A stretch of 64,000 nucleotides of DNA, taken from contig DMXM01000028.1 of NCBI GenBank assembly GCA_003482905.1, positions 49,703 through 113,702 of the forward strand, given 5' to 3'. The translations under genes were made by a program, and so were the position numbers. How positions within the stretch are numbered: the stretch's first letter is position 1; every line of letters starts with the position of its first letter. Source of the DNA: Elusimicrobiota bacterium. Lineage in GTDB: Bacteria; Elusimicrobiota; Elusimicrobia; Elusimicrobiales; UBA9959. This document shows, in pieces, positions 1-64,000 of the stretch. Below the pieces are notes generated by a model, which made no database searches, had not been told where the DNA came from, and saw only the letters and a program-made list of their open reading frames with translations.

Positions 1-285
1 ACAGCCGCCCGGATAAACGTTAACGCCGCCCACGATACGGGGCTGCTCCCTTTCTATCTTGGCGGACCAATCATAAGGATTGACGCCGCTACCGCTGACC
101 TGCGTAACAAAAGAAACATTATTGTCGCTATAACTATAGCCCATTTCACAATAGGTATCGGTCGACTTGCCTGTGGGATAACGCGCCTGCATGTCCCTTA
201 TATAGAGCTGCTGCGCGCAGGCCGTTGCCGCCAGCCCGGAAATAAGCGTCCAGGCGCCGAAAATCGAGATTAGTTTTTTTCGCAT
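1..285 (-). CDS. hypothetical secreted protein (partial; 3' end lies beyond window start)
   Basis: Absent from the ORF track because it is open at the window edge. The reverse strand reads GAGGAAGACT-ATG (283-285), then MRKKLISIFGAWTLISGLAATACAQQLYIRD... The N-terminus looks like a signal peptide and the frame stays open to position 1. Confidence 0.5.
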   Translation of the reverse strand, partial: MRKKLISIFGAWTLISGLAATACAQQLYIRDMQARYPTGKSTDTYCEMGYSYSDNNVSFVTQVSGSGVNPYDWSAKIEREQPRIVGGVNVYPGGC

Positions 286-409
286 AGTCTTCCTCTGTCG
301 ATCACAAAAACAAAGCGGGGCCGGCTAGGCCGCCCGCCGGTTCGGCGGACAGGCGCCCGTATATAAATTCACTTTTTAATTCTGCCATTTTGGTCATAAC
401 AAATCAATG

Positions 410-2149
410 TTAATTATAAGTCTTTAATGAGTATCTCTTCAGCACGTACCCGCCGGCGACCTCACCGGCTTTTTCCACCGTCCACAATGAGGCTCCGTCA
501 ACCCAGAAAGCGGCGGCCTTGTTCTTGCCGAAGGGCTGGCTGGAGAGCCGCCGGAACGCCCCGTCCCCGAAAGCGTAGCGGCGCAGGATGTTATTGCCGT
601 CCAGCGTCCATAGCCGGCCGTTGACCCACTGCATGCAGGCCAGGCTCTTTACCCCTTCCAGAGGGTAAGTGGCCGAAGCGCCCGCCTTGGGGTCGAGAGC
701 GTATTTATAGATGAGGCCGGAGGAGGCGTCGAAAGTCCAAAGGTTGTAGCCGTCCCAGGCGGCGCCCTGCGGCGCGGGGCCGGGAGTTCTGACCGTCTCC
801 ATTATCTTTCCGTCCTTATAGCTCTGGAGGACGTAGCGCAGCTGCGTCATGTCCAGCGTCCAGAGGCCGCCGCCGGAAGCGCCGAGCGCCCCGGGCCGCA
901 GCGGCTGCCCCTCCGGGGCGGGCAATATGCGCAGCGTCGCAAAATCCTTGGCGTCCTTGAGAGCCAGGCCGCGGTTCCAGTCGGCCAGCCAGATGCCGTC
1001 CCTGGTGACCGCCAGCCCGGAGGGGTTCGGCAGGTCTATGGGGGCGCTGGCTAAAAGCCTGTAATGCGCCTTGGCCCGCCAGGCGTGCAGCCGCCAGGCG
1101 CCAGCACTCATGACTAGCAGGGCGGCCAGACCCAGCGCCAGCGCGCGCGTAACGTTGCTGCGGGCGCGCGCAAAAGCCTTATCCGGCCCGGACGAAACGA
1201 AAACGGCCGGCAATTCCACGCCTTTAAGGGCGTAAAGCTTGAGCACCTGCGTCACCTTTTCCGTCCACTGGCTGGATTCTTTCAGGACGTTGGCGAGACC
1301 GGCGGCGTTCTCCACGCCCTTGGATTCCTGCTCCCGCATTTTCATGGTCCAGGCCTCGCGCTCGGAGCGCAGGCGTTCTTCCCACACGGCGAATTCCTGC
1401 CTGTGAGTCTCCCAGACCGAACGCTCCCTGTCCCAAAGTTCGCGCCACTGCGTCCGTTCCGCGTCCCAATTGGCCTTCGCTCCATCAAGGCGGGCCGTAA
1501 GATCTTTTATCAGCGTTTCCTGGTCCTTCAGCTTTACCTGGTCGTCGCGGCGGCTTTTGCGCTCGCCGAGCAGCTCCGCCAGGGTGCGCTCCACCGCCTC
1601 TTTGGAATCGGCCATCCTGGCCTCAAGCCCGGCTTTCGCGTCGGCCAGGCCCGCTTTTTCCACCGCAAGGCCGTCGCCGCGCTTACGCGCCTCGTCGCGC
1701 TCCACCCGCAGCGCGTCTATGCGCTCCTGCAGGCTCACCATTTCCACTTTGGTGCGCTCCAATATCTCTTTAAGCAATGTGATCTCGCGGCCGTGGTTCT
1801 TTTTCTGCGTGTCCAGCAGCCTTTTCGAGTCCTCGAGGTTCAGCGCGACGGCCATTTCCTCGTTCAATATTTTTTCACGCGCTTCCTGGTAATGCTGTTT
1901 GACCTCGCCCAGGTGGGCCCTGGTCTCTTCCAGCTGGGCGGTCAGGTCCCGCAGTTGGGCGTCTTTGGCGGCCAGCAGCGACTTCCAGTCGCTTTCGGCC
2001 TTTGAAAAATTCTCGCGCAGGAAGCGCATGGTGTCCACGTTGGCCTGGCGCATGTCCGACGGCAGCGGCGAAGCGTCCGGCACGTAGTCCGCGCCGGCGA
2101 CTTTCTTCCAGAGGTCGTTCAAATGTCTGTCTATGTCTTTGCTTTCCAT
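410..2149 (-). CDS. hypothetical bitopic membrane protein: long N-terminal coiled coil, one TM helix, C-terminal beta-propeller-like repeats
   Basis: 579-aa ORF. Residues ~50-330 are heptad-like E/K/R/L/A-rich sequence. TM helix ALALGLAALLVMSAGAW. C-terminal repeats LWTLD / LWTFD / LWTLD / LWTVE. No family recognised. Confidence 0.6.
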   Translation of the reverse strand: MESKDIDRHLNDLWKKVAGADYVPDASPLPSDMRQANVDTMRFLRENFSKAESDWKSLLAAKDAQLRDLTAQLEETRAHLGEVKQHYQEAREKILNEEMAVALNLEDSKRLLDTQKKNHGREITLLKEILERTKVEMVSLQERIDALRVERDEARKRGDGLAVEKAGLADAKAGLEARMADSKEAVERTLAELLGERKSRRDDQVKLKDQETLIKDLTARLDGAKANWDAERTQWRELWDRERSVWETHRQEFAVWEERLRSEREAWTMKMREQESKGVENAAGLANVLKESSQWTEKVTQVLKLYALKGVELPAVFVSSGPDKAFARARSNVTRALALGLAALLVMSAGAWRLHAWRAKAHYRLLASAPIDLPNPSGLAVTRDGIWLADWNRGLALKDAKDFATLRILPAPEGQPLRPGALGASGGGLWTLDMTQLRYVLQSYKDGKIMETVRTPGPAPQGAAWDGYNLWTFDASSGLIYKYALDPKAGASATYPLEGVKSLACMQWVNGRLWTLDGNNILRRYAFGDGAFRRLSSQPFGKNKAAAFWVDGASLWTVEKAGEVAGGYVLKRYSLKTYN

Positions 2150-2277
2150 AAATTTAATATGTGAAAGTTACGAAGTCGCTTAACTTCATAACTCCCAGCT
2201 AGGTAAAGTTTAACAGGGAGGTATTAACCGGCCGTGAATTAAATGTTAACAAAAGGTTACAGGGCGCGTTTACGCTC

Positions 2278-2410
2278 TGCCTGCCTTGGTGACCGGATAA
2301 GCAAAACCCTGCCGGAGCCCGACGCTTACGTAAGCGCGGAGGGCGAGGCGGGGAAGGGCGAGCACGGTGTGCGAGACCCTGTTTTTGCGTTCCGGTCACC
2401 AAGGCAGGCA
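2278..2410. repeat. long-stem inverted repeat (perfect 20-bp arms around ~93 nt)
   Basis: TGCCTGCCTTGGTGACCGGA (2278-2297) is the exact reverse complement of TCCGGTCACCAAGGCAGGCA (2391-2410). Inner GCAAAA/TTTTGC pairing and an internal palindrome CGCTTACGTAAGCG. Lies just downstream of the stop of gene 2417-3781. Confidence 0.7.
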
Positions 2411-2416
2411 CGAGCC

Positions 2417-3781
2417 CTACCTCACCAACCCTTGTAATTCCATGGTGGCCTGGCTGATATCTATGCCGGAATCCTGGTATTGGCTGATAACGCGCTGGAG
2501 GGAACCGCGCAGCACGTCCGCCGGCGCCCCCCCGCCCTTCAGCTTCAGGTAGCTCTGCCAGTCGCTGCTGAAGTCGTACCGGAGCTGGTTGAACTTGTCC
2601 GCCCGGCGCTTCTCGGCCAAAGCCTTAAGCTCCGCCTCGGCCGCGGCCTGGCGCCTCACCACGGCGGCCAGGCGCTCCTTCTCGTCCGTCACGCTGGCCC
2701 GCTGCGCTTGTGTATCCCTCAGCCTTACGGTCAGCGAATCTATCTCCGCCTTCATCGAAGAAAGCTCCTCTTTCAGCAGCCCCTCGCGCCTGGCGGACTC
2801 GTCCAGCGCCTCCACCAGGTCTTTGCGGTACTTGATCTCCTGCTTTATCATCCGTTCGTACTCACCCTCAACGTCGCGGTCGCCGAAGCGCAGCGCCAGG
2901 GTGACGGAGTGCGCCGGGATTATGGCGCCGGTCAGCGGCACCGCCACGCCGTACGAGATCTCCGAAGCCATGTGCTTCCAGCCGAGGCCGGCGCTCATCG
3001 CGGAGGCCCGCTCCGCCAGGAACAGGCCGGCGCGCGAGAAAATACGCCCCGCGCGCTCCGTGCGCCAGACGTGCTCCACACCCGGGTTCACACTGAAATT
3101 ACCTTTCTGACCGGACGAGGCCGTGCGTTTAGCCAGGTCGAGCGACAGGGTGTAATCCTCGCGTTTTTCGGAAACGCCGGCGTGCAGCACGAAAGGCGCG
3201 TTGTCCTTAATGGTCCCTAGTTTAAAAGAGGGATTGGTGATATTAAGCATGGAGAACCCGACCGTATGCCGGCCGTCGGGGCGAAAAACCGCGCCGAGGT
3301 CCAGCCCGATACCGGACTGAGCGTCCCCGCCCGCGGCCGCCGCCCGCAGCACCTTGAAATTGGCGCCAAAATCGAAAAGCCCGGCGTCGGTCCTTAGCAG
3401 GTTGGCGGTAGCCCAGCCGAAAGCTATGGTGTTCTGGGTGGCCAGCCCTTTATCATCGCGGTGGGTCCCGGCCAGGGTAAGCGTCCCCATCCTGCCGTAA
3501 GCCATCCGGGGGATCAGCGCCCAGGCCCCGTACGCGCTGAAATCCGCCGGCCCCTGCGTGGTCAGGCGGGAGGCCAGGAAAGACGCCCCTGTTTCGAACT
3601 TCCGGGAAAGGCCGGGCAGCGCCGGGTTGGCGAATAATGATACGGGATCTTCGAGGGCCGCCGCCTGGCCGCCGAAACCGAGCTGCCTGGCGCCGGCCGG
3701 AACGTCCTCGAAGACGGCCGCCGCCGGAGCGGCGCAGAACAGCAGGCAGACGAAAGCGCGGAGTTTATTTCGCAGGAGCAT
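2417..3781 (-). CDS. hypothetical outer-membrane-type protein: signal peptide, beta-barrel-like N-domain, C-terminal coiled coil
   Basis: 454-aa ORF. Signal peptide MLLRNKLRAFVCLLFCAAPAAA. Residues ~25-290 show alternating beta-strand-like G/A/S/F-rich patterns. Residues ~295-454 are heptad-rich (EYERMIKQEIKYRKDLVEALDES...). Overlaps the upstream GGDEF gene by 17 nt. Confidence 0.55.
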   Translation of the reverse strand: MLLRNKLRAFVCLLFCAAPAAAVFEDVPAGARQLGFGGQAAALEDPVSLFANPALPGLSRKFETGASFLASRLTTQGPADFSAYGAWALIPRMAYGRMGTLTLAGTHRDDKGLATQNTIAFGWATANLLRTDAGLFDFGANFKVLRAAAAGGDAQSGIGLDLGAVFRPDGRHTVGFSMLNITNPSFKLGTIKDNAPFVLHAGVSEKREDYTLSLDLAKRTASSGQKGNFSVNPGVEHVWRTERAGRIFSRAGLFLAERASAMSAGLGWKHMASEISYGVAVPLTGAIIPAHSVTLALRFGDRDVEGEYERMIKQEIKYRKDLVEALDESARREGLLKEELSSMKAEIDSLTVRLRDTQAQRASVTDEKERLAAVVRRQAAAEAELKALAEKRRADKFNQLRYDFSSDWQSYLKLKGGGAPADVLRGSLQRVISQYQDSGIDISQATMELQGLVR

Positions 3782-5297
3782 TGTTCTTCCCTTCGGCCGC
3801 TTGGGCCTTTTTAGTTTCCTCGGCGACGTCGGAGTAAAGCGCTATCTTGCCGCGGCCGTGCGACTTTACCCAGTAGAGGGCGTCGTCGGCCTTTTCCAGC
3901 ATGGCGTCCTGGGTGGCCGCGTCCTGGGGGAAAGTGGAAATCCCTATGCTCATGGTAAAACGCAGCTCGCGGGTCTTCGAGAACGGCACCGGGATGCGCA
4001 GCTCGGCCAGTTCCTGGCTGAGGCGCTGGGCCAGGCGCAGGGCCTCGGCGCCGGTCGCCTGCGGCAGCAGGATGATGATCTCGTCGCCGCCGTAGCGGCA
4101 CGGGAAGTCTATCTTGCGCAGATTGGAAAGGATCACGCGCCCGGCTTCCTTCAGGACCTTGTCGCCTATCTGGTGGCCGTAGGTGTCGTTGACCTCCTTG
4201 AAATAATCGATGTCGGCCCAGAGCAGCGCGAGCGGCTGCTTGAAGCGCTCCGCGCGGTAGAACTCCTCCTGGAAGCGCTGGTTGAAATAGCGGCGCAGCG
4301 GCAGCTTTGTCAGCTCGTCGTAAAGGGAGAGTTCCTCCACCTTGTCGAACAGGCGCGAGTTGTCCACGGCCAGCGCTATCTGGCCGCCGAAGGACTTAAG
4401 CATGGCCAGCTCGTCCGGCTCTATGCGCTGCTGGCTGAGGAGATTGTCAACTATCAGCAGGCCTATGGTGACGCCCTGCACCGAAAGCGGCATATAAAGC
4501 ACGCAGTCCTTGTAGCGCTCCATGAAGGCGCCCGAGCTGCGGCCGAGCACGATGTCGGCGAAGCGGTGCGCGCCCGGTTCCAGCGGTATTTCCTCGTAGG
4601 AAATGCTCTTTATCTGCCCGCGTATGTCGACGGACAGCTCGCCTTTGAGCTTGCGGTTGGGCTCGTCTATCAGGTAAAGGCGCACGCGGTCGAAGCCGAA
4701 ATAGGTCTGTATGCCCGACAGTATGTGCCGGAAGCTGTCGCGCACGCGCAGCGCCGTGGCGAACACCTCCGTCAGTTCGGTTATGGCCGCCACGTTCTTG
4801 TCGTACTTGCGGTGCAGCGAGAAGAACTCCGCCTTGTAGTAATCGCGCAGAAAGGATTTAAGGTAGGCGTCGGCGCGGGCCGCCTCCGCGGCGGTAAAAC
4901 CGCGCTTGCGCGCCGAACGCTCCAGGCGCACCAGGCCGAAACAGGGGATGACGCCTTTGCCGCCGGCGGGGTCGCAGAACTCGAAACGGAAAGGCGAATA
5001 AAGGAAGCTGCCGCCGTGGCTTTTGGCCGATACTGCGCCTAGCGTCTCCATGGCGCGGGCGGCCGGGGAGCCGGGAGCCGGCCGCAGGTCCTCCTCGTGC
5101 TCGAAGGAGACCCCGGAGGCGTAACGGTGCCGCAGGCGCAGCAGGCCGTTCTTTTCGTCGAACTCGTAGAGCGAGGCGGCGTCCAGCGCGAACTGCCCCG
5201 AAACCGACTCCAGGGCCGCTTTGAGAAAGGCGTCGCGGCCGTCATAGAACGCGCGGCCGGTTTCCACGCCTGAAATTATCTTCCCGTTCTTTTTCAT
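3765..5297 (-). CDS. diguanylate cyclase with N-terminal GAF-like sensor regions
   Basis: GGDEF domain: DIDYFKEVNDTYGHQIGD, active-site variant RYGGDEIIILLP, and RKID (RxxD I-site) 5 residues upstream. The N-terminal ~330 aa are GAF-like. Confidence 0.8.
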   Translation of the reverse strand: MKKNGKIISGVETGRAFYDGRDAFLKAALESVSGQFALDAASLYEFDEKNGLLRLRHRYASGVSFEHEEDLRPAPGSPAARAMETLGAVSAKSHGGSFLYSPFRFEFCDPAGGKGVIPCFGLVRLERSARKRGFTAAEAARADAYLKSFLRDYYKAEFFSLHRKYDKNVAAITELTEVFATALRVRDSFRHILSGIQTYFGFDRVRLYLIDEPNRKLKGELSVDIRGQIKSISYEEIPLEPGAHRFADIVLGRSSGAFMERYKDCVLYMPLSVQGVTIGLLIVDNLLSQQRIEPDELAMLKSFGGQIALAVDNSRLFDKVEELSLYDELTKLPLRRYFNQRFQEEFYRAERFKQPLALLWADIDYFKEVNDTYGHQIGDKVLKEAGRVILSNLRKIDFPCRYGGDEIIILLPQATGAEALRLAQRLSQELAELRIPVPFSKTRELRFTMSIGISTFPQDAATQDAMLEKADDALYWVKSHGRGKIALYSDVAEETKKAQAAEGKNNAPAK

Positions 5298-5339
5298 TTG
5301 ATACGATTACACCGATTAAAAACAGATCAGACCGATTCT

Positions 5340-6512
5340 CTAATACAGCGACAGCAAATAGTCGGCCTCTCCCTGCGCCATTATAAGCTCCCGGGTCAGG
5401 TCCTCCCTGTCGTAGTCCTTGCGGGCGATCTTGAGCGACAGGTTCCACAGCGACCGCTCCAGCAGCAGTTCGGCCGTGGGATAGACCATGATGTTCGGTT
5501 TAAGCTCCGGCGCCGAAAAAAGCCGCTTGTAAACGCCGGCCTCGCGTTCCGAACGCAGCTGTTCCTCGAAAACCGGCTTAAGGCAGGGGAACACGCCGAA
5601 ACTCTCGGCAAAAACGGACAGGTTGCGCGGCTCCTGCGCCCAGGAGACGAACGCGGCCGCCCCGGAAGCGTCCCGGCAGGAGGCCGACACGGCCAGGTTA
5701 TACACCAGCATCAGGCCGCCGCCGGAGGGGTAGCCCGGGTAAGGCAGCATTTTCAGCCCGGAACGGCCGGCGAGCTTCCTCGATGAAATTATAAAAGCGC
5801 ACTCCTCGGCGGGCCGGGGGCCGTTCTCGAAACGGTCCGGGCTGAACAGTTCTATCTTGCCGCTGACCGCCAGCTCCAGCCAGTCTTCTATGCCGCCGGC
5901 CGTCTCCTCGCGGGTGAAAGTGGCCCTGTTAAAGTCGTCGGAGAAAAGCCCGCCCCGGCGGCCCCAGATCCTGGGCAGCACGTCGGCCACGGAAACCGGG
6001 CCCGACGAACCGGGCACGGAAAGGGCGTGGGCTCCGTGGCGGCGCGACGGCGGCGCTACCCGGTCGAGCGCGGCGCGAAAACCCTCCCAGGAAGCCAGGT
6101 CGCCCTCCGGGTCGGCCACCGCGCCGAGCGCGGCAGGCCGGTAGAACAGGGCGGGGGCCTCCAGCCACCAGGGCGCGGAAAAAGCCCGGACTTCCTCGTT
6201 GCGGCAAAGTTCTTTAAGTATGAATTCAGGATAGCGCCGCTGCGCCAGGGCTTCAACTTTGGAAGACAGCTCGGCCAGCAGTCCCAGCCGCGAGAGGAGT
6301 TCTGTCCAATTCTGGGGGATCTCTATGATGTCGGCGAGCGGGTTGCGCTTGGGGTCGCGCAGGTGGGCGAACAGGCTCTCCCACATGCTGCTGCGGCTTT
6401 TCACCGAAAATTCCGCGGCCGCCTCCGGAAAAGACGAGTTGAACCTGGCCAGCATGCTCTTAAAAGCCAGGTGCTTCCTGTGGTCGTAGTCCGAGAGAAG
6501 CCAGATTTTCAT
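5340..6512 (-). CDS. hypothetical cytoplasmic protein (weak solute-binding-protein-like appearance)
   Basis: 390-aa ORF with coding-like composition and no signal peptide, lying 42 nt upstream of the GGDEF gene on the same strand. The family assignment is only an impression. Confidence 0.4.
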   Translation of the reverse strand: MKIWLLSDYDHRKHLAFKSMLARFNSSFPEAAAEFSVKSRSSMWESLFAHLRDPKRNPLADIIEIPQNWTELLSRLGLLAELSSKVEALAQRRYPEFILKELCRNEEVRAFSAPWWLEAPALFYRPAALGAVADPEGDLASWEGFRAALDRVAPPSRRHGAHALSVPGSSGPVSVADVLPRIWGRRGGLFSDDFNRATFTREETAGGIEDWLELAVSGKIELFSPDRFENGPRPAEECAFIISSRKLAGRSGLKMLPYPGYPSGGGLMLVYNLAVSASCRDASGAAAFVSWAQEPRNLSVFAESFGVFPCLKPVFEEQLRSEREAGVYKRLFSAPELKPNIMVYPTAELLLERSLWNLSLKIARKDYDREDLTRELIMAQGEADYLLSLY

Positions 6513-6555
6513 GCAGTTAAATCAAGTATCCACCGCGAATATTGCACGTCCGCCC

Positions 6556-7596
6556 CTACCAGCCGGGGGTTCCCAAGCCGGGATCCACCCGCAGGCTGTT
6601 CTTATACCGGCCCGCCTCCAGCCGCCGCAGCGCGCAAAGCGCTATCATGGCGGCATTGTCGGAACAGTAGGCCTTTTCCGAGAACCGCACCTCTAAACCT
6701 TCAAGCCGGGAAAATGCGGCCCTGAGGGCCCCGTTGGCCGAAACCCCGCCGCCGACGGCAATGCGCTTAAGCCCCAGTGAACGGGCGGCGTCGGCCGCCT
6801 TCTTCACCAGGGTCTCGCAAACCGAATCCTGGAAGGCCCGGCAGACCAGGGCCCTTTGGGGCGGCGGCAGGCGGCGGCCGCTCCTGTAAAAATCCTGCCC
6901 CAGCTCTTTGGCCAGGTGGTAGCTGACCGCGGTCTTCAGCCCGCTGAAAGAGAAATCCCAGGTCCCCTGCATGAAAGGCCGCGGGAAAGCGGGAACCTTG
7001 CCCCGCGCGCGCGCGGCCTCTTTTTCCACGGCCGGCCCCCCGGGGTAAGGGAGGCCGAGGAGCTTGGCCACCTTGTCGAAAGCTTCGCCCGCGGCGTCGT
7101 CGCGGGTGCGGCCCAGCACCCGGTAATCCCCGTAACCCCTGCCGTGCCAGATCTCCGTATGGCCGCCGGATACGATAAGCGCCAGCAGCGGGAACTCCAG
7201 CGGCCTGGCGACGCGGCCTTTTTCGAACTCGCAGGCCAGCAGGTGGCCCTCCAGGTGATTCACGCCGACAAGCGGCGCGCTGGCCAGTTCCGCCGCCGCC
7301 TCGGCCGCCACGCGCCCGACCATCAGCGCTCCGGGCAGCCCCGGCCCGCGGGAAAAAGCCACGGCGTCGAAAGAGCCGGGCTTGAGCGGCACGCGCGCGC
7401 GGGCCGCGCCGAGGGCCCCGCCCAGGACGAAAGGTATTTTTTCAAGATGAGCGCGGCTGGCCAGCTCCGGCACCACGCCGCTGTATTTACGGTGAAGCTT
7501 TATCTGGGAAAAGACGACGTTCGAGCGCAGCGTTCTTCCCTCCAGCACCGCGGCTGAGGTCTCGTCGCAGGTAGTCTCGAAAGCCAGTATCTTCAT
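6556..7596 (-). CDS. tsaD: tRNA N6-adenosine threonylcarbamoyltransferase
   Basis: MKILAFETTCDETSAAV, VNHLEGH, SGGHTEIW and GRTRDDAAGEAFDKVAKLLGLPYPGGP motifs. The track start (7671) was trimmed to the conserved MKILAFET start at ATG 7596. Confidence 0.9.
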   Translation of the reverse strand: MKILAFETTCDETSAAVLEGRTLRSNVVFSQIKLHRKYSGVVPELASRAHLEKIPFVLGGALGAARARVPLKPGSFDAVAFSRGPGLPGALMVGRVAAEAAAELASAPLVGVNHLEGHLLACEFEKGRVARPLEFPLLALIVSGGHTEIWHGRGYGDYRVLGRTRDDAAGEAFDKVAKLLGLPYPGGPAVEKEAARARGKVPAFPRPFMQGTWDFSFSGLKTAVSYHLAKELGQDFYRSGRRLPPPQRALVCRAFQDSVCETLVKKAADAARSLGLKRIAVGGGVSANGALRAAFSRLEGLEVRFSEKAYCSDNAAMIALCALRRLEAGRYKNSLRVDPGLGTPGW

Positions 7597-7694
7597 AACT
7601 GCGGCGGCCGGGATACTGCGGGCGGGACACGGCGAACAGAAATTTACGGTACCGTGTGCGATGTGTTCCACCCGCTGCCTGCCGCTGCTTCCCC

Positions 7695-9017
7695 TTATTT
7701 CCCCGGCTTCAGGTTGCCCAGCACTTCGCGGGCCTTCAGCAGCTCTACGGCGCGCTCCAGCACGTCGTCGGCCACGGCGTCGCTCTTCTTGCCGGCCTTG
7801 TCGTCCTTCACGGTCTTCTCATCCTTGGCGTCCTTACCCGGCTTTACGTCCTTGCCCGGGAAATAAAGTTCTTCGCCCTGCTGCAGCAGCTTCTTTTCGG
7901 TTTCCAGCGACACCTTCACGGCTATGTCCGGGGTTATACCGCCGGTCTCGTTCTTGGCGTCGTGCTGTATGGACTTGCCGTTAGGCGTGTAATACTTGGC
8001 TATGGTCAGGCGCAGGGCGGATTTGTCGGAGAGCGGGATCATGCTCTGTACGCTGGCCTTGCCGAAGGAGCGCTCCCCTATGATCACGGCGCGCTTATTG
8101 TCCTGCATGGCGCCCGCCACGATCTCGCTGGCGGAGGCGGAATAGCGGTTCATCAGGATCACCAGCGGCAGCCGCTCGTACGCCGCCGAGCCGCCGGCGC
8201 GGAATTCCTGGTAGTTCTCCGGTTTGCGGCCCTTGGTGTAAACTATCATCTTATCGCCGTTCATGAACACCTTGGAGATGTCCACGGCCGCCGAGAGCAG
8301 GCCGCCGGGATTATAACGCAGGTCCAGCACCAGAGCTTCCATCCCCTTGCCCTTCAGTTCGGCCATGGCCTTGTCGAAATTCTCGGTGACGTGCCCTGTG
8401 AACTCCACGATCTTTATGTAGCCGGTCTTGGCGTCCAACATGCGCCATTTGACGTTCTCGCTCTTTATCAGCTCGCGCGTGATGGTGATATCCCTGGTGA
8501 TCCACTCGGCGTTCTTGTCCTCGGCCTCCCTGGCGGTGGTGATCTTCACCTGCGTGCCGGGTTTGCCGCGCAGTTTCTTTATAGCCTCGTCGATGATGAG
8601 GTCCTTGGTGGACTCGCCCTCGATCTTTATTATCTTGTCCCCGGGCAGCATCTGCGCTCTCCAGGCGGGCGTATTAGGCAGCGGCGTTACCACGGTAAGC
8701 CAGCCGTCCTTGGTGTCCACCCTTATTCCTATGCCGCCGAACTCCCCCTCGGTGTCGCTCTTGACCCGGTCGTAGACGTCCGGCTCCATGAACTGCGAGA
8801 AATCGTCCAGCTCCTCCACCATGCCCTTGGCGGCGCCGTAAACCAGCTTCTGCGGGTCTATCTGCTCCACGTAATTGTCTTTTATCAGCTCCAGCACGTC
8901 CACTATCACCTTCAGCTGCTGGTAGGTCTGGTCCAGGGCGAAGTTGACATAGGGGAATACCGCGCCTATGAACAGGGCCGACAGGGTGACCAGCACTATT
9001 TTGCGTGCGTTCTTCAT
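7695..9017 (-). CDS. S41 carboxy-terminal processing peptidase (Ctp/Prc family) with PDZ domain
   Basis: PDZ-like GGIGIRV...PGDKIIKIEG, LVLDLRYNPGG, catalytic-region SASASEIVAGAMQD. N-terminal membrane anchor. SD AAGGAG lies 7 nt upstream. Confidence 0.85.
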   Translation of the reverse strand: MKNARKIVLVTLSALFIGAVFPYVNFALDQTYQQLKVIVDVLELIKDNYVEQIDPQKLVYGAAKGMVEELDDFSQFMEPDVYDRVKSDTEGEFGGIGIRVDTKDGWLTVVTPLPNTPAWRAQMLPGDKIIKIEGESTKDLIIDEAIKKLRGKPGTQVKITTAREAEDKNAEWITRDITITRELIKSENVKWRMLDAKTGYIKIVEFTGHVTENFDKAMAELKGKGMEALVLDLRYNPGGLLSAAVDISKVFMNGDKMIVYTKGRKPENYQEFRAGGSAAYERLPLVILMNRYSASASEIVAGAMQDNKRAVIIGERSFGKASVQSMIPLSDKSALRLTIAKYYTPNGKSIQHDAKNETGGITPDIAVKVSLETEKKLLQQGEELYFPGKDVKPGKDAKDEKTVKDDKAGKKSDAVADDVLERAVELLKAREVLGNLKPGK

Positions 9018-9106
9018 GGAAAACTCCTTAAAAACCCCGTAAAACGATAAAACCGGCGGCGGCAGCCGTAAGCGCCCGCCGTCACACTATTTATAAAGAA
9101 TTATAT

Positions 9107-10261
9107 CTAATTTCGGAGCCACTTTACGGGGTCAAGGGCCCTGTCGCCCTTACGTATCTCGAAATAGACGGCGCTGCCGGCCGAGCGCCGGCCGGAACTG
9201 ACGGCCTGGGTATCTTCCCCGGCCAGTCCCAGCTGGGCGGCGGCGCCCACAGCCTGCCCTTTGGCCACGTCTATGCGGCTGAGGAGGCCGTAGATGGTGA
9301 AAAATCCTTTTTCATGGTCGACTATCACCACGTTGCCGTAGGTGCGGAAAGGCCCGGCATATATGATCTTCCCGTCCAGGGCGGCGGTTACGGGGGCGTC
9401 GGTCTCGGTGGCTATGCGTATGCCTTCCCGGACTATCCAGGTTTTAAGCCCCGGCACGTCCTCCCGGCCGAAGCGGCTTATGATCTTGCCGACGGCTGGC
9501 CAAGCCAGGGAGCCGCGCGCTATGGAGAGCTCGCCGGCCACTTCATTACTGCGGTAGGGAGCCTGCTTCTGCAGTTTTTTGACCAGGCGGGTAAGCCCCA
9601 GGGCCGCGTTCTGTAAATTCTCGAGCTCCCGGGCCAGCTTGGCCTGCTGCTCGCGCGCTTTTTCCAGCTCGCCCTGCTTGCTCTTGACCATGCTCTTGCG
9701 GGCCGAACTCTGCTTGCGCAGCAGCTCCTGGCGCGACTTAAGCTCCGCGCCCACGGCCCGCAGCGTGGTGAGGTCCCGGTTGACGCGGACGCTCTCGCCT
9801 TTTATGCGCGTCAGCAGCGCCCGCTTATTGATCATGGCCGAGCGCATCAGCATGTCCTTGGAAATGTCCCGCGTGCCGTAGTACGGGTAATAAAAATCCT
9901 TCTGGAGCGAGAACATCACCAGTTCGCCGGTTATATCCCCGGCCAGCTCCTTTTTAGCTTTCTCGAGCGAATCGTACTTCTGCCTGGCGTCCCCGGAGCG
10001 CGAGCGCGACCTTTCCAGCTGACCTTCCAGTTCCGCCCGGCGGGAGGCGGTCTGTTTTTCCTCTTTTTTAAGGCCGCTTATTTCGGTGACTATGCGTTCT
10101 TCCTCGGCCCGGTAAAGGTCCAATTCCCTTTTCTTATCCTCAAGCTGGCGGTTTATCTCCTCCAGGCTCTTCTTTTGGGGATTGGCGGAGGCCTGCGCCC
10201 CGGCGAGGGCCGGGAGCAGCATAATAAGCGTGAAAATCGTCAGGAGCGGGCGTTTTTCCAT
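9107..10261 (-). CDS. EnvC-like coiled-coil protein with degenerate LytM/M23 domain
   Basis: Signal peptide MEKRPLLTIFTLIMLLPALAGAQA (start moved to ATG 10261). Long coiled coil. The C-terminal M23 fold lacks canonical metal ligands (GIRIATE, VIVDHEKGFFTIYGLLS). Sits between ftsX and ctp. Confidence 0.75.
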   Translation of the reverse strand: MEKRPLLTIFTLIMLLPALAGAQASANPQKKSLEEINRQLEDKKRELDLYRAEEERIVTEISGLKKEEKQTASRRAELEGQLERSRSRSGDARQKYDSLEKAKKELAGDITGELVMFSLQKDFYYPYYGTRDISKDMLMRSAMINKRALLTRIKGESVRVNRDLTTLRAVGAELKSRQELLRKQSSARKSMVKSKQGELEKAREQQAKLARELENLQNAALGLTRLVKKLQKQAPYRSNEVAGELSIARGSLAWPAVGKIISRFGREDVPGLKTWIVREGIRIATETDAPVTAALDGKIIYAGPFRTYGNVVIVDHEKGFFTIYGLLSRIDVAKGQAVGAAAQLGLAGEDTQAVSSGRRSAGSAVYFEIRKGDRALDPVKWLRN

Positions 10262-11037
10262 TGGCAAAGCGTCCAGCCGAGCAGGGCCCCCGACACCGCC
10301 ACGGCCGCCTGCCAGAGCGGGTTGGGCCATACCCAGACGGGGCTCAGGTATTTGACGGGGTAGACCACCGCGTAAGCGGCCAGGGCGCTGGCGGCGGCTC
10401 CCGCGCCGCCGGCCAGGAACCAGATCTTGTCAGCTACGAGCGAAGCGGCCAGCGCCGCCGGGGTATGCCCGTGGGTAAGCACCATGGCCGTCATCACCAT
10501 AAAAGCCAGGAAGGCCAGCGCCAGGCCCAGCGTTATCAAATGCCCGTAAAAAAGGGAATGCATCACCGCGTAAGCCTCCAGCGGCTTGTACTTGATGTCG
10601 CCCACGCCGCTTATGCGCCAGGCGGCGTCGGTCCAGGCGTTCAGGTCGCCCAGTGCCTCCTCGCCTATGGCGACCTCCCAGGTATCCGGCATGGGGTTGG
10701 AGCCGGGGGACAGCACCGAGGCCACAAGCTCCGGTTCCTCGGCCTTCAGCCTGGCCAGGCGTTCCTGCCGGCCCACAAAAACCGCCTGCCGCGTGCCTTT
10801 CAGGGCGGCCAGCGCGGCGCCTATGGCCTCGTCCGTCTCGCGGGACCGCTCGTCGCGCACGACTATAATGCGGAAATCATCTTTGAGCAGCATGGAGATC
10901 TCGCGCATCTGCGCGTGCATAAAAAGGAGGAGCTCGGCCAGCAGCCCGGCCGAAAAAGCCAGCAGAAAGGCCACCCTATACCCCTTGCGGGCTTTTTGGG
11001 CGTGATGGTTGTTCTTGGAATGTCTGTGTTCGTCCAT
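10240..11037 (-). CDS. ftsX: cell-division permease FtsX-like
   Basis: Basic N-tail, TM1, an extracytoplasmic loop (IIVVRDERSRETDEAIGAALAALKGTRQAVFVGRQERLARLKAEEPEL) and 3 C-terminal TMs. Overlaps the EnvC-like gene by 22 nt. Confidence 0.75.
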   Translation of the reverse strand: MDEHRHSKNNHHAQKARKGYRVAFLLAFSAGLLAELLLFMHAQMREISMLLKDDFRIIVVRDERSRETDEAIGAALAALKGTRQAVFVGRQERLARLKAEEPELVASVLSPGSNPMPDTWEVAIGEEALGDLNAWTDAAWRISGVGDIKYKPLEAYAVMHSLFYGHLITLGLALAFLAFMVMTAMVLTHGHTPAALAASLVADKIWFLAGGAGAAASALAAYAVVYPVKYLSPVWVWPNPLWQAAVAVSGALLGWTLCQWKNARS

Positions 11038-11121
11038 AAAACTGAATTATAACTTTTATACGGCGGCAGGTAAATCCGACGGCGGAATTCCGGGGGAATA
11101 TTGCGCTTTTGATAGATATTT

Positions 11122-12000
11122 CTACAGGGAGGCGTCGTGGAATTCTATGGAGGCGACGAACGGCGAGCGGGAGAGCTCGCCTATCATGTCCACCGGCAGG
11201 GTGCCGGTGACGTCGAAGACGCTGAACTTGGAATCGGCGCCTTTCCATGGGCGGCGGAACCAGGTCTCGGCCGCGAAGCCGTGACTGTCGGTAAGGCCTT
11301 TTATGAAACCGGGCACGAATTTATTAGGATGGTTCTGGTAGGGCACTTTCAGGGTGAACCGGACCTTAGTCTTTAAGGGCACGCCGGCGCTTTGTTTCTC
11401 TGTCGCGGCTTTCAGCACGCCCTTCACGCGAGAGATCTTTACCAGGTTGGCCGCCGGGGCCCAGCCCAGCAACACGGTCCTGCGGGAGCTGCGCGAATAA
11501 AAGGTTTTTTCGCCGACGAACCGGAACCCGCCCTCGGCCTCCAGCCTGGCGAGCAGTCTGGCGTAGTCCTTATCCGCCGGCGTGACGCTCATAAAAACGT
11601 ATTCCCTGGCGTACTTTCCGGGAACGCCGCCCAGCGGCCACACGAAAGAACCGACCGGACCGGACTCGCCGGCGAAAGTCACCTTGTAATGGCCGGCCGG
11701 CAGTAAGGGCATCTCCCTTTTAGGGACGGCGGGGGCCGCCTTAACTGCGGGGACGGGGTTCCTCAGGGTGGGCACGGCCGAGATGGGCGCGTCGCGGTAG
11801 CCGCTGAAGTCCGTAACCACCTTCATGGTGTTTTTGGAGTTAAGATAACCGTCCGAAGTTTCTATGAAATCCTGGAAAGCCGGGTCTGAAAATGACCCGC
11901 CCCCGATTATACGGGGATCCACCGGCAGGCTGTCCTGGGCGGCGCAGGGCGCGGCACAACAGGCCGCCGCCAGGAAAGTGATCATCAGGTTTTTTTTCAT
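11122..12000 (-). CDS. hypothetical secreted protein
   Basis: 292-aa ORF with signal peptide MKKNLMITFLAAACCAAPCAAQ. No recognisable domain. Preceded by the structured leader at 12020-12118. Confidence 0.6.
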   Translation of the reverse strand: MKKNLMITFLAAACCAAPCAAQDSLPVDPRIIGGGSFSDPAFQDFIETSDGYLNSKNTMKVVTDFSGYRDAPISAVPTLRNPVPAVKAAPAVPKREMPLLPAGHYKVTFAGESGPVGSFVWPLGGVPGKYAREYVFMSVTPADKDYARLLARLEAEGGFRFVGEKTFYSRSSRRTVLLGWAPAANLVKISRVKGVLKAATEKQSAGVPLKTKVRFTLKVPYQNHPNKFVPGFIKGLTDSHGFAAETWFRRPWKGADSKFSVFDVTGTLPVDMIGELSRSPFVASIEFHDASL

Positions 12001-12019
12001 TGTTATCGTTTATCCACAC

Positions 12020-12118
12020 AAAAAAAGAGAAACGAAATTTACATTCCGTTTCCCCTGGTTACAGCGGGTTAAGGCCCGCCGGTGGATTCTCCCCCGCCTG
12101 ATCGGGGGATTACAAGGG
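12020..12118 (-). promoter_or_regulatory. candidate riboswitch/attenuator: three-way junction followed by an intrinsic terminator
   Basis: Minus strand: P1 CCCUUG/CAGGGG; P2 UCCCCCG-AUCAGG-CGGGGGA; J2/3 GAAUCCAC; P3 CGGCGGG-CCUUAA-CCCGCUG. This is followed by hairpin GAAACGGAA-UGUAAA-UUUCGUUUC plus UCUUUUUUU, ending 20 nt before ATG 12000. Confidence 0.5.
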
Positions 12119-12235
12119 TGCTGCGACGACTACACTACTAGTTTATATTTGTTCAAGAAAGAACAATAGGGGCATAGGACCCAGAGCGCGCGGCAAAAAG
12201 GGCCTACCCGCCCCTGGGCCCTTTGGCCCGGCCGC

Positions 12236-12282
12236 TTGACAGTGACCGCCGGGGCTGTTATAATTTATTTACCGGTAGGTAA
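12236..12282 (+). promoter_or_regulatory. sigma70-type promoter plus palindromic operator candidate for the efflux operon
   Basis: TTGACA (12236-12241), a 17-nt spacer, then TATAAT (12259-12264). Palindrome TTACC-GGTA-GGTAA (12269-12282) lies between the -10 box and ATG 12291, as expected for TetR autoregulation. Confidence 0.6.
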
Positions 12283-12290
12283 GTTTTAAT

Positions 12291-14156
12291 ATGAAAAAAC
12301 GAACAACACCAAAAGAGACCAAAGGCGACAGGACCCGCCAGCGGATATTACAGACCACCACTATTCTGATGGCGGAAAGAGGCCCGGACGCCGTCTCCAT
12401 GCGGGAGATATCGGCTAAACTCAACATTACCAAGCCGGTACTCTATTACTACTTCAAAGATAAGGACGAACTTATAAAGGCCGCTTTCGTCGAGGGGACC
12501 AAGCATATCAAGGAGCTCAACGTCGCCATAGAGGACCCGGGGTTCACGCTGGAGCAGAAATTGGAAAAGATCTTCTCCAACCACCTGGACTTCATAAAAC
12601 GCTATCCCGATATGCCCAAATGCGCGCTGAAGATCATGTCCTCCCCTGAACAGGGCGTGCTGGCCGAAATGGCGAGAGAACTAAAACAACGCAACCGCAA
12701 AACCCTGAAAGCCATGCTGGCGAAAGAGTCCCTTCCCCCCCACGGGGCCGACAATATCCTGCATATGATAAGCGCCGTGATAACCCACTTCATGATAGAG
12801 GCCCGCGAGAACGGCGTGGCCAGCCTGGACAGCAAGCTGCCCGGCCGCCTGGCCCGCCTGATAGTGGCCGGGGCCAAGCACATGAAATCCGTTCTGGCGA
12901 TACTGCTGCTCACCCCCATCCTGGCCGCGGCCGCGCCACAGCCGCTGACCCTGGACGGGGCCGTGAACGCCGCCCTGAAGAACAACGCCTCCGTGGTCAC
13001 CGCGGAAGAAACCCGCCGCATATATAAGGAAAAGGTGCGCGAATACTGGGGCTCCGTGTTCCCCCAGATAGGCGCGGCGCTTCAGTACAGCCGGTATCTG
13101 GACAAACCCAACGCCGACATACTCGGGGCCAAGGACGCGAACATTTATACGGGCTCGCTGGACGTCAACCAGATGCTCTGGGCCGGCGGCAAGGTGAGCA
13201 CCGGCATAAAGATGGCCACCATCTATTCCAACGCCAGCGGCGAGCAGCTCAAGACCGCGCAGAAAGCCGTTGCCCGATCGGTAAAGCAGGTTTATTATTC
13301 GGTGCTGCTGGCCCGCGCCATGGCCGGCGTGCAGAAGGAGTCGCTGGACCTGGCGCGCCAGCACCTGGCCACCATAGAGGCCCAGTACAAACAGGGCATC
13401 GCCAGCGACCTGGCCATGCTGCGGCAGAAGGTGGAGGTCTCCAATACGGAGCCCGCCCTGACGCAGGCGCAGAACCTCTACGAGATAGGCCTCGTAGAGC
13501 TTAAGAACCTTATAGGTCTGGACCCGGAGGCGGAGATAGACCTGACCGACGGCTTCAACTGCGGGCGCCGCGTTCCCGGCGAGATAGGCGGCCTGTACGC
13601 CGCGGCCCTGGCCGCGCGCCCTGACTACCGCAACATGCGCTACCAGCGCGACCTGTACCACGAGATGGTCGGCATAGAACGGGCCGGGCATTTCCCCTAC
13701 CTGAGCGCCTACGCCTCCAGGCAATATTACGGCTCCAGGGAATCCGGCTTCCCCCGGGGTCCGGACCGCACCTGGAGCACCACGGCGGGGGTAAGGCTTT
13801 CGCTGCCCATCTTCGCCGGCGGCGCGGTAAGCTCCCGCACGCGCCAGGCCAGGCTGCAAGAAGGCATTGCCGACACCAACCTGCGCGAACTGGAGCGCAA
13901 GATAAAGATAGACGTAAAGAAGGCCTGGCTCTCGATGAAAGAAGCCTCCGAGCGCCTTGATTCGCAGGGCACGGCGGTGGAACAGGCCCGCAGGGCCCTC
14001 GCCGCCACCGAGGTGCGGTTCCGCAACGGCCTCTCCGGCCAGCTCGACCTCAACGACGCCACCCTGGCGCTGAACCGGGCCCAGACGCTTTACAACCAGG
14101 CCCAGCACGACGCCTGCTCGGCGGACGCGCAGCTGAAATGGGCCCTTGGCGAATAA
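12291..14156 (+). CDS. TetR/AcrR-family regulator (aa 1-197) fused in frame, without a stop codon, to a TolC-like outer-membrane efflux factor (aa 198-621)
   Basis: TetR HTH: RILQTTTILMAERGPDAVSMREISAKLNITKPVLYYYFKDKDEL. From M198 (ATG 12882), MKSVLAILLLTPILAAAAPQPLTLDGAVNAALKNNASV is a signal peptide plus TolC/OEP repeats. MFP and RND genes follow. Confidence 0.75.
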   Translation: MKKRTTPKETKGDRTRQRILQTTTILMAERGPDAVSMREISAKLNITKPVLYYYFKDKDELIKAAFVEGTKHIKELNVAIEDPGFTLEQKLEKIFSNHLDFIKRYPDMPKCALKIMSSPEQGVLAEMARELKQRNRKTLKAMLAKESLPPHGADNILHMISAVITHFMIEARENGVASLDSKLPGRLARLIVAGAKHMKSVLAILLLTPILAAAAPQPLTLDGAVNAALKNNASVVTAEETRRIYKEKVREYWGSVFPQIGAALQYSRYLDKPNADILGAKDANIYTGSLDVNQMLWAGGKVSTGIKMATIYSNASGEQLKTAQKAVARSVKQVYYSVLLARAMAGVQKESLDLARQHLATIEAQYKQGIASDLAMLRQKVEVSNTEPALTQAQNLYEIGLVELKNLIGLDPEAEIDLTDGFNCGRRVPGEIGGLYAAALAARPDYRNMRYQRDLYHEMVGIERAGHFPYLSAYASRQYYGSRESGFPRGPDRTWSTTAGVRLSLPIFAGGAVSSRTRQARLQEGIADTNLRELERKIKIDVKKAWLSMKEASERLDSQGTAVEQARRALAATEVRFRNGLSGQLDLNDATLALNRAQTLYNQAQHDACSADAQLKWALGE

Positions 14157-14174
14157 GGGGACTTTAAGGAAAAT

Positions 14175-15062
14175 ATGAAAAATATAAAACTCAACCTGAT
14201 AATTTTAAGTCTCGCCGCCGCGGCGCTGGCGGCCGGCTGCAAGAACAAGGCCGTCGAGGCCCTCAATAGCCTGGAGAAGGACCGCTTCCTGGTGAAGACC
14301 GAGAAAGCCGCCATCCGCAACCTGCAGGAATATATACTGCTGACCGGCTCCGTCAGGGCGCTGGACGAAGCCACCCTTTACCCGCGCATCTCCGGCAAGC
14401 TGCTGCGCAATATCCTCAGGGAAGGCGACCCGGTGAAGAAGGACGAGGCCGTGGCCCTGGTGGAGCGCGACGAGCCGGGCGTGGTCTACGAACCGGCCCC
14501 GGTGCCCTCCACCCTGAGCGGCGTAGTGGGCCGCGTTTACCAGGACAGCGGCGCCAACGTGACGCCCCAGACGCCCATAGCCCTGGTGGTGAACCAGAGC
14601 CAGGTGCGCGTAGCCGTGGACGTGCCCGAGAAATATATAGGCAAGGTCTTCAGGGACCAGGCCGCCGCGATAAAAGTGGACGCTTTCCCCGACAGGACTT
14701 TCGGCGGCAAGGTCTACCGGGTCAGCCCGGTGGTGGATTCCCGCTCCCGCAACACCGTAGTGGAAGTGCTGGTGGACAACTCCGACGCCCGCCTGAAGTC
14801 CGGCATGTTCGCCGAGGTGCGCCTTATAGTGGCCTCGCGCGGGGCGGCGCTGTCCGTGCCGGCCGGGGCGGTGGTCTCCCAGGACGGCGGGGAGTTCGTA
14901 TTCGTGCCGGCCGCCGGCGGCCTGGCCGCGCGCGTGCCGGTTAAGACCGGCATAAGGACCAGCGAGTTCACGCAGATCAGCGGCGTGCGCGAGGGCGCCG
15001 ACGTGGTGACCTTCGGCCTCTACGGCCTGAAGGACGGCAGCAAGATAAAGGTGCAGAATTAA
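14175..15062 (+). CDS. RND efflux periplasmic adaptor (membrane fusion protein, HlyD family)
   Basis: 295 aa. Lipobox-like LAAGC, then a lipoyl/beta-barrel-type sequence (GKVYRVSPVVDSRSRNTVVEVLVDN...LKSGMFAEV). Sits between the OMF and RND pump genes. Confidence 0.85.
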   Translation: MKNIKLNLIILSLAAAALAAGCKNKAVEALNSLEKDRFLVKTEKAAIRNLQEYILLTGSVRALDEATLYPRISGKLLRNILREGDPVKKDEAVALVERDEPGVVYEPAPVPSTLSGVVGRVYQDSGANVTPQTPIALVVNQSQVRVAVDVPEKYIGKVFRDQAAAIKVDAFPDRTFGGKVYRVSPVVDSRSRNTVVEVLVDNSDARLKSGMFAEVRLIVASRGAALSVPAGAVVSQDGGEFVFVPAAGGLAARVPVKTGIRTSEFTQISGVREGADVVTFGLYGLKDGSKIKVQN

Positions 15063-15080
15063 GCCGCCGGGGCCAAGCCT

Positions 15081-18000
15081 ATGAAAATCACCGATATTTC
15101 GGTCAGCAAGCCCATCTTTACCACCATGATGATACTCACCATAGTGGTGCTGGGCGCCTTCGCCTACCTGCGCCTGGGCATAGACCTGATGCCCAACGTG
15201 GAATTCCCTTACGTGATGATCCAGACCACCCTGCGCGGCGCCGGCCCCGAGGAGATCGAGTCCTCCGTCACCAAGCCGATAGAAGAGGCGGTGAACACCA
15301 TCTCCGGCATAGAGGATATCAACTCCACCAGCTACGAGGGTATGTCCCTGGTCATGATCAAGTTCGTCCTTGAAAAGAACGGGGACGTGGCCGCGCAGGA
15401 AGTGCGCGACAAGGTGAACTCCGTCCTGAGCCAGCTGCCGCTGGGCACCAACCAGCCGGTGATAGGCAAGCTCGACATCGGCGCCAGCGCGGTGCTCAAC
15501 GTAGTGGTCTACGGCAACCGCGACCTTATAGACCTGACCCATATCTCCAGGAAGAACATCAAGGAGAACATAGAGACCGTAAGCGGGGTGGGCGCCATAG
15601 ATATAGTGGGCGGCCGCGAGCGCGAGATCCACCTGATCGTCAACCCGCTGAAGCTCTCGGCGCTGAACCTGTCCATCCGGGCCGTGAAGGACGCCATCAC
15701 CCAGCAGAACATAGAGATCCCGGGCGGCAAGGTGGAGCAGAAGGATAAGGAATTCGTGCTGCGCACGCTGGGCCGCATCAAGGACGTTAAGGATTTCAAC
15801 GACATCGTCGTCGCCTCCATAAACGGCACCCAGGTCCGGGTCTCCGACATCGGCCGCGTGGTGGACACCGGGGCCCGCATGACCACGTCCTCCTTCTATA
15901 ACGGCCGGCCCTCGGTTACGCTGGTGATAAAAAAGCAGTCCGGCACCAACACCGTGGCCGTGGTAAAGAACATAAAAGAACGCATGGACGAGCTAAAGGG
16001 CGCCCTTCCCCCCGGAGTGGAGACCACTATCGTCGGCGACCAGTCCGTGTTCATAAAGAGCTCGGTCAACACCGTCACCGAGCACCTGGTGCTGGGCGCC
16101 GTGTTCGCCGCCCTGATGGTGCTGCTCTTCCTGGGCGATTTCCGCTCCACCATCATCTCGTCGCTGGCCATCCCCACCTCGCTCATCGGCACGCTGATCT
16201 TCATGCAGGCGGCCGGCTTCACGCTGAACACCATGACGCTGCTGGGCCTGACCATAGCCGTGGGCATAGTGGTCGACGACGCCATCGTCATGCTGGAGAA
16301 CATCTACCGCCACATGGAAGAGCATAAGATGAGCCCGCTTAAGGCCGCCCTGGACGGCTCGCGCGAGATCGGCTTCGCCGTGGTTGCCATGTCGGCGGCC
16401 CTGCTGGTCATATTCATCCCGTTGGCCTATATGGGCGGCATCATAGGCCGCTTCCTCAAAAGCTACGGCCTCACCATAGCCTTCGCCGTGGGCCTGAGCG
16501 TCTTTGTGGCGCTGACGCTCACCCCCATGCTCTGCGCGCTGTTCCTGAAGATCAGGCCGGGCGCCAAGACCCGGCTGGAGAGGTTCACCGACCATATCAA
16601 CGAATGGCTGTCATCGCGCTACATCACCATGCTGGAGTGGGCCCTCGCCCGCCGCAAACGCATGGTGGCGTACGCGGCGCTCATCATGGTCTCCATGGTG
16701 CCGCTGTTCATGTTCCTCGGCAAGGACTTCATGCCCGCCGACGACACCAGCCTGTACCAGATAAACATCACCGCGCCCGAAGGCACCAGCCTGGGAAAAA
16801 TGAAGGAACTGTTCGCCCAGGTGGAGACCGAGACGCGCCAGCTCCCCCACGTAAAGAACATTCTGTCCTCCATTGGCACCGGCACCGGCGGCCACTTCGG
16901 CGGCTCGGCCCCCAACGAGGGCTACGTGCTGGTTGAGCTCGACGACCTGAAGGACAGGGACCTCCCGATGCAGAAACTCATGCTGGCCTCCCGCGAAATG
17001 ATGGCCAAGTACAAGGGCCTGCGCGTGGCGGTAATGCCCGCCGGCGGCTTCGGCGGCGGCGACGCCGAACTGATGTACAACATCTCGGGCCCGGACCTGA
17101 ACAAGCTGCAGGAATATTCCTCGGCCGTGGCCGAGAAGCTGCGCGGGGTAAAAGGCGCGGTGGACGTCGATACCAGCTTCTCCTACGCCAAGCCGGAGTA
17201 CCGCGTGGAGATAGACCGCAGCCGCGCGCACGACCTGGGCGTGAAGGTGGAGGATATCGCCACCTCGCTCAGGACGCTGGTGGGCGGCGAAGAGGACATC
17301 ACCAAGTTCAAGGACGGCGACGAGCTCTACCAGGTGCGCCTGCGCGCCGAGGAAACGTTCCGCGACCGCAAAGAGGCGATAGAGGCGCTGATGGTGCCCG
17401 CCGGCACAGGCCGCGTGGCGCGGCTCGACAGCGTGGCGCGGGTGGTGGAGGGGGTGGGCCCCACCCAGATAGCCCGCTACAACCGCCAGCGCAACGTACA
17501 GGTGAAGGCCAACGTCGACGGCATCCCCGTCAACAGGCTGATAGCCGAGGCGGACAAGGCCTTTAAAGAACTGAACGTCCCCCCGGAGTACAGGGCCGGC
17601 ATATACGGCCGGGCCAAGGAACTCGGCAAGATGTTGAAAGAGTTCGGCATAGCCTTCGCGCTGGCCTTCATCTTCATCTACATCGTGCTGGCCAGCCAGT
17701 TCGAGAGCTTCGTCTACCCCGTCTCCATCATGATAGTGCTGCCGCTGACCATCCCCTTCGCTATCATCTCGCTGTTCCTGACGGGCCAGAACCTGACGCT
17801 GTTCTCCATTATGGGCATGTTCATGCTTTTCGGCATCGTCACCAAGAACTCCATCCTGCAGGTGGACTATACCAATACCCTGCGGGCCAAAGGCCTGCCG
17901 CGCCACCAGGCCATGATAGAGGCCAACAGGACCCGGCTGCGCCCCATCCTGATGACCACGCTGACGCTGATAGCCGGCATGATACCGACGGCGCTGGGCA

Positions 18001-18170
18001 CCGGCGCGGGCTCTGGCACGCGCCGCACCATGGCGCTGGTCATCATAGGCGGCCAGTCGCTGTCGCTCCTGATCACCCTGCTGATGACACCCGTCACCTA
18101 CTCCCTGTTCGACGACCTGGAGATCTGGTTCCGGAAAAAGTACATGGGCGGCGAAGCCCCGCAAGCCTAA
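15081..18170 (+). CDS. RND efflux transporter permease (AcrB/HAE family)
   Basis: 1029 aa with the 12-TM AcrB architecture. Motifs: MKITDISVSKPIFTTMMIL, GLTIAVGIVVDDAIVMLENI, FGIVTKNSILQVDY. Confidence 0.9.
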   Translation: MKITDISVSKPIFTTMMILTIVVLGAFAYLRLGIDLMPNVEFPYVMIQTTLRGAGPEEIESSVTKPIEEAVNTISGIEDINSTSYEGMSLVMIKFVLEKNGDVAAQEVRDKVNSVLSQLPLGTNQPVIGKLDIGASAVLNVVVYGNRDLIDLTHISRKNIKENIETVSGVGAIDIVGGREREIHLIVNPLKLSALNLSIRAVKDAITQQNIEIPGGKVEQKDKEFVLRTLGRIKDVKDFNDIVVASINGTQVRVSDIGRVVDTGARMTTSSFYNGRPSVTLVIKKQSGTNTVAVVKNIKERMDELKGALPPGVETTIVGDQSVFIKSSVNTVTEHLVLGAVFAALMVLLFLGDFRSTIISSLAIPTSLIGTLIFMQAAGFTLNTMTLLGLTIAVGIVVDDAIVMLENIYRHMEEHKMSPLKAALDGSREIGFAVVAMSAALLVIFIPLAYMGGIIGRFLKSYGLTIAFAVGLSVFVALTLTPMLCALFLKIRPGAKTRLERFTDHINEWLSSRYITMLEWALARRKRMVAYAALIMVSMVPLFMFLGKDFMPADDTSLYQINITAPEGTSLGKMKELFAQVETETRQLPHVKNILSSIGTGTGGHFGGSAPNEGYVLVELDDLKDRDLPMQKLMLASREMMAKYKGLRVAVMPAGGFGGGDAELMYNISGPDLNKLQEYSSAVAEKLRGVKGAVDVDTSFSYAKPEYRVEIDRSRAHDLGVKVEDIATSLRTLVGGEEDITKFKDGDELYQVRLRAEETFRDRKEAIEALMVPAGTGRVARLDSVARVVEGVGPTQIARYNRQRNVQVKANVDGIPVNRLIAEADKAFKELNVPPEYRAGIYGRAKELGKMLKEFGIAFALAFIFIYIVLASQFESFVYPVSIMIVLPLTIPFAIISLFLTGQNLTLFSIMGMFMLFGIVTKNSILQVDYTNTLRAKGLPRHQAMIEANRTRLRPILMTTLTLIAGMIPTALGTGAGSGTRRTMALVIIGGQSLSLLITLLMTPVTYSLFDDLEIWFRKKYMGGEAPQA

Positions 18171-18193
18171 GCCTGAGGGCCGCGGCCACAAAT

Positions 18194-18222
18194 AAAAAGG
18201 GAAGCGAAAGCCTCCCTTTTTT
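18194..18222 (+). terminator. intrinsic terminator after the RND gene
   Basis: Stem GGGAAGC-GAAA-GCCTCCC (one mismatch) followed by TTTTTT. Confidence 0.6.
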
Positions 18223-18280
18223 ATTTGCCCGGGAAAAACGATATAATTGGGACATTGTTGATCAAGGAGACGCCATACCG

Positions 18281-19807
18281 ATGAAGCATATCTTCGCCAA
18301 AAAATCCCTTAAAAGACTTCTTGAAGAAATGAAGGACGACAACCGCCTGCGCAGGGTGCTCGGCCCGGTCACGCTGACCTCGCTCGGAGTAGGCGCCATC
18401 ATCGGCGCCGGCATTTTTGTGGCCACCGGAGCGGCGGCCAAAGGCGTCGCCGGTCCCGCGCTGATGGTCTCCTACGCGCTGGCCGGCGTCACCTGCATAT
18501 TCGCGGCCCTGTGCTACGCCGAATTCGCCTCGATGGCCCCGGTGGCCGGCTCCGCCTATACCTACGCCTATACCACCATGGGCGAACTCTTCGCCTGGAT
18601 CATAGGCTGGGACCTCGTTCTTGAATACGCGGTGGGCTCGGCCACGGTGGCCAACGGCTGGTCCGGCTATTTCCAGAGCGTGCTGGGTAAACTGGGGCTG
18701 GCCCTGCCGGAATATCTCCAGAAAGCGCATTACACTTACGAGAACGGCCATTTCCTGGCCACCAATTCCTGGGTCAACCTGCCGGCCATCTGCATAGTGC
18801 TGGTGGTCACGCTTATCCTGATAAAAGGCATACGCGAAAGCGCCAGGTTCAACGCCGCCATGGTCTTCCTGAAAGTGGCGGCGGTGCTCTTTGTTATATT
18901 CGTCGGGGTTTTCTTTATCAACCCCTCCAACTATATCCCGTTCGCGCCTTTCGGCTGGACCGGGCTGAGCTTTTTCGGGATACCGATGTTCGGGGGAACC
19001 AATGCCGGCGGCGATCCGGTGGGGATGATAGCCGGTTCGGCCATAATCTTCTTCGCTTATATCGGCTTCGACTCGGTCTCCACCCACGCCGAAGAGGCCA
19101 TCAACCCCAAGCGGGACATCCCCATAGGGATAATCGCTTCGCTCCTTATCTGCACGGTGCTTTATATCGCCGTGGTCGCCGTGCTGACCGGCATGGTCCC
19201 GTACGCCCAGCTAAGCCGGGACGCGGCCGTGGCGGACGCGTTCAGGCAGGCCGGCCTGCCCTGGGCCGAGTTCATCATAGCGGCGGCCGGCGTGGCAGGC
19301 ATCACCTCCGTGCTACTGGTGATGATGCTCAGCGGCCCCCGCGTCTTCCTGGCGATGGCGCGCGACGGGCTTATCCCGGCTAAATTCTTCGCCGACGTTC
19401 ACCCGAAATACCGCACGCCCTGGAAAAGCACCATGGCCATAGGCGTATTCGTCTCCGTCCTGGCCGGCCTGCTGCCCATAGACGCCCTGCTGCACCTGAC
19501 GAATATCGGCACCTTGTTCGCCTTCGTGATGGTTTGCGGCGCGGTGCTTATAATGAGGAAAATTGACCCGCATATAGAACGCCCCTTCCGCTGCCCATGG
19601 GTGCCGGTAGTCCCCCTGCTCGGCATCGGCAGCTGCATCCTGCTCATGACCTCGCTGCCGGCGGCCAACTGGTGGCGGCTCTTCGCCTGGCTGGCGCTCG
19701 GCCTGGTGATCTACTTTACCTACAGCCGCCGGCACAGTTTCCTGGGCAAGGAACTCCGCGGCGAGCCGATCACAGACAAACCGATCATCCACGTAGAGGG
19801 TCATTAA
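18281..19807 (+). CDS. APC-family amino acid permease (cationic amino acid transporter-like)
   Basis: 508 aa, about 12-14 TMs. N-terminal LKRVLGPVTLTSLGVGAIIGAGIFV signature typical of the APC/CAT family. Confidence 0.85.
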   Translation: MKHIFAKKSLKRLLEEMKDDNRLRRVLGPVTLTSLGVGAIIGAGIFVATGAAAKGVAGPALMVSYALAGVTCIFAALCYAEFASMAPVAGSAYTYAYTTMGELFAWIIGWDLVLEYAVGSATVANGWSGYFQSVLGKLGLALPEYLQKAHYTYENGHFLATNSWVNLPAICIVLVVTLILIKGIRESARFNAAMVFLKVAAVLFVIFVGVFFINPSNYIPFAPFGWTGLSFFGIPMFGGTNAGGDPVGMIAGSAIIFFAYIGFDSVSTHAEEAINPKRDIPIGIIASLLICTVLYIAVVAVLTGMVPYAQLSRDAAVADAFRQAGLPWAEFIIAAAGVAGITSVLLVMMLSGPRVFLAMARDGLIPAKFFADVHPKYRTPWKSTMAIGVFVSVLAGLLPIDALLHLTNIGTLFAFVMVCGAVLIMRKIDPHIERPFRCPWVPVVPLLGIGSCILLMTSLPAANWWRLFAWLALGLVIYFTYSRRHSFLGKELRGEPITDKPIIHVEGH

Positions 19808-19900
19808 ACCCCGGAAATAATTCAGTCTGGGCCGAAAGGGCAGGGTGGATAGGTCTTTTAGTTCTTGCGCGCGGAGTTCCCGCGCGCCATAATATGAGCT

Positions 19901-20683
19901 ATGAGATCAACCGCCTGCGCTTTTCTTCTTTTGTCCGTAGCGGCCGGAGCCCGGGTCCTTTCCGCTGCGCCGGCCGAAACATCAGCCCTTTCCCAATTGG
20001 CCTCTATGGATGGCGCGGGCGATGGGAATGCGTCTTATCTCCCTGTGCCGCCGCCGGCAGCGGAAGACATCGAAGCCGATGAGCCCCTCTCCATATCCTT
20101 AGACACATTGCCCGATGAGCTGGCTTTCATGGTGAGGGAACCCGCCGAAGCGGACCCGGCCGCGCAGTATTTCGACCTGTCCCGGCTGGACGACAAGGAT
20201 CTCCGCGCCGCGGCGTCGGCTATCCCTTATTTAAATTTAGTGCTGAAGACCTCTAAAGCCAAAGGCGTGGACCCCGCCCTGGTCCTGGCCGTCATCCAGC
20301 AGGAATCCCGCTTTAACCCCAAGGCGCGCAGCGGCGCCGGGGCTCTGGGCCTGATGCAGATGATGCCGGCCACCGCCAGGATCATGGGGCTGAAAGACCC
20401 GCAGAAACTCTTTATCCCGAAGGTCAGCGTAAAATACGGCACCCAGTTCATAAAAGACCTGTGGGCCGAATTCGGCCGCAAGAAAGATCTAGCGAACCTC
20501 TCCGCCGAAGACATAAACAGCGCCGAAGTGATAAACACCATCGCCGCCTATAACGCGGGGCCGGGCAACGTAAAAAAATACCACGGCGTGCCCCCGTTCA
20601 AAGAAACCCAGGAGTACGTGGTCAGGGTCCGCGCGAATTTCAAAAAATACAAAAAACTGCTATCCGCCGCGCCAGCGCACTAG
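19901..20683 (+). CDS. lytic transglycosylase (SLT domain), secreted
   Basis: Signal peptide, then AVIQQESRFNPKARSGAGALGLMQMMPATA and AAYNAGPGNV motifs. Confidence 0.85.
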   Translation: MRSTACAFLLLSVAAGARVLSAAPAETSALSQLASMDGAGDGNASYLPVPPPAAEDIEADEPLSISLDTLPDELAFMVREPAEADPAAQYFDLSRLDDKDLRAAASAIPYLNLVLKTSKAKGVDPALVLAVIQQESRFNPKARSGAGALGLMQMMPATARIMGLKDPQKLFIPKVSVKYGTQFIKDLWAEFGRKKDLANLSAEDINSAEVINTIAAYNAGPGNVKKYHGVPPFKETQEYVVRVRANFKKYKKLLSAAPAH

Positions 20684-22014
20684 CTTGTAAAAGAAGACAG
20701 GCGGTTAGCGGAACCCGGCGCCTGGCCTCCGTCGCCCGCCTCGACCGGCAGGGAGAAACTGAAACAGGCGTTCTTGCCTAACTCGCTTTTAACTTCGAGC
20801 GAACTGCCGTGCAGCAGCAGCATGTCGTTGCAGATCTTAAGCCCCAGCCCGAACCCCTCGGAAGCGGCCTGGCCTTCCCCGGTCCTGAAAAATCCGGTCT
20901 TTATCTTCTCTATGTCGGCGGCCGCGATACCCCGGCCGGTATTCTCTATATTAAAAGTTATGCTGCCGGCTTTTTCAGCCGCCAGCCTGACCGTTATCCG
21001 TCCGTTTTCCGGAGTGTATTTTACCGCGTTGCCCACCAGGTTGGAGAGCACCAGCGCCATGGCCACCCGGTCGGCGCTGACAACGAAAGGCTCCTTGGTC
21101 ATATCCAGCGTAAAGGAGACTTTTTTCCTGCGCATCAGCTCTTCCATGACCGACACGGCTGACGCCACAAGGTCGCACAGCGCCAGCGGCCGCATATCGA
21201 TCTTAAACTTTCCGGCCTCCATCCTGGCTTCGTTCAATATGTTTTTCACGAAGCTCTTCAGAGATTTGCGCTCGTAGTCGAGCGTCCGGTACAGGGCTTC
21301 GCGCGAAGCGTCGCTGTTCGCGGGTTCCGATTCCTCCAGCATGAAGATGGCGGCGTCTATGACCGTAAGCGCGTTATTGAATTCATGGCTTACGGTGTGA
21401 ACCATGGCCGATCTTAGCGCCGAGAATTCCTGTTCCCTGCGGAACAGCGCCCGCAGCGCCAGCAGCAGGCCAAGGGCCCCAAGCGCCGCCACGAAGATAA
21501 ACAACAGTTTATACGTGGTGTCCGCCAGGCGGTACTTAAGCGTATCGCTGTTAACCGCCACGGCTACGGTGCCGAGCCGCCTGGCCCCCACGATCACAGG
21601 CTCGGAAAAATAGAAATACTTCAGACCGTCGGCGCCCTTAAAGACCTGCGTCAGCGGAAGCTTTGAGTTCCTCGCGGCGCTTCCCTCGCGGCTTGAATCG
21701 ATCCCGCCTATCTTGTCGGCGTCGGAGTGGGAGCGTATCCTGCCCGCGTTATCAGCCACCATGCCGTATTTAATGACCTTATCAAGCCCCATGGTGTTTA
21801 CGAGGAAATGGAGAGAGAACAGGTCCTCTTTAGGGAACATGGCCGTACCGGCCCTGCGCGAGAATATTTCCGTGCGGAGCCGCATATCGTCGAAGACCGA
21901 ATTCCTGGCATCCTCGTAGATCAGGCCGGCCGCCCCCAATATAAGCAGGAATGCCAGCGCGGAAATGACGAGGGAAACATTTATGGCTATTTCCCTGAGC
22001 CTGTTGACCTTCAT
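20680..22014 (-). CDS. membrane sensor histidine kinase
   Basis: Two TMs flank a periplasmic region. H-box VSHEFNNALTVI. HATPase N/G boxes: LSNLVGNAVKYT, NTGRGI, GFGLGL. Confidence 0.85.
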   Translation of the reverse strand: MKVNRLREIAINVSLVISALAFLLILGAAGLIYEDARNSVFDDMRLRTEIFSRRAGTAMFPKEDLFSLHFLVNTMGLDKVIKYGMVADNAGRIRSHSDADKIGGIDSSREGSAARNSKLPLTQVFKGADGLKYFYFSEPVIVGARRLGTVAVAVNSDTLKYRLADTTYKLLFIFVAALGALGLLLALRALFRREQEFSALRSAMVHTVSHEFNNALTVIDAAIFMLEESEPANSDASREALYRTLDYERKSLKSFVKNILNEARMEAGKFKIDMRPLALCDLVASAVSVMEELMRRKKVSFTLDMTKEPFVVSADRVAMALVLSNLVGNAVKYTPENGRITVRLAAEKAGSITFNIENTGRGIAAADIEKIKTGFFRTGEGQAASEGFGLGLKICNDMLLLHGSSLEVKSELGKNACFSFSLPVEAGDGGQAPGSANRLSSFTS

Positions 22015-22019
22015 TGGTT

Positions 22020-22331
22020 TTACCGCCCGGGTGCGGGCCCGTCCCCGTAGACACGCCTGATCTTTTCCCTCAGCTCCTCGGCCGGACGATAAAATACGGA
22101 TATGGCGGAGATCTCGTTTAAATATTCCAGGGCCGCGGACAGGTCGTTGTTGCTGTAGGCGCCCACCGCCTTGTAATAGATCCCCTCGATTTTTTGCGCG
22201 TCAGCAGGGGAAAGCATTGCGGCCTCCTCTTTTACGGCCGGGGCCGGGCGCGTCTGCACCTTGCGGCCCGGCAGCACACAGGCGCAGAACAAGGACGCTG
22301 CCATGGCTGGGAACAGATATTTATGATTCAT
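22020..22331 (-). CDS. small secreted/lipoprotein-like hypothetical protein
   Basis: Start trimmed to MNHKYLFPAMAASLFCACVLPG. Helical TPR-like C-terminus (IEGIYYKAVGAYSNNDLSAALEYLNE). Lies 5 nt upstream of the kinase gene. Confidence 0.5.
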   Translation of the reverse strand: MNHKYLFPAMAASLFCACVLPGRKVQTRPAPAVKEEAAMLSPADAQKIEGIYYKAVGAYSNNDLSAALEYLNEISAISVFYRPAEELREKIRRVYGDGPAPGR

Positions 22332-22443
22332 AACCCTTTTTACCCGTGGCCCTCCCGGCACAACTGATAAATACTTTACATTATTCCAGGCCCGCCCGGA
22401 GATGCCGCGCCCCGCGGGCGCCCTGCTACCAGAAGCAATAATT

Positions 22444-22466
22444 AGGAAGTTAGGAAGCAGCGTCCC
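22444..22466 (+). repeat. intergenic repeat family B, copy 1 (AGGAAGTTAGGAAGCAGCGTCCC)
   Basis: Exact 23-mer is also present at 54900-54922, and as an inverted variant at 49763-49793. Abuts the stop codon of the PLD gene. Confidence 0.8.
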
Positions 22467-22478
22467 GTCCCCCTTCCC

Positions 22479-23633
22479 CTATTCGGCCGGGACGGAGCGG
22501 GCGGCTTGGGCCATTTCCTGCGGGGACGGGGCGTAGGCTTTTGAGAATATATCCTCGAACTGGGCGGCGAAGGGCGCCGTGTAGGCCGGGCTGTCCGTAT
22601 AGAACATGTTCTCGAAATTATTGTCCCGGGCGTTGGCGGACCAGTTGAAGGAACCGGTCATCAGCAGTTTGCCGTCCAGCACAGCGAACTTGTTGTGCAT
22701 AACGCCCTTGCCGGAGAAGCCCTGGCTCCAGCGGAAAGGGACGCCGTTGTCGTAGAGCAGCCTGCCCACCTCGGACTGGCTCGCCTGCACCCTGTCCACC
22801 ACCACGCGCACCTTTACCCCGCGCTTCTGCGCGTCGATCACGGCGGCGGCTATATCCAGGGAATAAAAACTGAATACCGCGATGTCGGCGCTCTCGCGGG
22901 CGGCGTTCACCGCGTCTACTATATCGGCCTCCGTGCGGCCGCCGGGAGAAAAAGAATAACCGGGCAGCGCCAGGCCGTTGAAGACTACGGGGCGCAAAGG
23001 GTCTTCGGGCGGCGGGCCGTAGTTTTCCACCGGCGCGCCGGGGCCGTCCGCGACGCTCCTTGAAAAGCCCCACATCCAGTCGAAATATCTGCGGTAACCC
23101 GCCACCATGGCCGCGTCGCGGCTGAAGACCGCGTTCTCGCTGTTGGCCGTATTAGCGGTGACCGCCCAGTTGAAAGAGCCGGCCATAACGAGTTTCCCGT
23201 CGAATATGCCTATCTTGTTGTGCATTATGCCGTAGCGGCCCGCTCCGCGCAGCGCGCGCAGGTTCACGCCGCCGTCCATGATCTGCAGTATCTGGTCGCT
23301 GACCCGCGGCGTAAGAACATGGGACTCGTTCATAATGACGCGCACCGCCACCCCGCGCTTCCTGGCGTCCACCAGCGCGTCCGCCACCCGCGGCAGCGTA
23401 AATCCGTAAACCGCCACGTCCACCGAGGATACGGACGCCCTCACCGCGCCCTCGATCAAAGCCTCTATATCCGTAGTCCCTGAAAAAGCGCAATCCGGGA
23501 TAACGAGCGCGGGCTGCGGCGCCGGGACCTCTACTACCCCGTAGGCGGAGATAGAAGGCGGCGCCCACTCGCCCGCCCGAACCACAGGCGCGGCCAGCAG
23601 CAGGAAGAATGCACGTATGACGTGTTTATACAT
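22479..23633 (-). CDS. secreted phospholipase D-family protein (two HKD motifs)
   Basis: Signal peptide MYKHVIRAFFLLLAAPVVRAGEW. HKD motifs HNKIGIFDGKLVMAGSFNW and HNKFAVLDGKLLMTGSFNWS. Confidence 0.85.
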   Translation of the reverse strand: MYKHVIRAFFLLLAAPVVRAGEWAPPSISAYGVVEVPAPQPALVIPDCAFSGTTDIEALIEGAVRASVSSVDVAVYGFTLPRVADALVDARKRGVAVRVIMNESHVLTPRVSDQILQIMDGGVNLRALRGAGRYGIMHNKIGIFDGKLVMAGSFNWAVTANTANSENAVFSRDAAMVAGYRRYFDWMWGFSRSVADGPGAPVENYGPPPEDPLRPVVFNGLALPGYSFSPGGRTEADIVDAVNAARESADIAVFSFYSLDIAAAVIDAQKRGVKVRVVVDRVQASQSEVGRLLYDNGVPFRWSQGFSGKGVMHNKFAVLDGKLLMTGSFNWSANARDNNFENMFYTDSPAYTAPFAAQFEDIFSKAYAPSPQEMAQAARSVPAE

Positions 23634-23660
23634 TGAGATAGCGCTGCCCGGCCAGGCCGG

Positions 23661-25118
23661 CTACAGCTGGCGGCGCTGAGCGGCGATATTGAAGAGTTTA
23701 ATATAGGCCTCTGCCGACTTGCCCCATGAGTAGTCGCCGCGCATGGCGTTCTTCACCATCAGGTTCCAGTTCTCGCGCCAGCCGTAGAGCGATACGATAT
23801 GCCCCAGCACGGACCTGAGCTGCCCCTCGTCCGCGTTGTCCATGGCGAAACCGTTGGAATCCTTGGGCTCGCCGTTGTAGAAGACGGTGTCCTTCAGCCC
23901 GCCCGTGCGCGTCACCACCGGCAGCGCCCCGTAGCGCATGGCTATCATCTGGGAGAGCCCGCAGGGCTCGAACCGCGACGGCATAACGAAAATATCGGAA
24001 GCCCCGTAGATCCTGTGCGCCAGCGCCTCGTCGAAGCCGGTCCGGAAAGCCACCCGTTTGGGATCGGCCGCCGCCAGCGCGCCGAAGGCGTCCGCCAGCC
24101 CCGGGTCGCCGGCGCCCAGCACCACGAACTGCATTTTATCCAGAAAATCGGGCGCCGCCTTTAACAGCACGTCCAAACCCTTCTGGCGGTCCAGACGGCT
24201 CACCACCCCGGCCAGGATAATGTCCTTGTTCTCCTCCAGTCCCAGGTCCTTCTGCAGCCCCTTCTTTGCCGCCGCCTTGCCGCGCTGGAAGCTCTTCAGC
24301 TCGTAGCCGCGTTCCAGGAAAGTATCCGTGGACGGGTCCCAGATCTCCTCGTCTATCCCGTTCAGGATGCCGAAGAGGTCCGAGGTGCGGTGCTTCATCA
24401 CGCCCTCCAGCCCGTGTCCGAACTCGGGCCGGTACTGGATCTCACTGGCGTAGGTGGGGCTGACCGTGGTGACCAGGTCGGCGAAGATCAGGGCCGACTT
24501 CATGAAATTTATCCCGCCGTAGAACTCCAGGCGCTCCGGCGTGAAATCCAGCCAGGAGAAGCCGGCCTTCAGCAGCGCCTCCTTGGGAAACATCCCCTGG
24601 TAGGCGATATTATGGATGGTGAAGACCGAGGCCGTCTTGGCGAAGAAGGAATCGATACGGTAAAGCGTGCGCAGGTAGGCCGGCACCAGGCCGGTCTGCC
24701 AGTCGTGGCAGTGGATCACGTCGGGTTTGAAGCCGATGAACTTGGCGCCCTCCAGCACCGCGCGCGAAAAGAATATAAAGCGCTCGTCGTTGTCCTCATA
24801 GTCCCCCGCCGCCGTGCGGTACATGCCGGGCCGGTCAAAGAACTTGGGGTTCTCTATGAAATAAACGGCCACCTTGCCCCATTGCACGCGGCTCATGGTG
24901 GCGGTTTCAACCCGGTTGCCCACCGGTATAAGGAAGCTGCCGCCGGCCGCCTTCGGGGAAAAAGCCCCCCCGCCCACGTTGCGGTAGCGCGGCAGAAAAA
25001 GCACCACCTCGGCATCGTCCGTCCTGGAGAACACCTGCGCCAGCGCGCCGGTGACGTCCGCCAGGCCGCCCGTCTTGCAGAAAGGGAACGCCTCGCTTGC
25101 GGCAATAAGGATCTTCAT
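23661..25118 (-). CDS. glgA: glycogen synthase
   Basis: MKILIAASEAFPFCKTGGLADV N-terminus. GT5 architecture, 485 aa. Confidence 0.9.
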   Translation of the reverse strand: MKILIAASEAFPFCKTGGLADVTGALAQVFSRTDDAEVVLFLPRYRNVGGGAFSPKAAGGSFLIPVGNRVETATMSRVQWGKVAVYFIENPKFFDRPGMYRTAAGDYEDNDERFIFFSRAVLEGAKFIGFKPDVIHCHDWQTGLVPAYLRTLYRIDSFFAKTASVFTIHNIAYQGMFPKEALLKAGFSWLDFTPERLEFYGGINFMKSALIFADLVTTVSPTYASEIQYRPEFGHGLEGVMKHRTSDLFGILNGIDEEIWDPSTDTFLERGYELKSFQRGKAAAKKGLQKDLGLEENKDIILAGVVSRLDRQKGLDVLLKAAPDFLDKMQFVVLGAGDPGLADAFGALAAADPKRVAFRTGFDEALAHRIYGASDIFVMPSRFEPCGLSQMIAMRYGALPVVTRTGGLKDTVFYNGEPKDSNGFAMDNADEGQLRSVLGHIVSLYGWRENWNLMVKNAMRGDYSWGKSAEAYIKLFNIAAQRRQL

Positions 25119-25128
25119 AAATTCTCCT

Positions 25129-26124
25129 CTAGATCTTGAACTTCACTCCGGCGTTCAGCATATCGGCCGCGTCCTCGGGGGAAACGGTGTTTATATAGAA
25201 GCCGGTGCCCCATTCGAACCCGGCCACGTGACTGAGCTTGGGCATGATCTCTATATGCCAGTGATAATGTCCCGCCGACGGTTCCTGCACCGGCATGGTG
25301 TGCACTATCAGGTTATAGGAAAGGTCCGGCAGCGACGCCGAAAGCTTGTTCAGCGCGGTCTTGATCACCCCGGCGAGCGTTCCGGCCAGCTCTCCCGGCA
25401 TTTCCTCAAAGTGGCTGGCATGTTTTTTGGGAAGGATCCAGGTCTCGAAGGAGAACCGGCTGGCGTAGGGCGTTACGGCGAGGAAGTCGGCGTTCTCGGC
25501 CACCACGCGCCGCTTAAAATCCGTTTCTTCCTTTACTATATCGCAGAACACGCAGGTACCGCGCTCGCGGTGGTAATCGGCGGCCCCGTCTATCTCCTGC
25601 ATAACGCGCAGCGGAGCCATAGGCATGGCTATGATCTGGGAATGCGGGTGCAGCAGGCTCGCCCCGGCGTTGCGGCCGTGGTTCTTGAAGATCATCACGT
25701 ATTTTATGCGCGGGTCTTTCTTTATTTCGCCGACGCGCAGCACGAAGGTGCGGATCACGTCGGCCACGGCCTCCGGCGGCATGGCCTCCAGCAGATCGCC
25801 GTGCCCGGGGGCCTCTATGACCACCTCGTGGAAGCCCATGCCGTCCATACTGTCGTAGATGCCGGAACGGCGGTTCTCTGCCGAACCGCTGTCTTCCAGG
25901 GCCGGGTATTTATTGCGCACCACGCGCAGGCGCCAGCCGCCTTTTTCACCGGGCAGGGAATAGATCTCCGGCGGGGTAAGCCGCTCGTTGCCGGCGCAGA
26001 AAGGGCAGGCATAGCCGCCGGCCTCCGGGCCGGAGCCGAGGCGGAACTCGTTGGGGCGCAGGCCGCGCTCCGATGCGATTATAACCCAGCGGCCAAAAAC
26101 TGGGTCTTTGCGGATTTCAGGCAT
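25129..26124 (-). CDS. galT: galactose-1-phosphate uridylyltransferase family (HIT superfamily)
   Basis: CPFCAGNE zinc motif. HPHSQIIA active-site motif. Second half-domain HYHWHIEI. Confidence 0.8.
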   Translation of the reverse strand: MPEIRKDPVFGRWVIIASERGLRPNEFRLGSGPEAGGYACPFCAGNERLTPPEIYSLPGEKGGWRLRVVRNKYPALEDSGSAENRRSGIYDSMDGMGFHEVVIEAPGHGDLLEAMPPEAVADVIRTFVLRVGEIKKDPRIKYVMIFKNHGRNAGASLLHPHSQIIAMPMAPLRVMQEIDGAADYHRERGTCVFCDIVKEETDFKRRVVAENADFLAVTPYASRFSFETWILPKKHASHFEEMPGELAGTLAGVIKTALNKLSASLPDLSYNLIVHTMPVQEPSAGHYHWHIEIMPKLSHVAGFEWGTGFYINTVSPEDAADMLNAGVKFKI

Positions 26125-26156
26125 TTAATTAATGACGGTTGCGGAAAAACCGCCGG

Positions 26157-26999
26157 TCAGACGGGCTTCTCTTCCGACTCGCCGCCGGACTGCTCGGAGA
26201 TCACCGCCTCCGCTGCCGGTTCGTCCGCCGGAACTTCCGTGGATTGCGCGGTCTCCATCAATTCCACCGCCTCCGCGGCTTCGGGGGCCGGTTGCTCCTC
26301 AGCCGGAAAATCTTCGGCCGTGGCCTCCGGGCTTAATTCCTGGCGCTCCCCGTCCGGGAGCTGTTCATCAACGGCCTGGGCGGGGTCGGCCGGCGGCATG
26401 CCTTCGGCCACGGGCTCGGGAATGGAATCCTGCTCTATGATCTCCACCGCCGTGGACTGGGCGCCGGCGGCCGCGTTCTCTATGCTGAAGCTGTCGAGTT
26501 TCGGCAGGTCGTCCAGCGAGTTAAGCCCGAACTGGCGCAGGAATTCGCTGGTGGTGCCGTAAAGTATGGGGCGGCCTATGCTCTCCCTGCGGCCCACCAC
26601 GGTGATCAGTTTGCGCTGCGTGAGGGTTTCCAGCGGGCCTATCACTTCCACGCCGCGTATGGCCTCTATCTCGGCGCGGGTCAGCGGCTGTTTGTAGGAG
26701 ATTATGCAGAGCGTCTCCAGAGCCGCCTGCGTCAGGCGCACGGTCATTTTATTCTGGTAAAGCTTGCGCACCCACAGGCCGTACTCGGGCCTGGTGGCCA
26801 GCTGCCAGCCGCCCGCCACCTGCATCACCTGCAGGGTGCGGCCTTCCTCGTCGTAGTTCTTGCGCAGCTCTGCAAGAACGCCTTCCAGGCGCTCCTTGTT
26901 CTTTATTTCGCACAGCTGGCTTATACGGCTTACCGGCAACGGGGCATCCGTTATAAAAAGCAGGGTTTCTATTACTTTTTTAAGTTCCGCGTCTTCCAT
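26157..26999 (-). CDS. scpB: segregation and condensation protein B with long acidic C-terminal tail
   Basis: IETLLFITDAPLPVSRISQL, then winged-helix repeats. Adjacent to scpA. The last ~100 aa are low-complexity E/A/P-rich. Confidence 0.85.
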   Translation of the reverse strand: MEDAELKKVIETLLFITDAPLPVSRISQLCEIKNKERLEGVLAELRKNYDEEGRTLQVMQVAGGWQLATRPEYGLWVRKLYQNKMTVRLTQAALETLCIISYKQPLTRAEIEAIRGVEVIGPLETLTQRKLITVVGRRESIGRPILYGTTSEFLRQFGLNSLDDLPKLDSFSIENAAAGAQSTAVEIIEQDSIPEPVAEGMPPADPAQAVDEQLPDGERQELSPEATAEDFPAEEQPAPEAAEAVELMETAQSTEVPADEPAAEAVISEQSGGESEEKPV

Positions 27000-27043
27000 A
27001 GTACCTCTTGTAGGCGAAGGATGATAAAATCGTAAAACTGCGG

Positions 27044-27811
27044 TCAGCTGCCGGGCTGCGGGACCGGCCCGCTTTCGGCGGCCGGGGTTTCGGGGGCGGC
27101 GGGCTCCGCCGCGGCGACGGGCGCGGGATAAATGCGCACCTCGGAGTAGGCGTCGTCCTGGGAAACCATGATCTTGCGCTGCTTGACCAGCTCCAGCAAG
27201 GCCATAAAACAGGTGATAACGCCCAGGCGCTTGGTCTCGGAGGCGAACACGTCGTCGAGCAGCAGCCAGTCGCGCCCCTCCAGCATCTTCTGTATCTTGG
27301 CCACGCGCGAATCTATGGGGAACTGGTCGGCCTCCACCTCGCCCGAGGGCTCGGCGCGCTCAAAAGCGCGTTTGACCGCGTCCATCAGGGCGTGGAAATC
27401 CAGGTCCAGGTATTTATCCTCGCTGGTGAACACCGGCGAGCCGCGGTAGAACGCGTCCTTGAATTTGGAGAAGCGCGTATTCATATCCTTGGACGCTTCT
27501 TTATAGCGCTGGTATTCCTCCAGCATGCTCACCAGGGCGCCCCTGGGGTCGGGGCCGTTCTCGCCCTCGGGCTGCTCTGGCGCGGGCAGCAGCATCTTGG
27601 CCTTCACCTGCATCAGGGTGGCGGCCATCACCAGAAATTCGCCGGCCACCTCCAGGTTAAGGCTCTTCATGACCTCCAGGTACTGCAGGTACTCGGAGGT
27701 TATCTGCGATATGGGGATGTCATAGATATCAAGATTATTCTTCTTGATCAAATGCATCAGCAGGTCCAGGGGACCCTCGAAATTTTCCAGATGTATGTCT
27801 ATAGCGCTCAT
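27044..27811 (-). CDS. scpA: segregation and condensation protein A
   Basis: LENFEGPLDLLMHLIKKNNLDIYDIPISQITSEYLQYL signature. Confidence 0.9.
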   Translation of the reverse strand: MSAIDIHLENFEGPLDLLMHLIKKNNLDIYDIPISQITSEYLQYLEVMKSLNLEVAGEFLVMAATLMQVKAKMLLPAPEQPEGENGPDPRGALVSMLEEYQRYKEASKDMNTRFSKFKDAFYRGSPVFTSEDKYLDLDFHALMDAVKRAFERAEPSGEVEADQFPIDSRVAKIQKMLEGRDWLLLDDVFASETKRLGVITCFMALLELVKQRKIMVSQDDAYSEVRIYPAPVAAAEPAAPETPAAESGPVPQPGS

Positions 27812-28899
27812 ATAAGTCCGGCCGCTTTGGAAGCGGCGACCATCTTTTTCTCGGCCACGGCCGCGGCTTTCCCGGCCCCCGCGGCCAGCACTTCCTCCAC
27901 GTTAACGGACGCGGCCAAAGCCTGGCGCCGCGCGCGGAAGGCGCCGACTTCCTTTTCCATCAGCTCTATCAGCTGACCCTTGCAGGCGCCGCAGCCGGTG
28001 CGGCCTTCGCGGCACTCGGCCTCGCGGATCTTCCAGTCCGGGTTGTAAAGCTTATGAAAAGCGCAGACCACGCAGCCCTCGGGGTGGCCCTTGTCGTCCA
28101 CCTTTATCTTGAGCGGGTCGGTGTACATCTTCTTTATCTTGCCTTCCAGACTCTTGGCGTCCTCACCCAACGCAATGGTGTTGCCGTAGGACTTGCTCAT
28201 CTTCCTGCCATCTATGCCCGGCACCACCGGGGAGCTGGTGAACAGCGGCTCCGGCTCGCAGAACACGGGGGCGCCGAACACATGGTTGAAGCGGCGGGCG
28301 ATCTCGCGGGAAAGCTCCAAATGCGGCAGCTGGTCCTTGCCTATGGGCACGAACCTGGCGTCGTAAAGCAGGATGTCGGCGGCCTGCAGCACCGGGTAGC
28401 CCAGGAAGCCCAGCGTGGCCATGTCGGAATGCAGAGCCATTTCGTCGGCGTCGTGGCCGTGGGCCTCGGCCAGCTGCTTGGTGACGCCCTCGGCCTTCTT
28501 CATCTTGTCTTCCTGGCCCTTATACTTCTGCTTATAAAGCTCCTGCAGCTGTTCTTTGAAAGTGGGGTTCCTGAGCAGCCAGCTTATGGGTGTCACCATG
28601 CCCAGCAGCGTGAACAGCTCCGCGTGGGCCTTCACGTCGGACTGGCGGAAGAAGACGCACTTGGCCGGGTCCAGCCCCAGCGCCAGCCAGTCCAGCACCA
28701 TCTCGCGGGTATTGGCGGCAATGTTCTCGCTCTTGTCCGTGCCGGTGGTCAGCGCGTGCCAGTCCGCCACAAAGAAATAGCAGATGTATTTGTCCTGCAG
28801 CTCCACCCAGTTCTTAAGGGTGCCCCAGTAATTGCCCAGGTGCAGGCGGCCGGTGGGCCGGTTGCCGGAAACTACCACGGGTTTATCGTTGTTTTCCAT
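27808..28899 (-). CDS. trpS: tryptophan--tRNA ligase (variant with C-terminal Cys cluster)
   Basis: GNRPTGRLHLGNYWG (HIGH-like) and KMSKSYGN. Cys cluster GCVVCAFHKLYNPDWKIREAECREGRTGCGAC. Confidence 0.9.
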   Translation of the reverse strand: MENNDKPVVVSGNRPTGRLHLGNYWGTLKNWVELQDKYICYFFVADWHALTTGTDKSENIAANTREMVLDWLALGLDPAKCVFFRQSDVKAHAELFTLLGMVTPISWLLRNPTFKEQLQELYKQKYKGQEDKMKKAEGVTKQLAEAHGHDADEMALHSDMATLGFLGYPVLQAADILLYDARFVPIGKDQLPHLELSREIARRFNHVFGAPVFCEPEPLFTSSPVVPGIDGRKMSKSYGNTIALGEDAKSLEGKIKKMYTDPLKIKVDDKGHPEGCVVCAFHKLYNPDWKIREAECREGRTGCGACKGQLIELMEKEVGAFRARRQALAASVNVEEVLAAGAGKAAAVAEKKMVAASKAAGLI

Positions 28900-28902
28900 A
28901 TT

Positions 28903-29538
28903 TCAGCCTAAATAGATGCCCAGATAAGACAACAGCATAAGCGCGAACCCCAGCGGCGGCAGCACTATATACTTGATCAGCCCGGTCATCACCAGGCCAA
29001 GTATTATATAAACTCCGTAGGGCAGGTGGCGTTCGTACATCTCCAGCCAGCGGCCCTTAAGCAGGCCCAGGGCTATCTGGCTGCCGTCCAGCGGGTAAAC
29101 CGGGATCAGGTTGAACATGGCCAGCGCCAGGTTTATTATTACCGCGAAGCCGAAAGTTCTAAGGAGCGTCAGTGCCAGGTCCCCGCCTATGAAACCCAGT
29201 GTCGTGATCTTGAATGCCACCGCCGCCAGTACAGCCAGAAATATGTTTGAGAGCGGGCCGCTGAAGGCTACCATAGCCATGTCGGCGCGGGGGTTATTGA
29301 GACGGTACGGGTTTACAGGCACCGGCTTGGCCCAGCCGATGGCCGGCAGGTGCATCAGGGTGCAGGCGATCGGAACCAGTACCGTGCCCACCGGGTCTAT
29401 ATGCGGCAGCGGGTTGAAAGAAAGCCGACCGGAAAGGTAAGCGGTATCGTCCCCGCGCCTGTAGGCCATGAAGCCGTGGGCGAATTCGTGGAAAATGACC
29501 GAAAAGAATAGCACAGGAATCTGTAAAATCCACTCCAT
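28903..29538 (-). CDS. site-2 protease family (M50) membrane metalloprotease
   Basis: HEFAHG zinc motif in TM1, polytopic, NLIPVYPLDG motif. Confidence 0.85.
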   Translation of the reverse strand: MEWILQIPVLFFSVIFHEFAHGFMAYRRGDDTAYLSGRLSFNPLPHIDPVGTVLVPIACTLMHLPAIGWAKPVPVNPYRLNNPRADMAMVAFSGPLSNIFLAVLAAVAFKITTLGFIGGDLALTLLRTFGFAVIINLALAMFNLIPVYPLDGSQIALGLLKGRWLEMYERHLPYGVYIILGLVMTGLIKYIVLPPLGFALMLLSYLGIYLG

Positions 29539-29616
29539 ATATATACAATTATATTAATATATCCACTAGATTGGAAAGCGGGGTTCCCAAAATCAAGTTT
29601 TTTAGTATAATTTCAG

Positions 29617-30942
29617 ATGAATTTAACGGGGAAAAGACATATCATGGAAAAAATTAAAAAACTCATCAGTGACAGGAAAGCCAAGATCGGCATAGTCGGC
29701 ATGGGCTACGTGGGCCTGCCCCTGGCGGCGGAATTCGCCAAGGGCGGCTTTGCCGTAACCGGCTTCGAGGTGGACGCGCAGAAAGTCCGTGACATAAAGG
29801 CCGGCCAGTCATATATTCCCGACGTCCCCTCCTCGGAAGTGGCCGCCCTGGTAAAAAAGGGCCTGCTCGCCGCCACGCTGGATTTCTCCCTCCTAAAACG
29901 CCAGGACGCCGTAATAATCTGCGTGCCCACCCCCCTGCGCAAGAGCAAGGACCCTGACGTTTCCTACATAGTGGCCTCCGTGCAGGAGACCCGCAAGTAC
30001 CTGAAGCGCGGCCAGATAATAATATTGGAAAGCACCACCTACCCCGGCACCACCAAAGAACTGGTAAAGCCCATGCTGGAGGCCGGCGGCCTTAAGGCGG
30101 GCAAAGATTTCTACCTGGCCTTCTCGCCCGAACGCGTGGACCCCGGCAACGTAAAATACGGCGTAAAGAACACTCCTAAAGTGGTGGGCGGCCTGACGCC
30201 CGTCTGCACCGAGCTCGCCGGCGACCTCTACGCCGCGGTGATCGACCGCGTGCTCAAGGTCTCCAGCACCGAAGCGGCCGAACTGGTGAAACTGCTGGAG
30301 AACACCTTCCGCGCCGTCAACATAGCCATGATAAACGAGATGGCGCTGATGTGCAACAAGCTGGGCCTGGACGTCTGGGAGGTCATAAACGCCGCGGCCT
30401 CAAAGCCCTTCGGTTTCATGCCCTTCTACCCCGGCCCCGGCATAGGCGGCCACTGCATACCGCTGGACCCGCATTACCTGGGCTGGAAGATGAAGACGCT
30501 GAACTTCGAGCCGCGCTTCATAGAACTTGCCGGCGCCATAAACTCCGCCATGCCGGACCACGTGGTGGCCCGCCTGGGTGAGATCCTCAACACCCGCGGC
30601 AAGGCCCTGAGCCGCTCCAAAATACTGATGATAGGCATGGCCTACAAGCCCGACATCTCCGACCACAGGGAGTCCCCCGCCCACGACGTGCTGACCCTGC
30701 TGGATAAAACCGGCGCCAAGGCCGATTACTACGACCCTTATGTCCCCGCGATAGAGCTGGACGGCGAGCCCCGCCGCTCGAAAAAAGACGCCCTGAAGAA
30801 GCTTAAGACTTACGACTGCGTGATGATAGTGACGCCGCACGCCTGCATAGATTACCGCAAAATAGCGAAAGACGCCCGCCTTGTCTTCGACACCAGGAAC
30901 GCCACCAAAGGCCTCAAGGGAAGGAATATTTTCCGCCTATGA
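29617..30942 (+). CDS. nucleotide-sugar dehydrogenase (UDP-N-acetyl-D-mannosamine/glucosamine dehydrogenase-like)
   Basis: Rossmann motif KIGIVGMGYVGLPLA. Catalytic GIGGHCIPLDP. An alternative start is ATG 29644 (MEKIKK). Confidence 0.85.
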   Translation: MNLTGKRHIMEKIKKLISDRKAKIGIVGMGYVGLPLAAEFAKGGFAVTGFEVDAQKVRDIKAGQSYIPDVPSSEVAALVKKGLLAATLDFSLLKRQDAVIICVPTPLRKSKDPDVSYIVASVQETRKYLKRGQIIILESTTYPGTTKELVKPMLEAGGLKAGKDFYLAFSPERVDPGNVKYGVKNTPKVVGGLTPVCTELAGDLYAAVIDRVLKVSSTEAAELVKLLENTFRAVNIAMINEMALMCNKLGLDVWEVINAAASKPFGFMPFYPGPGIGGHCIPLDPHYLGWKMKTLNFEPRFIELAGAINSAMPDHVVARLGEILNTRGKALSRSKILMIGMAYKPDISDHRESPAHDVLTLLDKTGAKADYYDPYVPAIELDGEPRRSKKDALKKLKTYDCVMIVTPHACIDYRKIAKDARLVFDTRNATKGLKGRNIFRL

Positions 30943-32792
30943 CCGAAACGACCGACCCCAAACTGCTCTGGTTCAGTTTTCTCAAGATCTTCACCCGCGC
31001 GCTGGTGCAGATCAATCTCTATAAGCCGGACCATCCCCAGGTGAAGCTGGCGCTGGAGGAAGGCCAGGCCCTGCTGGCGCAGATCTCCGGCGCGCTGGGC
31101 GGCGCGGAGTTTTCTATCACCATCGATAAAGACGAACTGCTGGTAAACGGCGTGCCGCTGGTGGCCGCGGACAAGCTGCCCAATTCCCTGAAGAACCTCT
31201 ACTCCAAATTCCGCCTGCAGACCATAACCTTTTTGCCCGGCGCCACCGGCGACGACCTGCTGGCCCTCTGTCAGGTGCAGGCCTTCAAGGGCGAGGCCAA
31301 AGACTTTCTTAAAGAGCGTGGCGTGGAGAGGATAACCCTTAACGAGTCGGTTTACGCTAAAGTGGACGCGGGCCAGACGCCGGGGGCCAGCGTGGCCGCC
31401 CCGGCCGCCGGCGCAAGCGCGGGCGACGGAAACGACGCCGCCGTCAGCGCGCAGCGGGCGCCGGCCGAAAAGGTCACCGACCTGATCACCGGACAGGGCC
31501 TGGAAACGGCCCTCTCCACCGTGGTCGGCCGGGCCACCCTAGACGCGGCCGAGCAGCGGCGCATAGTGGAGATGCTAACCGCCAAGTTCAAAGAGGAGAT
31601 GGTGGCAGAGGTGAAAAGGGCCCTCGTAGAGGTGCACCGGGAAAAGAAGAAAGTAGAGAACGACATGGTGCGCGCCGAATCCGTCATGACCAGCATGGCC
31701 GACGGCGTGGTGGTGGTGGACAAAGACGGCAAGATTATAATGATGAACCCGCACGCCGAGGCCATGTCCGGCCGCCCGCTGGCGGAGCTCTCCGGCAAGA
31801 AGATCGTGGACCTTTCGCAGATAGAGAACCAGGTGGTATCGCTGGCCAAGGAAATAAAGCCGGAGAACAAGGCCGACATCTCCACGGAAGTCTTAAAGAC
31901 CGGACCGGCGGGATTGGCCGAGACCGTAAAGAAAGCCACCACCATAATCCAGAACGAGGACGGCAAAATAGTCGGCTCCGTGTCCATCCCCACGGACGCC
32001 GCCAAACTGAAACAGGTGGAGAAACTGCAGCAGGACTTCATCGCCACCATGACCCATGAACTGCGCTCGCCGCTCACTTCTATAAAGGCCGCCCTTGAAA
32101 TAATGAGCCGCGACTTCGCCAAGGGAGACTCTTCGCGCGGCATACTTAACACTGCCATACGCAACACCGAGCGCCTCAATTCCATAATAACGGACATACT
32201 GGACTTCTCAAAACTGCAGTCCGGCAAATTGATCTTCCACCAGGAGAGCTGCGACGCGGGGGAAGTGGCCAAAGAGGGCGTCGAAGCCATGAAAGCCTGG
32301 GCCTCATCCAAAGGCGTCAACCTTTCCGTAAGCGCCGGGCTGGGCGTACAGCGCATATACGCCGACAAGCGCCGCACCATCCAGGTGCTTATAAACCTTA
32401 TCTCCAACGCCATAAAGTTCACGCCGCAGGGCGGCAGCATAGAAGTGTCGGCCGACGCCGGCCGCGACGCTCTCGACGGCTTCTCCTTCTTTTCCGTAAA
32501 AGACACAGGCTGCGGCATGAAGAAAGAGGACCAGGGCAAGATCTTCGAGAAATTCGTGCAGGTGGCTTCCGGGGAGAAGGTCGGCGGCACCGGCCTGGGC
32601 CTGGCCATCACCAAGGCCATGGTAGTCATGCAGGGCGGCAGGATCTCCGTGGAAAGCGAGCCCGGCCGCGGCTCCACCTTCCGCGTGAGCATGCCCGTCT
32701 ACAAGGGCCAGGGGGAGCAGCCGGTTTTCGAGCCGTCCCCGGAGGAGCTGCAGGAAGCGAAGCCCTGGTGGAAGAAGCTGCTTGGGCTTTAA
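30939..32792 (+). CDS. cytoplasmic sensor histidine kinase with PAS domain
   Basis: PAS-like ADGVVVVDKDGKIIMMNPHAE. H-box THELRSPLTSI. HATPase motifs NLISNAIKFT, DTGCGM, GTGLGLAI. ATGA overlap with the upstream dehydrogenase gene. Confidence 0.85.
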   Translation: MTETTDPKLLWFSFLKIFTRALVQINLYKPDHPQVKLALEEGQALLAQISGALGGAEFSITIDKDELLVNGVPLVAADKLPNSLKNLYSKFRLQTITFLPGATGDDLLALCQVQAFKGEAKDFLKERGVERITLNESVYAKVDAGQTPGASVAAPAAGASAGDGNDAAVSAQRAPAEKVTDLITGQGLETALSTVVGRATLDAAEQRRIVEMLTAKFKEEMVAEVKRALVEVHREKKKVENDMVRAESVMTSMADGVVVVDKDGKIIMMNPHAEAMSGRPLAELSGKKIVDLSQIENQVVSLAKEIKPENKADISTEVLKTGPAGLAETVKKATTIIQNEDGKIVGSVSIPTDAAKLKQVEKLQQDFIATMTHELRSPLTSIKAALEIMSRDFAKGDSSRGILNTAIRNTERLNSIITDILDFSKLQSGKLIFHQESCDAGEVAKEGVEAMKAWASSKGVNLSVSAGLGVQRIYADKRRTIQVLINLISNAIKFTPQGGSIEVSADAGRDALDGFSFFSVKDTGCGMKKEDQGKIFEKFVQVASGEKVGGTGLGLAITKAMVVMQGGRISVESEPGRGSTFRVSMPVYKGQGEQPVFEPSPEELQEAKPWWKKLLGL

Positions 32793-32821
32793 AGGGATTG
32801 GGCGCGGCGCGCACACAAGTA

Positions 32822-32849
32822 TTGTTATCCCTTCCACATAAATTATAAA
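32822..32849 (+). promoter_or_regulatory. putative promoter of tRNA-Arg
   Basis: TTGTTA (32822-32827), a 16-nt spacer, then TATAAA (32844-32849), 16 nt before the tRNA 5' end. Confidence 0.45.
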
Positions 32850-32865
32850 ATAGTGTTTCAGTCTT

Positions 32866-32940
32866 GCGCCCGTATCTCAATGGATAGAGTCCCGCCCTGC
32901 GAAGGCGGTTGTACAGGTTCGACTCCTGTCGGGCGCACCA
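32866..32940 (+). tRNA. tRNA-Arg, anticodon GCG as read, CCA encoded
   Basis: Hand-folded cloverleaf. Acceptor GCGCCCG/CGGGCGC; D-arm TCTC-AATGGATA-GAGT; anticodon arm CCGCC-CTGCGAA-GGCGG; variable TTGT; T-arm ACAGG-TTCGACT-CCTGT; then A-CCA. A20 and C35 fit Arg identity. Confidence 0.85.
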
Positions 32941-32954
32941 AATTTCAACCCTCT

Positions 32955-33146
32955 ATGACGGATCCCAAAGAAGAGATAAAAAAAGACGAAAAGGCCACCG
33001 GCCGCTACGTCTACGATAAGAAACTGCGGAAGGTAGTTAAAGTTTCCGATGACATCCCCGGCCTGAAGAAAGGCTCCACGGCCTCCGACGGCGGCTGCCC
33101 CATCAACCCCGGCGGCCACAAGTGCAACGGCTGCTGCGGACATTGA
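32955..33146 (+). CDS. small lysine-rich protein with Cys-rich C-terminus (hypothetical)
   Basis: 63 aa from ATG 32955: MTDPKEEIKKDEKATGRYVYDKKLRKV...GGCPINPGGHKCNGCCGH. Codon usage looks coding. A strong terminator follows. The first 34 codons of the track ORF overlap the tRNA and were rejected. No SD seen. Confidence 0.45.
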   Translation: MTDPKEEIKKDEKATGRYVYDKKLRKVVKVSDDIPGLKKGSTASDGGCPINPGGHKCNGCCGH

Positions 33147-33170
33147 ACGAGGCGGCGGACCGACTTCCCA

Positions 33171-33205
33171 TAAAAAAAGCCCCGGGTTCGCGCCCGGGGC
33201 TTTTT
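33171..33205. terminator. bidirectional intrinsic terminator
   Basis: AAAAAAA-GCCCCGGG-TTCGCG-CCCGGGGC-TTTTTT, between convergent genes 32955-33146 (+) and pilT (-). Confidence 0.85.
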
Positions 33206-33221
33206 TATCCTGGAGCAGGGG

Positions 33222-34670
33222 TCACTCCTCTATTTCGGTCATATTCAGCACTATCCCTTTCGTCTTGAGCAGCGCCACAAAAGCGGGTTTGTCCACCGCC
33301 TTGATATAAGCCTCTTCCGGCGCCACGGCCTTATCCACCACCAACTTAAAAAGCACGTCATTAAGCGTGGTCATGCCCTGTTTCTTGCCGGTCTGCATGA
33401 CGGAAGGTATCTGGAATATCTTTCCCTCGCGGATAAGGTTGGCCACCGCGCTGTTGACGAACAGCGCCTCCATGGCCGCCACACGCCCCCCACCTATCTT
33501 CTTGCAAAGGGTCTGCGAGATGACCGCCTTCAGAGAGGTGGACAGCATGGTCCTTATCTGGCTCTGCCGGTCGGCCGGGAACTGGTCTATAATGCGGTCC
33601 ACCGTGGAAGCGGCCGTGGTGGTGTGGAGCGTTCCGAATACAAGATGCCCGGTTTCGGCCGTCTCTATGGCTATCGAGATCGTCTCCAGGTCGCGCATTT
33701 CGCCCACAAGCACTATATCCGGGTCCTCGCGCAGCGCGGCGCGCAGGGCCTGCGAGAAGGATTTGGTGTGAACGTGCACCTCGCGCTGGTTGATCAGGCA
33801 GTTTTTCCTGTTATGGACGAACTCTATGGGGTCCTCGATGGTGATGATATGGTCCCGGCGATGGCGGTTGATGTAGTCCACCAGGGCGCAGAGGGTGGTG
33901 GATTTGCCGGAGCCGGTGGGCCCGGTCACCAGCACCAGGCCTTTCGAGAGGAAGCAGAGGTCTATTATTTCTTTGGAAAGCCCCAGGTTTTCCGCCGTAA
34001 CGATATCCATCGGGATCTGCCGGAACACGGCCCCCATGCCGAACCTGTCCATAAAAACGTTAACGCGGAACCTGGCCAGGCCGGTTATTTCATGGGCGAA
34101 GTCGGTGTCGTGGATCTCCTTGAATTGAAGCGCGTTATGCGGCGGCAGAATGGCCGACAGCAGGGCCTCCATGCGCTCGTTCTTCAGCACGGGCTCGTCG
34201 CCAAGCTCCTTCATGTCGCCGTTGACCCTCACCAGCGGGCGGTGGCTGGAGGTAAGGTGCAGGTCGGAAGCTCCCATTTTGAACATCTTGCGCAGCAGGG
34301 CGTTCACCTCGGGCTCGGGGTCCGCCGCCTTCGCCTGGGCCTGCGGCTGAGCGGCTGCCGCGCCCTTGCCGTTCTCGCCGTTCATACTTATCCTGGCGAT
34401 CACCTGCTCGCCCTCGGCCGAAAAATCCACCTGCACCGTTCTGGCGCCGGCCTTGTATTCGAACTTCAGGGCTTTGCGCTGGGCCAGAGCCTCGCGGCCG
34501 TCCGCGGGCGCTATTTCCTGGACCAGGCCCGTCACCTGGGCGGCCGACAGCAGCTGGTTAAGAATGGCCGTGGTCCCGGCTTCGCTCTTAAGCACCGGCG
34601 CTTTGCCGGACTCCAGCACTATCTCCTGTTTGGCCTGTATCTTCTCTATAAGCTTGTCCAGTTGGGGCAT
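33222..34670 (-). CDS. pilT: PilT-family type IV pilus/secretion ATPase with ~130-aa N-terminal extension
   Basis: Walker A GPTGSGKSTT, Asp/His boxes (IITIEDPIEF, LVGEMRD, GHLVFGTLHT), PilT-type C-terminus. Confidence 0.8.
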   Translation of the reverse strand: MPQLDKLIEKIQAKQEIVLESGKAPVLKSEAGTTAILNQLLSAAQVTGLVQEIAPADGREALAQRKALKFEYKAGARTVQVDFSAEGEQVIARISMNGENGKGAAAAQPQAQAKAADPEPEVNALLRKMFKMGASDLHLTSSHRPLVRVNGDMKELGDEPVLKNERMEALLSAILPPHNALQFKEIHDTDFAHEITGLARFRVNVFMDRFGMGAVFRQIPMDIVTAENLGLSKEIIDLCFLSKGLVLVTGPTGSGKSTTLCALVDYINRHRRDHIITIEDPIEFVHNRKNCLINQREVHVHTKSFSQALRAALREDPDIVLVGEMRDLETISIAIETAETGHLVFGTLHTTTAASTVDRIIDQFPADRQSQIRTMLSTSLKAVISQTLCKKIGGGRVAAMEALFVNSAVANLIREGKIFQIPSVMQTGKKQGMTTLNDVLFKLVVDKAVAPEEAYIKAVDKPAFVALLKTKGIVLNMTEIEE

Positions 34671-34756
34671 AACACCTTTTAAACTCGTTTACCGCGGCGC
34701 CGTTCAGGGCTGATTTATTCTACTTTTTTTGAAACCCTCGGGGAACATATTGAAAT

Positions 34757-35734
34757 TCAGCGGCCCGTCAGCCCGCGCATGTCGGGCGGTAGCGGGGCGG
34801 TCACGGCCATATGCCGGCCGTCGGCCGGGTGACGGAAAATAAGTTCTCCGGCGTGCAGGGCCTGGCGCGCTATGCGCATTTTCACCGGATCTTCCGGCGT
34901 CATCCTGCCTTCTATCATACGCAGAAATATCAGCTCGTCCAGGCCGTACATTTTGTCGCCGACTACCGGACAGCCCAAAAACAACAAGGTGGCCCTTATC
35001 TGGTGCAGGCGGCCGGTATGCGGCCGCGCTTCCAGCACGCTAAGGCCGCCCGCGCTTTTTACCGGCGTAAAGATGGTTTCCGCCCACTCGGCCTCGCGCC
35101 CGGGCGCGGGCCCGGCTTCGGTTGAAGGCTCGAATTGCCTTTTTTTGCGTATGGCCGAGGTCTTTGCCGGCACAATATAGCCCCGCGCATGGACCGCCCG
35201 CTCAAAGGCGCCTTCGGTGATAGCCGTGTATTTCTTTATAACGCCCCGCTCGCTGAACTGCCGCCTGCAGGCCAGGGCCGCGCGGGCATTTTTGGCCACC
35301 AGCGTTACCCCGGAGGTCTCGCGGTCCAGCCGGTTGATTATGGAGGGCTCGGCCACAGACAGGCGCTCCCGCAGCAGCCACCACAGCGTATTCTTAAAAT
35401 ACCTGCCGGCCGGATGGGCGGGCAAGTCGCCCGGTTTGTCTACCAGAACGATGTCCCGGTCCTCATACAGCACCGTTACCGCCGTATTGACCTCGGGCTC
35501 CGGCGCGTCGGCCAGGAAATACTGCACTATGTCGCCCTCCGCAAGCGCGCGGTCCGGCGCCGGGATATCTCCGTTAAGCCGCACGGCGCCTGCGGCCGCC
35601 AGGCGGGCCCACTCTTCTGGGCTGTGGTAGGGGAACCTCGCGCCGAGAAAAGAAATTAGCGGGCCGCCGGCGTTCTCCTTCCGGATGACGCAGCGCAGTA
35701 TCCTCTCCCCCCCGGTCAATTTATCCATAAACAT
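34757..35734 (-). CDS. RluA-family pseudouridine synthase
   Basis: S4-like N-terminus. Catalytic HRLDRETSGV. Motif GRLHQIRATL. Confidence 0.85.
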   Translation of the reverse strand: MFMDKLTGGERILRCVIRKENAGGPLISFLGARFPYHSPEEWARLAAAGAVRLNGDIPAPDRALAEGDIVQYFLADAPEPEVNTAVTVLYEDRDIVLVDKPGDLPAHPAGRYFKNTLWWLLRERLSVAEPSIINRLDRETSGVTLVAKNARAALACRRQFSERGVIKKYTAITEGAFERAVHARGYIVPAKTSAIRKKRQFEPSTEAGPAPGREAEWAETIFTPVKSAGGLSVLEARPHTGRLHQIRATLLFLGCPVVGDKMYGLDELIFLRMIEGRMTPEDPVKMRIARQALHAGELIFRHPADGRHMAVTAPLPPDMRGLTGR

Positions 35735-35746
35735 GGCCGCCAGGTT

Positions 35747-36649
35747 TCAGACGCGTTCCAGTTGGGCGGTTTTGATGTTCTTTAAATAGCCCAGCAGATT
35801 GCGGTGCCGCTCCAGGCCGGCGCGGCCCGTTTTCTGGTACACATAGAAGTTGTCCTCGAGCATTTTCATATGCGGGAACACGCTTAGCAGAGTGCGGGCC
35901 TTGAATTCTTTCAGCACACAGTACCTGGGCACGAAGCCCACCCCCAGGCCCTCCATGGCGGCGTTCACTATGCCCCTGATATGGTTCAGCTCCATCACCT
36001 CCCGGAACTCCGGGCGCTCGGCGGCGGGCAGGGCGTTAAGAAAGTTGCCCCACCACTGCGCGCCCTTGTCCAGGGAAAGAATATTGCAGCCGGACAGGTC
36101 CGCCGGCTTCCTTATGACGCGGCGGCGGATAAAGTCCGGAGAGGCTATTACCGCGTAGTCCTCGCGGAAAAGCGGGGTTTTTTCCACGCCCTCGGCCTTG
36201 TGGCTGCGGCAGTCTATGACGATATCCAATTCGTCGCGCAGCAGCGGCTGCAGCAGTTCGTGGCAGAACTGGAAGTCTATATGCACGCGCGGGTTCTGGT
36301 TTATAAAGCGCTTCAGGTACTTCACCAGCAGCGTGGTGCCGAACTCCACCGTGGCGCCCAGCCTTATGGTGCCGATATTCTTGCCCTTGCCGGCGGCTAT
36401 CTGCTCCTCCGCCTTCTCCAGTTCGTAAAAAACGGTCTCGCAGGCCTTGTAGAGCACCCGGCCGGCCTCGGTCAGGGCCAGCTTATTGCCGGCGCGCCTG
36501 AAAAGGCGGTCCTTAACGCTTTGCCCCAGTTTCGCCACGGCGTGGCTCACCGCCGACTGCGTAACGTGCAGCCGCCGGGAGGCCTCGGTGTAATTGAGCG
36601 TCTGCGCCACCGCAAAAAAAGCCTTAAGCTGGTAGAGGTTCAGCGGCAT
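35747..36649 (-). CDS. LysR-family transcriptional regulator
   Basis: HTH: FFAVAQTLNYTEASRRLHVTQSAVSHAVAKL. LysR substrate-binding domain. Divergent from pruA. Confidence 0.9.
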   Translation of the reverse strand: MPLNLYQLKAFFAVAQTLNYTEASRRLHVTQSAVSHAVAKLGQSVKDRLFRRAGNKLALTEAGRVLYKACETVFYELEKAEEQIAAGKGKNIGTIRLGATVEFGTTLLVKYLKRFINQNPRVHIDFQFCHELLQPLLRDELDIVIDCRSHKAEGVEKTPLFREDYAVIASPDFIRRRVIRKPADLSGCNILSLDKGAQWWGNFLNALPAAERPEFREVMELNHIRGIVNAAMEGLGVGFVPRYCVLKEFKARTLLSVFPHMKMLEDNFYVYQKTGRAGLERHRNLLGYLKNIKTAQLERV

Positions 36650-36650
36650 A

Positions 36651-36695
36651 ATGAATTATATTCATACCTGCTGTGCATATTATGAATTATACTAA
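36651..36695. promoter_or_regulatory. LysR-type binding sites in the lysR/pruA divergent region
   Basis: Perfect palindrome ATGAAT-TAT-ATTCAT (36651-36665, T-N11-A type), with a repeated half-site ATGAATTATA at 36682-36691. Confidence 0.5.
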
Positions 36696-36742
36696 TATAC
36701 AACCAAGTGCTACCATATTTAAAACAGTTTCAAGGAGGACGC

Positions 36743-38371
36743 ATGAACGCCATTTTCCAGGTACCCAAACCGCTGAACGAACCCGTATGGAATTACGCCC
36801 CCGGCAGCCCCGAGCGGGCCGAACTGAAGGCCAAGCTGGCCGAGCTGCGCGGCCAGGTCATAGAGATACCCCTTATAATAGGCGGCAAAGAAGTGCGCAC
36901 CGGCCGCACCGCCGACATCGTCATCCCGCACGAGAACAAGAAAGTGATAGGCCGCTTCCACAAGGCCGGCCCCAAAGAAGTGCAGCTGGCCATAGAGGCC
37001 GCGGCCGCGGCCAAAGCGGTCTGGAGCCATATGCCCTGGGAAGCCCGCGCCGCCGTATTCCTTAAAGCCGGCGAACTGCTGGCCAGCACCTGGCGCCAGA
37101 CCTTGAACGCCGCCACCATGCTGGGCCAATCCAAGAATCCCTACCAGGCCGAAATAGACTCCGCTTGCGAACTTGTGGATTTCTACCGCTTCAACACCCA
37201 CTATGCCGAGCAGATCTACGCCCAGCAGCCCTTCTCCCCGCGCGGCAACTGGAATTATATGGACTACCGCGCGCTGGAAGGCTTCGTCTTCGCGGTGACG
37301 CCCTTCAACTTCACCTCCATAGCCGGCAATCTGCCCACCGCGCCGGCCATCATGGGCAATACGGTCATCTGGAAGCCGGCCTCCACCGCCGTCTACTCCG
37401 GCTACTACCTTATGAAACTGTGGCAGGCGGCCGGCCTGCCGGACGGCGTCATCAACATGGTGCCCGGCTCCGGAGGCGAGGTGGGCAACCCCGTCATAGA
37501 CAGCCCGGACTTCATGGGCCTGCACTTCACCGGTTCCACCGCCGTGTTCAACGGCATGTGGTCGACCATCGTGAAGAATTTCGACAAGTACCGCGGTTAC
37601 CCGCGCATTGTCGGCGAGACCGGCGGCAAGGACTTCATCTTCGCCCACGCCTCCTGCGACACCGAGGCGCTCAAGACCGCCATTGTGCGCGGCTCCTACG
37701 AGTTCCAGGGGCAGAAATGCTCCGCGGCCAGCCGTTCCTATATCCCCCGCTCCGTCTGGAACGCCATAAAGGACGACCTGGTGGCGCAGATAAAGGGCCT
37801 GAAGATGGGCCCGGCCGAAGACTTCACCAACTTCGTCAACGCCGTCATCGACAAGAGCGCCTTCGACAATATCAAGGCCTATATAGACGTGGCCAGGAAA
37901 GCGCCGGACGCCAAGATACTGGCCGGCGGCGTTTGCGACGACACCGAAGGCTACTTCATACAGCCCACGCTCATAGAAACCACCAACCCGCGCTTCAAGA
38001 CCATGGAAGAGGAGATATTCGGGCCGGTGATGACCGTTTACGTCTACGAGGACGATAAGTTCGAGGAGACGCTGAAGGTGTGCGACGCCACCTCTCCCTA
38101 CGCGCTGACCGGCGCCATATTCGCGCAGGACCGCGCGGCGGTGCTGAAGGCGGCCGACCTGCTGGAGCATGCGGCCGGCAACTTCTACATAAACGACAAG
38201 CCCACCGGCGCCGTGGTAGGCCAGCAGCCTTTCGGCGGGGCCAGGGCCTCCGGCACCAACGACAAGGCCGGCTCCCTCCTTAACATGATGCGCTGGACCT
38301 CCCCGCGCTCCGTTAAGGAAAACTTCGTCCCCCCGCACAACTACCGCTACCCGTTCATGCTGGAAAAATAA
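36743..38371 (+). CDS. pruA: L-glutamate gamma-semialdehyde (1-pyrroline-5-carboxylate) dehydrogenase
   Basis: Aldehyde dehydrogenase fold with ETGGKD and FQGQKCSA catalytic Cys motif; long PruA-type N-terminus. Start set to ATG 36743, behind SD AAGGAGG. Confidence 0.85.
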   Translation: MNAIFQVPKPLNEPVWNYAPGSPERAELKAKLAELRGQVIEIPLIIGGKEVRTGRTADIVIPHENKKVIGRFHKAGPKEVQLAIEAAAAAKAVWSHMPWEARAAVFLKAGELLASTWRQTLNAATMLGQSKNPYQAEIDSACELVDFYRFNTHYAEQIYAQQPFSPRGNWNYMDYRALEGFVFAVTPFNFTSIAGNLPTAPAIMGNTVIWKPASTAVYSGYYLMKLWQAAGLPDGVINMVPGSGGEVGNPVIDSPDFMGLHFTGSTAVFNGMWSTIVKNFDKYRGYPRIVGETGGKDFIFAHASCDTEALKTAIVRGSYEFQGQKCSAASRSYIPRSVWNAIKDDLVAQIKGLKMGPAEDFTNFVNAVIDKSAFDNIKAYIDVARKAPDAKILAGGVCDDTEGYFIQPTLIETTNPRFKTMEEEIFGPVMTVYVYEDDKFEETLKVCDATSPYALTGAIFAQDRAAVLKAADLLEHAAGNFYINDKPTGAVVGQQPFGGARASGTNDKAGSLLNMMRWTSPRSVKENFVPPHNYRYPFMLEK

Positions 38372-38387
38372 AAATGAAAATGGAAAA

Positions 38388-38429
38388 GGGGACAGGCTAC
38401 TTTTTCGGATGAAAAAGTAGCCTGTCCCC
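38388..38429. repeat. repeat family A inverted doublet (REPIN-like hairpin) / probable terminator of pruA
   Basis: GGGGACAGGCTACTTTTTC-GGAT-GAAAAAGTAGCCTGTCCCC, with perfect 19-bp arms. Single copies of the GTAGCCTG(T/A)CCCC unit occur at 44707-44728 and 46625-46646. Confidence 0.8.
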
Positions 38430-38547
38430 TTTCCCATTTCGCAGGGACTAAAGGACTATTAAATAGGGGGTCCCTTGTTCGATGCGCGCGGGGCGGGGTC
38501 CTGGTAACATATATATGCCAAAAGGTAAGCCCGTGGCAGGAGAACAC

Positions 38548-39162
38548 ATGAAATCTATTAACCTTATAGCCTTTTCAGCGATAGTAAGCCTGGCAGCGGC
38601 CGCCAGCGCCGCTCCTTCATTCGAATCTCTGCTTAACACCAACGTCCGCTCAGAAAGCCTGACGGCGGCCGAATCCCCCGCGCCCCTGCCCGAAGAACGC
38701 TGCGTATACCCCGGCGACGACGCACCTATAGAGGACATACTTATCTGGATAGAGTGCATGGCTTACCCGCCCGGGTTCCCCCCGGAACCTGGCGCAACAA
38801 GGAACTACGGCGCCGTAGCGGAAAAGAGCGTGATGATGTCCCGCCTAAACATAAACGCCCTTAAAACCATAGCGCTTTCACTGCGCGATAGCTCCAAAGC
38901 CGCATCCGAGGCTTACGCGCGCGGAGTGCAGGAAACCGCCGCCGACATCGAACAAGCCGTCGCCGGGATGGAACAAGCCATTAAAACCCGCAACAGCATA
39001 ATGCTGCGCAGCGAGGCCTCCCGCATGGAACCCATGGCTGCCCGCCTGGCCGGCATTTCAGCCGGCATTCAAGGCAGCCAGGCCGGCAACAATATAAAGA
39101 AAATATCGGAGAACCTCAACACCTACCTGCTTGCCATCCGCTCCAACTCCGCGTTCCTTTAA
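38548..39162 (+). CDS. hypothetical secreted protein
   Basis: Start set to ATG 38548 behind AGGAG. Signal peptide MKSINLIAFSAIVSLAAAASA. Helical C-terminal half. No family recognised. Confidence 0.55.
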   Translation: MKSINLIAFSAIVSLAAAASAAPSFESLLNTNVRSESLTAAESPAPLPEERCVYPGDDAPIEDILIWIECMAYPPGFPPEPGATRNYGAVAEKSVMMSRLNINALKTIALSLRDSSKAASEAYARGVQETAADIEQAVAGMEQAIKTRNSIMLRSEASRMEPMAARLAGISAGIQGSQAGNNIKKISENLNTYLLAIRSNSAFL

Positions 39163-39177
39163 ACGCACCTCCTCCAA

Positions 39178-39210
39178 TTAAAACAGCCGGCCCAAGCCGG
39201 CTGTTTTAAT
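39178..39210. terminator. bidirectional intrinsic terminator
   Basis: AAAA-CAGCCGGC-CCAA-GCCGGCTG-TTTT, between convergent genes. Confidence 0.8.
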
Positions 39211-39213
39211 TGT

Positions 39214-39232
39214 CCGGAGGTTCAACCTCCGG
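39214..39232. repeat. hairpin repeat family D (CCGGAGGTTCAACCTCCGG)
   Basis: The same 15-nt palindromic core GGAGGTT(C/G)AACCTCC occurs twice more at 44984-45019. All copies flank the 3' ends of the two ssb genes. Confidence 0.75.
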
Positions 39233-39248
39233 ATAACCCATGACCGCC

Positions 39249-39271
39249 CTATCAAGGCCCGGCCTTGATAG
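39249..39271. repeat. hairpin CTATCAAGGCC-C-GGCCTTGATAG just downstream of ssb
   Basis: Perfect 11-bp arms. A half copy GGCCGGGCCTTGATAG is found at 45641-45656, upstream of the metalloprotease gene. Confidence 0.7.
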
Positions 39272-39275
39272 AACT

Positions 39276-39722
39276 TTAGAAGGGGACTTCTTCTATGCCG
39301 TCGCCGCCGGAAACCGAGGCTTTCGCGGCGGGTTCGGCTGCTTCCGAGGGACCGGCGGCGGAGTTGTCGCCGCGGCTGCCCAGGAATTCTATTTCGTCCA
39401 CGTAGACCACCATCTTGGTCTGTTTCTTGCCGTCTTCCTTGCCGGACCATTCTTCAAGAACAAGGTGCCCTTCCACATAGGCCTGGGAGCCTTTATGCAG
39501 GTATTTCTCTATAAGGTCGGCCATCTTGCGGCCGGTCTCGCGGTTAAAAGCCTTAAGGTCCACCCATACCGGGACTTCCTCCCACTGGCCTGTTTTCTGG
39601 TTCTTGCGGCGGTTGTTCACGGCAAAGCCGATATTAGCCACCTTGCCGCCATTGCTGAATTCTTTTATCTCGGGCTCGCGCGTCAGCCGGCCGATCAGCA
39701 TTACTTTGTTCAAATTCGCCAT
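39276..39722 (-). CDS. ssb: single-stranded DNA-binding protein (canonical, with C-terminal acidic/hydrophobic tip)
   Basis: OB fold MANLNKVMLIGRLTREPEIKEF... The disordered tail ends DGIEEVPF, resembling the DDDIPF tip. Confidence 0.9.
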   Translation of the reverse strand: MANLNKVMLIGRLTREPEIKEFSNGGKVANIGFAVNNRRKNQKTGQWEEVPVWVDLKAFNRETGRKMADLIEKYLHKGSQAYVEGHLVLEEWSGKEDGKKQTKMVVYVDEIEFLGSRGDNSAAGPSEAAEPAAKASVSGGDGIEEVPF

Positions 39723-39814
39723 ATAAGTCTCCTGTTAACTCGTATATATTCCAAAACCACCTGCCTGCCCCTGACTAATCTACCAATTTTTCCGCCCCGC
39801 CTCCAATGCGGCGT

Positions 39815-40633
39815 TCAATTCACCGAAGCTAAATTGAGGCCCAGCACGCGCCAGGAGGCGCCGGCCAGCCCGGCCAGGTAATCGGCGGCGGGCACGTCCA
39901 TGACCATTTTACCGTAAGCCGCGTGGCGGATGACCTTGCCGGCCGGCCCGTCGAAAATAAAGAACTGGTGCGACACCAGCGTGGGCTCATTGGGGTTGTC
40001 TTCCCTTACCAGCGCGGCCACCGTGCCGGACGGGATGCTGCCCAGCAGCGCGAAGACGGACTCCAGCGGCACATAGTCGATAGAGGCCTGCTGGTCGGGC
40101 ATGTCAGCGCCCAGGGCCCGCAGGCGGTTAAGCCGCGCCTCTATCTGCGCCGGCGGCTCAGCTTCGAAGCCCTGCATATCGGCCGCCGTCTTGGCGGCGT
40201 ACCATTCGCGTTTAGAAATGATCTTGCGCGCAGTCCTGGTATTGGCGCCGCCCACGCGCGCCGTTATGTCTTTGAGGAAGCCGGCCGCCATATTGTTGGG
40301 CAGCCAGTCCACCTCGGGGAAATGGTTGCGCGTCTGGTAGCTGATAAGGCCGTCCCGGTAGCGTATGCGGCGCAGGATATCCAGCGCCCGGTCCTCGCCC
40401 CCGCCCAAAGCGAAAGCCATGGTCTCTTCTACGAAAGTGGTGCAGTCCAGCTCCGTGTAGCTCAACAGCGGGCCCCGGTCGAATTCGGCGTCCGGCCCCT
40501 CGCCCAGCGGCCCCAGCACATAGGTGACGCCGAGGAATTTTTCGCTGGCGGCCAGCAGGCGCGGCCCCATGGCGTCCGCGCTTGCGCTAACGGCGGAGAA
40601 TAAAACGATAATTATGGCGGTAATTAATTTCAA
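39815..40633 (-). CDS. secreted DUF1460-like (amidase-like) protein
   Basis: Signal peptide. LGVTYVLGPLGEG...ELDCTTFVEETMAFAL resembles the DUF1460 / N-acetylmuramoyl-L-alanine amidase-like family, recalled from memory. Confidence 0.45.
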   Translation of the reverse strand: MKLITAIIIVLFSAVSASADAMGPRLLAASEKFLGVTYVLGPLGEGPDAEFDRGPLLSYTELDCTTFVEETMAFALGGGEDRALDILRRIRYRDGLISYQTRNHFPEVDWLPNNMAAGFLKDITARVGGANTRTARKIISKREWYAAKTAADMQGFEAEPPAQIEARLNRLRALGADMPDQQASIDYVPLESVFALLGSIPSGTVAALVREDNPNEPTLVSHQFFIFDGPAGKVIRHAAYGKMVMDVPAADYLAGLAGASWRVLGLNLASVN

Positions 40634-40732
40634 TCGGGTCTCTTATGAACGCTTTTGTCTATACTGATATTATAGCGCCCGGCGCCGGCCGGCGTAAGAG
40701 ACAATGGACCCACTCCGCCCCGGTCTTTGTAC

Positions 40733-42370
40733 CTAGACAGACAGCGTTTTTATCAGGCTTTCCGCTTCGGTGAATATGCGGCCCAGGTGGGCCTCCGAGC
40801 GGAAACTTTCGGCGTAGATCTTGTAGACGGGTTCGGTGCCGGAGGGCCGCGCGGCGAACCAGCCGCCGGTGGTAGTCACCTTTATACCGCCTATGGGCTC
40901 GTTATTGACCGGCGCGCGCGTTATAACGGTTTCCACTTTTTCACCGGCCAGCTCTTTGGCCGTCACCCGCTCCGGGGTAAGGGTCTTCAGCATTTTCTGC
41001 ATGGCCGGGGTCGCCGGCGCGTCCTGCCTGCGGTAGAAGAATTCGCCGTACTTAGCGGTAAGCTGTTTGTAAACCTGCGCCGGGTCTTTGCCAGTCTTCG
41101 CGGTTATCTCGCCCGACAGCAGCGCCATTATTATGCCGTCCTTGTCCGTGCTCCAGGGGCCCCCGTCGAAACGCAGGAACGAAGCCCCGGCGCTCTCCTC
41201 TCCGCCGAAGCCGAAGCTGCCGTCCAGCAGCCCGTCCACAAACCACTTAAAGCCCACGGGCACCTCGCTGACCCGCCGCCCCAGGCCGGCCGCCACGCGG
41301 TCTATCATGCAGCTCGACACCGCGGTTTTACCAACGGCGGCGTCGGGGCGCCAGCCAGGCCGGTTCCGGAATAAATAATGTATAGCCGCAGACAGATAAT
41401 GGTTGGGCGGCAGCAGGCCGGCGCGCGTCACTATGCCGTGGCGGTCATAATCCGTGTCGCACCCGAAGGCTATGTCGAAGCGGTCCTTCATGCCTATCAG
41501 CCGCTGCATGGCGTAAGCCGAAGACGGGTCCATGCGGATCTTGCCGTCCCAGTCGGCCGTCATAAAAGAAAAGGATTTATCCACCACGTCGCTTACCACG
41601 GTGAGGTCCACTTTATACAGCTCCGCTATGCGCCCCCAGTACTTCACGCCGGCGCCGCCAAGCGGGTCAGCGCCCATCTTTACGCAGGCGCTCCGTATGG
41701 CCTCCATGTCCACCACCCCGGCCAGGCCGCGCACATATTCGCCGGTATAGTCGTAGCGGCGCGTGGTGTGGGCCTGCAGGGCGGCCGCCAGCCGCAGCCG
41801 TTTCACCCCGGCCAGGCCGCCGGCCAATATTTCATTGGCCAGGGCCTGCACAACGCCGGTTATTTCGGGGCCGGCCGGGCCGCCGCTGGGCGGGTTGTAT
41901 TTAAAACCTCCGTCGGCCGGAGGATTATGCGAGGGGGTTATAAGTATGCCGTCGGCCAGGCCGGCGGTGCGCCCGGCATTATGGGCCAGTATGGCGCGCG
42001 ACAGGGCCGGCGTGGGCGTGTAGCCGTTATCGGAATCTATCATTACGTGCACGCCGTTGGCGGCCAGCACTTCCAGCGCCGTCTCGAAGGCGGGCACGCT
42101 CAGGGCGTGCGTATCCATGCCTATGAACAACGGGCCGTCTATGCCCGCGGTTTTGCGGTATTGGCAGATGGCCTGGGTTACGGCCAGTATGTGCCGCTCG
42201 TTGAAGGAGCGCAGGAGCGAACTGCCCCTGTGCCCGGAAGTCCCGAAGGATATCTTCTGGGCCGCCTCGTTGTGGTCTGGCGTTTCCTTATAATAGGCCG
42301 CCAGCAGGCCGGGGATGTCGGTCAGCATTTCTTTAGGCAGGGTTTTTCCGGCAAGTTCGCTTATAGGCAT
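40733..42370 (-). CDS. pgm: phosphoglucomutase (alpha-D-glucose phosphate-specific)
   Basis: 545 aa. FGTSGHRGSS, phosphoserine loop TPSHNPP, GCDTDYDRHG and GGEESAG motifs. Confidence 0.9.
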   Translation of the reverse strand: MPISELAGKTLPKEMLTDIPGLLAAYYKETPDHNEAAQKISFGTSGHRGSSLLRSFNERHILAVTQAICQYRKTAGIDGPLFIGMDTHALSVPAFETALEVLAANGVHVMIDSDNGYTPTPALSRAILAHNAGRTAGLADGILITPSHNPPADGGFKYNPPSGGPAGPEITGVVQALANEILAGGLAGVKRLRLAAALQAHTTRRYDYTGEYVRGLAGVVDMEAIRSACVKMGADPLGGAGVKYWGRIAELYKVDLTVVSDVVDKSFSFMTADWDGKIRMDPSSAYAMQRLIGMKDRFDIAFGCDTDYDRHGIVTRAGLLPPNHYLSAAIHYLFRNRPGWRPDAAVGKTAVSSCMIDRVAAGLGRRVSEVPVGFKWFVDGLLDGSFGFGGEESAGASFLRFDGGPWSTDKDGIIMALLSGEITAKTGKDPAQVYKQLTAKYGEFFYRRQDAPATPAMQKMLKTLTPERVTAKELAGEKVETVITRAPVNNEPIGGIKVTTTGGWFAARPSGTEPVYKIYAESFRSEAHLGRIFTEAESLIKTLSV

Positions 42371-42403
42371 ATCAATCCTTTTACAACCTGTGTCTTTCCC
42401 GCG

Positions 42404-44656
42404 TCAGCTGTCCTGCAGGCGGCGCAGTTCGCGGTCGGCGTCGCGCAGACGCAGCGCCTCCACGGTGGCCAGCCGCTGGAAGAAAGCCGTGCCCACTATG
42501 GGGTTGCGCCCGGAGATCTCGTCGAAGGCGGCCCGGCTGATAACGTACAGGTCCGTGTCCGTCAGGGCTATGGCGTCGGCCGTGCGGGCCGTGCGGTTCA
42601 AAAAAGCCACCTCGCCAAAGAAGTCCCCGGGGCCGAAAACGGCCAGGTGGTGCTGGCGGTGCGTGCTTTTAAGCGGCAGCACTATGCGCACCTTGCCGCG
42701 CCGTATCAGAAAAAGCTCCTCGCCGTGGCCCTTGCGCAGGAACACCGGCTTGCCGGCTTCCACCCGCAATTCTTTGAACACCACCCGCAGGTCCGCCAGG
42801 GAAAGCTCGTCCATCTCGCGCAGGAAATCTATCTCGCCCAGGTCCAGCAGTTCGCCGTAGTACAGGCGCTTTACCCCGGCCTCTTCCAGTATCTTGTCCT
42901 CGGCCCACTCCAGCGCGTCGTGCATGGTTTCGAACACCCGCCCGCCGCCTTCGTGATGCGTAAGCCCCAGCTGCCTGAAATAACCGCCCAGGTCCTGCCC
43001 GGTGGGGAGGCTCGCCGGCAGATGCGAGAACACCAGCGCGCCGCCGCGTTCGCGCATTATCTCCCCCACCTGCTCCAGCATATGCACGGCGGTAAAATCC
43101 ACGGAAGTGACGCGGCGCATGTCTATTATCAGGCGCCTGCACGCGCGCATGTCGCTTTCTATTTCCGAGAACAGCTGGTCGGTAGTGCCGAAGAACAGGC
43201 TGCCCTGCAGTTCCACCACCAGCGTTTCGCCGCCGCGCGCGGTAAGGGCGGCGCGCTCGCGCGGCAGGCGCTGCTGCTTGGAGGAGATCTCCAGGCCGGT
43301 GGCTTTGCGCCGCACCACGTTGCTGCTCATCTGCTCGCGGATGAAGAGCAGCATGGAAAAACCTATCCCCACGCCGGCGGCCACTATCAGGTCCGACACC
43401 AGCGCCGTGCCGGCCACGGAGATGACCACGGCGAAGTCCAGCATGGTGGTGCGCCGCAGCGCCAGCCGCACGCTGGAACGGTCTATCATGCGCGTCCCCA
43501 CCACTATCAGTATGCCGGCCAGCGCGGCCAGCGGTATGCGGCCGATAGTGCCGCCCAGCACCAGCGCCGCCGCAAGGGCGAAAGCGCCCTCCAGCATGCC
43601 GGCGGCGCGCGTTCGCCCGCCGCTGGCCAGGCTTACCATGGTGGCACCCAGCGTGCCGGCGCCGGGCATGCCGCCCAGCAGCGCCGAGATTATATTGCCG
43701 GCGCCCTGCCCGGTAAGTTCCCTGTTGGAATTATGGCGGGCGCGCACTATGGAATCCGTCACCACGCAGGTTTTAAGCGTGTCTATGGAAAGCAGCACCG
43801 ACAGGGTAAGCGTGGGGCCGATGAGCAGACGCAGGTCGTCCCACCCGAGCAGGCGCAGCGCGCCCAGATTGGCCGCGATACTTCCCATTATGGCGCCGGG
43901 GCTGGTGGAGATGGCGCCTATGATGAACGGGTTGGCATCCATGGCCAGCAGCTGCGGGCGCAGCAGCCCGGCGGCCAAATGCGCGGCTATACCGGCGGCA
44001 AGGCCCAGTATGGCGGCCGGCACCTTTTTGGTGAAGCGCGGCGCCGCCACCATGACCGCGGCCGTAACAATGGCCACGCCCACCGCCGGCCATTGCCAGG
44101 CCGTGGGCGTCAGCAGGCCGGACAGCGGGTCGGCGTTCTTGGCCAGGCCCAGCAGCGGCACTATCTGCTTAATTATAATCAGCAGGCCCACGCCGCTCAT
44201 ATAGCCGGTAACCACGGGATAAGGGATGTATTTAATAAGACGCCCGCCGCCAAGCGCGCCGTACACCGCCTGCAATACTCCGGAGAACAGGCCCACCAGC
44301 ACCAGCGATACTATAACCGCCGCGGGTGGGGCGCCGCCGGCCAGAAGCTGGGCGCACAGCGCGGCCATAACGGCCGCCGCAGGCGCGCAGGGCGCCGATA
44401 TGAGGCGCGGCGCGCCGCCAAGCGCCGGCGCCACCAGGCCCATAGCCACGGTGCCGATAACTCCCACAAGCGCGCCGGCGCCCACAAAACCCGGCCCCAG
44501 CGGGGCGTACATGGCCACGCCGAAAGCTATGGCCGACGGCAGCGCCACCAGCATGGCCGCCAGCCCGCCGCCGGCGTCGGCCCAGCCCATTTTCTCCGGG
44601 ACAGGCGCGTTAATTGTGCCCGGGGATGTCTCTAAAATGTTTTCACTTGATGCCAT
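42404..44656 (-). CDS. SulP-family anion transporter with STAS domain and C-terminal cyclic-nucleotide-binding domain
   Basis: Polytopic SulP core. STAS region (VVELQGSLFFGTTDQL...). CAP-type cNMP domain (FGPGDFFGEVAFLNRTARTADAIA). Confidence 0.8.
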   Translation of the reverse strand: MASSENILETSPGTINAPVPEKMGWADAGGGLAAMLVALPSAIAFGVAMYAPLGPGFVGAGALVGVIGTVAMGLVAPALGGAPRLISAPCAPAAAVMAALCAQLLAGGAPPAAVIVSLVLVGLFSGVLQAVYGALGGGRLIKYIPYPVVTGYMSGVGLLIIIKQIVPLLGLAKNADPLSGLLTPTAWQWPAVGVAIVTAAVMVAAPRFTKKVPAAILGLAAGIAAHLAAGLLRPQLLAMDANPFIIGAISTSPGAIMGSIAANLGALRLLGWDDLRLLIGPTLTLSVLLSIDTLKTCVVTDSIVRARHNSNRELTGQGAGNIISALLGGMPGAGTLGATMVSLASGGRTRAAGMLEGAFALAAALVLGGTIGRIPLAALAGILIVVGTRMIDRSSVRLALRRTTMLDFAVVISVAGTALVSDLIVAAGVGIGFSMLLFIREQMSSNVVRRKATGLEISSKQQRLPRERAALTARGGETLVVELQGSLFFGTTDQLFSEIESDMRACRRLIIDMRRVTSVDFTAVHMLEQVGEIMRERGGALVFSHLPASLPTGQDLGGYFRQLGLTHHEGGGRVFETMHDALEWAEDKILEEAGVKRLYYGELLDLGEIDFLREMDELSLADLRVVFKELRVEAGKPVFLRKGHGEELFLIRRGKVRIVLPLKSTHRQHHLAVFGPGDFFGEVAFLNRTARTADAIALTDTDLYVISRAAFDEISGRNPIVGTAFFQRLATVEALRLRDADRELRRLQDS

Positions 44657-44706
44657 TGCTTTATTCCTGGCCGCTGTAAAACTTGTATCAGTTTACAAAA
44701 TTAAAA

Positions 44707-44728
44707 AAAGTAGCCTGACCCCATTTTT
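44707..44728 (+). repeat. repeat family A single copy (AAAGTAGCCTGACCCCATTTTT)
   Basis: Matches the right arm of the 38388-38429 doublet and the copy at 46625-46646. Lies in a divergent intergenic region. Confidence 0.7.
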
Positions 44729-44781
44729 ATAAATTCTATAATAGTGTAAAGGTCAAAGCCGCTTCAAGGGATATTTAAAAT

Positions 44782-45012
44782 ATGGTCATATTACCCAAAC
44801 TCCGCTGCCCCAACTGCGGCAAAGGCATGGGCCCGATAAAAGCCAACGAGGTTCCGCCGGCCAATACCTACGACGAGTGTCTGCGCCGCTGCCCCAGGTG
44901 CAAGATAGGCGCCACCAACGCCAAAAGTTTCGCCAAAGTAAAGTTCATATACGCCGACCCGTCCCAAAAGCCCCCGCCCCAGCCCGGAGGTTCAACCTCC
45001 AACGGAGGTTGA
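44782..45012 (+). CDS. small zinc-ribbon protein (hypothetical)
   Basis: CPNC...CPRC pair. TATAAT lies at ~44738 and AAGGGA upstream of the ATG. The last 9 codons are encoded by the family D hairpin repeat. Confidence 0.45.
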   Translation: MVILPKLRCPNCGKGMGPIKANEVPPANTYDECLRRCPRCKIGATNAKSFAKVKFIYADPSQKPPPQPGGSTSNGG

Positions 45013-45019
45013 ACCTCCG
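44984..45019. repeat. two tandem family D hairpins (GGAGGTTCAACCTCC-AAC-GGAGGTTGAACCTCC)
   Basis: Two copies in opposite orientation. The same unit occurs at 39214-39232. Confidence 0.75.
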
Positions 45020-45023
45020 ATAA

Positions 45024-45057
45024 AGAGCCGGGGCACGAAGCCCCGGTTCTTTATTTT
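45024..45057. terminator. intrinsic terminator between the zinc-ribbon ORF and ssb2
   Basis: AGAGCCGGGGC-ACGAA-GCCCCGGTTCT followed by TTATTTT. Confidence 0.7.
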
Positions 45058-45064
45058 CACCCGG

Positions 45065-45535
45065 CTATTTGCGGCTGGCGGCCCTGGCCGGCTTGGGCGC
45101 CGGTTCCTCGGGCCAGCCGGCGTCGGCCACATGCTCCCCCGGGGCGTGGTCCGCGGGGCCGGGCGCGGGTTCGCCTTCCGCCCTGGGCTTCTCGCCAAGG
45201 AACTCTATATCGTCCGCGTATATATACAGCTTGGAGTGGTGCTTGCCGTCCTCTTTGCCGTCCCATTGCTCCAGCACCAAATGCCCCTCCACGTACACCT
45301 GCCGCCCCTTTTTCAGCATGCCGGCCAGGTCCGCCAGCCGGCGCCCGTGCTCGTGGTTGTAGGCCTTCATGTTCAGCCACACCGGCGTCTCCTCCCACTC
45401 GCCGGTATTGGCGTTCTTGCGCCTGTTGTGCACGGCAAAGCCCAGGTTGGCCACTTTGCCCCCGTTCTTAAACTCCGTCACCTCCGGGTCCCGCGTCAGC
45501 CGCCCTATCAGCATCACTTTATTCAGGTTTCCCAT
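45065..45535 (-). CDS. SSB paralog lacking the canonical acidic C-terminal tip
   Basis: The OB fold is roughly two-thirds identical by eye to ssb at 39276-39722 (MGNLNKVMLIGRLTRDPEVTEF...). The tail ends ...PKPARAASRK (basic). SD AAGGGGG. Confidence 0.85.
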   Translation of the reverse strand: MGNLNKVMLIGRLTRDPEVTEFKNGGKVANLGFAVHNRRKNANTGEWEETPVWLNMKAYNHEHGRRLADLAGMLKKGRQVYVEGHLVLEQWDGKEDGKHHSKLYIYADDIEFLGEKPRAEGEPAPGPADHAPGEHVADAGWPEEPAPKPARAASRK

Positions 45536-45575
45536 ACGTCCCCCTTACCGAGTGTATTTACGTCTTGCCACGCAA

Positions 45576-45610
45576 ATAGCATAGCAGACCATCCCGACAG
45601 CGTATTGTCG
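45576..45610 (-). promoter_or_regulatory. conserved promoter/operator block (family C) upstream of ssb2
   Basis: Minus strand: CGACAATACGCTGTCGGGATGGTCTGCTATGCTAT. 30 of 35 nt are identical to 62007-62041. Palindrome CGACA-N6-TGTCG, then TATGCTAT as a -10 candidate. Confidence 0.6.
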
Positions 45611-45672
45611 CGTTAAAAACGGCTATTTTTCGGATATGGAGGCCGGGCCTTGATAGGGTAGAATATTACATT

Positions 45673-46614
45673 ATGCGCAAGAACATGCAATGGCTGCTGC
45701 TGATATTGGCCCTGGGCGCGGCCTGGCTGCAATGGTATACACATAAAGACCAGCTGCGGGCTACGGCGCGCCTTATCCAGTGGAAAATGTTCCCCTGCTC
45801 CGGGCCCGTAACCTATTCCGTAGGCTCCATCAGCCTGGGCTACAGCCTTACCGCCGTGGAACTGGCCGACGCTCTGAAAGAGGCCGAAACCGTCTTTGAG
45901 ATCCCGGCGCGCAAGAACCTTTTAGAATTCAGACAGAGCGGCGGCGACGTTACCGTTAACCTGGTCTACGACAACCGCCAGGCCGCGCTGGACAAGCTTG
46001 CGGCGCTGGGCATTAAAACCGACCACAGCCTGGCTTCCTACCAAGCCCTCAAAACCCGGTACGAAGAGCTTGCCGCGCGCACGGAGGCCGAACAGGCCGG
46101 CCTTGCAAGATCGGCGCGCGCCTACAAAACAAAAGAAGCCGCCTATAACGCCGACATGCAGCGCCTTAACCGTCATGACGTCGTAACGCACGCGCAGCAT
46201 CTGCGCGCCAGGTCAGTAAGGGCCGCGCTCTCCATGGAATTCTCGCGCCTTAAGAAGACAGAACGTTCCGTGAACGCCAATGTAGACACCCTTAACGCGC
46301 TGGCCACCACACTTAACCAGATAATAGTGCAGCTTCAATTGAACGTGGCACAATACAACCGCGCGGGCTCCATTATAGGCAGGTACGAAGAAGGTTTATA
46401 CAGGACCGCAAACGGGCAGCGCAGCATAGACGTATACACCTACAGCCAGCGCACACACCTGGTGCGGCTGCTGGCGCACGAACTGGGCCACGCCCTGGGC
46501 CTGGACCATACAGCCGACCCTAAAAGCCTGATGTACCCCATGAACACCGGCGGCAGCCTTGAATTGGCCCCCGCCGACATAACCGAACTGAACCGCGCGT
46601 GCCGGCGGAATTAA
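45673..46614 (+). CDS. matrixin-like zinc metalloprotease with a coiled-coil insertion
   Basis: HELGHALGLDH (HExxHxxGxxH) and Met-turn SLMYP. N-terminal TM/signal. A ~130-aa helical insert (AALDKLAALG...QLNVAQYNRAG) lies inside the catalytic domain. Confidence 0.7.
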   Translation: MRKNMQWLLLILALGAAWLQWYTHKDQLRATARLIQWKMFPCSGPVTYSVGSISLGYSLTAVELADALKEAETVFEIPARKNLLEFRQSGGDVTVNLVYDNRQAALDKLAALGIKTDHSLASYQALKTRYEELAARTEAEQAGLARSARAYKTKEAAYNADMQRLNRHDVVTHAQHLRARSVRAALSMEFSRLKKTERSVNANVDTLNALATTLNQIIVQLQLNVAQYNRAGSIIGRYEEGLYRTANGQRSIDVYTYSQRTHLVRLLAHELGHALGLDHTADPKSLMYPMNTGGSLELAPADITELNRACRRN

Positions 46615-46624
46615 GCAATTAAAT

Positions 46625-46646
46625 AAAGTAGCCTGTCCCCATTTCC
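46625..46646 (+). repeat. repeat family A single copy (AAAGTAGCCTGTCCCCATTTCC)
   Basis: Lies between convergent genes; its last base (46646) is the first base of the mutT stop triplet (46646-46648). Confidence 0.7.
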
Positions 46647-47023
46647 TATTTACGCAGGATGTTTAATACGGGGATATCGGCGCTGCAGAAATCGTATTTC
46701 ACCAGATCCGCGGGAGCTACCCATTCAATGCGGTCGTGGTCGTTAAGATTGAAATCGCCGGAGAGGTGCTCCGTCCTGTAAGCCAGCAGTTCTATCGGCA
46801 AGTGCTTGTAGTCGAACTTGCTTGAGCAGATGAATTCGCCTATTTTGGTATCTACACCGAACTCTTCCATCAGTTCGCGCCGCAGGCAGGCCTCGGGCGT
46901 TTCGCCCGGCTCTATCTTGCCGCCTGGGAACTCCCACTTGCCGGCAAGGGTATCCCCCGGCTTGCGCCGGGCTATAAATATCTTCCCGTCTTTCTCAATA
47001 ACCGCGGCCGTTACCTGCTTCAT
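46646..47023 (-). CDS. mutT: NUDIX hydrolase (MutT-like 8-oxo-dGTP diphosphatase)
   Basis: Nudix box GKWEFPGGKIEPGETPEACLRRELMEEFG. Confidence 0.8.
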   Translation of the reverse strand: MKQVTAAVIEKDGKIFIARRKPGDTLAGKWEFPGGKIEPGETPEACLRRELMEEFGVDTKIGEFICSSKFDYKHLPIELLAYRTEHLSGDFNLNDHDRIEWVAPADLVKYDFCSADIPVLNILRK

Positions 47024-47051
47024 ATAATTAAAATTTTGACGAATAGTCCCA

Positions 47052-47393
47052 TTACGGCCGCTTGCCGGTGCGGCAGGCGCAGTTTTTGGCGGCCAGCAGT
47101 TTCAGCTGGCGCTGCGGGGGGTCGATAAAAATATCCTGAACGGCGCGGCCGGTAGCCAGCTTTTTATCCAGCGGGCTTTTGTGGTTGTAGCCCCTGCGCG
47201 CCATTTCGGCCGTAAGCGCCGTGTGGCGCGCGTACAGCGCTTTCAGACGGCCGCGCCAGCGCAGCGTTTCCGGGTGCCGGGAATAACCCTTCTTCCCCTG
47301 CGTCAGCACCACCCAGATGCAATGCAGCTCCCGGTGCTCGCCCAGCAGGTGGTTGCGGCACAGCCTGCGCGGTTCTATATCCCAGATCCTCAT
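47052..47393 (-). CDS. pyrimidine dimer DNA glycosylase / endonuclease V family (DenV-like)
   Basis: MRIWDIEPRRLCRNHLLGEHRELHCIW... resembles the N-terminal catalytic region of T4 DenV-type proteins (LMAEYRELPRVF). Recalled from memory. Confidence 0.55.
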   Translation of the reverse strand: MRIWDIEPRRLCRNHLLGEHRELHCIWVVLTQGKKGYSRHPETLRWRGRLKALYARHTALTAEMARRGYNHKSPLDKKLATGRAVQDIFIDPPQRQLKLLAAKNCACRTGKRP

Positions 47394-47405
47394 ATTAAAC
47401 CCCTG

Positions 47406-47927
47406 TCATTTGGCCCGCGGCGCCGCGCCGGGGAAAATAAGTTTTCCGGTATCGAACCCCAGCTCCCCGGCCCTGGCCACCAGGCGCGCAACTATGTCCG
47501 GCGCCAGCTCGGGGTTGCGGGCCAGCAGCCAAAGGTATTTAAGGGACGGGCCGGCCACCAGCACGTAACTGTAGCCCTGGCGGTCCAGCTCCACTATATT
47601 GTAGCCGCCGTAGAAAGGCCTGAAGAAAGATACCTTCAGCTGCCCCACGGACGCCGGCCCGGTAAAGTAAGCCCGGCCCTCGGCCTCTTTCCATTCCCCG
47701 GTGGCGGCTTTATAACCCCGGTTAACCACATTAACGCCGCCGTCCTCGCGCATGGAATATTCGGCCGTCACGCCGGTGAGCCCGCGTTCAAAGGAGTGGT
47801 CCAGCCGGGCTATTTCGTGCCAGGTGCCCAGGTAGCGGGGCAGTTCAAAGCCGGCCACCGGCGCCACGCCCTTTGGCGCCGTAGCGCAGCCGCCAAACAG
47901 TGCCAGCAGTATAGTTAAGTATTTCAT
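47406..47927 (-). CDS. blc: outer-membrane lipocalin (Blc-like lipoprotein)
   Basis: Lipobox LALFGGC. Motifs LPRYLGTWHEIARLDHSFERG and YNIVELD...YSYVLVAGPSLKYLWLLAR. Confidence 0.85.
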   Translation of the reverse strand: MKYLTILLALFGGCATAPKGVAPVAGFELPRYLGTWHEIARLDHSFERGLTGVTAEYSMREDGGVNVVNRGYKAATGEWKEAEGRAYFTGPASVGQLKVSFFRPFYGGYNIVELDRQGYSYVLVAGPSLKYLWLLARNPELAPDIVARLVARAGELGFDTGKLIFPGAAPRAK

Positions 47928-48370
47928 TGTTCCTCCTTCTGCAGTTCGGGCTCGCCCGCCCGCGGCAGGCCAAAGCGCGCCGACAGCGTATGCAGCAGGT
48001 CTTTGGCGCCGGCCTCTTCCAGGCCCAACAGCGTCTGAAGGCGTACGCGCAATTTATCCCCGCTCAGGCTCACCACCTCGCGGCCCTGTATGGAGAACAG
48101 GAACGCCCCCCACGTAAAAAACCCGGCTGCCGTCCACCCGGCCAGCCAGAACAGCAGGAAGCCGCCGGGCAGCAGGGCCGGCCAGCTGTCGGCAGACCGC
48201 GCCAGCTGCCACAGCGCCTTGGCCGCAGATACCTCGCCGGCCGTCCACCCGCAAAGCCAGAAGCCCATAAAAATGGAGATGGGCCACAGAAAAGGCGTAG
48301 GTATCACCACGCGGGGCCCGTCCGTGGTCTCCTCCAGCGCCCAGGTGCGCGCCTTAAAAATCGCCATCAA
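47924..48370 (-). CDS. hypothetical membrane protein
   Basis: 148 aa with 3 predicted TM helices. 4-nt overlap with the blc start. Confidence 0.55.
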   Translation of the reverse strand: MMAIFKARTWALEETTDGPRVVIPTPFLWPISIFMGFWLCGWTAGEVSAAKALWQLARSADSWPALLPGGFLLFWLAGWTAAGFFTWGAFLFSIQGREVVSLSGDKLRVRLQTLLGLEEAGAKDLLHTLSARFGLPRAGEPELQKEEQ

Positions 48371-48473
48371 TACCTTCCCCCCGGCAGTAGTGCCTGCGTC
48401 ATAATTAATTCCTATTCTAACAAAAGGGATAGGGCAAGGGGACGCCGCGCCAGGGATCAGCTTAGGATAACCC

Positions 48474-48698
48474 TTAAATAAAATTTATTTCAAGCCTTTT
48501 GCCGAACACATGGGCGATTTTTCCCAATGTGGTGAGCGACGGGGCATAGCGGTCCTTCTCCATCCTGGAGATCACCTGCTGCTTGGTATGAAGTTTTTTC
48601 GCAAGCTCCGCCTGCGTCATATGGGAACGCTCCCGCAGGTCCGCTATCTTGTGCGCTATAAGAAGGGCGCCCACGCCATCCTCATAAGACTTCCGCAT
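48474..48698 (-). CDS. XRE-family HTH protein (orphan antitoxin-like)
   Basis: HTH_3: IADLRERSHMTQAELAKKLHTKQQVISRMEKDRYAPSLTTLGKIAHVFG. Only ~115 nt separate it from the transposase remnant, so no partner gene fits. Confidence 0.75.
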   Translation of the reverse strand: MRKSYEDGVGALLIAHKIADLRERSHMTQAELAKKLHTKQQVISRMEKDRYAPSLTTLGKIAHVFGKRLEINFI

Positions 48699-48813
48699 TG
48701 CGGGGGTGGAGTGCGCCCCTAAAACTGAACAGATTTCGAGGCTAGATTAGGTATGGTTCTGACTGGTTTCCTAAAGTGCCGTGATATAATTAAAAACGAG
48801 CGAGGAACCAGCC

Positions 48814-49713
48814 ATGGGAAAGAAGAAGCGGATATTTTCAGTTGAGCTTAAGAAACAGGTAGTCCGGGAAGTGGAAACCGGCGCGTGCGGGCTGACAGAG
48901 GCCGCCAGGCGCTACAGCCTGGAAGCCAGATTCATCACCGTAGAAGACACGGTAAACCTTATGCGCTGCACGAAAGACTACTTGAATGTAAACGGGCGCC
49001 CGGTGGCGATTTACGTAGACAAGGATTCGATCTACAAGATCAACCGGCAGGCCAGCATAGACGAAGAACTGCGCGACGCCATGCCGCTTTCGCAGTTTAC
49101 GCGTGCGATGGGCGAGCTTGGGGTTGAGATGATCTTTGCCAACAGTCCGCAGGCAAAAGGCAGGGTGGAGCGCGGTTTCCGCACGCATCAGGACCGGCTT
49201 GTAAAAGAGCTAAGGCTGGCCGGGATATCGGATATGGCGGCGGCCAACAAGTTTCTGGAGACCGTCTATATCGCCAAGCACAATGGGAAATTTGCGATTG
49301 CCCCGGCGAGCAGGCTTAACGCGCACAGGCCGCTTCTTAAAACGCATCGGCTGGACGAGATATTGTGCGTAAAGCTAACCCGGACACTTGCGAACGACTA
49401 TACCCTGCGCTTTGACAACAAGTTCTTTCAGGTCACCAGGGAGCAGGACATCCGTATACGGTCCAGGGACATCGTGACCGTAGAGCAATGGCTGGGCGGC
49501 AGCATACACTTGAAGTTTAAAGGGGTTTACCTGAGGTACAAGAACATAAACAAGCTGCCTTATCGCGGGTACTATATCACCCACCGCAACGAACTAAACA
49601 GGGTCGGGAGCGGCACGGGGACGAGCGTCCCGGCCAAAGACCATCCATGGAGGAGGTTTATCCCTTCGAAAAGGCCGCCGCAACAACCAGTGTTAAGCAG
49701 TCAGGCATCATGA
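48814..49713 (+). pseudogene. chimeric/truncated transposase remnant (IS3-type OrfA N-terminus joined to the C-terminal part of an rve/ISNCY-like catalytic domain)
   Basis: The first ~35 aa (KKKRIFSVELKKQVVREVETG..LTEAARRYSL) look like an IS3 OrfA HTH. The sequence then jumps into ...VAIYVDKDSIY...ANSPQAKGRVERGFRTHQDRLVKELRLAGIS. The first catalytic Asp region is missing and no terminal inverted repeats were found. Confidence 0.65.
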
Positions 49714-49762
49714 CATTTATAAAAAACTAAAACCATGACATTTTAACTTGCTTGCAACAGGA

Positions 49763-49793
49763 GGGGACGCTGCTTCCTATCTTCCTAACTTCC
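49763..49793 (-). repeat. repeat family B, inverted copy with 8-nt internal duplication
   Basis: GGGGACGCTGCTTCCTATCTTCCTAACTTCC is the reverse complement of GGAAGTTAGGAAGATAGGAAGCAGCGTCCCC. It is followed by a family A-like tail, CTGTCCCCCATCTTT. Confidence 0.75.
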
Positions 49794-49832
49794 GGCCATC
49801 TCCCTGTCCCCCATCTTTAATAGAATATCTTA

Positions 49833-50891
49833 ATGCAACCTGATCTGCGGGGCTTGACCCGCGCCGATATTGCGGCGGCGCTAGTGGGCCTGGGCGAGAA
49901 GCCCGGCAACGCCGGCGCGGTATTTATGGCCGTGCACCGCCGCGGCGCCGCGGACCTGGCATTGCTGCCGAACGTGCCGGCGCGCGTATGCCTGGCGCTT
50001 GGCCGCGCCTTCACGCTGGCGCCCCTGCCCATCCCGGAGCGCAAGCTGGTAGCCCCGGACGGCACCAGAAAGCTGCTCTTCCGGTTCCCCGGGGAAGCCA
50101 CGGCCGAATGCGTGGTGCTGCCGGCCAAAGACCACCAGACCGCCTGCCTCTCGTCGCAGTCCGGCTGCGCCTGCGGCTGCACCTTCTGCGCCACCGGCGC
50201 CCTTGGGCTTAAGCGCTCGCTCACCCCGGCCGAGATAATAGCCCAGTACGAGGCCTGCCTGCGCGAGGCCGTGGACCTGCGGAGCCTGGTCTTTATGGGC
50301 ATGGGCGAACCTTTCCTGAACTGGGAGAACGTCAGAAAGGCCATAATGATACTTTCCGACAGCCGCGGCCGCCATTTTCCCCAGGTTAAAATGACCGTAT
50401 CCACCGTGGGCGTGATACCTGTTATAGAGGAGTTAACTACGTCGGACCTGCGGGTGAGGCTCGCCGTATCGGTGGTGGCGGCGGACCCGGAGCTGCGCGC
50501 GCGCCTGGCCCCCATGGAGAACACTTACCCGCTAAACCGCGTGCTGGCCGCCGTAAGGCGCTACTGCGCCGCGCGGCAGGCGCACGTTATGCTGGAGTAC
50601 ATCCTGCTCCCCGGCGTAAACGACCGGCCGTCCGACTCCGCGCTGCTGGCCAGGCTTATTGAAGGCATCCCCTGCCGCCTTAACCTGATCCCCTACAATC
50701 CGCCCGGCGGTCCCGGCCGCGCCACGCCGCGCATAAAAGAATTTCAGCAGGAACTTATAGCCGCCGGCGTGCTCGCCTACCTCCGCCAGGAAAAGGGCGC
50801 GTCCATAGCCGCGGCCTGCGGCCAACTCGCCGCCAGTGCGGATAGGGGGGAACAGCCTGTTGTCCCCTTTACTTTTTATCAAGGGCTTTAA
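49833..50891 (+). CDS. rlmN: 23S rRNA/tRNA (adenine-C2)-methyltransferase RlmN (radical SAM)
   Basis: CxxxCxxC cluster SSQSGCACGCTFCATG. Motifs MGMGEPFLN and CGQLA. TAGAAT lies 6 nt upstream of the ATG. Confidence 0.9.
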   Translation: MQPDLRGLTRADIAAALVGLGEKPGNAGAVFMAVHRRGAADLALLPNVPARVCLALGRAFTLAPLPIPERKLVAPDGTRKLLFRFPGEATAECVVLPAKDHQTACLSSQSGCACGCTFCATGALGLKRSLTPAEIIAQYEACLREAVDLRSLVFMGMGEPFLNWENVRKAIMILSDSRGRHFPQVKMTVSTVGVIPVIEELTTSDLRVRLAVSVVAADPELRARLAPMENTYPLNRVLAAVRRYCAARQAHVMLEYILLPGVNDRPSDSALLARLIEGIPCRLNLIPYNPPGGPGRATPRIKEFQQELIAAGVLAYLRQEKGASIAAACGQLAASADRGEQPVVPFTFYQGL

Positions 50892-51555
50892 GGACTTCAG
50901 GCGTGCCGATATTCGCAAGGGCTTCCCCGGCGTGAGACTGCAAGAGCGCGTCTTTATCCTTAAGCGCCAATATCAGCGTGGGCACAGCCATCTTTGCGTC
51001 CGGGCCTATTCTCCCCAGCGCGCGCACGGAGCTCTGCCGCAGCCCCAGGTCCTTGCCGCCGGCCGCCTCGACAAGCAGTGGAACCGCGGCCTTTGCCGCC
51101 GGGCCGAAATCCCCCAGAGCGCTGGCGGCATTGCGCCTGGTCTCAAGGTCTTTGTCTTTAAGCGCCTTCATGAGATATGGAATAGCTTCCGGCCCTATCC
51201 GTCCAAAAGCGTCCGTGGCGGCCAAACCGACATTGGACTCCAACCCGGGGTCATTGAGCATCTTTATAAGCACGGGAATGGCGGACTTCGCCGCCGGACC
51301 TATTTCCCCCACGGCCCTGGCCGCGTAATAGCGGACGGCTTCGTCCTTGCTCTTAAGCAGACCGGTAAGCGCGGGAACGATCTTTGCCTTGGCCGCGGCG
51401 TCCATACCGCCCAGTTCGCCGTCGGCGGCCTCGCGCACCCGCTCATCCGCCGAAACCAGCCTCTCGGGCAGGGTTGCCGCAAAACATGCCGCGCTCCCCA
51501 GCGCCAGCGCCAGAAAGCAGCCCCCCGCCGCCGTAAGCCTTGCAAATCTTCCCAT
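50869..51555 (-). CDS. secreted HEAT-repeat (PBS-lyase-type) protein
   Basis: Signal peptide. About 6 repeats of ..VRxxAAxALGxIGPxAKxAVPxLxxxLKDKD.. The 3' end overlaps rlmN by 23 nt. Confidence 0.7.
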   Translation of the reverse strand: MGRFARLTAAGGCFLALALGSAACFAATLPERLVSADERVREAADGELGGMDAAAKAKIVPALTGLLKSKDEAVRYYAARAVGEIGPAAKSAIPVLIKMLNDPGLESNVGLAATDAFGRIGPEAIPYLMKALKDKDLETRRNAASALGDFGPAAKAAVPLLVEAAGGKDLGLRQSSVRALGRIGPDAKMAVPTLILALKDKDALLQSHAGEALANIGTPEVLKALDKK

Positions 51556-51686
51556 ATGAATTCTCCTTCGGTATTTAACAGGTTATGACGTTTTTTTATT
51601 CCGCAAATATTCTAGCAAAAGGCCCATACTGCCTTTTTCCGGGCGCAGAATACAAAAGGTAGCAGGTACCTTTTTACTGCCCGCTG

Positions 51687-51716
51687 TTGACAATCACGGC
51701 TGATTTTTGTGATATT
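51687..51716 (+). promoter_or_regulatory. putative promoter of the PLC-like/secretin operon
   Basis: TTGACA (51687-51692), a 17-nt spacer, then TGATAT(T). This leaves a ~100-nt 5' UTR. Confidence 0.5.
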
Positions 51717-51822
51717 GGCCTTGGGGGGCAGTCATTTAGATTCTAAGGCACCGGTACCGCGCAGAAACGCGGGATCTTGCCTGCCTCATTATGGCAGAAA
51801 CGTCGGGGATCGAGGGGGACTT

Positions 51823-52830
51823 ATGAAAAAATATATATCTTGGCTGACATTGGCTTGTCTGCTGGCCGGTTCTGCGCCTTACGCGGCGTTAGCGAGCGGA
51901 CAGGCCATCCACCTGATGACCGCGAGCAAGGCGGTCAAAAAGATAAAGTCGAAGGGGCTTGAGTCACTGCTCGACGAGAAACGCAGGTGGTTCCTGTCGG
52001 GCGCCATATTCCCGGACACCGGGGGCCACACGAGCGATGAATTTTCCAAGTTCCTTCACGGCGGCAAATTCCTTAACGCCTATGCCGATTATATCGTGGA
52101 GACCTGCGGCAAGGACTTCAACACGCACTGCAAGGACCGGATGGCGCATTTCCTCGGCGTGCTGACGCATATCCGGTCGGACATAAGGTTCGACCGTTAC
52201 TTCGTGACCAGGGTCAGGAAAGAGTGTAAATTCAAGGATGTCTCCAACAACGCGCAGTATTGGGCGGACAACCATCTTGACCCTATCGCGGTTTGCAAGC
52301 ACCGGGATTTCGGCGCGAAGTACGGCCTGACCTATATAGAGAAGGTCGAGTGCCCCGATGACACTTTGCTGGCCGTTTTTAAGAATGCTGGGACAAAATA
52401 CACGCGTGATAACATCAAAAAAGGGCTCAAAGAGCAGGAGGATATGCTCCAGATGGAATTCAAGCTGAAGGACTACGGCATTTTATGCGAGTCCTATCTG
52501 GCCAACGGCAGCATCAGGGATACGGCCACCGACGGCAGGGATTGTCATTGCGGGAAGCTCGGCCTGCCCAGGGATTGCACCTGCAACTACTGGGATCAAT
52601 GCCCGTGGGGCTCAAGAGAGGAGAACTATTATTCAGGCAATAAAGTGGAAGGGAGCATCGACGACATGGGAGAGGATGTTATGCCCGACTGGCTGGAAAC
52701 GACCTATGACGCGCTGATGGCGGCTATAAAGAAAGGCAAGGATGCCCCGGTATTTGCGAAAAAGGGGGATTGGCCGGCGCAGGACCTGTGCCGGATGTGG
52801 ATCCCGAGTTCGGCCAAGTACTGCGACTAG
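51823..52830 (+). CDS. secreted zinc-dependent phospholipase C-like protein
   Basis: Start set to ATG 51823 behind GAGGGGGA. Signal peptide MKKYISWLTLACLLAGSAPYAALA. HLMTASKA...FLSGAIFPDTGGH...HFLGVLTHIRSDIRFD resembles the Zn_dep_PLPC family. Cys-rich C-terminal part. The composition looks less GC-rich than the neighbouring genes. Confidence 0.5.
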   Translation: MKKYISWLTLACLLAGSAPYAALASGQAIHLMTASKAVKKIKSKGLESLLDEKRRWFLSGAIFPDTGGHTSDEFSKFLHGGKFLNAYADYIVETCGKDFNTHCKDRMAHFLGVLTHIRSDIRFDRYFVTRVRKECKFKDVSNNAQYWADNHLDPIAVCKHRDFGAKYGLTYIEKVECPDDTLLAVFKNAGTKYTRDNIKKGLKEQEDMLQMEFKLKDYGILCESYLANGSIRDTATDGRDCHCGKLGLPRDCTCNYWDQCPWGSREENYYSGNKVEGSIDDMGEDVMPDWLETTYDALMAAIKKGKDAPVFAKKGDWPAQDLCRMWIPSSAKYCD

Positions 52831-52857
52831 AAATCAAGATAGTCCTGGAGACGCATT

Positions 52858-54666
52858 ATGTTCCTGAATCTGGACCCTAAGATCCGTTGTGGTTGGGCTC
52901 TGCTGGCCGCGCTTCTGGCCGGCTGCGCCGCCTCCGGGCCGCGCACGCTATCCCTCGACGGCCTTTCAGCGCCGGAACGTCTCGCGTCGATACCGGTAGA
53001 GCGCCTGCTGCCCCAGAAGAACAGCAAGAAGCCGGCCGACATCAGTATCCGCAAGGGGATCCTGGCCCTCAGGAAAGGGGAATACAAAAAGGCGTCCAAG
53101 GAGCTCAATAAAACCCTGCGCACCGATCCCACCAACTCCAATTACCAGTTCCTCAACGGCCTGGCATACCATCTCATGGCCGAGAACGGCGACGCCAACA
53201 ACTACGAGCAGGCCCAGATCGCCTACGATCTGGCCCTTAAGTTCGACGCCGACAACTGGCTCGCGTCCGAGCAGTCAGGGCAGATCTGCCTGGCCAAGAA
53301 GGATTACGCGGCGGCAGGGGAACATTTCGCCCGCGCGCTCCTGCACCAGCCGGACGACCCCGACATCCTCTACGGGCTGGCGCAGGCCTCCTACCACAGC
53401 CAGGACCTTCAAATGGCGCTCGCCACCATCGGCCGCGCCAGGACGCTCCGTCCGGATTCCGCCCGCATCTCCGGAGCCCACGCGCTTATCTCCGCGGCCG
53501 CCGGGAGGATCGCCGACGCCAGGACGCAACTTGCCTGTTACAACAAGGTCGAGCCCAACAAGGACCGCGTCGCCCGCCTGGCCAACAAGGTGGCCGAATG
53601 GGAGCATTTACGCGACGCGGTCGCGGACAACACGGCCGGCGCCCTTGAGCAGGAGCTTCCCTCCCCCGCCGCGGCGGTGCCGGCATCCGCCGGCGAACCT
53701 CCGGCCGAGGAGGCCAGAGAGGAGAAGATGGTCATCCTCGACGTCATAATGATCCGCACCGAGGAGTTCCAGACCACCAACAAAGGCGTCAACCTCCTAG
53801 AAGGCCTCATGGCGCAGTTCAGCGGTGAGTACACTTACACCAAGACCCGCGAGAACAACGACAGCCCCACCACCGAGAGGGTCCTCTCCCACAGGATCAC
53901 GATCCCGGAGGTCAACTACAACCTGAACATCTTCAACGCCGCGGACGACCAGAACGAGGTCCTGGCCCGGCCCACACTGATCGCGCTCAACGGAAAACCC
54001 TCGACGTTCTTCGCGGGCTCTACCGTGGACGTAGCCGTAACCGGCACGCAGGACGTGGACCTAAAGACCATCGAAGCCGGAGTTACGCTGTCGGTGACAC
54101 CCACGTTCCTGCCCAGCGGCCGCATCATGATGGAGGTCACGGCCGGCAGGTCTTTCTTCGAACTCGGGGCCGTGGGAACGTTCAAGGAGAGCGTTCGGAC
54201 ATCCAAGAACTCGGTGACCGCCAACGTGGTGATGAGCCCGCACCAGACCCTGGTATTGAGCGGTCTGCGCGAGAAGCAGACTACGGAGACGAAATCCGGT
54301 GTCCCCCTGCTGCGGGACATCCCCTTGCTCCAGTACCTTTTTTCCAACGAGAAGACCATGGACTTCCATAAGTCCGTGGTAATACTGATCTCCCCCCGCA
54401 GGCCCCATCCCGGCGTGGACGGTTCCGCCGATCCGGACCAGGTACGGGCGCTTCGCAACGAACCGCAGTATCTTAAACAGTACCGGGAACGCTACGGGCA
54501 CATGTTCGGCCAAGACACCAACATCGAGCATATCTGGGGAAATCTCTACAAATACAAGGTCTTCAACGAGCTCTACAAGACCGGGACTTTCGACCGCAGA
54601 TGGTGGGGCGAAGCGGAACATCTTAACGACGTCCTCCGCCGGACGCTGAGTTTCCTGTATTACTGA
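52858..54666 (+). CDS. lipoprotein with N-terminal TPR domain fused to a secretin C-domain
   Basis: Lipobox LLAGCAASG. TPR repeats at aa ~70-260. Secretin core: ARPTLIALNGKPSTFFAG...GVTLSVTPTF...GVPLLRDIPLLQYLFSNEKT. Confidence 0.75.
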   Translation: MFLNLDPKIRCGWALLAALLAGCAASGPRTLSLDGLSAPERLASIPVERLLPQKNSKKPADISIRKGILALRKGEYKKASKELNKTLRTDPTNSNYQFLNGLAYHLMAENGDANNYEQAQIAYDLALKFDADNWLASEQSGQICLAKKDYAAAGEHFARALLHQPDDPDILYGLAQASYHSQDLQMALATIGRARTLRPDSARISGAHALISAAAGRIADARTQLACYNKVEPNKDRVARLANKVAEWEHLRDAVADNTAGALEQELPSPAAAVPASAGEPPAEEAREEKMVILDVIMIRTEEFQTTNKGVNLLEGLMAQFSGEYTYTKTRENNDSPTTERVLSHRITIPEVNYNLNIFNAADDQNEVLARPTLIALNGKPSTFFAGSTVDVAVTGTQDVDLKTIEAGVTLSVTPTFLPSGRIMMEVTAGRSFFELGAVGTFKESVRTSKNSVTANVVMSPHQTLVLSGLREKQTTETKSGVPLLRDIPLLQYLFSNEKTMDFHKSVVILISPRRPHPGVDGSADPDQVRALRNEPQYLKQYRERYGHMFGQDTNIEHIWGNLYKYKVFNELYKTGTFDRRWWGEAEHLNDVLRRTLSFLYY

Positions 54667-54842
54667 CACCGCCACAAAGCAAAACCGCCGGATCTCCCCG
54701 TATGTACAACGGCATAGATAAAATGAACGAGCCAGCGGCCTAGGGCAGGTTATAATAACGCGGTGTATTCCGGGGAACCGGAACCTATCCGCATATAACA
54801 CGGAGGCGCTGACTCATGAATAATTCCACCACAGTTGCAGGC

Positions 54843-54866
54843 GGACGCTGCTTATTGTCTTCGTAA
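54843..54866 (-). repeat. repeat family B, degenerate inverted copy
   Basis: GGACGCTGCTTATTGTCTTCGTAA. Its GGACGCTGCTT pairs with AAGCAGCGTCC of the copy at 54900-54922. Confidence 0.55.
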
Positions 54867-54899
54867 ACCACAAATCTTAACTTAGGTGCGTTGATTAAC

Positions 54900-54922
54900 A
54901 GGAAGTTAGGAAGCAGCGTCCC
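54900..54922 (+). repeat. repeat family B, copy (AGGAAGTTAGGAAGCAGCGTCCC)
   Basis: Identical 23-mer to 22444-22466. Also abuts the stop codon of a minus-strand gene. Confidence 0.8.
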
Positions 54923-54930
54923 TAGCCCCC

Positions 54931-55338
54931 CTATTTCCCTAAAGCCGCTTTTATAAGTTTTGCCATCACCTCGTAGCCCGCCTGATTGGGATGAACCCCG
55001 TCCCCGCTATAATCGGGGCGCAGGGCTATCACATCCTGCCGGAACCGCAGCAGCATTTGGTGCGTGGTCTGGCCGCTGATCCCGCGGTTAATGTAACGCG
55101 GATCGGCAAAGATTTGGCGGCGGTCCTGGTCCCAGAACTCGGTGATCGAATCCCCCATAAACACTACCCGGTGGTCCCGCGGGGCTGTATTTTGAACTTG
55201 GGCGTTGTCTGCCTGGTATGCGTGAAAATCAGCCCAGTCAGTTACCGAAAACTCGGCTGCCCGCGCGGCGGAATGGCCGAGGGAAGCAACCGCCAGCAGC
55301 CTGATAAAGAAAGCTGTTTTTTTATTTAAAATGGACAT
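54931..55338 (-). CDS. SGNH/GDSL hydrolase with apparent in-frame internal deletion
   Basis: Block I VVFMGDSITEFW, block II GISGQTT and block V DGVHPNQAGY are present. The ~70-aa segment carrying block III (GxND) is absent, leaving only 135 aa. Confidence 0.6.
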   Translation of the reverse strand: MSILNKKTAFFIRLLAVASLGHSAARAAEFSVTDWADFHAYQADNAQVQNTAPRDHRVVFMGDSITEFWDQDRRQIFADPRYINRGISGQTTHQMLLRFRQDVIALRPDYSGDGVHPNQAGYEVMAKLIKAALGK

Positions 55339-55419
55339 AAACCAGATTATACTAAAGCTGCCTCTTACGCGCGGAAACCCTTTTGGGCCTGACGACCAAA
55401 CGTGGACGTTGCCAATAAC

Positions 55420-56088
55420 TCAATAACCGGGAAGGGATACCGTAACCCTGGCGCCGCGGCCGCTGGCGTTCTCCGCTTTGACCGTGCCGCCCTGCCGGGC
55501 CAGCAGCTTGCGCGCGATGGTAAGGCCGAGCCCTATGCCTCGCGGCTTGGTGGTAAAGAACGGCTCGAAGGCCTTCTCGCCGTCGCCGCCGGGGAAGCCG
55601 GGCCCGGTGTCGGTGCAGGTGAGGTGCACCAGCCCGGCATCGTGAGAGCACTCCAATATAACAAGGCCGCCTTCCGGCAGCGCCTGCACCGCGTTAGTCA
55701 GCACGCAGCGCAGCGCGTAGCCAATGGCGTCCATATCCGCGTTCACGCGCGGGTCCGCCGGGTCGGCGGCCACCTTCAGCGTGACCGTGGGCGGAACCGG
55801 ATAAGACTCCGCCAGGTCCCTGAGGGCCGCGTTGGCGGAAGCCGGCGCGCGCTTCAGTTCCCTGGCGCGGGTGAAAGCGAGTATCTCCTCTATAACGTCG
55901 TTGGCATGCTTCACCTCGCCCTCTATTATCCCCAGGTGCTTGGCCACCTTGGGGTCGGGCGCCGCCCCGCCGGCGCTCAGCTTGGTCTTTATGAAATACA
56001 GCGAATTGGAAATAATGGCCAGGGGATTGCGTATTTCGTGGGCGACCACGCTGGACATCTGCGTAAGAAGTTCCGGTTTCTCTTTCAT
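55420..56088 (-). CDS. minimal soluble histidine kinase (HisKA + HATPase only)
   Basis: H-box SSVVAHEIRNPLAII. N box LTNAVQALPEGG. G boxes DTGPGF and GIGLGL. No sensor domain or TM. Confidence 0.8.
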   Translation of the reverse strand: MKEKPELLTQMSSVVAHEIRNPLAIISNSLYFIKTKLSAGGAAPDPKVAKHLGIIEGEVKHANDVIEEILAFTRARELKRAPASANAALRDLAESYPVPPTVTLKVAADPADPRVNADMDAIGYALRCVLTNAVQALPEGGLVILECSHDAGLVHLTCTDTGPGFPGGDGEKAFEPFFTTKPRGIGLGLTIARKLLARQGGTVKAENASGRGARVTVSLPGY

Positions 56089-56100
56089 ACTGACCTTCCC

Positions 56101-56502
56101 CTAATATGAATACCAGTACTGGCCCTTTTCGTTCTTGTGCGTGCAATTAAGGAGCAGCGTGCCGTGGGTCACCGGGTACGCCTTGGCGTTGTAATAGGCG
56201 TAGCCGCCGGTGTCGGTAAGCTTGGCCGGGTCCACGGCCGGCCCGGAAAGGTAAAGCACCTCGCTGGTCTCCCGGTGCCCCGGCAGATCAAGCTTGGGCA
56301 GCCCGGTCAGATATTTGCCGTTTTCGGTCAGCAGGTCCAGCCGTTCCGGGAAAACCCCTTCCGTATCCCCGTAATATACCTGCAGGGCCGACCGCACGCT
56401 GCCCAGACGGCCGAGGTTCCCCGGGCTGTCGAACTTTTTCTCGCCGCACCCGCAAAACAGAGCGACAATACCGCATACCAGATACCAATATTTAAATTTC
56501 AT
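56101..56502 (-). CDS. lipoprotein with pilin-like globular domain (hypothetical)
   Basis: Start set to ATG 56502 (MKFKYWYLVCGIVALFCGCG). LGSVRSALQVYYGDTEGVFP...LLNCTH...WYSY resembles the headgroup of type IV pilin-like proteins, but no prepilin methylation motif is present. Confidence 0.45.
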   Translation of the reverse strand: MKFKYWYLVCGIVALFCGCGEKKFDSPGNLGRLGSVRSALQVYYGDTEGVFPERLDLLTENGKYLTGLPKLDLPGHRETSEVLYLSGPAVDPAKLTDTGGYAYYNAKAYPVTHGTLLLNCTHKNEKGQYWYSY

Positions 56503-56509
56503 ATAAATA

Positions 56510-56547
56510 ATTCTACCAAAACAAAACCGCCGGGGGCCCTCCCCCCG
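56510..56547 (-). promoter_or_regulatory. terminator/promoter cassette copy 1
   Basis: Minus strand: GC hairpin, then GGCGGTTTTGTTTTGGTAGAAT. TAGAAT ends 7 nt before ATG 56502. Confidence 0.6.
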
Positions 56548-56548
56548 T

Positions 56549-57586
56549 TTAGCCGCCGCGAAGTTTGCGTTTGGCCTCGGTAATGTCACGGGCCATCTTG
56601 GAGAAATTCTTAAGCTTCCGTTTGGCCATTACGCGTTTTTTAAGGTCCGTCCCAAGTTCCTGCCGCTCCGTTTCCCGCCTTAACTTGTGGTAACTCCTCA
56701 GCCTGGCGTGGGACAACGTCCCGGCTTCCAGCGCCACCCGCACCGCGCAGCCAGGCTCGGAAACATGAGAACAGTTCTTGAAGCGGCAGCCCGCTGCCAG
56801 AACCTGAATGTCGCTGAAAGACGTTTCCAGGCCTTCCCCGGAGTATTCCACGCAGAACTCCCTTATGCCGGGAGTATCTATAACCTGACCGCCGCCGGGC
56901 AGGAAATACAGATGCCTGGAAGTGGTAGTGTGCCTGCCACGCGCGTCGGCTTCCCTTACAGCGCCGGTAGGCGCGGCCGCGCGGCCGGCCAGCCGGTTAA
57001 GCAGCGTTGTCTTACCAGCGCCCGAAGAGCCAAGAAAACAGCAGCGCACACCCCCGGCCAGCGCCGCCTCCACCAGTGCCACGCCTTCACCGGACACCGA
57101 GGAAAGGCAGAACACCTCCACCCCGGGGGCGGCCCGCGCCACCGCGCCCAGCTTCACCGCCACCTCCAGGTCCGGGCAAAGGTCTTTCTTGGTAAGCACC
57201 ACCACCGGCACCCCGCCGCTGTCCCAGGCGGCCACCAGCAGGCGCTCCAGCCGGGCGATATTATAATTGTCGTCCAGCCCCATCACTATGAACACCTTGC
57301 TCACGTTGGCGGCCAGCGGCTGCGCGTCCTTCGCCGGGCCGGCGGCCTTCCGGAGCAGTATGGTCCTGCGCGGCAGCACTGCGTATATAACCGCCTTCTC
57401 CCCGCCGTCATGCAGCGCCACCAAAACGTCGTCGCCCACCACGGGGAAGTCCAACCTGGAAACGGCCTCTCCCATGAACTTCCCAGCCACGGTCGCCGGA
57501 AGCTCCCTGCCGTCGAGCCACACAGTATATGCCAGCCTCTGCTCCGCCGTCACAAGGGCGGTAAATTCGGCCTTCAGGTCTTTCAT
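56549..57586 (-). CDS. rsgA: ribosome small-subunit-dependent GTPase A
   Basis: Circularly permuted GTPase: VLTKKDL, GSSGAGKTTLLN and the zinc knuckle CRFKNCSHVSEPGCAV. Confidence 0.9.
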   Translation of the reverse strand: MKDLKAEFTALVTAEQRLAYTVWLDGRELPATVAGKFMGEAVSRLDFPVVGDDVLVALHDGGEKAVIYAVLPRRTILLRKAAGPAKDAQPLAANVSKVFIVMGLDDNYNIARLERLLVAAWDSGGVPVVVLTKKDLCPDLEVAVKLGAVARAAPGVEVFCLSSVSGEGVALVEAALAGGVRCCFLGSSGAGKTTLLNRLAGRAAAPTGAVREADARGRHTTTSRHLYFLPGGGQVIDTPGIREFCVEYSGEGLETSFSDIQVLAAGCRFKNCSHVSEPGCAVRVALEAGTLSHARLRSYHKLRRETERQELGTDLKKRVMAKRKLKNFSKMARDITEAKRKLRGG

Positions 57587-57595
57587 ATTTCCTTC

Positions 57596-57617
57596 ATTCT
57601 ACAAAACAAAACCGCCT
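57596..57617 (-). promoter_or_regulatory. terminator/promoter cassette copy 2 (promoter part only)
   Basis: GGCGGTTTTGTTTTGTAGAAT, with TAGAAT ending 9 nt before ATG 57586. The upstream neighbour is divergent, so no terminator is needed here. Confidence 0.55.
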
Positions 57618-57692
57618 GGATTTGAAACTTCCTGCGCCCGGCCGCATCTAAATCAGGAAGAAGAAATTTAACCGCGACAAGGACTCATCCGC

Positions 57693-58043
57693 ATGAACAT
57701 GGAAACCCTGCAACCATATCTCCTGCCGGCAGGCGTAGCCGCCTACCTGCTCTTCCGCCATTTCCGCTTGGGGGCCATCCGGCAAAAGCTGCCCTTGCTG
57801 GCGGCGGCCGGAGCGGTTATAGTGGACGTGCGCTCACCGGCGGAGTTCGCCGGGGGAAGCAGGCCCGGCAGCGTCAACATCCCCCTGGAAACGCTGGCCA
57901 AGCGGGCTTCACAGCTGGACAAGACCAAACCGGTGGTCCTCTGCTGCGCCTCCGGGGCGCGCAGCGGCGTTGCCGCGGGCATATTGAAAGGTTTGGGCTT
58001 CCGGCAAGTCACCAACGCAGGCCCCTGGCAAAACACTCTTTAG
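57693..58043 (+). CDS. membrane-anchored rhodanese-domain protein
   Basis: N-terminal TM. VIVDVRSPAEFAGG...VVLCCASGARS active-site loop. Confidence 0.8.
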   Translation: MNMETLQPYLLPAGVAAYLLFRHFRLGAIRQKLPLLAAAGAVIVDVRSPAEFAGGSRPGSVNIPLETLAKRASQLDKTKPVVLCCASGARSGVAAGILKGLGFRQVTNAGPWQNTL

Positions 58044-58068
58044 GGAAACCAGTGACAGCGCCCTATTT

Positions 58069-58470
58069 CTATTGCCAGGATATCTGTTTTTTTAGCCTGA
58101 ATCCCACCTGCGCCATGGACACCAGCGCGCCAGGCAGGGCCGCCGCGTAAGAGGCCGCCGCCCCGGCCGCGCCCGGAGCGTTGTCCGCCAGCGCCAGGGC
58201 CGTGTCCAAGGGGGAAAGCAGGATGAACTTAAGCACCAGTACCAGGCAAATAACGTTCTCACACAGCGCAGCCAGGCCCGCATAGCGCAGCCTGTACCAC
58301 AGCGCGGCCCCTAAGCCCCCTTCCACAGCATAAAAGCCTACGGTCCCGGCCAGCCCGCCCCCCACTACCGCGCCCGCCCTGAAATTCGGCCAGACAAAAA
58401 CCTCCAGCACCAGCCACACCGGCGCCAAATAATAAAACCAGTCCAGCGGCTCTATCTTTCGGGGGTCCAT
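58069..58470 (-). CDS. hypothetical membrane protein
   Basis: 133 aa, 4 predicted TM helices. TAGAAT ends 7 nt before the ATG. Confidence 0.55.
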   Translation of the reverse strand: MDPRKIEPLDWFYYLAPVWLVLEVFVWPNFRAGAVVGGGLAGTVGFYAVEGGLGAALWYRLRYAGLAALCENVICLVLVLKFILLSPLDTALALADNAPGAAGAAASYAAALPGALVSMAQVGFRLKKQISWQ

Positions 58471-58477
58471 TCCCTCT

Positions 58478-58514
58478 ATTCTACCAAAACAAAACCGCCG
58501 GGCTTCCCCGGCGG
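58478..58514 (-). promoter_or_regulatory. terminator/promoter cassette copy 3
   Basis: CCGCCGGGGAAGCCCGGCGG hairpin followed by TTTTGTTTTGGTAGAAT. Confidence 0.65.
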
Positions 58515-58539
58515 CTATGCGCTAAAAGTCCCGCTTTTG

Positions 58540-59145
58540 CTATTTTCCGATATTTACCACAATGTCCTTTGCCAGGTCATCGGTCAGGTTCATTATGGCT
58601 TTCTGTATTATCGCCTCGGGCTTTGCCAGTTCCCCTATCTTGCCGCCGAAGGCATGCTTTTCGGAACTTTTGGCCTTACCCACAGCCCTGCCCGCTCCCA
58701 AAAGCTCGCCGGTCTCCAGGTTAACCAGCCGCGCCTCCACCGCAACTTCCACCTTGCGGTCCGTCTTCTCGGCTATTTTCACGCTGCGCCATTCATCGTT
58801 TACGGAGACGGCCGTTACCGAACCGAGCACAGCGTAGCGCGCCCCTATAAGCTTGCCCACCTGCGCCGCGGTGTTGGAGTCTACCACGCCGGCAGTAGCC
58901 AGCTGAAGCTCTTTCATGGCGGCATCCACGCGGGCCCGCTCCACAAGGCGTATCCTGCCGGTCTTCATAAGCGAAGCCGTTAAGGAATCCTGCAGACCGG
59001 TTACGCTGGAAGCATATTGCGGATCCGAAGCCGCATAAGTTAGCGGCATAACGCAGGCCAGCGGGCGCTGCTCAAAAGGTACGCCGGTGCTGGCGCAGGC
59101 TCCTGCCAGCAGCAGGACCGGAAGAAATAACTTGATCTTATTCAT
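58540..59145 (-). CDS. CsgG/HfaB-family-like periplasmic/outer-membrane lipoprotein
   Basis: Start set to MNKIKLFLPVLLLAGACAS (lipobox). ...LQDSLTASLMKTGRIRLVERARVDAAMKELQLATAGVVDSNTAAQVGKLIGARYAVLGSVT matches the CsgG-family pattern, recalled from memory. Confidence 0.5.
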   Translation of the reverse strand: MNKIKLFLPVLLLAGACASTGVPFEQRPLACVMPLTYAASDPQYASSVTGLQDSLTASLMKTGRIRLVERARVDAAMKELQLATAGVVDSNTAAQVGKLIGARYAVLGSVTAVSVNDEWRSVKIAEKTDRKVEVAVEARLVNLETGELLGAGRAVGKAKSSEKHAFGGKIGELAKPEAIIQKAIMNLTDDLAKDIVVNIGK

Positions 59146-59234
59146 GGTTCGGTACCCCCGTATATATTTCAGCAAAACTATGATATCAAAATACCGCGTT
59201 TAGAGTAAAAGCCCGACGGCGCACCGGCCGGTAG

Positions 59235-59852
59235 TCAGAAGCCTGCGTTCAGGCCTATGGTAACCGGCAGCAGCGCGTTCTTGCCGCCTATATTCGCGAC
59301 CCCTATCTGGACCCCTTTCAGCGTGCCGCGGCAGATATTTACGGCGCCCAGCTGCAGGCCGCTCATATCCCCGTCCGTGACATTGTAAAAACCCAGCTGT
59401 ATGCCGCGCATCCGGTCCTTAACCACGTTAACGGGCGCGGCCATAACACCGTTACCCAGGCCGGCCCAGTTCCGAAGCCAGGCGGCCTGTACCCCCCAAG
59501 CCTCGTTGGAAACGTTCCAGCCGCCGAATTGTACGCCGTACTGGTAGTCGGCGAAATTGCGCGCCGGCGACGACTGCAATCCGTAGACCGCGCCGGTGAC
59601 ATAGTTATACCACAGCCCCAGCTGCGCCCCGCCCACGGTCCCGGCGCCATTGAGCACCCCGAACTGCAAACCGTAAATCTCCGGGGTATCTCCGGAAAAG
59701 TTCAGGTTCAGGCCGGCCACCGTATCCACATCCTCCGGCCAGGCCCAGCTGCTCCCGGACAGCTCCAGCTTGAACGGAGTCCAGCCGCAGTTCCCCGCGG
59801 CCGGCGCCAGCGCCAACAGCCACAGCGCGGCAAGAACCTTTAATTTATCCAT
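59235..59852 (-). CDS. secreted tandem-repeat protein (G-phi-Q-phi-G-x-x-N units), C-terminal Phe
   Basis: Signal peptide MDKLKVLAALWLLALAPAAG. About 10 units of 14-16 aa, e.g. GLQFGVLN, GAQLGLWYN, GVQFGGWN, GIQLGFYN, GLQLGAVN, GVQIGVAN. Ends GLNAGF. Confidence 0.65.
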   Translation of the reverse strand: MDKLKVLAALWLLALAPAAGNCGWTPFKLELSGSSWAWPEDVDTVAGLNLNFSGDTPEIYGLQFGVLNGAGTVGGAQLGLWYNYVTGAVYGLQSSPARNFADYQYGVQFGGWNVSNEAWGVQAAWLRNWAGLGNGVMAAPVNVVKDRMRGIQLGFYNVTDGDMSGLQLGAVNICRGTLKGVQIGVANIGGKNALLPVTIGLNAGF

Positions 59853-59916
59853 ATCTTTACCCTCCCCGCTGCCGCATTCGGAAAATTATATATGACCCGG
59901 AAACCTGAACGTCTAT

Positions 59917-59969
59917 ATTCTACCAAACCCGCCCCGCCCCAAAACAAAACCGCCGGGCCTCCCCGGCGG
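59917..59969 (-). promoter_or_regulatory. terminator/promoter cassette copy 4 (with 16-nt insertion)
   Basis: CCGCCGGGGAGGCCCGGCGG-TTTTGTTTTG-GGGCGGGGCGGGTTT-GGTAGAAT, 64 nt upstream of ATG 59852. Confidence 0.6.
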
Positions 59970-59992
59970 CTTAAAAAAAGCAGCCTGGCACC

Positions 59993-60616
59993 TTATTTTT
60001 CTTTGGGGGCGCAGGTCACTTCTTTTAGCCTGGCCGGATATACGGTACGCATGCCGCTCATGGTCCCGAAGGAAAGCGTACGATACACGGCACGGAACAG
60101 GCTGCCGTTGGGGGCGAAATCGAACCACGCCTTGTCTTCCTGGCCGAAAACTACGGAAACCTGCACAGCGGCGCCGTAGCCCAGCAACCCGCACAAAGCG
60201 GTCGCGCGGCCTTCCTGTATCTGTTTCCACCTCGGCTGGACGAACTGGGTCTGCTCGCCGGCGTTCAAGGCCAGGAAATGACAGCCGTCCAATTGGGGGT
60301 CCTGCAGCAGCGCGCCTTTTCCCGTAGTTGCGGGCCGTTCCCCGCTTGACGGTTTCACGCTTTGATCTTCATCCGGCAGAACCGAAAGCCCGGTAAATCT
60401 CTTCCCGTCAAGAACAATGGCCCCGGTCTCCAATTTGGGGACCGGGATATTCCCGCTATCTTTTTCCATCGCCGGGATAGTGGTGTCGAAATCTCCCCTG
60501 CCTGCCACCGCGTCCCTGAGGTCGGCCGGGATATCCTTGTGGAAATCTTTAACGTAAGCGAACCCCGACGCCGTTACTATCACGGCGGCAAACACATATT
60601 CTTTCCAGTTGTTCAT
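59993..60616 (-). CDS. hypothetical membrane-anchored protein
   Basis: 207 aa. N-terminal TM YVFAAVIVTASGFAYV. SD-like AGAGGGA. No family recognised. Confidence 0.5.
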   Translation of the reverse strand: MNNWKEYVFAAVIVTASGFAYVKDFHKDIPADLRDAVAGRGDFDTTIPAMEKDSGNIPVPKLETGAIVLDGKRFTGLSVLPDEDQSVKPSSGERPATTGKGALLQDPQLDGCHFLALNAGEQTQFVQPRWKQIQEGRATALCGLLGYGAAVQVSVVFGQEDKAWFDFAPNGSLFRAVYRTLSFGTMSGMRTVYPARLKEVTCAPKEK

Positions 60617-60712
60617 AATCCCTCTTTAAATAGCCGCATAATACCGTCTTTGACCATCCGCAGCCGATTCAACCAGGTTAAAACAGGCAATGTATCCCCA
60701 GTTCCTGACACC

Positions 60713-61300
60713 TTAATAAAATCCGAGCAGCGAATATATCTTGCCGGAAACAACGGCGCCCGAAACGCCAAAGCCGAACGGAAGAGATATCTTAAGCAGA
60801 CCGGAAACAAAGCGCTTTTTGGAAATCCATCTCATAAAAGGCCCAAAAAGCGCCAGGGCCAATCCCATGGAGATCAAAAACGCCCCGGTGCGGATCCTCT
60901 CCAGCACAAAACTGAACCCGTCGGTTATTGAAATAGCCTGCCCGAAGTACAAACCCAAAGTAAGCAGCAGCCAGCAGAAAATATCCCGCTTCAAGTCAGT
61001 TCTTTTCTTAAAATTCAGCATCTGCAGGAAAAACAGATCATCCCGCGTGGCCCTGGGCGCCGGCGCGGGCGACGCCGCGGGGACGGACATAGGCCTTACC
61101 CCGTTGCCGGTGTCGGGCGAAGGCCCCGGCGTGAACACAGCCGCTGCCGCCGGCTCGGGCGCTGGCGGCGGCGGGGTCTCATAGACATAGAACCCCAGGT
61201 CTAAAATATAATCAGCCGTTTTTTTAGTCAGATCGGAATAATTCATTTTACCAGCCATCTTAACCCTGTCAGCGTAATGCGCAGCCTCCCGCCATATCAC
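60713..61300 (-). CDS. hypothetical membrane protein (start uncertain)
   Basis: GTG start at 61300 per the ORF track; internal ATGs (MAGKMNYSDL) are possible. Pro/Ala-rich linker followed by 3-4 C-terminal TMs. Confidence 0.45.
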   Translation of the reverse strand: MIWREAAHYADRVKMAGKMNYSDLTKKTADYILDLGFYVYETPPPPAPEPAAAAVFTPGPSPDTGNGVRPMSVPAASPAPAPRATRDDLFFLQMLNFKKRTDLKRDIFCWLLLTLGLYFGQAISITDGFSFVLERIRTGAFLISMGLALALFGPFMRWISKKRFVSGLLKISLPFGFGVSGAVVSGKIYSLLGFY

Positions 61301-61463
61301 GAATATTTTACAAAACCGTTGGCCCCTTGGGCGGCCTCAATTATTATTTCCGGGGGCAGTATATTTAATTAGGCGATTTCCATTAAACCAATTGAAATAG
61401 GTGACGTGCCCCAATGATCAACGCAGAGCGATCTTAACAAATTGGGGTTTATCGGGCGTTGGC

Positions 61464-61982
61464 CTATTTCTCAGGCTTAAAGCCCGTGACCTTTCTGGGG
61501 CCGGGATCAAAATCCGGCGGCTGGGCCATTAGCATCTTTATGGCGTCGAATACGCTTTTAAACTGCGCGTCGTATTTCTTTTCCAACCCCTCTAACTTAT
61601 GGGCCAACTCTTTATGGGTGTTAAGCAGCTGCCGCAGTTTAACAAAGGCCCTCATTACCTGTATATTCACCTGTATAGCGCGACTGCTCTTTAGGACTGA
61701 GGACAGCATTAATATCCCATGCTCCGTAAAAGCGTGCGGCATCTTCCTGGTCCCGCCCCAACTTGATGTTCCAGATTGGAACATCAAGTTTTCGAACTCT
61801 TTTTTATTCAATTGGAACATAAAGTCTTCCGGGAAACGCTCCGGATTACGTGAAACCGCCTTGTTTAAATCCCGTGTCCCTACGCCATAAAGGACAGCCA
61901 GCTCCCTGTCCAGCATAACCCTATGGCCTCGGATAAACAGAATCTTCTGCTCAATCATATCTACCGGAATCAATGATTTCAT
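61464..61982 (-). CDS. ORF6N-domain protein (KilA-N-related DNA-binding, antirepressor-like), paralog 1
   Basis: [45 protein letters not shown]...[32 protein letters not shown] is the ORF6N signature, recalled from memory. Confidence 0.7.
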   Translation of the reverse strand: MKSLIPVDMIEQKILFIRGHRVMLDRELAVLYGVGTRDLNKAVSRNPERFPEDFMFQLNKKEFENLMFQSGTSSWGGTRKMPHAFTEHGILMLSSVLKSSRAIQVNIQVMRAFVKLRQLLNTHKELAHKLEGLEKKYDAQFKSVFDAIKMLMAQPPDFDPGPRKVTGFKPEK

Positions 61983-62006
61983 AATCCCCCCTTTTTTTTT
62001 GCATTA

Positions 62007-62041
62007 ATAGCATAGCAGAGCAACCCGACAGTGTAGTGTCG
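62007..62041 (-). promoter_or_regulatory. conserved promoter/operator block (family C) upstream of ORF6N paralog 1
   Basis: Minus strand: CGACACTACACTGTCGGGTTGCTCTGCTATGCTAT. The palindrome arms CGACA/TGTCG are conserved relative to 45576-45610, while the spacer differs. Confidence 0.6.
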
Positions 62042-62153
62042 TATTGCTTTGTCTATATTTTGTGTGATTTACAGGTGTACAGGCTTAGACTACAAAAGGT
62101 CCCTGCTGCCTTTTCCCCGGAGAGCAATAATTATAAGTTGGGGAACAGCGCCC

Positions 62154-62732
62154 CTATCCATGCAGCTTGGAGAGCAGCCAGGCCATGTTCTCGCCCAGCA
62201 CCTTCATGGTCCGCATACCCTCCTCGTCACCCGCCACCTCGCCGATGTTGCGGCCGACGCCGAAATTCCAGTAGCTGGCGCCCGGTATCACCATTTGGTT
62301 TATAGTGAAGAAATGGTTTATGCTGTCGAAAACGTGCACCGCGCCGCCGCGCCTGGCGGCCGCCACAGCCGCGCCCGCCTTCCGCCGGTACAGGCCGCCG
62401 TTGGCCAGGCCCACATAGCCGGCGCGGTCTATCAGCGCCTTCGCCTCCGCGGTCATATCCGCAAAATAGGTGGGGCTGCCTATCAGTATGCCGTCCGCCT
62501 CGCACATCTTCTGCACATAATCGTTCAGGCCGTCGTCCGGCAGCACGCATTTGCGGTCCTTGTTCTTGGCGCAGCCCATGCAGGCGGTGCAACCCCGCAG
62601 CGGCTTGCCAGCCAGCTGCACCAGCTCCGTCCCCATGCCGGCCGCCTCTATCTCGGCCAGAACGGCCCCGAGCAGTATCGCCGTATTCCCGTCCTTGCGC
62701 GGGCTGCAGTTAAAAGCAATAACTTTGGGCAT
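62154..62732 (-). CDS. flavodoxin-fold NAD(P)H-dependent FMN reductase / iron-sulfur flavoprotein-like
   Basis: MPKVIAFNCSPRKDGNT, Cys motif CTACMGC, GILIGSPTYF. SD AGGAGG. Confidence 0.75.
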   Translation of the reverse strand: MPKVIAFNCSPRKDGNTAILLGAVLAEIEAAGMGTELVQLAGKPLRGCTACMGCAKNKDRKCVLPDDGLNDYVQKMCEADGILIGSPTYFADMTAEAKALIDRAGYVGLANGGLYRRKAGAAVAAARRGGAVHVFDSINHFFTINQMVIPGASYWNFGVGRNIGEVAGDEEGMRTMKVLGENMAWLLSKLHG

Positions 62733-62756
62733 ATTTCCTCCTGTCTTCCACCCACA

Positions 62757-62792
62757 ATTCTACAAAACAAAACCGCCGGGCTCTCCCGGCGG
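62757..62792 (-). promoter_or_regulatory. terminator/promoter cassette copy 5
   Basis: CCGCCGGGAGAGCCCGGCGG-TTTTGTTTTGTAGAAT, 24 nt upstream of ATG 62732. Confidence 0.65.
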
Positions 62793-62813
62793 TCAACTGC
62801 CTGCCAGTATTTT

Positions 62814-63392
62814 TTAGATAGATCCCCGCTCTTCCTGTTCGGTCCGGTCCGTTATTAACTGCATTTCCTCAACGTAATCGTAGCCAGGCAGGCCGGCCAT
62901 GGACGCCATCCTGGGGATCTCCGGGGCGTTGGAGACCAGCCGGATAAGGTAGAACACGCCGCCGCCGGTCGCCGGCATAAGGCAGGAGAAGAGCACCTCT
63001 TTTCCGGAGGCCTGCAGCCTGTATACGGCGGCTTCCATAGCCCTTGTGCCGTTCTTTTCAGAGGGGAAAACATTGCTTACCAGCACGTCCCTGTCTTCCA
63101 TCATTTCCTGTTTATAATCGGCCCAGTCATTGGCCACTATTATCGCCCGGGGCCGGGTCCGCTCTTCCACGGCGGCCGCAGCGGGGGCGGCCGCCACCAG
63201 GGCGGTTTCGACCGCGGGGGGAGGCGCAACTTCGGCGGGAGCTGTATTCACCAACTGGCCGGGGGCGGTGGTATTTGCGACGGCGTCCCTGAAATCGGCA
63301 AGGGCCACCGGCTTTTTATTATTTTCCAATATCACAAGAGCAAGCATCACGTTCAGCGACATCGAAAGTACAAGAGCAATTTTATTCGTCAT
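62814..63392 (-). CDS. hypothetical membrane-anchored protein
   Basis: Start set to MTNKIALVLSMSLNVMLALVIL (TM). Ala/Pro linker and a globular C-terminus. No family recognised. Confidence 0.5.
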   Translation of the reverse strand: MTNKIALVLSMSLNVMLALVILENNKKPVALADFRDAVANTTAPGQLVNTAPAEVAPPPAVETALVAAAPAAAAVEERTRPRAIIVANDWADYKQEMMEDRDVLVSNVFPSEKNGTRAMEAAVYRLQASGKEVLFSCLMPATGGGVFYLIRLVSNAPEIPRMASMAGLPGYDYVEEMQLITDRTEQEERGSI

Positions 63393-63485
63393 TTCTCTCC
63401 TCGTCCCAAAAAACATTCCCGGACGCTAAAGTATATTATTTAAAGTTTTAACCCCCGCAGCAAGCCCTTTGTTCCCTTTTTCCGC

Positions 63486-64000
63486 TTACGGCTTGAACCC
63501 AGGGACCGTTTTGGGGCCGGGGCCGGTATCGGGGGGCACAGACATCAGCGCTCTTATGGCGTCAAAGACGCTTTTAAACTGGGCGTCGTATTTCTTTTCC
63601 AGCGTCTCCAGCTTACGGGCCATGTCCTTATGCGTGCTGAGCAGTTCCCGCAGCTTAACAAAGGCCCGCATTATCTGAACATTAACCTGCCTGGCACGTT
63701 TACTTTTAAGAACACTCGAAAGCATGGCCACACCCTGCTCCGTGAACGCGTACGGCAATTGCGGGGAATACTTAATTGCCTTGAGGTGGTCACAATTTGT
63801 GACCACCTCGGTTTTCTCTGTTAAATTCAGAGTGAACATAAAGTCTTCAGGGAAACTTTCCAAATTACGCTTAACAGCTTGATTAAGCGCCTTCGTGCTA
63901 ACCTCGTATAACTCCGCCAGATCACGATCGAGCATCACCCTGTGTCCGCGTATCATTAATATTTTATTCTCGATAATTTCTAAAGGAATCAACCCTTTCA
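63486..64000 (-). CDS. ORF6N-domain protein, paralog 2 (5' end cut by window edge)
   Basis: [45 protein letters not shown]... The C-terminus [18 protein letters not shown] is near-identical to paralog 1. The frame reads ..TG-AAA-GGG-TTG-ATT, so the ATG probably starts at position 64001. Confidence 0.7.

Follow-up and report, generated by a model that had tools for sequence, protein, structure and literature searches.

A class II 2′-deoxyguanosine riboswitch that probably switches on the gene of an orphan secreted protein in Elusimicrobia

The window, by which we mean the whole 64,000-nt stretch of DNA analyzed here, carries on its minus strand a gene for a 292-amino-acid (292-aa) protein that is preceded by a structured 5′ leader (Table 1). 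The preliminary description of this DNA had placed the start codon at 12000 and had seen no minus-strand gene upstream, and the ORF list agreed on both points; there is therefore no upstream gene that could use the terminator found in the leader. The aptamer in this leader lies in the sense orientation, with its 3′ end 50 nt upstream of the ATG, and the next gene upstream, that of TetR/TolC, starts at 12291 on the plus strand. When metagenome contigs were searched with the 292-aa protein, 60 loci were found to encode relatives with 37–87% identity. The protein evolves much faster (38–87% identity) than its neighbors (71–95% for CtpA). The gene order, namely, the divergent TetR/TolC gene, the riboswitch with the 292-aa gene, an ftsX-like gene, an M23 (EnvC-like) gene, and ctpA, was strictly conserved (window positions 7695–14156; loci L004–L063).

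Table 1. Positions of the riboswitch, its signature residues (env1 numbering), and other features of the window.
Feature	Position	Strand	Sequence	Remark
2′-dG-II riboswitch aptamer, three-way junction	12050–12120	−		RF03165 match, model positions 1–71
P1	12118–12113 / 12057–12052	−	CCCUUG / CAGGGG	
J1/2	12112–12110	−	UAA	
P2	12109–12103 / 12096–12090	−	UCCCCCG / CGGGGGA	
L2	12102–12097	−	AUCAGG	
J2/3	12089–12082	−	GAAUCCAC	G46 A47 A48 U49 C50 C51 A52 C53
P3	12081–12075 / 12068–12062	−	CGGCGGG / CCCGCUG	One G-U pair
L3	12074–12069	−	CCUUAA	6 nt
J3/1	12061–12058	−	UAAC	4 nt; U75 A76 A77 C78
G21	12113	−		Pairs with C79 and closes P1
U22	12112	−		UCC triad
A24	12110	−		
U49	12086	−		
C50	12085	−		
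C51	12084	−		UCC triad; class-defining change from U51 of guanine riboswitches
A52	12083	−		
U75	12061	−		
A77	12059	−		
C78	12058	−		UCC triad; C74 in xpt numbering; Watson-Crick partner of guanine base
C79	12057	−		
Intrinsic terminator / expression platform	12020–12056	−	Loop GUAA; UUUUU at 12024–12020	14-bp stem, 12056–12043 with 12038–12025; terminator scan and MFE folds
Putative riboswitch promoter	12140–12165	−	TTGTTC, 12165–12160; TAAACT, 12145–12140	−35-like; −10-like
Controlled gene, 292-aa protein	11122–12000	−		ORF
Promoter of ftsX-like gene	11074–11046		TTTACC-17-TATAAT	
TetR/TolC gene	12291–14156	+		Single 621-aa ORF
Sigma-70 promoter	12236–12264	+	TTGACA, 17 nt, TG-TATAAT	12/12 matches; upstream of TetR/TolC ORF
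GC-rich hairpin with T-run	12195–12224	Both	AAAGGGCC ... GGCCCTTT	Conserved
tRNA	32866–32937	+		Second Rfam match in the window

The 621-aa ORF encodes TetR_N and TetR_C domains as well as two domains of outer-membrane efflux proteins (OEP/TolC), and a signal-peptide-like stretch (MKSVLAILLL...) lies between the TetR and OEP parts. Gene callers predict one product from this ORF, which may be either a genuine fusion or a pair of in-frame genes with an internal start. Its perfect sigma-70 promoter diverges from the riboswitch promoter, and the hairpin between the two, which is found in many homologous loci, may act as terminator, insulator, or operator.

The 292-aa protein has a signal peptide, in line with the earlier view of the leader as that of a secreted hypothetical protein gene, together with a conserved motif in its N-terminal part (PFSDPAFQDFIETSDGYLNSKNT...FRDAP), a linker rich in Pro and Ala, and a C-terminal half of approximately 190 aa that is likewise conserved. 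It is identical to a "hypothetical protein [Elusimicrobia bacterium]" and has 115 homologues, of which all named ones come from Elusimicrobia MAGs. No sequence match was found in Pfam, NCBIfam, or PDB, and a profile search of 1.84 billion representative proteins returned only 68 clusters, among which no informative domain fusion was found. The AlphaFold (AF2) models (mean pLDDT 65 over the whole protein and 76 over the C-terminal half; core, 80–92) showed two consecutive beta-alpha-beta-beta-alpha-beta domains of a ferredoxin-like (ACT-like) type, and Foldseek gave only generic tandem ACT-like/ferredoxin-like matches with TM scores of 0.2–0.39. A link to nucleoside or DNA metabolism could not be recognized by the sequence, structure, or profile searches. 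Judged from its sequence, the protein belongs to an orphan secreted family that occurs only in Elusimicrobia.

The whole window was scanned against Rfam 15 at the gathering threshold, which gave two matches: RF03165 ("2dG-II purine riboswitch aptamer") in the leader, with 73.1 bits against a gathering score of 60, and a tRNA unrelated to the riboswitch. A focused scan gave RF03165 with E = 4e-19 over all 71 model positions and as the top family within the purine clan CL00123 at the aptamer. Weak matches near the site to GRIK4 3′ UTR, microRNA, and snoRNA families (E of 0.3–7) were regarded as noise. The MFE fold of a transcript ending at 12050 was exactly the three-way junction (−33.7 kcal/mol), and the fold of the 116-nt leader was better than those of all 200 dinucleotide shuffles (z = −4.2). 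The helices and junctions drawn in the preliminary description were thus reproduced base for base, and its combination of a purine-riboswitch-family three-way junction with an intrinsic terminator was confirmed by the RF03165 match and a terminator scan.

The same aptamer was present 110–270 nt before the gene in all 48 homologue loci whose upstream sequence covered at least 200 nt. As an Rfam test set, we used 20 diverse loci, ten of the 292-aa gene family and ten with other genes; 17 of them reached the gathering score of RF03165 (62–85 bits), and the other three (L040:2724–2795, L056:2832–2903, and L072:6238–6310) scored 56–58 bits with E of about 1e-12. Although these three aptamers have diverged, with either a lengthened L3 or a shortened J3/1, their homology is clear. 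The curated threshold of 60 therefore misses the most divergent members, as standard annotation would. For covariation, 135 distinct aptamers were aligned with MAFFT without reference to structure. Paired cells amounted to 94%, compared with 74% in shuffles, and the observed covariation score was reached by none of 500 shuffles. In a slide control, pairing peaked sharply at register 0 and fell to 36–65% when the partners were shifted by one to three columns. The covariance check proposed in the preliminary description thus supports the fold, with changes on both sides in 16 of the 20 pairs, and together the Rfam E value and the covariation over the 135 homologues place the aptamer fold far above chance. 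UGUAAU, UCCAC, the CC..AA of L3, and C78 were invariant in all 135 aptamers, as were U22 and C51; one G of the GG in L2 was invariant, and the other was conserved in at least 90%.

RF03165 corresponds to the class II 2′-deoxyguanosine (2′-dG-II) riboswitches, a rare class whose ligand is a product of DNA breakdown. This class was reportedly described by Weinberg et al. in 2017 as the "UCC variant group". [quoted passage not shown] The G21–C79 pair contacts the sugar (PMC6847200), C51, U49, and C50 have roles in the ligand site (PMC6847200, PMC12282948), and C47 of env1 contacts the deoxyribose (PMC12282948). The J3/1 of the class has two inserted nucleotides, with U75 pairing with A24 and A77 docking on A52–U22, and its length of 4 nt, compared with 2 nt, separates 2′-dG-II (PMC12282948). 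[quoted passage not shown] Alignment to the RF03165 consensus (ucccccUGUAAuCccggGGAU.uGGCccggGaGuAUCCACggcCcggCCguAAccgGgcGugaCCAggggga, with GuAUCCAC as J2/3) left two departures, namely, A47 (12088) for the C47 of env1 and an L2 one nucleotide below the consensus length. Relative to env1, A47/A48 and A76 stand in place of C47/C48 and C76.

This alignment explains why the earlier reader saw deviations from guanine riboswitches. The oddities listed there, which had been taken to allow an unrelated attenuator, are published hallmarks of 2′-dG-II: C51, the longer 4-nt J3/1, and control of a non-purine gene (PMC6847200, PMC12282948, PMC8872408). The other proposal, a diverged family member with a ligand other than guanine or adenine in the leader of a secreted-protein gene, appears to hold as 2′-dG-II by the class match, but the suggested new ligand and the unrelated attenuator are both unsupported, because the class had already been described and the score lies above its threshold. 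Likewise, the suggested Rfam search did yield a purine-clan match, but with RF03165 and not RF00167 as the best family.

An ordinary guanine or adenine riboswitch (RF00167), misread through a few substitutions, would show the same three-way junction, L2–L3 GG/CC pairing potential, and J1/2 UAA. However, RF00167 was out-competed within the clan; the window has C51 and a 4-nt J3/1 where U51 and a 2-nt J3/1 would be expected, both invariant in the 135 relatives; position 47 is A; and the gene is an orphan secreted gene, with no purine biosynthesis or transport gene associated with 2′-dG-II copies among the matches listed. We therefore regard this reading as exceedingly improbable. The xpt guanine riboswitch of Bacillus subtilis shares P1–P3, J1/2 UAA, an 8-nt J2/3, loop–loop kissing, and the C that pairs with the guanine base. 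By contrast, xpt has U51, U47, and a 2-nt J3/1, its ligand is the free base, and it acts on purine genes as an OFF switch that uses an anti-terminator, whereas the window has a non-purine gene and direct competition between P1 and the terminator. The 2′-dG-I (Mesoplasma florum) and 2′-dG-III (Bacillus) riboswitches are also purine-family aptamers retuned to 2′-deoxyguanosine, and 2′-dG-I resembles the window in having C at the 51-equivalent. However, 2′-dG-I has C at position 22 and a 4-nt L3, 2′-dG-III has U at the 51-equivalent, and both have a 2-nt J3/1 (PMC12282948), in contrast to the U22, 6-nt L3, C51, and 4-nt J3/1 of the window; the genes that they control encode ribonucleotide reductase or nucleoside hydrolase/phosphorylase. 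At the level of sequence, the element is a 2′-dG-II riboswitch, a known and structurally solved class, and every class feature that can be read from a sequence was found except an env1-type C47.

Family members have A, C, or U at position 47, which the Rfam consensus gives in lower case, and the affinity of the env1 C47U/C48U double mutant drops only 3.2-fold (PMC6847200), which indicates that C47 is not a strict class determinant. We infer that the ligand of the window aptamer would be 2′-deoxyguanosine. Because the selectivity for 2′-dG over guanosine ranges from 2.6- to 180-fold among class members (PMC6847200), the physiological ligand of the window subgroup is uncertain. The leaders of the 292-aa gene family form a distinct sequence subtype (A47/A48, J3/1 UAAC, and 6-nt L2) and control an orphan gene, and this subgroup, with fold and family unchanged, may have drifted to another natural ligand, such as guanosine, another guanine nucleoside or deoxynucleoside, or a modified derivative. 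Such a drift is unlikely, given that the contacts with the base and sugar of the ligand, apart from position 47, are invariant in all subtypes, including the ComEC-like copies, that C47,48U, C48A, and C76G have small effects in env1 (PMC6847200), and that the window RNA scores well above the RF03165 threshold.

The hairpin and U-run that follow the aptamer had been recognized in the preliminary description, but the stem was drawn too short; both the scan and the MFE folds extended it to 14 bp (12056–12025). Its 5′ arm starts with AGGGG (12056–12052), five nucleotides that also belong to the 3′ strand of P1, so that P1 and the full terminator are mutually exclusive, an overlap missed earlier. 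The state with P2, P3, and the full terminator was calculated at −42.7 kcal/mol and that with the aptamer and a residual 9-bp hairpin at −41.0 kcal/mol. These states are nearly isoenergetic (a gap of 1.7 kcal/mol), and ligand binding could therefore tip the balance. Alone, the full terminator stem had −15.9 kcal/mol and the residual hairpin, which is left when P1 is formed, −7.3 kcal/mol; the latter is A/U-rich, and CUCU lies between it and the U-run. We scored an overlap when the hairpin before the U-run began at one of the three 5′-most nucleotides of the P1 3′ strand. It is a conserved feature, present in 100 of 149 distinct 2′-dG-II leaders and in 38 of the 45 leaders of the 292-aa gene family. 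An alternative anti-terminator pairing was looked for in the leaders and none was found, P1 being the sole conserved competitor of the terminator base. From this overlap and the missing anti-terminator, we infer an ON switch. The pbuE (ydhL) adenine riboswitch of B. subtilis is a transcriptional ON switch in which the 3′ part of the aptamer is shared with the 5′ arm of the terminator; it differs in ligand and signature (U74), and its terminator invades P1 and P3, whereas that of the window shares only the five P1 nucleotides.

Without ligand, the 3′ arm of the terminator would displace P1, the 14-bp hairpin with its U-run would form, and transcription would stop 20 nt before the start codon. 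With 2′-dG, which by homology to env1 would be bound via U22, C51, and C78, with G21–C79, U49, and C50 around the sugar, P1 would be locked and the terminator would lose its base; only the weak 9-bp A/U-rich hairpin would remain, and the polymerase would read into the gene of the 292-aa secreted protein. Sister copies before ComEC-like genes have no terminator, but the J2/3–P3 segment AUCCACCUCC finds its exact complement in their Shine-Dalgarno region GGAGGUGGAU, an arrangement that predicts ON logic as well and lends independent support. This translational platform, of which L113:6742–6850, L086, L112, and L138 are examples, uses the invariant ligand-binding strand.

The residual hairpin GAAACGGAA/UUUCGUUUC stands directly before a pyrimidine/U-rich tract, and followed by CUCUUUUUUU it might still terminate to some extent. 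This leads to the view of an OFF switch or a constitutive attenuator, in which the short A/U hairpin and UCUUUUUUU terminate regardless of P1, or better with a folded aptamer. This view is highly unlikely in light of several observations: P1 is the only conserved competitor and no anti-terminator pairing was found, the GGGG/CUCU base pairs are kept in 38 of the 45 family leaders, the residual hairpin is much weaker than the full stem, and the Shine-Dalgarno-sequestering platforms of the sister copies predict ON. We consider it highly probable that the element is a class II 2′-dG riboswitch that controls the 292-aa secreted-protein gene as an ON switch by competition between P1 and the terminator. 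Translational control in the window was considered and rejected. GUGGAU (12017–12012), just 3′ of the terminator, is complementary to AUCCAC of J2/3, and the MFE fold of the 116-nt leader contains this pairing, but GUGGA occurs near the start codon in only 7 of 42 family leaders; the pairing is probably incidental in the window, whereas the ComEC-type leaders do use such a design.

Among 43 leaders examined, most of the closer ones carried a block CCCTATTGyTTT...TAgAAT 8–15 nt ahead of P1; in the most divergent, no such block was recognizable. This conserved block points to a transcription start upstream of the aptamer, predicted near 12133, roughly 15 nt before P1. At the other end, a strong GC-rich terminator follows the 292-aa gene in most relatives, and a separate conserved promoter AAAAGTTATAAT serves their ftsX-like gene, so that the riboswitch unit is essentially monocistronic. 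The window keeps the promoter of the ftsX-like gene (Table 1), and no terminator was found after its 292-aa gene (11038–11121). Riboswitch control of the downstream ftsX-like, M23, and ctpA genes was rejected on the basis of the terminator and separate promoter in the relatives, and at most some read-through into these genes is possible in the window.

The 2′-dG-II class has been known from 12 metagenomic examples to which no lineage could be assigned (PMC5473149), and it has been attributed to Bacteroidetes (PMC8872408); in the literature searched, we found no link of these riboswitches to Elusimicrobia. A pattern scan of genomes, with one genome per species, gave at least 117 loci (L064–L180). 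Among the matches listed, at least 91 were titled Elusimicrobia, at least 12 were titled "MAG: bacterium" and had the same leader types, and at least eight were from Balneolaceae. Another six of the matches listed had arisen by chance and lacked the fold (Pontibacter, Fibrimonadales, Anaerolineales, Acidobacteriota, Bacteroides, and Bacteroidales). Thus, a class that was reported in 2017 on the basis of just 12 metagenome reads of unassignable origin is common in Elusimicrobia, which among the matches listed are its main hosts, with several copies per genome.

The genes downstream of the copies, again among the matches listed, encode ComEC C-terminal-like metallo-beta-lactamase (MBL) proteins (17), small secreted proteins of approximately 65 aa (16), 1,100–1,300-aa secreted EEP nucleases of Balneolaceae with LTD, PKD, and T9SS domains (8), DSP-type phosphatases (4), and a triple receiver-domain protein, a GTP cyclohydrolase II, and a papain-like peptidase (one each), as well as further secreted orphan proteins. 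With the sister copies counted, ComEC-like and receiver-domain genes match the known associations of 2′-dG-II (PMC8872408), whereas the 292-aa gene family is not among the named associations, and here the host is assignable as Elusimicrobia. What is new here is the gene association and the host for a known riboswitch class. Most of the regulon encodes secreted proteins or enzymes that act on DNA (ComEC-like MBL proteins, EEP nucleases, and phosphatases), a composition suggestive of a response to the products of DNA breakdown. By analogy with the nuclease genes under sister copies, we would guess that the 292-aa protein has a part in responding to DNA that is extracellular or has been turned over.

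For the element itself little changes, since a standard Rfam scan names it. The gain is a set of conserved platforms that consistently indicate ON logic, a host, a defined regulon, and the testable idea that 2′-dG reports available DNA, and the orphan 292-aa family obtains its first functional handle. A broader reading, which is tentative and, taken as a whole, rather doubtful, joins these observations. The riboswitch and the 292-aa gene would form an ancient fixed unit of Elusimicrobiales, always placed between the TetR/TolC efflux locus and the ftsX-like/M23 (EnvC-like)/ctpA envelope cluster, within a large 2′-dG regulon of up to at least five copies per genome. 2′-dG would signal extracellular or turned-over DNA and switch on a secreted protein with tandem ACT-like domains that represents a new family and may bind DNA breakdown products or link DNA scavenging to envelope remodeling; or else the subgroup would sense a different nucleoside.

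Single MAGs had three to five copies among the matches listed. In the homologue locus L010, two 2′-dG-II riboswitches lie 1.5 kb apart on one contig (L010:1154–1225 and L010:2722–2793); the first precedes the homologue of the 292-aa protein, and the second, of another sequence subtype, precedes a small ORF.

Follow-up and report, generated by a model that had tools for sequence, protein, structure and literature searches.

The sequence block that precedes an accessory SSB gene and two ORF6N genes in this genome is a real promoter type found lineage-wide in Elusimicrobia, and is probably a specialised promoter, complete in itself, for the housekeeping RNA polymerase, driven by an ssDNA-sensing WYL activator after DNA damage. 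The block would then be the whole promoter and not an operator added to an ordinary one: a wHTH-WYL-WCX homodimer from the PafBC/DriD/DdaA family would bind the inverted repeat that replaces the -35 element, ssDNA on its WYL domain would free the wHTH domains, by analogy with PafBC, DriD and DdaA, and the bound dimer would recruit or adapt the RNA polymerase-sigma holoenzyme to a promoter that it otherwise reads poorly. Induction would be triggered by DNA damage or by other events that produce ssDNA, such as invading DNA, and the block most likely serves to switch on the accessory SSB, ORF6N and many DNA-handling and candidate defence genes after damage. In this genome the tipless SSB gene and both ORF6N genes would be among those induced, and across the lineage a stereotyped set of genes for DNA repair, recombination and candidate defence. 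Three points we infer from the evidence set out below: binding of the block by the WYL regulator, a positive and not a negative effect on transcription, and ssDNA as the signal.

Two copies of the block lie in the window (the whole stretch of DNA that was analysed, 64 kb in length), on the minus strand at 45610-45576 and 62041-62007, exactly where the first-pass annotation of this DNA had placed them. A PWM scan of the whole window returned these two blocks only, with scores of 60.8 for copy 1 and 47.3 for copy 2 (maximum 71.4). The pattern CGACA-N6-TGTCG-N11-TATGCTAT matched twice in the window against 0.00 expected (100 shuffles), and the palindrome alone gave two matches against 0.03 expected. 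The two copies differ at 4 positions, an identity of 31/35 (32/36 counting the next T) and not the 30/35 first reported; they do lie upstream of start codons, but 40 nt separate the block from the ATG at the SSB gene and 24 nt at ORF6N gene 1, in place of the 25-41 nt originally given. It had also been proposed that the same block might stand before the second ORF6N paralog just past position 64000, and a third copy was indeed found there, 24-58 nt past the window end. The features are as follows.

39276-39722, minus strand: canonical SSB with the ...IEEVPF tip, a paralog of the accessory SSB and the comparator outside the regulon
45065-45535, minus strand: accessory SSB, 156 aa, without a C-terminal acidic tip (PF00436, E 9e-23; C-terminus ...KPARAASRK)
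45571, minus strand: predicted transcription start (G) of the accessory SSB gene, from the block family
45576-45610, minus strand: block copy 1, predicted promoter of the tipless SSB gene (pattern match and PWM)
45610-45606, minus strand: distal arm CGACA of copy 1, with the spacer at 45605-45600
45599-45594, minus strand: proximal arm of copy 1 plus G, TGTCGG (the '-26 element')
45586-45585, minus strand: extended -10 TG of copy 1, with the -10 hexamer TATGCT at 45583-45578
61464-61982, minus strand: ORF6N-domain protein 1, 172 aa (PF10543, E 2e-32)
62002, minus strand: predicted transcription start (G) of ORF6N gene 1, from the same family, giving a 20-nt 5' UTR
62007-62041, minus strand: block copy 2, predicted promoter of ORF6N gene 1 (pattern match and PWM)
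62041-62037, minus strand: distal arm of copy 2, with TGTCGG at 62030-62025, TG at 62017-62016 and the -10 TATGCT at 62014-62009
63486-64000, minus strand: ORF6N-domain protein 2 (PF10543), with its ATG at window-equivalent 64001 (gene at 6070-6585 of locus L119)
64024-64058, window-equivalent (6013-6047 of L119, the matching JGI contig): block copy 3, CGACACTACGCTGTCGGGTTGGTCTGCTATGCTAT, 22 nt 5' of the ATG of ORF6N paralog 2

The tipless SSB and ORF6N gene calls were confirmed by the PF00436 and PF10543 matches (for ORF6N protein 2 the in-window ORF, 63486-63992, was used), and the presence of copies at the SSB gene and at both ORF6N genes upholds the link that had been drawn between them. 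ORF6N protein 1 also matches the PADLOC candidate defence family PDC-S05 (E 2e-56). The accessory SSB gene is apparently monocistronic, and a terminator-like hairpin lies 3' of it at 45046-45028; its predicted 5' UTR is 36 nt long and carries the Shine-Dalgarno sequence GGGGGA, and a consensus scan of 44900-45900, around its promoter, found no sigma-70 -35/-10 pair. The same block stands before SSB orthologues in six further MAG loci (L050, L062, L075, L101, L108 and L112), and the whole-window PWM scan gave none upstream of the canonical SSB gene. The flanks of copies 1 and 2 are unrelated and do not align, with the likeness ending at the block edges; thus the blocks are not the end of a duplicated segment, an alternative that the first-pass annotation had itself raised.

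What had been described as a small regulon proved, on a genome-wide pattern search, to be the same promoter before dozens of gene families in many Elusimicrobia genomes: of more than 118 matches in the species-level genome collection, about 111 fell in Elusimicrobia MAGs, each of which carried 6-9 exact copies. A same-strand ORF starts within 160 nt of the block at 118 of 125 sites, and the block is kept at orthologous genes between genomes that are only ~70-80% identical. Among its targets are the tipless SSB, RadC, ComM, an AddA-like UvrD+PDDEXK helicase-nuclease and a radical-SAM/HhH repair protein; others are YhcG, Schlafen/AlbA_2, DUF2779, Y1 transposases, KilA-N/ORF6N, methylases and toxins, among which ORF6N and YhcG fall into the PADLOC candidate defence families PDC-S05 and PDC-S02, respectively. 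Eight block sites in other MAGs are followed by ORF6N genes, which are lacking from most block-bearing loci. No Rfam family matches the block. With no pattern match in IMG/VR contigs, a prophage or mobile-element immunity reading is unsupported; the suggestion of a lineage-specific SOS-like circuit held. The genes recA, uvrA and lexA were absent from the ~1.1 Mb of sequence examined, and the name 'DNA-damage response' is used here on the strength of family analogy and gene content.

Alignment of the family supports the view that a palindrome covers the -35 zone and is followed by a -10 element. The consensus is a 24-bp palindrome (9+6+9), AACCCGACA-N6-TGTCGGGTT, which spans -43 to -20 at a rigid distance from TGnTATGCT and has its promoter-proximal half-site TGTCGG at -28 to -23. 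Of 159 palindromes, 156 have a 6-nt spacer (any other length occurs at most once, and N5 in none), the distal arm is present in 147 of the 151 TGTCGG-N10-TAnnnT sites of the Elusimicrobia loci, and among 20 palindromes outside the search pattern TAnnnT lies at exactly N11 in 19, the sole exception being N12. Positions that the search did not force are also conserved, namely AACC at -43 to -40, GGTT at -23 to -20 and the extended -10 TG at -15/-14, the last in 139 of 151 sites, both window copies included. A -35 hexamer is missing: between -35 and -30 the PWM reads A-s-k-C-C-s and not TTGACA. As canonical TTGACA-N17-TATAAT promoters occur in the same genomes, the missing -35 is specific to this promoter class. 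At 42 of 151 sites an ATG begins right at block position 40 (38 of the 42 open long ORFs), implying leaderless mRNAs. A purine occupies this position in 145 of the 151, and transcription probably starts there, 7 nt after the -10. A dimeric HTH protein in all likelihood binds the block, as had been proposed. The accompanying idea of an operator fares less well, since a single fixed -10 distance and the lack of a -35 make up the anatomy expected of activator dependence; judged by sequence, the block looks like a PafBC/DriD-type promoter that needs an activator and not like a freely placed repressor operator.

The regulator, for which the first-pass annotation had no name, now has a candidate, whose direct binding to the block we infer. 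This is a protein of 314-321 aa with HTH_11, WYL and WCX domains in that order, all above the Pfam cut-offs (30.4, 30.5 and 42.5 bits against 25, 21.8 and 23.9); precomputed annotation lists these domains for most of 94 homologues, some short or divergent entries having no HTH_11 or WCX match. Its only sequence matches in the PDB are PafC, PafBC and DriD, and the top 15 hits of a fold search were DriD and PafBC (E ~5e-13), followed by the repressors CapW and BrxR at 1e-8 to 1e-6; the structural model of the regulator is of moderate quality (pLDDT 73, pTM 0.34). The damage-response activators of the family have two base-reading arginines in helix 3 and an arginine in WYL beta4; in the candidate, three arginines never vary among 26 orthologues, R44 and R48 of helix 3 and R194 of the WYL domain, and the i/i+4 spacing suggests that R44/R48 are the equivalents of PafB R46/R50.

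The candidate gene lies outside the 64-kb window. In related genomes it sits ~1.7 kb from one block-bearing operon, an arrangement that recurs: 10 loci selected by the motif have the gene within ~2.5 kb of a block, and a block is present in 17 of 19 loci that were picked by the regulator alone and extend 2 kb or more downstream. Its own promoter carries no block, so no autoregulation signal ties the protein to the motif, and more distant orthologues that keep the recognition helix unchanged lack a block within 10 kb. A single regulator gene was found, as opposed to the PafB/PafC pair, which together with the near-constant distal half-site implies a homodimer reading both arms. LexA, XRE and ORF6N proteins, which had been named for binding assays, are unsupported as regulators, the conserved WYL protein being the best candidate.

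A protein of the same WYL family could also act with the opposite sign, as a BrxR/CapW-type repressor that blocks a constitutive extended -10 promoter until ssDNA releases it. The outcome, induction by ssDNA, would be the same, and ssDNA-sensing WYL repressors are on record (PMC11662680). The TG at -15/-14 occurs at 139 of 151 sites, extended -10 promoters can work without a -35, the TGn element could make the promoter active without an activator, a palindrome over -43 to -20 could occlude RNA polymerase, and CapW and BrxR are significant fold matches. Nevertheless, we consider this reading unlikely: the PafBC activator consensus is matched exactly, spacing included; the distance to the -10 is fixed, which activators need and repressors do not; in the fold search the E-values of DriD and PafBC are better than those of CapW and BrxR by some five orders of magnitude; and the model has a helical region (H79-144) between the wHTH and WYL domains, where the three-helix bundle of DriD is described.

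The chance that the block is instead the operator of a repressor outside the WYL family, whether LexA, an XRE-type protein or ORF6N regulating itself, is small. A 16-24 bp palindrome over a promoter has the form of a classical SOS box, the targets are DNA-related, and ORF6N and KilA-N are DNA-binding domains as well as frequent targets. Against this, half-sites and -10 spacing alike are of the WYL-activator kind, and the block keeps one unvarying place relative to the -10. The WYL gene shares synteny with a block, whereas ORF6N is missing from most block loci; the IMG/VR result, too, speaks against a non-WYL operator, as does, weakly, the absence of lexA and recA noted above. We know of no LexA motif that matches the half-sites and spacing of the block.

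It is less probable still that the block is the promoter of a dedicated ECF-like alternative sigma factor working without a separate DNA-binding regulator: some 40 conserved positions in a fixed geometry before many unrelated genes do resemble sigma-specific promoters, but the perfect 9+6+9 inverted repeat suggests binding by a dimer with two-fold symmetry and not by sigma region 4, the block has a housekeeping-type -10 (TGnTAnnnT), and no sigma gene is linked to it. A mobile or duplicated repeat (REP/MITE-like, or a segment end) with no regulatory role is very improbable, as the many copies per genome, the hairpin-forming palindrome and the Y1 (RayT-like) transposase genes among the block's neighbours are outweighed by a similarity confined to ~40 nt and ending at the block, by copies that precede gene starts with a short UTR or a leaderless ATG, by retention at orthologous genes in diverged genomes and by the lack of an Rfam match.

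The preferred reading, a WYL-activated promoter, sets the block apart from the LexA SOS boxes and the RDRM of the Deinococcus DdrO/PprI system. These too are palindromic sites before dispersed, damage-inducible repair genes, but their motifs are unrelated to the block, and LexA and DdrO are repressors whose sites lie at variable positions on complete promoters. With the BrxR/CapW repressors of defence islands the candidate shares domain architecture, and the predicted system would share ssDNA sensing and control of defence genes; those proteins, however, are local repressors of one adjacent system, whereas the block serves many unlinked genes with a fixed, activator-like geometry.

Closer parallels are found among the WYL activators. 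The PafBC promoter consensus is tGTCgg(N10)tA(N3)T, with its 5' part at -23 to -28 and no -35 (PMC8635444), and the proximal half of the block, TGTCGG-GTTCGTCTGC-TATGCT, fits it exactly, spacing included, as do both window copies. The candidate regulator belongs to the same wHTH-WYL-WCX family, with PafC and PafBC as its best PDB sequence matches. Unlike the block, the actinobacterial PafBC promoters (RecA-NDp motif; 'sigma adaptation') are non-palindromic and are served by a PafB/PafC heterodimer in which only PafB reads DNA, whereas the block has a second, distal half-site. The block combines the exact PafBC spacing with a full two-fold repeat.

DriD, the homodimeric WYL activator of the SOS-independent damage response of Caulobacter crescentus and the top fold match of the candidate, binds the box ATACGAC(N7)GTCGTAT (PMC10853764); in the promoters that it serves, which have no -35, the box overlaps the place of that element, always at one distance from the -10 (PMC13004042). 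The block has the same CGAC(A)/(T)GTCG half-sites, likewise overlaps the missing -35 position at a fixed -10 distance and, as read from published oligos, resembles DriD sites in the order TGTCG, ~11 nt, then -10. It differs in a spacer one base longer (CGACA-N6-TGTCG against N5), in outer arms AACC/GGTT instead of ATA/TAT and in a GC-rich instead of AT-rich centre; furthermore, DriD binds its own promoter region, whereas the Elusimicrobia regulator gene has no block upstream. The DdaA box of Moraxellaceae, CGWCA-N5-TGWCG, occurs at ssb, recA and defence genes (PMC12392091; PMC13010146). The half-sites are again those of the block, and the DdaA regulon likewise contains ssb and mixes damage and anti-phage defence genes, but the spacer is N5 and not N6, the phylum is different, and neither recA nor uvrA, both absent from the ~1.1 Mb examined, is among the block targets. 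The DriD/DdaA palindrome CGAC-N7-GTCG does not occur in the block, which has the same half-sites with a spacer of N8/N6; from its sequence, it appears to work like the DriD and DdaA boxes but is a different box.

It is conceivable, if doubtful, that the block is an intermediate form uniting the half-site 'sigma-adaptation' promoter of PafBC with the palindromic box of DriD and DdaA. Were this so, Elusimicrobia would have in this system their main ssDNA-triggered stress regulon, with recruits that comprise the tipless SSB, the candidate single-gene defence proteins ORF6N/PDC-S05, YhcG/PDC-S02 and Schlafen-AlbA_2, domesticated Y1 transposases and small leaderless proteins (possible division inhibitors), and TGTCG-N11-(-10) would be an ancient WYL-activator geometry shared across phyla.

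Both copies of the block, a 35-nt element that combines a CGACA-N6-TGTCG palindrome with a TATGCT -10 hexamer, were found on the minus strand where the first-pass annotation had placed them, and the genes concerned were also as it had described them:

45610-45576, minus strand: block upstream of the tipless SSB gene
45065-45535: SSB without an acidic C-terminal tip (PF00436), downstream of the block
62041-62007, minus strand: block upstream of the first ORF6N gene
61464-61982: ORF6N protein (PF10543), downstream of the block
running past the window end: second ORF6N gene
39276-39722: canonical SSB paralog with an EEVPF C-terminus and no block

The two blocks differ at four positions, giving 31 identities in 35 rather than the 30 originally counted. 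The pattern CGACA-N6-TGTCG-N11-TATGCTAT occurred twice in the window against 0.00 occurrences expected from shuffled sequences, as did the bare palindrome (0.03 expected). Alignment of the two copies collapsed directly beyond the block edges, so the blocks are not the edge of a duplication, and an origin from a duplicated segment was dropped. The two SSB genes are separated by 6 kb, with 74% DNA identity over their OB folds; the block is confined to the tipless one, and the region upstream of the canonical gene is unrelated. A PWM scan gave no third block inside the 64-kb window. Past its end, where the first-pass annotation had suggested looking, a JGI metagenome contig with the same genes carries a third block (CGACACTACGCTGTCGGGTTGGTCTGCTATGCTAT) 22 nt upstream of the ATG of ORF6N paralog 2 (window-equivalent position 64001). 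No Rfam family was detected in window positions 44600-64000.

The window also contains a 299-aa ORF (48814-49713, plus strand), by eye a truncated transposase/integrase fragment, which adjoins a short 74-aa ORF. A unit of ~30 nt (CAAAACAAAACCGCCGGG...CCCGGCGG) recurs at gene ends (54674-54706, 56516-56548, 57596-57619, 58484-58516, 59939-59971 and 62762-62794) and on the minus strand has the form of a stereotyped intrinsic terminator, a GC hairpin with TTTTGTTTTG after it; the cccggcggtttt of this terminator-like unit is often found directly 5' of the block in other genomes.

A scan of the pattern over one genome per species (185,579 species, 596 Gb) gave at least 118 matching stretches. Among the matches listed, ~111 came from MAGs labelled Elusimicrobia, Elusimicrobiota, Elusimicrobiales or Elusimicrobiaceae, or from unlabelled bins with the same genes, and single MAGs contributed 6-9 exact copies. 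The seven out-of-lineage matches listed (Chamaesiphon, Limosilactobacillus, Saccharibacteria, Gemmiger, Arenicella and, twice, Neorhizobium) were set aside as chance, having in common only the 18 forced bases and none of the unforced conserved ones; by our own arithmetic 596 Gb should contain ~17 chance matches to 18 fixed bases. With this many stretches, mostly in Elusimicrobia MAGs and preceding many gene families, the small regulon envisaged by the first-pass annotation was not borne out. The window shares ~70-83% DNA identity with several block-bearing MAGs and keeps their gene order around the SSB gene, and therefore comes from the same group. No match was obtained in the 2.9 million viral contigs of IMG/VR, even with a relaxed -10, which argues against a phage-borne element. 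One fetched locus, L001 (JAGVVH010000312.1), is labelled 'Bacteroidetes bacterium WAS_Bin_9'; because its block and DUF2779 gene are the same as those of Elusimicrobia GWD2_63_28 (L038), the contig has probably been mislabelled or misbinned.

The gene directly downstream of each of 125 sites was grouped by family as follows.

Families of genes directly downstream of the block (number of sites)
Leaderless 64-aa protein: 17
YhcG/DUF1016 nuclease: 9
ORF6N: 9
Y1 (IS200-like) transposase: 8
Schlafen/AlbA_2 with HATPase_c_4: 7
SSB: 7
DUF2779: 5
RadC: 5
98-aa protein: 5
UvrD+PDDEXK (AddA-like) helicase-nuclease: 3
ComM/Mg-chelatase-like: 2
KilA-N: 2
DUF3800: 2
Radical-SAM + HhH repair protein: 2

Other genes that follow the block encode DNA methylases, DUF559 proteins and toxins. 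The SSBs in this position mostly lack the canonical tip, and two end in EPAF. The ORF6N protein of the window matched the PADLOC candidate defence family PDC-S05 (E 2e-56), and YhcG matched the candidate defence family PDC-S02 (E 7e-141). The block targets are a mix of ssDNA/recombination functions and candidate defence genes.

A position table built from 115 distinct sites revealed strong conservation at bases that the pattern does not force: A, A, C, C at -43 to -40, G, G, T, T at -23 to -20, T, G, C at -15 to -13, T at -4, and a purine at the assigned +1. The bases at -43 to -40 are the reverse complement of those at -23 to -20, which makes the repeat, AACCCGACA-N6-TGTCGGGTT, a palindrome of 24 bp whose arms are 9 bp long. 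The box sequence AACCCGACACGCCCTTGTCGGGTT is the predicted target of an Elusimicrobia WYL protein. The spacer of the palindrome was 6 nt in 156 cases and 4, 9 or 10 nt once each; no other length from 2 to 10, including 5 and 7, was seen. The distance to the -10 was similarly fixed, as 19 of 20 palindromes in the fetched loci that had not been chosen by the pattern had TAnnnT exactly 11 nt past TGTCG, and the remaining one had TATAAT at 12 nt. Natural variants of the -10 include TATACT, TAGGCT, TATTCT and the like, and the hexamer is preceded by TG at -15/-14 in 139 of 151 sites. The variable centre of the palindrome occupies the six bases in which a -35 hexamer is expected, and a consensus promoter scan of the region upstream of the SSB gene found no -35/-10 pair; textbook TTGAC-N17-TATAAT promoters are present in the same genomes, upstream of toxin genes.

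An ATG starts exactly 4 nt past the block in 42 of 151 sites (neighbouring offsets have 0-15 cases), and 38 of the 42 open long reading frames. This peak points to leaderless mRNAs, with +1 therefore seven nt after TATGCT, a position occupied by a purine in 145 of 151 sites. On this basis the predicted starts in the window are G45571 (SSB) and G62002 (ORF6N), with 5' UTRs of 36 and 20 nt; the median UTR among SD-led genes was 23 nt.

Several arrangements of the block were observed in individual loci. Back-to-back blocks ~45 nt apart serve divergent genes, one of them DUF2779, in L001 (3061/3106) and L038 (3428/3464), where the -10 is TATACT/TAGACT on one side and TATGCT opposite. In L028, L035, L057, L061, L078, L084, L089, L094 and L109 a canonical TTGACt-N17-TAtAAT promoter, which has a small palindrome of its own, lies 30-60 nt past the block, and these tandem promoters precede toxin-like genes, namely Gp49/HigB-like (PF05973) or encoding an 84-aa protein (BrnT-like by eye, with no Pfam match). 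At L023 (site 489), L052, L058 (site 4060) and L085 (site 4060) the +1 ATG opens a G/A/V-rich ORF of 250-312 aa antisense to a gene whose product has a signal peptide as well as the motif '...NVGQGDA...' (by eye, metallo-beta-lactamase/ComEC-like); the ORF may mark an antisense transcript induced by damage and not encode a protein.

A search for a regulator with a regular expression for the YafY-type HTH motif (RT.xRD) gave no match, and a looser expression revealed a protein of 314-321 aa with the helix 'VSERSIQRDIERIN', encoded in ten motif-selected loci 0.1-2.5 kb upstream of one particular block. Its HTH_11, WYL and WCX domains each scored above the Pfam cut-off, and its only sequence matches in the PDB were PafC, PafBC and DriD. 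The 15 best fold matches of its AlphaFold model (pLDDT 73, pTM 0.34) were DriD and PafBC (E ~5e-13), followed by the repressors CapW and BrxR (E 1e-8 to 1e-6). In all 94 homologue clusters found, the source name was Elusimicrobia or absent. Three arginines never vary among 26 orthologues with identity as low as 44%: R44 and R48, both in helix 3, and R194, in the YRVDRI strand. The first two fit the base-reading arginines (PafB R46/R50) described for the family and the third its ssDNA-binding arginines, an equivalence that is by position only; the N-terminal 94 residues gave generic wHTH matches in the PDB and no alignment to PafB or DriD.

An independent sample comprised 26 metagenome loci picked by the regulator alone, of which 19 extended 2 kb or more downstream. 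The block was present on the same strand in 17 of the 19, ~1.7 kb downstream of the regulator gene in 16 and ~3.6 kb in L122. In 16 of the 17 it was directly followed by a conserved leaderless 64-aa gene and then, in the loci inspected, by a 90-aa gene. No block was seen upstream of the regulator gene, whose promoter is AT-rich and contains TATAAT, so there was no sign of autoregulation. The regulator is absent from the 64-kb window, and the metagenome scan did not find it on a contig of the window's own sample. Its distant orthologues (43-51% identity, genomes of 40-52% GC) had no block within 10 kb and were uninformative for co-variation. Two of these genomes have a CGACA-N7-TGTCG palindrome in the interval that separates the SpoU methylase gene from PFK (L148, 4329-4345; L149, 4315-4331), with no TAnnnT at the usual distance.

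Gene order is shared by most of L010, L046, L059, L063, L070, L097 and L122-L144, and runs from a tRNA/EF-Tu end through the WYL regulator, a ~340-aa protein and a DUF350 membrane protein to the block, which is followed by the leaderless 64-aa protein (MTNKNRRSIISARAG...LRVYTLG...FSLRLW) and the 90-aa protein (MSWKLKEW...), neither with a Pfam match. Exceptions are L010, where the regulator immediately precedes the block, and L139, where the block is followed by a DUF2779-like gene.

The best-supported reading of these data is a promoter that would depend on a DriD-like homodimeric WYL activator triggered by ssDNA. The homodimer would read both arms of the repeat, with the proximal arm at the '-26' position of PafBC promoters, and ssDNA would switch on promoter output. 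The main rival is that the same WYL protein represses an extended -10 promoter; activation is favoured over repression because of the invariant geometry, the exact match to the PafBC consensus and the ranking of the fold matches. An operator for LexA, XRE or ORF6N proteins is disfavoured. E. coli RecA and LexA queries gave no tblastn match in ~1.1 Mb of sequence. A promoter for an alternative sigma factor is likewise disfavoured, as is a mobile repeat, against which the loss of alignment at the block edges also speaks. Three elements of the first-pass outline survive, namely an SOS-like circuit, a palindrome covering the -35 zone and the link between SSB and ORF6N, whereas the scale of the regulon and probably the mode of regulation have to be revised.

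A mostly uncultivated phylum would thereby gain a concrete stress regulon, with one promoter signature of ~40 nt, a single candidate regulator and a set of target families, and damage responses run by WYL activators would extend beyond Actinobacteria, Caulobacter and Moraxellaceae. Tipless SSB paralogs, ORF6N/KilA-N, YhcG/DUF1016, DUF2779, PDC-S05 and PDC-S02 acquire a shared predicted context, induction by ssDNA or damage, which provides a handle on the function of these poorly understood proteins. A literature search, with most subscription journals outside its reach, gave no publication that links WYL regulators to Elusimicrobia.

The in-vivo PafBC consensus is tGTCgg(N10)tA(N3)T, with its 5' part at -23 to -28, no -35 and the housekeeping sigma factor (PMC8635444), and the TGTCGG-N10-TATGCT of the block fits it exactly, spacing included. 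The palindromic boxes recognised by two homodimeric WYL activators have the same half-sites as the block: ATACGAC(N7)GTCGTAT for DriD (consensus oligo ATACGACAGTTACTGTCGTAT; PMC10853764) and CGWCA-N5-TGWCG for DdaA. The DdaA box is CGACAATATGTGTCG at aciT and occurs at recA, ssb, uvrA and cas genes as well (PMC12392091, PMC13010146). DriD boxes overlap the missing -35 at one fixed distance from the -10, and an 'optimised -35' DriD oligo has TTGACA 17 nt before CAATCT (PMC13004042), from which we infer that TGTCG would lie ~11 nt from the -10 in the DriD promoter. The distance from the proximal half-site to the -10 is exact to the PafBC consensus and apparently the same in the DriD promoter, which bears on how such activators engage RNA polymerase. 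The DdaA network combines a damage response with anti-phage defence, much as the block targets mix ssDNA/recombination and candidate defence genes. The Elusimicrobia system differs from the WYL systems described so far in its N6 spacer, its 24-bp repeat and its set of targets.

What the first reader, a model, noticed from the sequence alone, without database searches (positions are those of the whole stretch)
58540..59852. CsgG-family-like lipoprotein adjacent to a secreted Q-x-G-x-x-N tandem-repeat protein: candidate curli-like / surface-fibre system
The 205-aa secreted protein consists almost entirely of ~10 tandem 14-16-aa units with the ladder G-[LVI]-Q-[LFI]-G-x-x-N (GLQFGVLN, GAQLGLWYN, GVQFGGWN, GIQLGFYN, GLQLGAVN, GVQIGVAN) and ends in Phe. 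Stacked Gln/Gly/Asn ladders are the defining feature of curli CsgA/CsgB repeats (S-x5-Q-x-G-x-G-N-x-A-x3-Q), although those units are longer. The next gene downstream encodes a lipoprotein whose sequence matches the CsgG/HfaB pattern, i.e. the outer-membrane channel family that exports curli subunits and holdfast anchors. Two uncharacterised membrane proteins lie upstream (59993-61300). No CsgE/F/B homologs are recognisable, so if this is an amyloid or fibre system it is not a canonical one. Alternatively, the repeat protein belongs to a spirochaete-type surface-repeat family I recall only vaguely, or it is a small OM beta-barrel.
Basis: partly seen in the sequence, partly recalled or inferred. 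Interest (0 to 1): 0.65.

Follow-up and report, generated by a model that had tools for sequence, protein, structure and literature searches.

The report
Capped beta-solenoid repeat protein, not curli
The repeat protein is a real but ordinary member of a very large, uncharacterised family of secreted bacterial repeat proteins predicted to fold as a short capped beta-solenoid rod, and the lipoprotein next to it is only a distant, pore-less cousin of the curli channel CsgG, so the two genes do not make a curli-like fibre system.

Summary
In this Elusimicrobia MAG, 59235-59852(-) encodes a 205-aa signal-peptide protein with ten 14-16-aa G-Φ-Q-Φ-G-x-Φ-N units, ending in Phe. The next gene, 58540-59145(-), encodes a 201-aa lipoprotein that passes Pfam CsgG.

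The curli-like interpretation does not hold.
- **Repeat protein:** A profile search found 7,784 clusters.
- **No curlin signal:** there is no Pfam hit, and hhalign against CsgA gives 0.6% probability.
- **Fold:** AlphaFold2 (pLDDT 93.6) gives an all-parallel β-solenoid. It is not a barrel and has no solved relative. Conserved Pro-containing terminal rungs look like caps.
- **Lipoprotein:** it matches only CsgG's core α/β domain and equally resembles LpoB, GNA1162, PelC and FlgT. The hairpin that aligns with CsgG's TM1 is shorter and 10/21 charged, against 3/21 in CsgG. The segment where TM2 would lie does not align with CsgG.
- **Synteny:** the two genes are adjacent in 2 of about 17 family contexts examined, once tandem and once divergent. 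A weak terminator-like hairpin plus a promoter-like site lie between them.
- **Missing partners:** no CsgE/F/B-like genes are present.

The most likely reading is two independent envelope genes. The family's function remains unknown.

The parts
59235..59852 (-). CDS of the 205-aa LA_2272-family repeat protein (stop codon included). An RBS-like GGGGAGG lies 8 nt upstream and a TATAAT hexamer lies at 59885-59890.
   Evidence: ORF list; sequence read; NF047436 62.9 bits against cutoff 25; identical protein P0001 annotated as hypothetical in an Elusimicrobia MAG.
59793..59852 (-). Signal peptide, aa 1-20 (MDKLKVLAALWLLALAPAAG). Probable signal peptidase I site is AAG|NC. It is not a lipobox, because N or D sits at -1 in the orthologues.
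   Evidence: Sequence inspection; AF2 helix at residues 2-21. No dedicated signal-peptide predictor was available.
59715..59786 (-). N-terminal conserved non-repeat segment, aa 23-46 (GWTPFKLELSGSSWAWPEDVDTVA). It holds the family's W-[TS]-P motif and two near-invariant prolines. Inferred to be the N-terminal cap of the solenoid.
   Evidence: Invariant or near-invariant W23, P25 and P38 (alignment numbering) in A1; strand 23-29 in the AF2 model. The cap role is an inference.
59271..59714 (-). Ten tandem 14-16-aa units, aa 47-194, with consensus G-Φ-Q-Φ-G-x-Φ-N-x-x-x-[G/D]-x-Φ-x. Each unit is modelled as one rung of a parallel β-solenoid.
   Evidence: Motif positions; family unit statistics; AF2 pLDDT 96-98 across this region with near-continuous β.
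59238..59270 (-). C-terminal conserved segment, aa 195-205 (LPVTIGLNAGF). It is a degenerate last rung with an invariant Pro and a terminal Phe. Inferred to be the C-terminal cap.
   Evidence: L194, P195, N201 and G203 are invariant and F204 nearly invariant in A1. Family C-terminal consensus is [LV]-P-[FV]-x-P-x-x-N-x-[GS]-F, and 202 of 262 sequences end in F/W/Y.
58540..59145 (-). CDS of the 201-aa lipoprotein of the CsgG/LpoB/GNA1162/PelC fold superfamily (lipobox LLAGA-C17).
   Evidence: Pfam CsgG 60.9 bits and LpoB 41 bits; start codon read; lipobox kept in orthologues; AF2 pLDDT 82; Foldseek PDB matches.
59947..59972 (-). Strong terminator-like hairpin (11 bp stem plus T-rich tail extending to ~59937) upstream of the repeat gene. 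It separates the gene from the two upstream membrane-protein ORFs.
   Evidence: Terminator scan; pattern search.
59213..59227 (-). Weak terminator-like hairpin (6 bp stem) directly after the repeat gene's stop codon.
59180..59209 (-). Promoter-like site (TTTACT, 18-nt spacer, TG-TATCAT) in the 59-bp spacer ahead of the lipoprotein gene.
   Evidence: This is a consensus match only.
58485..58516 (-). Second copy of the same strong terminator-like hairpin, downstream of the lipoprotein gene.

Best explanation
These are two neighbouring but functionally independent cell-envelope genes of an Elusimicrobia bacterium.

**Gene 1, the repeat protein.**
- It is exported by Sec and cleaved after AAG (inferred from the sequence).
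- It folds into a rod of about ten ~15-residue rungs, a parallel β-solenoid (predicted by AF2).
- Each rung is a β-arch: a 7-residue strand (unit positions 13-4), an arc at G5-x6, a 4-residue strand (positions 7-10), and an arc at positions 11-12.
- The invariant Gln and Asn flank the x-G-x-x arc, as they do in curli arc 1. They probably form internal H-bond ladders (inferred by analogy).
- Both ends are conserved Pro-containing degenerate rungs: W-T-P... at the N-terminus and ...L-P-x-x-x-G-x-N-x-G-F at the C-terminus. They would act as caps blocking end-to-end polymerisation (inferred). That makes the protein a discrete envelope or surface rod rather than an amyloid subunit.
- It is a small member of the LA_2272 / VC2662 repeat family. 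That family is very large, varies in rung number (about 4 to more than 30 units) and has no known function.

**Gene 2, the lipoprotein.**
- It is periplasm-facing and has the CsgG-like α/β core. It is conserved as a lone gene across Elusimicrobia.
- Its long β-hairpins are highly charged, so it is unlikely to span the outer membrane as a CsgG-type pore.
- It more likely acts as a soluble-domain, possibly ring-forming, envelope lipoprotein, as LpoB, PelC, GNA1162 and FlgT do.

**The adjacency** is a lineage-specific leftover of gene order, not an operon-encoded secretion system.
For: Family assignment:
- NF047436 scores 62.9 bits against a cutoff of 25, and all 29 diverse relatives match it.
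- The profile search found 7,784 clusters at E<=1e-3 and 3,186 at E<=1e-10.

Fold:
- AF2 gives pLDDT 93.6 and pTM 0.81. β runs almost continuously over residues 43-137, and the C-terminal rungs break at unit positions 5-6 and 11-12.
- Foldseek against the PDB finds nothing at E<1. The weak top matches are left-handed β-helices (GlmU, LpxA), the 15-residue-coil spruce budworm antifreeze protein and TPS domains. None is a barrel.
- There is no PDB sequence relative at E<=10 and no viral match.

Not curlin:
- There is no Pfam hit at E<=1, and hhalign against CsgA gives 0.6% probability.
- The curli kernel has two arcs per ~23 aa and open ends (PMC10192328).

Caps: the terminal motifs are invariant.

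Lipoprotein:
- The CsgG similarity is confined to the core (hhalign 94.8% probability, query residues 51-153 against CsgG 80-192).
- Foldseek gives near-equal matches to CsgG, GNA1162, an LPHT-ring chain, FlgT, LpoB, PelC and HpaA, with TM about 0.4-0.5.
- The hairpin is 10/21 charged with 1 aromatic residue. CsgG TM1 is 3/21 charged with 3 aromatics.
- Some relatives have signal peptidase I sites instead of a lipobox.

Synteny:
- The pair is adjacent only in the window (tandem) and in MAG DAIENX (divergent).
- It is absent around the other orthologues and around six diverse family members.
- Lipoprotein orthologues L013-L015 have no repeat gene nearby.
- The lipoprotein is 81% identical between the two genomes that keep the pair, against 60% for the repeat protein.
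- A weak terminator-like hairpin and a promoter-like site lie between the genes.
Against: - Adjacency in two fairly divergent genomes, plus a distant CsgG-like gene 2 kb from a short paralogue in L026, is more than two random genes would show. It may reflect a loose functional link.
- The pair is bracketed by identical strong terminator-like hairpins, and the internal hairpin is weak, so co-transcription is possible.
- I could not inspect model coordinates. The inward or outward orientation of Gln/Asn, the handedness, the cap geometry and the extent of the lipoprotein hairpins are inferred from DSSP strings and sequence parity only.
- The family is low in charge (~13%), rich in aromatics and ends in Phe. 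These are features of BAM-dependent outer-membrane proteins.
- No experimental data exist for any family member beyond one proteomic detection and one phenotype-less deletion of VC2662.
Confidence: 0.62

Rival explanations
1. Lineage-specific two-gene module. The CsgG-superfamily lipoprotein forms a periplasmic or outer-membrane-associated ring that anchors, chaperones or helps export the β-solenoid protein in some Elusimicrobia. It would not be a canonical curli system.
For: - The pair is adjacent in the window and in MAG DAIENX although the flanking genes differ. The two arrangements differ by one single-gene inversion.
- A distant CsgG-like gene lies 2 kb upstream of a mini-paralogue in L026.
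- The pair is bracketed by twin terminator-like hairpins.
- CsgG-fold lipoproteins such as PelC, CsgG and FlgT typically form rings that serve envelope assemblies.
Against: - No adjacency was found in at least 5 other orthologue contexts or around 6 diverse family members.
- Lipoprotein orthologues are far more widespread (78 clusters against 13) and stand alone.
- The divergent orientation in DAIENX rules out co-transcription there.
- A terminator-like hairpin and a promoter-like site lie between the genes.
- The hairpins are charged, so no pore is expected.
Confidence: 0.17
2. The repeat protein is an outer-membrane-integrated BAM substrate, or is otherwise membrane- or lipid-embedded through a largely apolar, aromatic surface. 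It would not be a soluble rod. The reader's version of this idea was a small outer-membrane β-barrel.
For: - The terminal Phe is preceded by alternating hydrophobic residues (...I-G-L-N-A-G-F), which resembles a β-signal. 77% of family members end in F/W/Y.
- Only ~11-13% of residues are charged and 9-12% are aromatic. Charges are confined to unit positions 11-15.
- VC2662 rose together with OmpT, OmpA and OmpV in a V. cholerae ΔompU proteome (PMC10865864).
- Leptospira homologues were bioinformatically predicted to be outer-membrane proteins.
Against: - The AF2 model is confident. Its DSSP pattern shows 95 consecutive β residues, which fits in-register parallel stacking and not antiparallel hairpins.
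- No β-barrel appears among the Foldseek matches.
- The ~4-7-residue strands are too short to span a bilayer.
- Rung number varies from about 4 to more than 30, which is natural for a solenoid but not for a barrel.
Confidence: 0.1
3. A genuine non-canonical functional-amyloid system. The repeat protein is secreted unfolded through a channel made by the CsgG-like lipoprotein and polymerises into surface fibres.
For: - The Q-x-G-x-x-N arc motif is the same as curli arc 1.
- The protein is predicted to be a β-solenoid with Gln/Asn ladders.
- The neighbouring gene passes the Pfam CsgG threshold.
Against: - There is no curlin-repeat homology.
- The rung is 15 aa with a single arc.
- The termini are conserved and cap-like.
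- The lipoprotein lacks amphipathic transmembrane hairpins, and the stretch where CsgG carries its constriction loop (β1 to α1) is ~10 aa shorter by my own count and is not aligned.
- No CsgB/E/F equivalents and no second subunit gene occur in 64 kb.
- The pairing is not conserved.
Confidence: 0.04

Closest known systems
NCBIfam NF047436 'LA_2272 family surface repeat-containing protein', with the related models NF047435 (LA_2272/LA_2273 lipoprotein, Leptospira) and NF047437 (VC2662 family, Vibrio cholerae)
   Same: - It scores above the curated cutoff (62.9 against 25).
- It has the same ~15-aa G-Φ-Q-Φ-G-x-Φ-N unit, a signal peptide, the W-[TS]-P N-terminal motif and the ...P-x-x-x-x-N-x-G-F C-terminus.
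   Different: - It is below the equivalog cutoffs of VC2662_fam (29.9 against 140).
- It matches LA_2272_fam_lipo only through the repeat part (profile positions 35-59) and has no lipobox of its own.
- It belongs to a small Elusimicrobia-specific orthologue group (13 clusters, 57-67% identity).
- No member of the family has a known function or structure.
Curli major subunit CsgA / curlin repeat (Pfam PF07012; architecture in Sleutel et al. 2023, PMC10192328)
   Same: - Both are secreted Gly/Gln/Asn-rich tandem-repeat proteins predicted to be parallel β-solenoids.
- Both carry the β-arc signature Q-x-G-x-x-N.
   Different: - There is no sequence or profile similarity.
- This protein has ~15 aa per rung with one arc. 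Curli has ~23 aa per rung with two N-$-Ψ-$-Ψ-$-Q strands.
- Its exposed positions are apolar or aromatic rather than polar or charged.
- It has conserved Pro-containing terminal rungs where curli has open ends.
- There is no csgB/E/F context.
- Foldseek did not retrieve curli structures.
CsgG curli secretion channel (Pfam PF03783; PDB 4uv3, 4q79, 6si7)
   Same: - It is a lipoprotein with the same α/β core fold. Pfam GA is passed, hhalign gives 94.8% probability, and Foldseek gives E ~2e-8.
- A β-hairpin sits at the position of CsgG TM1.
   Different: - It is 201 aa, against 277 aa for CsgG.
- The aligned region is the core only.
- The hairpin is 6 residues shorter and 10/21 charged, against 3/21 in CsgG.
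- The TM2-equivalent segment (GKAKSSEKHAFGGKIGE) is short and polar.
- The Y-N-F constriction-loop region is ~10 aa shorter and not aligned.
- There are no curli or holdfast partner genes.
Other CsgG-fold envelope lipoproteins: LpoB, GNA1162, PelC, FlgT, HpaA, CT253
   Same: - Foldseek E-values (1e-8 to 1e-5) and TM-scores are comparable with those for CsgG.
- Pfam LpoB is passed (41 bits against 22.3).
- Like them, it is a small periplasmic lipoprotein domain without a membrane pore.
   Different: - It fails the LpoB equivalog model TIGR02722 (37.7 against 110.55).
- It has long charged hairpins and the Elusimicrobia-specific conserved motifs RSVKIAEKT and EKHAFGGKIG.
- It has no PBP, Pel or flagellar gene context.
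Left-handed β-helix proteins (LβH acyltransferases) and the 15-residue-coil spruce budworm antifreeze protein (PDB 1m8n)
   Same: These are the only weak Foldseek neighbours. The ~15-residue coil length equals that of CfAFP.
   Different: E-values are above 1 and TM-scores are 0.1-0.3. There is no hexapeptide or T-x-T motif, so these are analogues at best.

Membership tests
LA_2272 repeat family (NCBIfam NF047436) | Score at or above the curated domain cutoff (25 bits) with multiple repeat matches | tested here: met
   62.9 bits, E 1.7e-17, 4 stretches. All 29 aligned relatives also match.
LA_2272 repeat family (NCBIfam NF047436) | Shared architecture: signal peptide, W-[TS]-P N-terminal motif, 14-16-aa G-x-Q units, C-terminal P...N-x-G-F/W | tested here: met
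   This architecture is my own description of the relatives, not NCBI's published definition.
VC2662 family (NF047437, equivalog) | Score at or above 140 bits | tested here: not met
   29.9 bits.
LA_2272/LA_2273 lipoprotein (NF047435) | Match to the N-terminal lipoprotein part, plus a lipobox | tested here: not met
   33 bits is just over the 30-bit cutoff, but only profile positions 35-59 (the repeat part) match, at residues 163-187. The N-terminus reads AAG-N-C, which is not a lipobox.
Curlin / CsgA-CsgB (Pfam PF07012) | Curlin_rpt HMM match or profile similarity to CsgA | tested here: not met
   No Pfam hit at E<=1.
Curlin / CsgA-CsgB (Pfam PF07012) | ~23-aa repeat with two N-$-Ψ-$-Ψ-$-Q strands joined by x-G-x-x arcs (PMC10192328) | tested here: not met
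   Units are 14-16 aa with one Q-x-G-x-x-N arc each.
Curlin / CsgA-CsgB (Pfam PF07012) | Open-ended (uncapped) solenoid able to polymerise; amyloid behaviour | not testable with these tools
   Conserved Pro-containing terminal rungs suggest caps.
Curlin / CsgA-CsgB (Pfam PF07012) | csg-type gene context (csgB nucleator, csgE, csgF, csgG) | tested here: not met
   Only one repeat-family gene occurs in 64 kb. Neighbours have no CsgE/F families.
CsgG/HfaB (Pfam PF03783) | Pfam gathering threshold | tested here: met
   60.9 bits against 20.8, but profile positions 38-164 of 210 only. The clan-mate LpoB is also passed.
CsgG/HfaB (Pfam PF03783) | N-terminal lipidation signal | tested here: met
   LLAGA-C17, conserved in close orthologues. 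Some distant relatives have signal peptidase I sites instead.
CsgG/HfaB (Pfam PF03783) | Two amphipathic transmembrane β-hairpins per protomer (TM1, TM2) forming the outer-membrane barrel | tested here: not met
   The hairpin-1 equivalent is 10/21 charged with 1 aromatic. The hairpin-2 equivalent is 7/23 charged and short. CsgG TM1 is 3/21 charged with 3 aromatics, and CsgG TM2 is 6/25 charged with 5 aromatics.
CsgG/HfaB (Pfam PF03783) | Constriction (C-) loop with Tyr/Asn/Phe | tested here: inconclusive
   This region is outside every alignment obtained. By my own count, the β1-α1 linker is ~10 aa shorter.
CsgG/HfaB (Pfam PF03783) | Nonameric pore assembly | not testable with these tools
   No multimer prediction was available.
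LpoB (TIGR02722 equivalog) | Score at or above 110.55 bits | tested here: not met
   37.7 bits.
Outer-membrane β-barrel protein | Antiparallel β-barrel fold | tested here: not met
   The AF2 model (pLDDT 93.6) shows continuous parallel-type β. Foldseek neighbours are β-helices only.

The most novel reading that the evidence does not exclude
The LA_2272/VC2662 repeat proteins could be a major unstudied class of bacterial envelope β-solenoids. The profile search found more than 7,000 sequence clusters. Named members here come from Elusimicrobia, Lentisphaerae and Myxococcota, and the NCBIfam model names point to Leptospira and Vibrio. They would have a minimal ~15-residue rung built on a curli-type Q-x-G-x-x-N arc, an unusually apolar and aromatic exterior and a BAM-like C-terminal Phe. 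On this reading they are surface or outer-membrane-embedded rods, or laterally self-assembling sheets, with a fold not represented in the PDB. In some Elusimicrobia they would be serviced by a pore-less CsgG-fold lipoprotein ring.
Probability: 0.12. Interest if true: 0.7.

Novelty: new member of a known kind. Interest (0 to 1): 0.28.

Why it matters
As filed, a possible new curli-like amyloid system, the finding would have been notable. The evidence instead shows two catalogued gene types sitting side by side.

What remains of value is general rather than specific to this locus:
- The LA_2272 repeat family is very large.
- It has no Pfam model, no solved structure and no known function.
- It is predicted with very high confidence to adopt a compact β-solenoid that uses the same Gln/Gly/Asn arc as curli.

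Working out where these proteins sit in the envelope and what their apolar Gln/Asn-laddered surface binds would fill a real annotation gap. Cultured organisms such as Vibrio cholerae (VC2662), Leptospira (LA_2272/LA_2273) and Elusimicrobium minutum would be suitable for that work.

Tried and rejected
- **Curlin homology:** no Pfam Curlin_rpt hit and no hhalign similarity to CsgA. Rejected.
- **Outer-membrane barrel:** rejected on the AF2 DSSP pattern and the Foldseek neighbours.
- **Defence system:** PADLOC gave no hits.
- **Conserved partner gene:** all-against-all BLAST of ORFs within 4.5 kb of the repeat gene across loci found no neighbour shared beyond duplicates of the same genome.
- **Broader neighbourhood sampling:**
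  - The genome-contig scan gave only 7 loci.
With A4 it gave 11 loci.
  - Six look-ups of diverse family members showed no CsgG neighbour.
- **Upstream ORFs as part of the system:** the two membrane ORFs at 59993-61300 have no family hits and lie behind a strong terminator-like hairpin. Rejected.
- **Nearby TPR-secretin (52858-54666) as exporter:** it sits on the opposite strand among unrelated genes. I did not pursue it.
- **Literature:** searches for LA_2272, LIC11664/5, VC2662 and the family names returned two bioinformatic predictions and one proteomic or deletion mention without phenotype.
Full report
**Source and genes.** The window's two proteins are identical to hypothetical proteins of an Elusimicrobia MAG (P0001 and P0014). 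ORF listing and direct reading confirm two same-strand genes.
- The repeat protein lies at 59235-59852(-), 205 aa, with an RBS-like GGGGAGG and a TATAAT hexamer upstream.
- The lipoprotein's real start is the ATG at 59145 (58540-59145(-), 201 aa), 59 bp downstream of the repeat gene.

**Check of the observation.** The repeat protein has a typical signal peptide, modelled as a helix by AF2.
- Eight clear G-x-Q-x-[G/A/S]-...-N units start at aa 61, 75, 91, 106, 120, 150, 165 and 180.
- Two degenerate units start at aa 47 and 135, which makes ten units of 14-16 aa.
- The protein ends ...LPVTIGLNAGF.

No DNA tandem repeat exists, so the periodicity is ancient and lies at protein level. It is far beyond chance. 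NCBIfam LA_2272_repeat scores 62.9 bits (E 1.7e-17, cutoff 25). In 262 relatives the spacing of G-x-Q motifs peaks at 14, 15 and 16 residues (649, 783 and 365 cases).

**What the repeat protein is.** Pfam has no model for it, and Curlin_rpt gives no hit at E<=1.
- *Family.* NCBIfam files it under NF047436, 'LA_2272 family surface repeat-containing protein'. Sub-threshold or partial matches go to the Leptospira LA_2272/LA_2273 lipoprotein model and the Vibrio VC2662 model.
- *Size.* A profile of the Elusimicrobia orthologues, run against 1.84 billion representatives, found 7,784 clusters at E<=1e-3 and 3,186 at E<=1e-10. The 150 best-scoring hits are 112-1009 aa long. All 29 diverse members I aligned match NF047436.
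- *Shared architecture*:
  - a signal peptide;
  - a W-[TS]-P-Φ-[QK] segment with conserved prolines;
  - a variable number of ~15-aa units, from 3 to 30 with a median of 10;
  - a C-terminal [LV]-P-x-x-P-x-x-N-x-[GS]-F that ends the protein (202 of 262 end in F/W/Y).
- *Variants.* Mini-versions of 113-117 aa have just four units between the same termini.
- *Composition.* Charged residues are scarce (~13%) and confined to unit positions 11-15, and aromatics are frequent.
- *Literature.* Searches found only two in-silico surface or outer-membrane predictions for the Leptospira proteins. One of them threaded the proteins onto β-helix templates (pertactin, pectate lyase). A V. cholerae study found VC2662 enriched with outer-membrane proteins in a ΔompU proteome, and its deletion had no colony phenotype.

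**Predicted structure of the repeat protein.** With a 29-sequence alignment, AF2 gives pLDDT 93.6 and pTM 0.81.
- DSSP shows 95 consecutive β residues. That is the signature of in-register parallel stacking and not of antiparallel hairpins.
- In the last rungs the pattern resolves into four parts: a 7-residue strand (unit positions 13-4), a break at G5-x6, a 4-residue strand (positions 7-10), and a break at positions 11-12. Each 15-aa unit is therefore one β-arch.
- Foldseek against the PDB finds nothing at E<1. The weak neighbours are left-handed β-helices (GlmU, LpxA and other LβH enzymes), the 15-residue-coil spruce budworm antifreeze protein and TPS or pectate-lyase-like helices. There is no barrel and no curli fibril.

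**Comparison with curli.** Sleutel et al. 2023 (PMC10192328) define the curlin kernel as N-$-Ψ-$-Ψ-$-Q-x-G-x-x repeated twice per ~23-aa repeat. Gln and Asn face the core, the $ positions are polar, and the ends are open and uncapped, which drives polymerisation.
- *Shared.* The Q-x-G-x-x-N arc is the same, so by analogy its Gln and Asn are probably core-facing ladders. This is an inference, because I could not view coordinates.
- *Different.* This protein has one arc per 15 aa, its flanking positions are hydrophobic or aromatic, and its two terminal rungs are conserved Pro-containing degenerate units.
- *No homology.* hhalign against E. coli CsgA gives 0.6% probability.

I read the terminal rungs as caps. 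This is negative design against edge-to-edge aggregation, a general property of non-fibrous β-solenoids, and it is also an inference. The variable rung number between constant termini fits a capped rod of adjustable length.

**What the lipoprotein is.**
- *Sequence similarity.* It passes Pfam CsgG (60.9 bits against 20.8) over profile positions 38-164 of 210. It also passes Pfam LpoB (41 against 22.3) but fails the LpoB equivalog model (37.7 against 110.55).
- *Alignment to CsgG.* A 49-sequence profile hits CsgG chains in the PDB at E 1.6e-4. hhalign gives 94.8% probability. Both cover only the core, query residues 51-153 against CsgG 80-192.
- *Fold.* AF2 (pLDDT 82) shows an α/β core with long hairpins. 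Foldseek matches CsgG, GNA1162, an LPHT-ring chain, FlgT, LpoB, PelC, HpaA and CT253 at similar E-values (1e-8 to 1e-5) with TM about 0.4-0.5.
- *First hairpin.* The stretch aligned to CsgG TM1 is 6 residues shorter. Its sequence is VSVNDEWRSVKIAEKTDRKVE, with 10/21 charged and 1 aromatic. CsgG TM1 has 3/21 charged and 3 aromatics.
- *Second hairpin.* The equivalent stretch (GAGRAVGKAKSSEKHAFGGKIGE) is short and polar.
- *Other differences from CsgG.* The protein is ~75 aa shorter than CsgG. By my own count, the constriction-loop region is ~10 aa shorter, and it lies outside every alignment.
- *Lipidation.* Close orthologues keep the lipobox, but some relatives have signal peptidase I sites instead.

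It is therefore a CsgG-superfamily lipoprotein, but it fails the features that make CsgG a membrane channel.

**Gene context.**
- *Transcription signals.* Strong, nearly identical terminator-like hairpins (GCCGCCGGGGA[A/G]GCCCGGCGGTTTTGTTTTG) lie just upstream of the repeat gene and just downstream of the lipoprotein gene. This cuts off the two upstream membrane ORFs. A weak terminator-like hairpin (59213-59227) and a promoter-like site (59180-59209) lie between the two genes.
- *Orthologue contexts.* Among contexts of the full-length orthologue, a CsgG-like gene is adjacent only in the window (tandem) and in MAG DAIENX (divergent). The two arrangements differ by one single-gene inversion.
- *No CsgG-like gene nearby.* None is found around P0009 (±7.8 kb) or in the available flanks around P0003, P0005 and P0008, locus L021, and the short contigs L016, L018 and L020.
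- *Short paralogues.* They lack a CsgG-like neighbour too. The exception is L026, where a distant CsgG-like gene sits 2 kb away with two unrelated genes between.
- *Wider sampling.* Six diverse family members, including an E. minutum-type protein, have no PF03783 neighbour within ±5 kb.
- *The converse.* Lipoprotein orthologues are more numerous (78 clusters against 13). In L013-L015 they stand alone in unrelated contexts.
- *Rates of change.* Between the two genomes that keep the pair, the lipoprotein is 81% identical and the repeat protein 60%.
- *No other partner.* No other neighbour is conserved. No CsgB/E/F-like gene and no second repeat gene exist in the 64-kb window.

**Verdict.**
- *Curli-like reading.* The system interpretation is not supported. 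The CsgG assignment holds only at superfamily level.
- *Best explanation.* The locus holds two independent envelope genes. One is a Sec-exported, capped, ~10-rung β-solenoid of the LA_2272 family. The other is a pore-less CsgG-fold lipoprotein.
- *Residual doubt.* About 0.17 goes to a lineage-specific functional pairing. About 0.10 goes to the solenoid being membrane-associated or BAM-dependent, given its apolar surface and terminal Phe.
- *Function.* The family's function is unknown. I propose a structural or adhesive envelope rod, and this is the least secure step.
- *Novelty and interest.* This is a new member of a known, catalogued but uncharacterised kind. Interest is modest for this locus and somewhat higher for the family as a whole.

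Noticed in passing
window 54675-54691, 56517-56533, 57602-57618, 58485-58515, 59940-59970, 62763-62793 (all on the - strand): A stereotyped GC-rich hairpin followed by TTTTGTTTTG recurs six times in the last 10 kb, against 0.01 expected by chance. Three copies are near-identical over 31 nt. It looks like a genome-specific intrinsic-terminator or REP-like element family.
   Followed up: partly
window 61464-61982(-) and 63486-63992(-); GC profile 60001-64000: Two paralogous ORF6N-domain genes (Pfam PF10543, 112 and 102 bits) lie 1.5 kb apart. The region has lower G+C (0.52-0.55, against ~0.60 elsewhere), which may indicate a mobile or phage-derived island beginning just upstream of the repeat gene.
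   Followed up: partly
window 52858-54666(+): A 602-aa protein combines N-terminal TPR repeats with a C-terminal secretin domain (PF00263, 100 bits). No obvious pilus or T2SS partner genes lie in the adjacent ORFs.
   Followed up: partly
L026 8004-8345; proteins P0010-P0012 (L005, L011, L012): Elusimicrobia also carry 113-117-aa mini-paralogues of the repeat protein. They have a signal peptide, the WTP N-terminal segment, only four units, and the same ...NVC[KR]GTLKG...LPVTIG[IL]N[AI]GF end. This suggests the termini are fixed modules and only rung number varies.
   Followed up: partly
protein P0092 (866 aa): One family member has two complete solenoid modules, each with its own WT.-type start and ...P..N.S.F end. 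They flank what looks by eye like an ankyrin-repeat segment (GNTPLH... motifs). This is a rare domain fusion in a family otherwise devoid of Pfam domains.
   Followed up: no
L029 5001-6020 and 6034-6909: Two LA_2272-family genes sit in tandem, 13 bp apart, in an unrelated metagenomic contig. Paralogue pairs therefore exist elsewhere although not in this window.
   Followed up: no
alignment A2 (lipoprotein family), window protein residues ~119-128 and ~161-171: The charged hairpin motifs RSVKIAEKT and EKHAFGGKIG are highly conserved across Elusimicrobia lipoprotein orthologues. This points to a specific binding function for the hairpins rather than membrane insertion.
   Followed up: no
window 54931-55338(-): A 135-aa ORF matches only the two ends of GDSL/SGNH lipase models (profile 1-65 and 185-208). 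It may be a truncated or internally deleted hydrolase gene.
   Followed up: no
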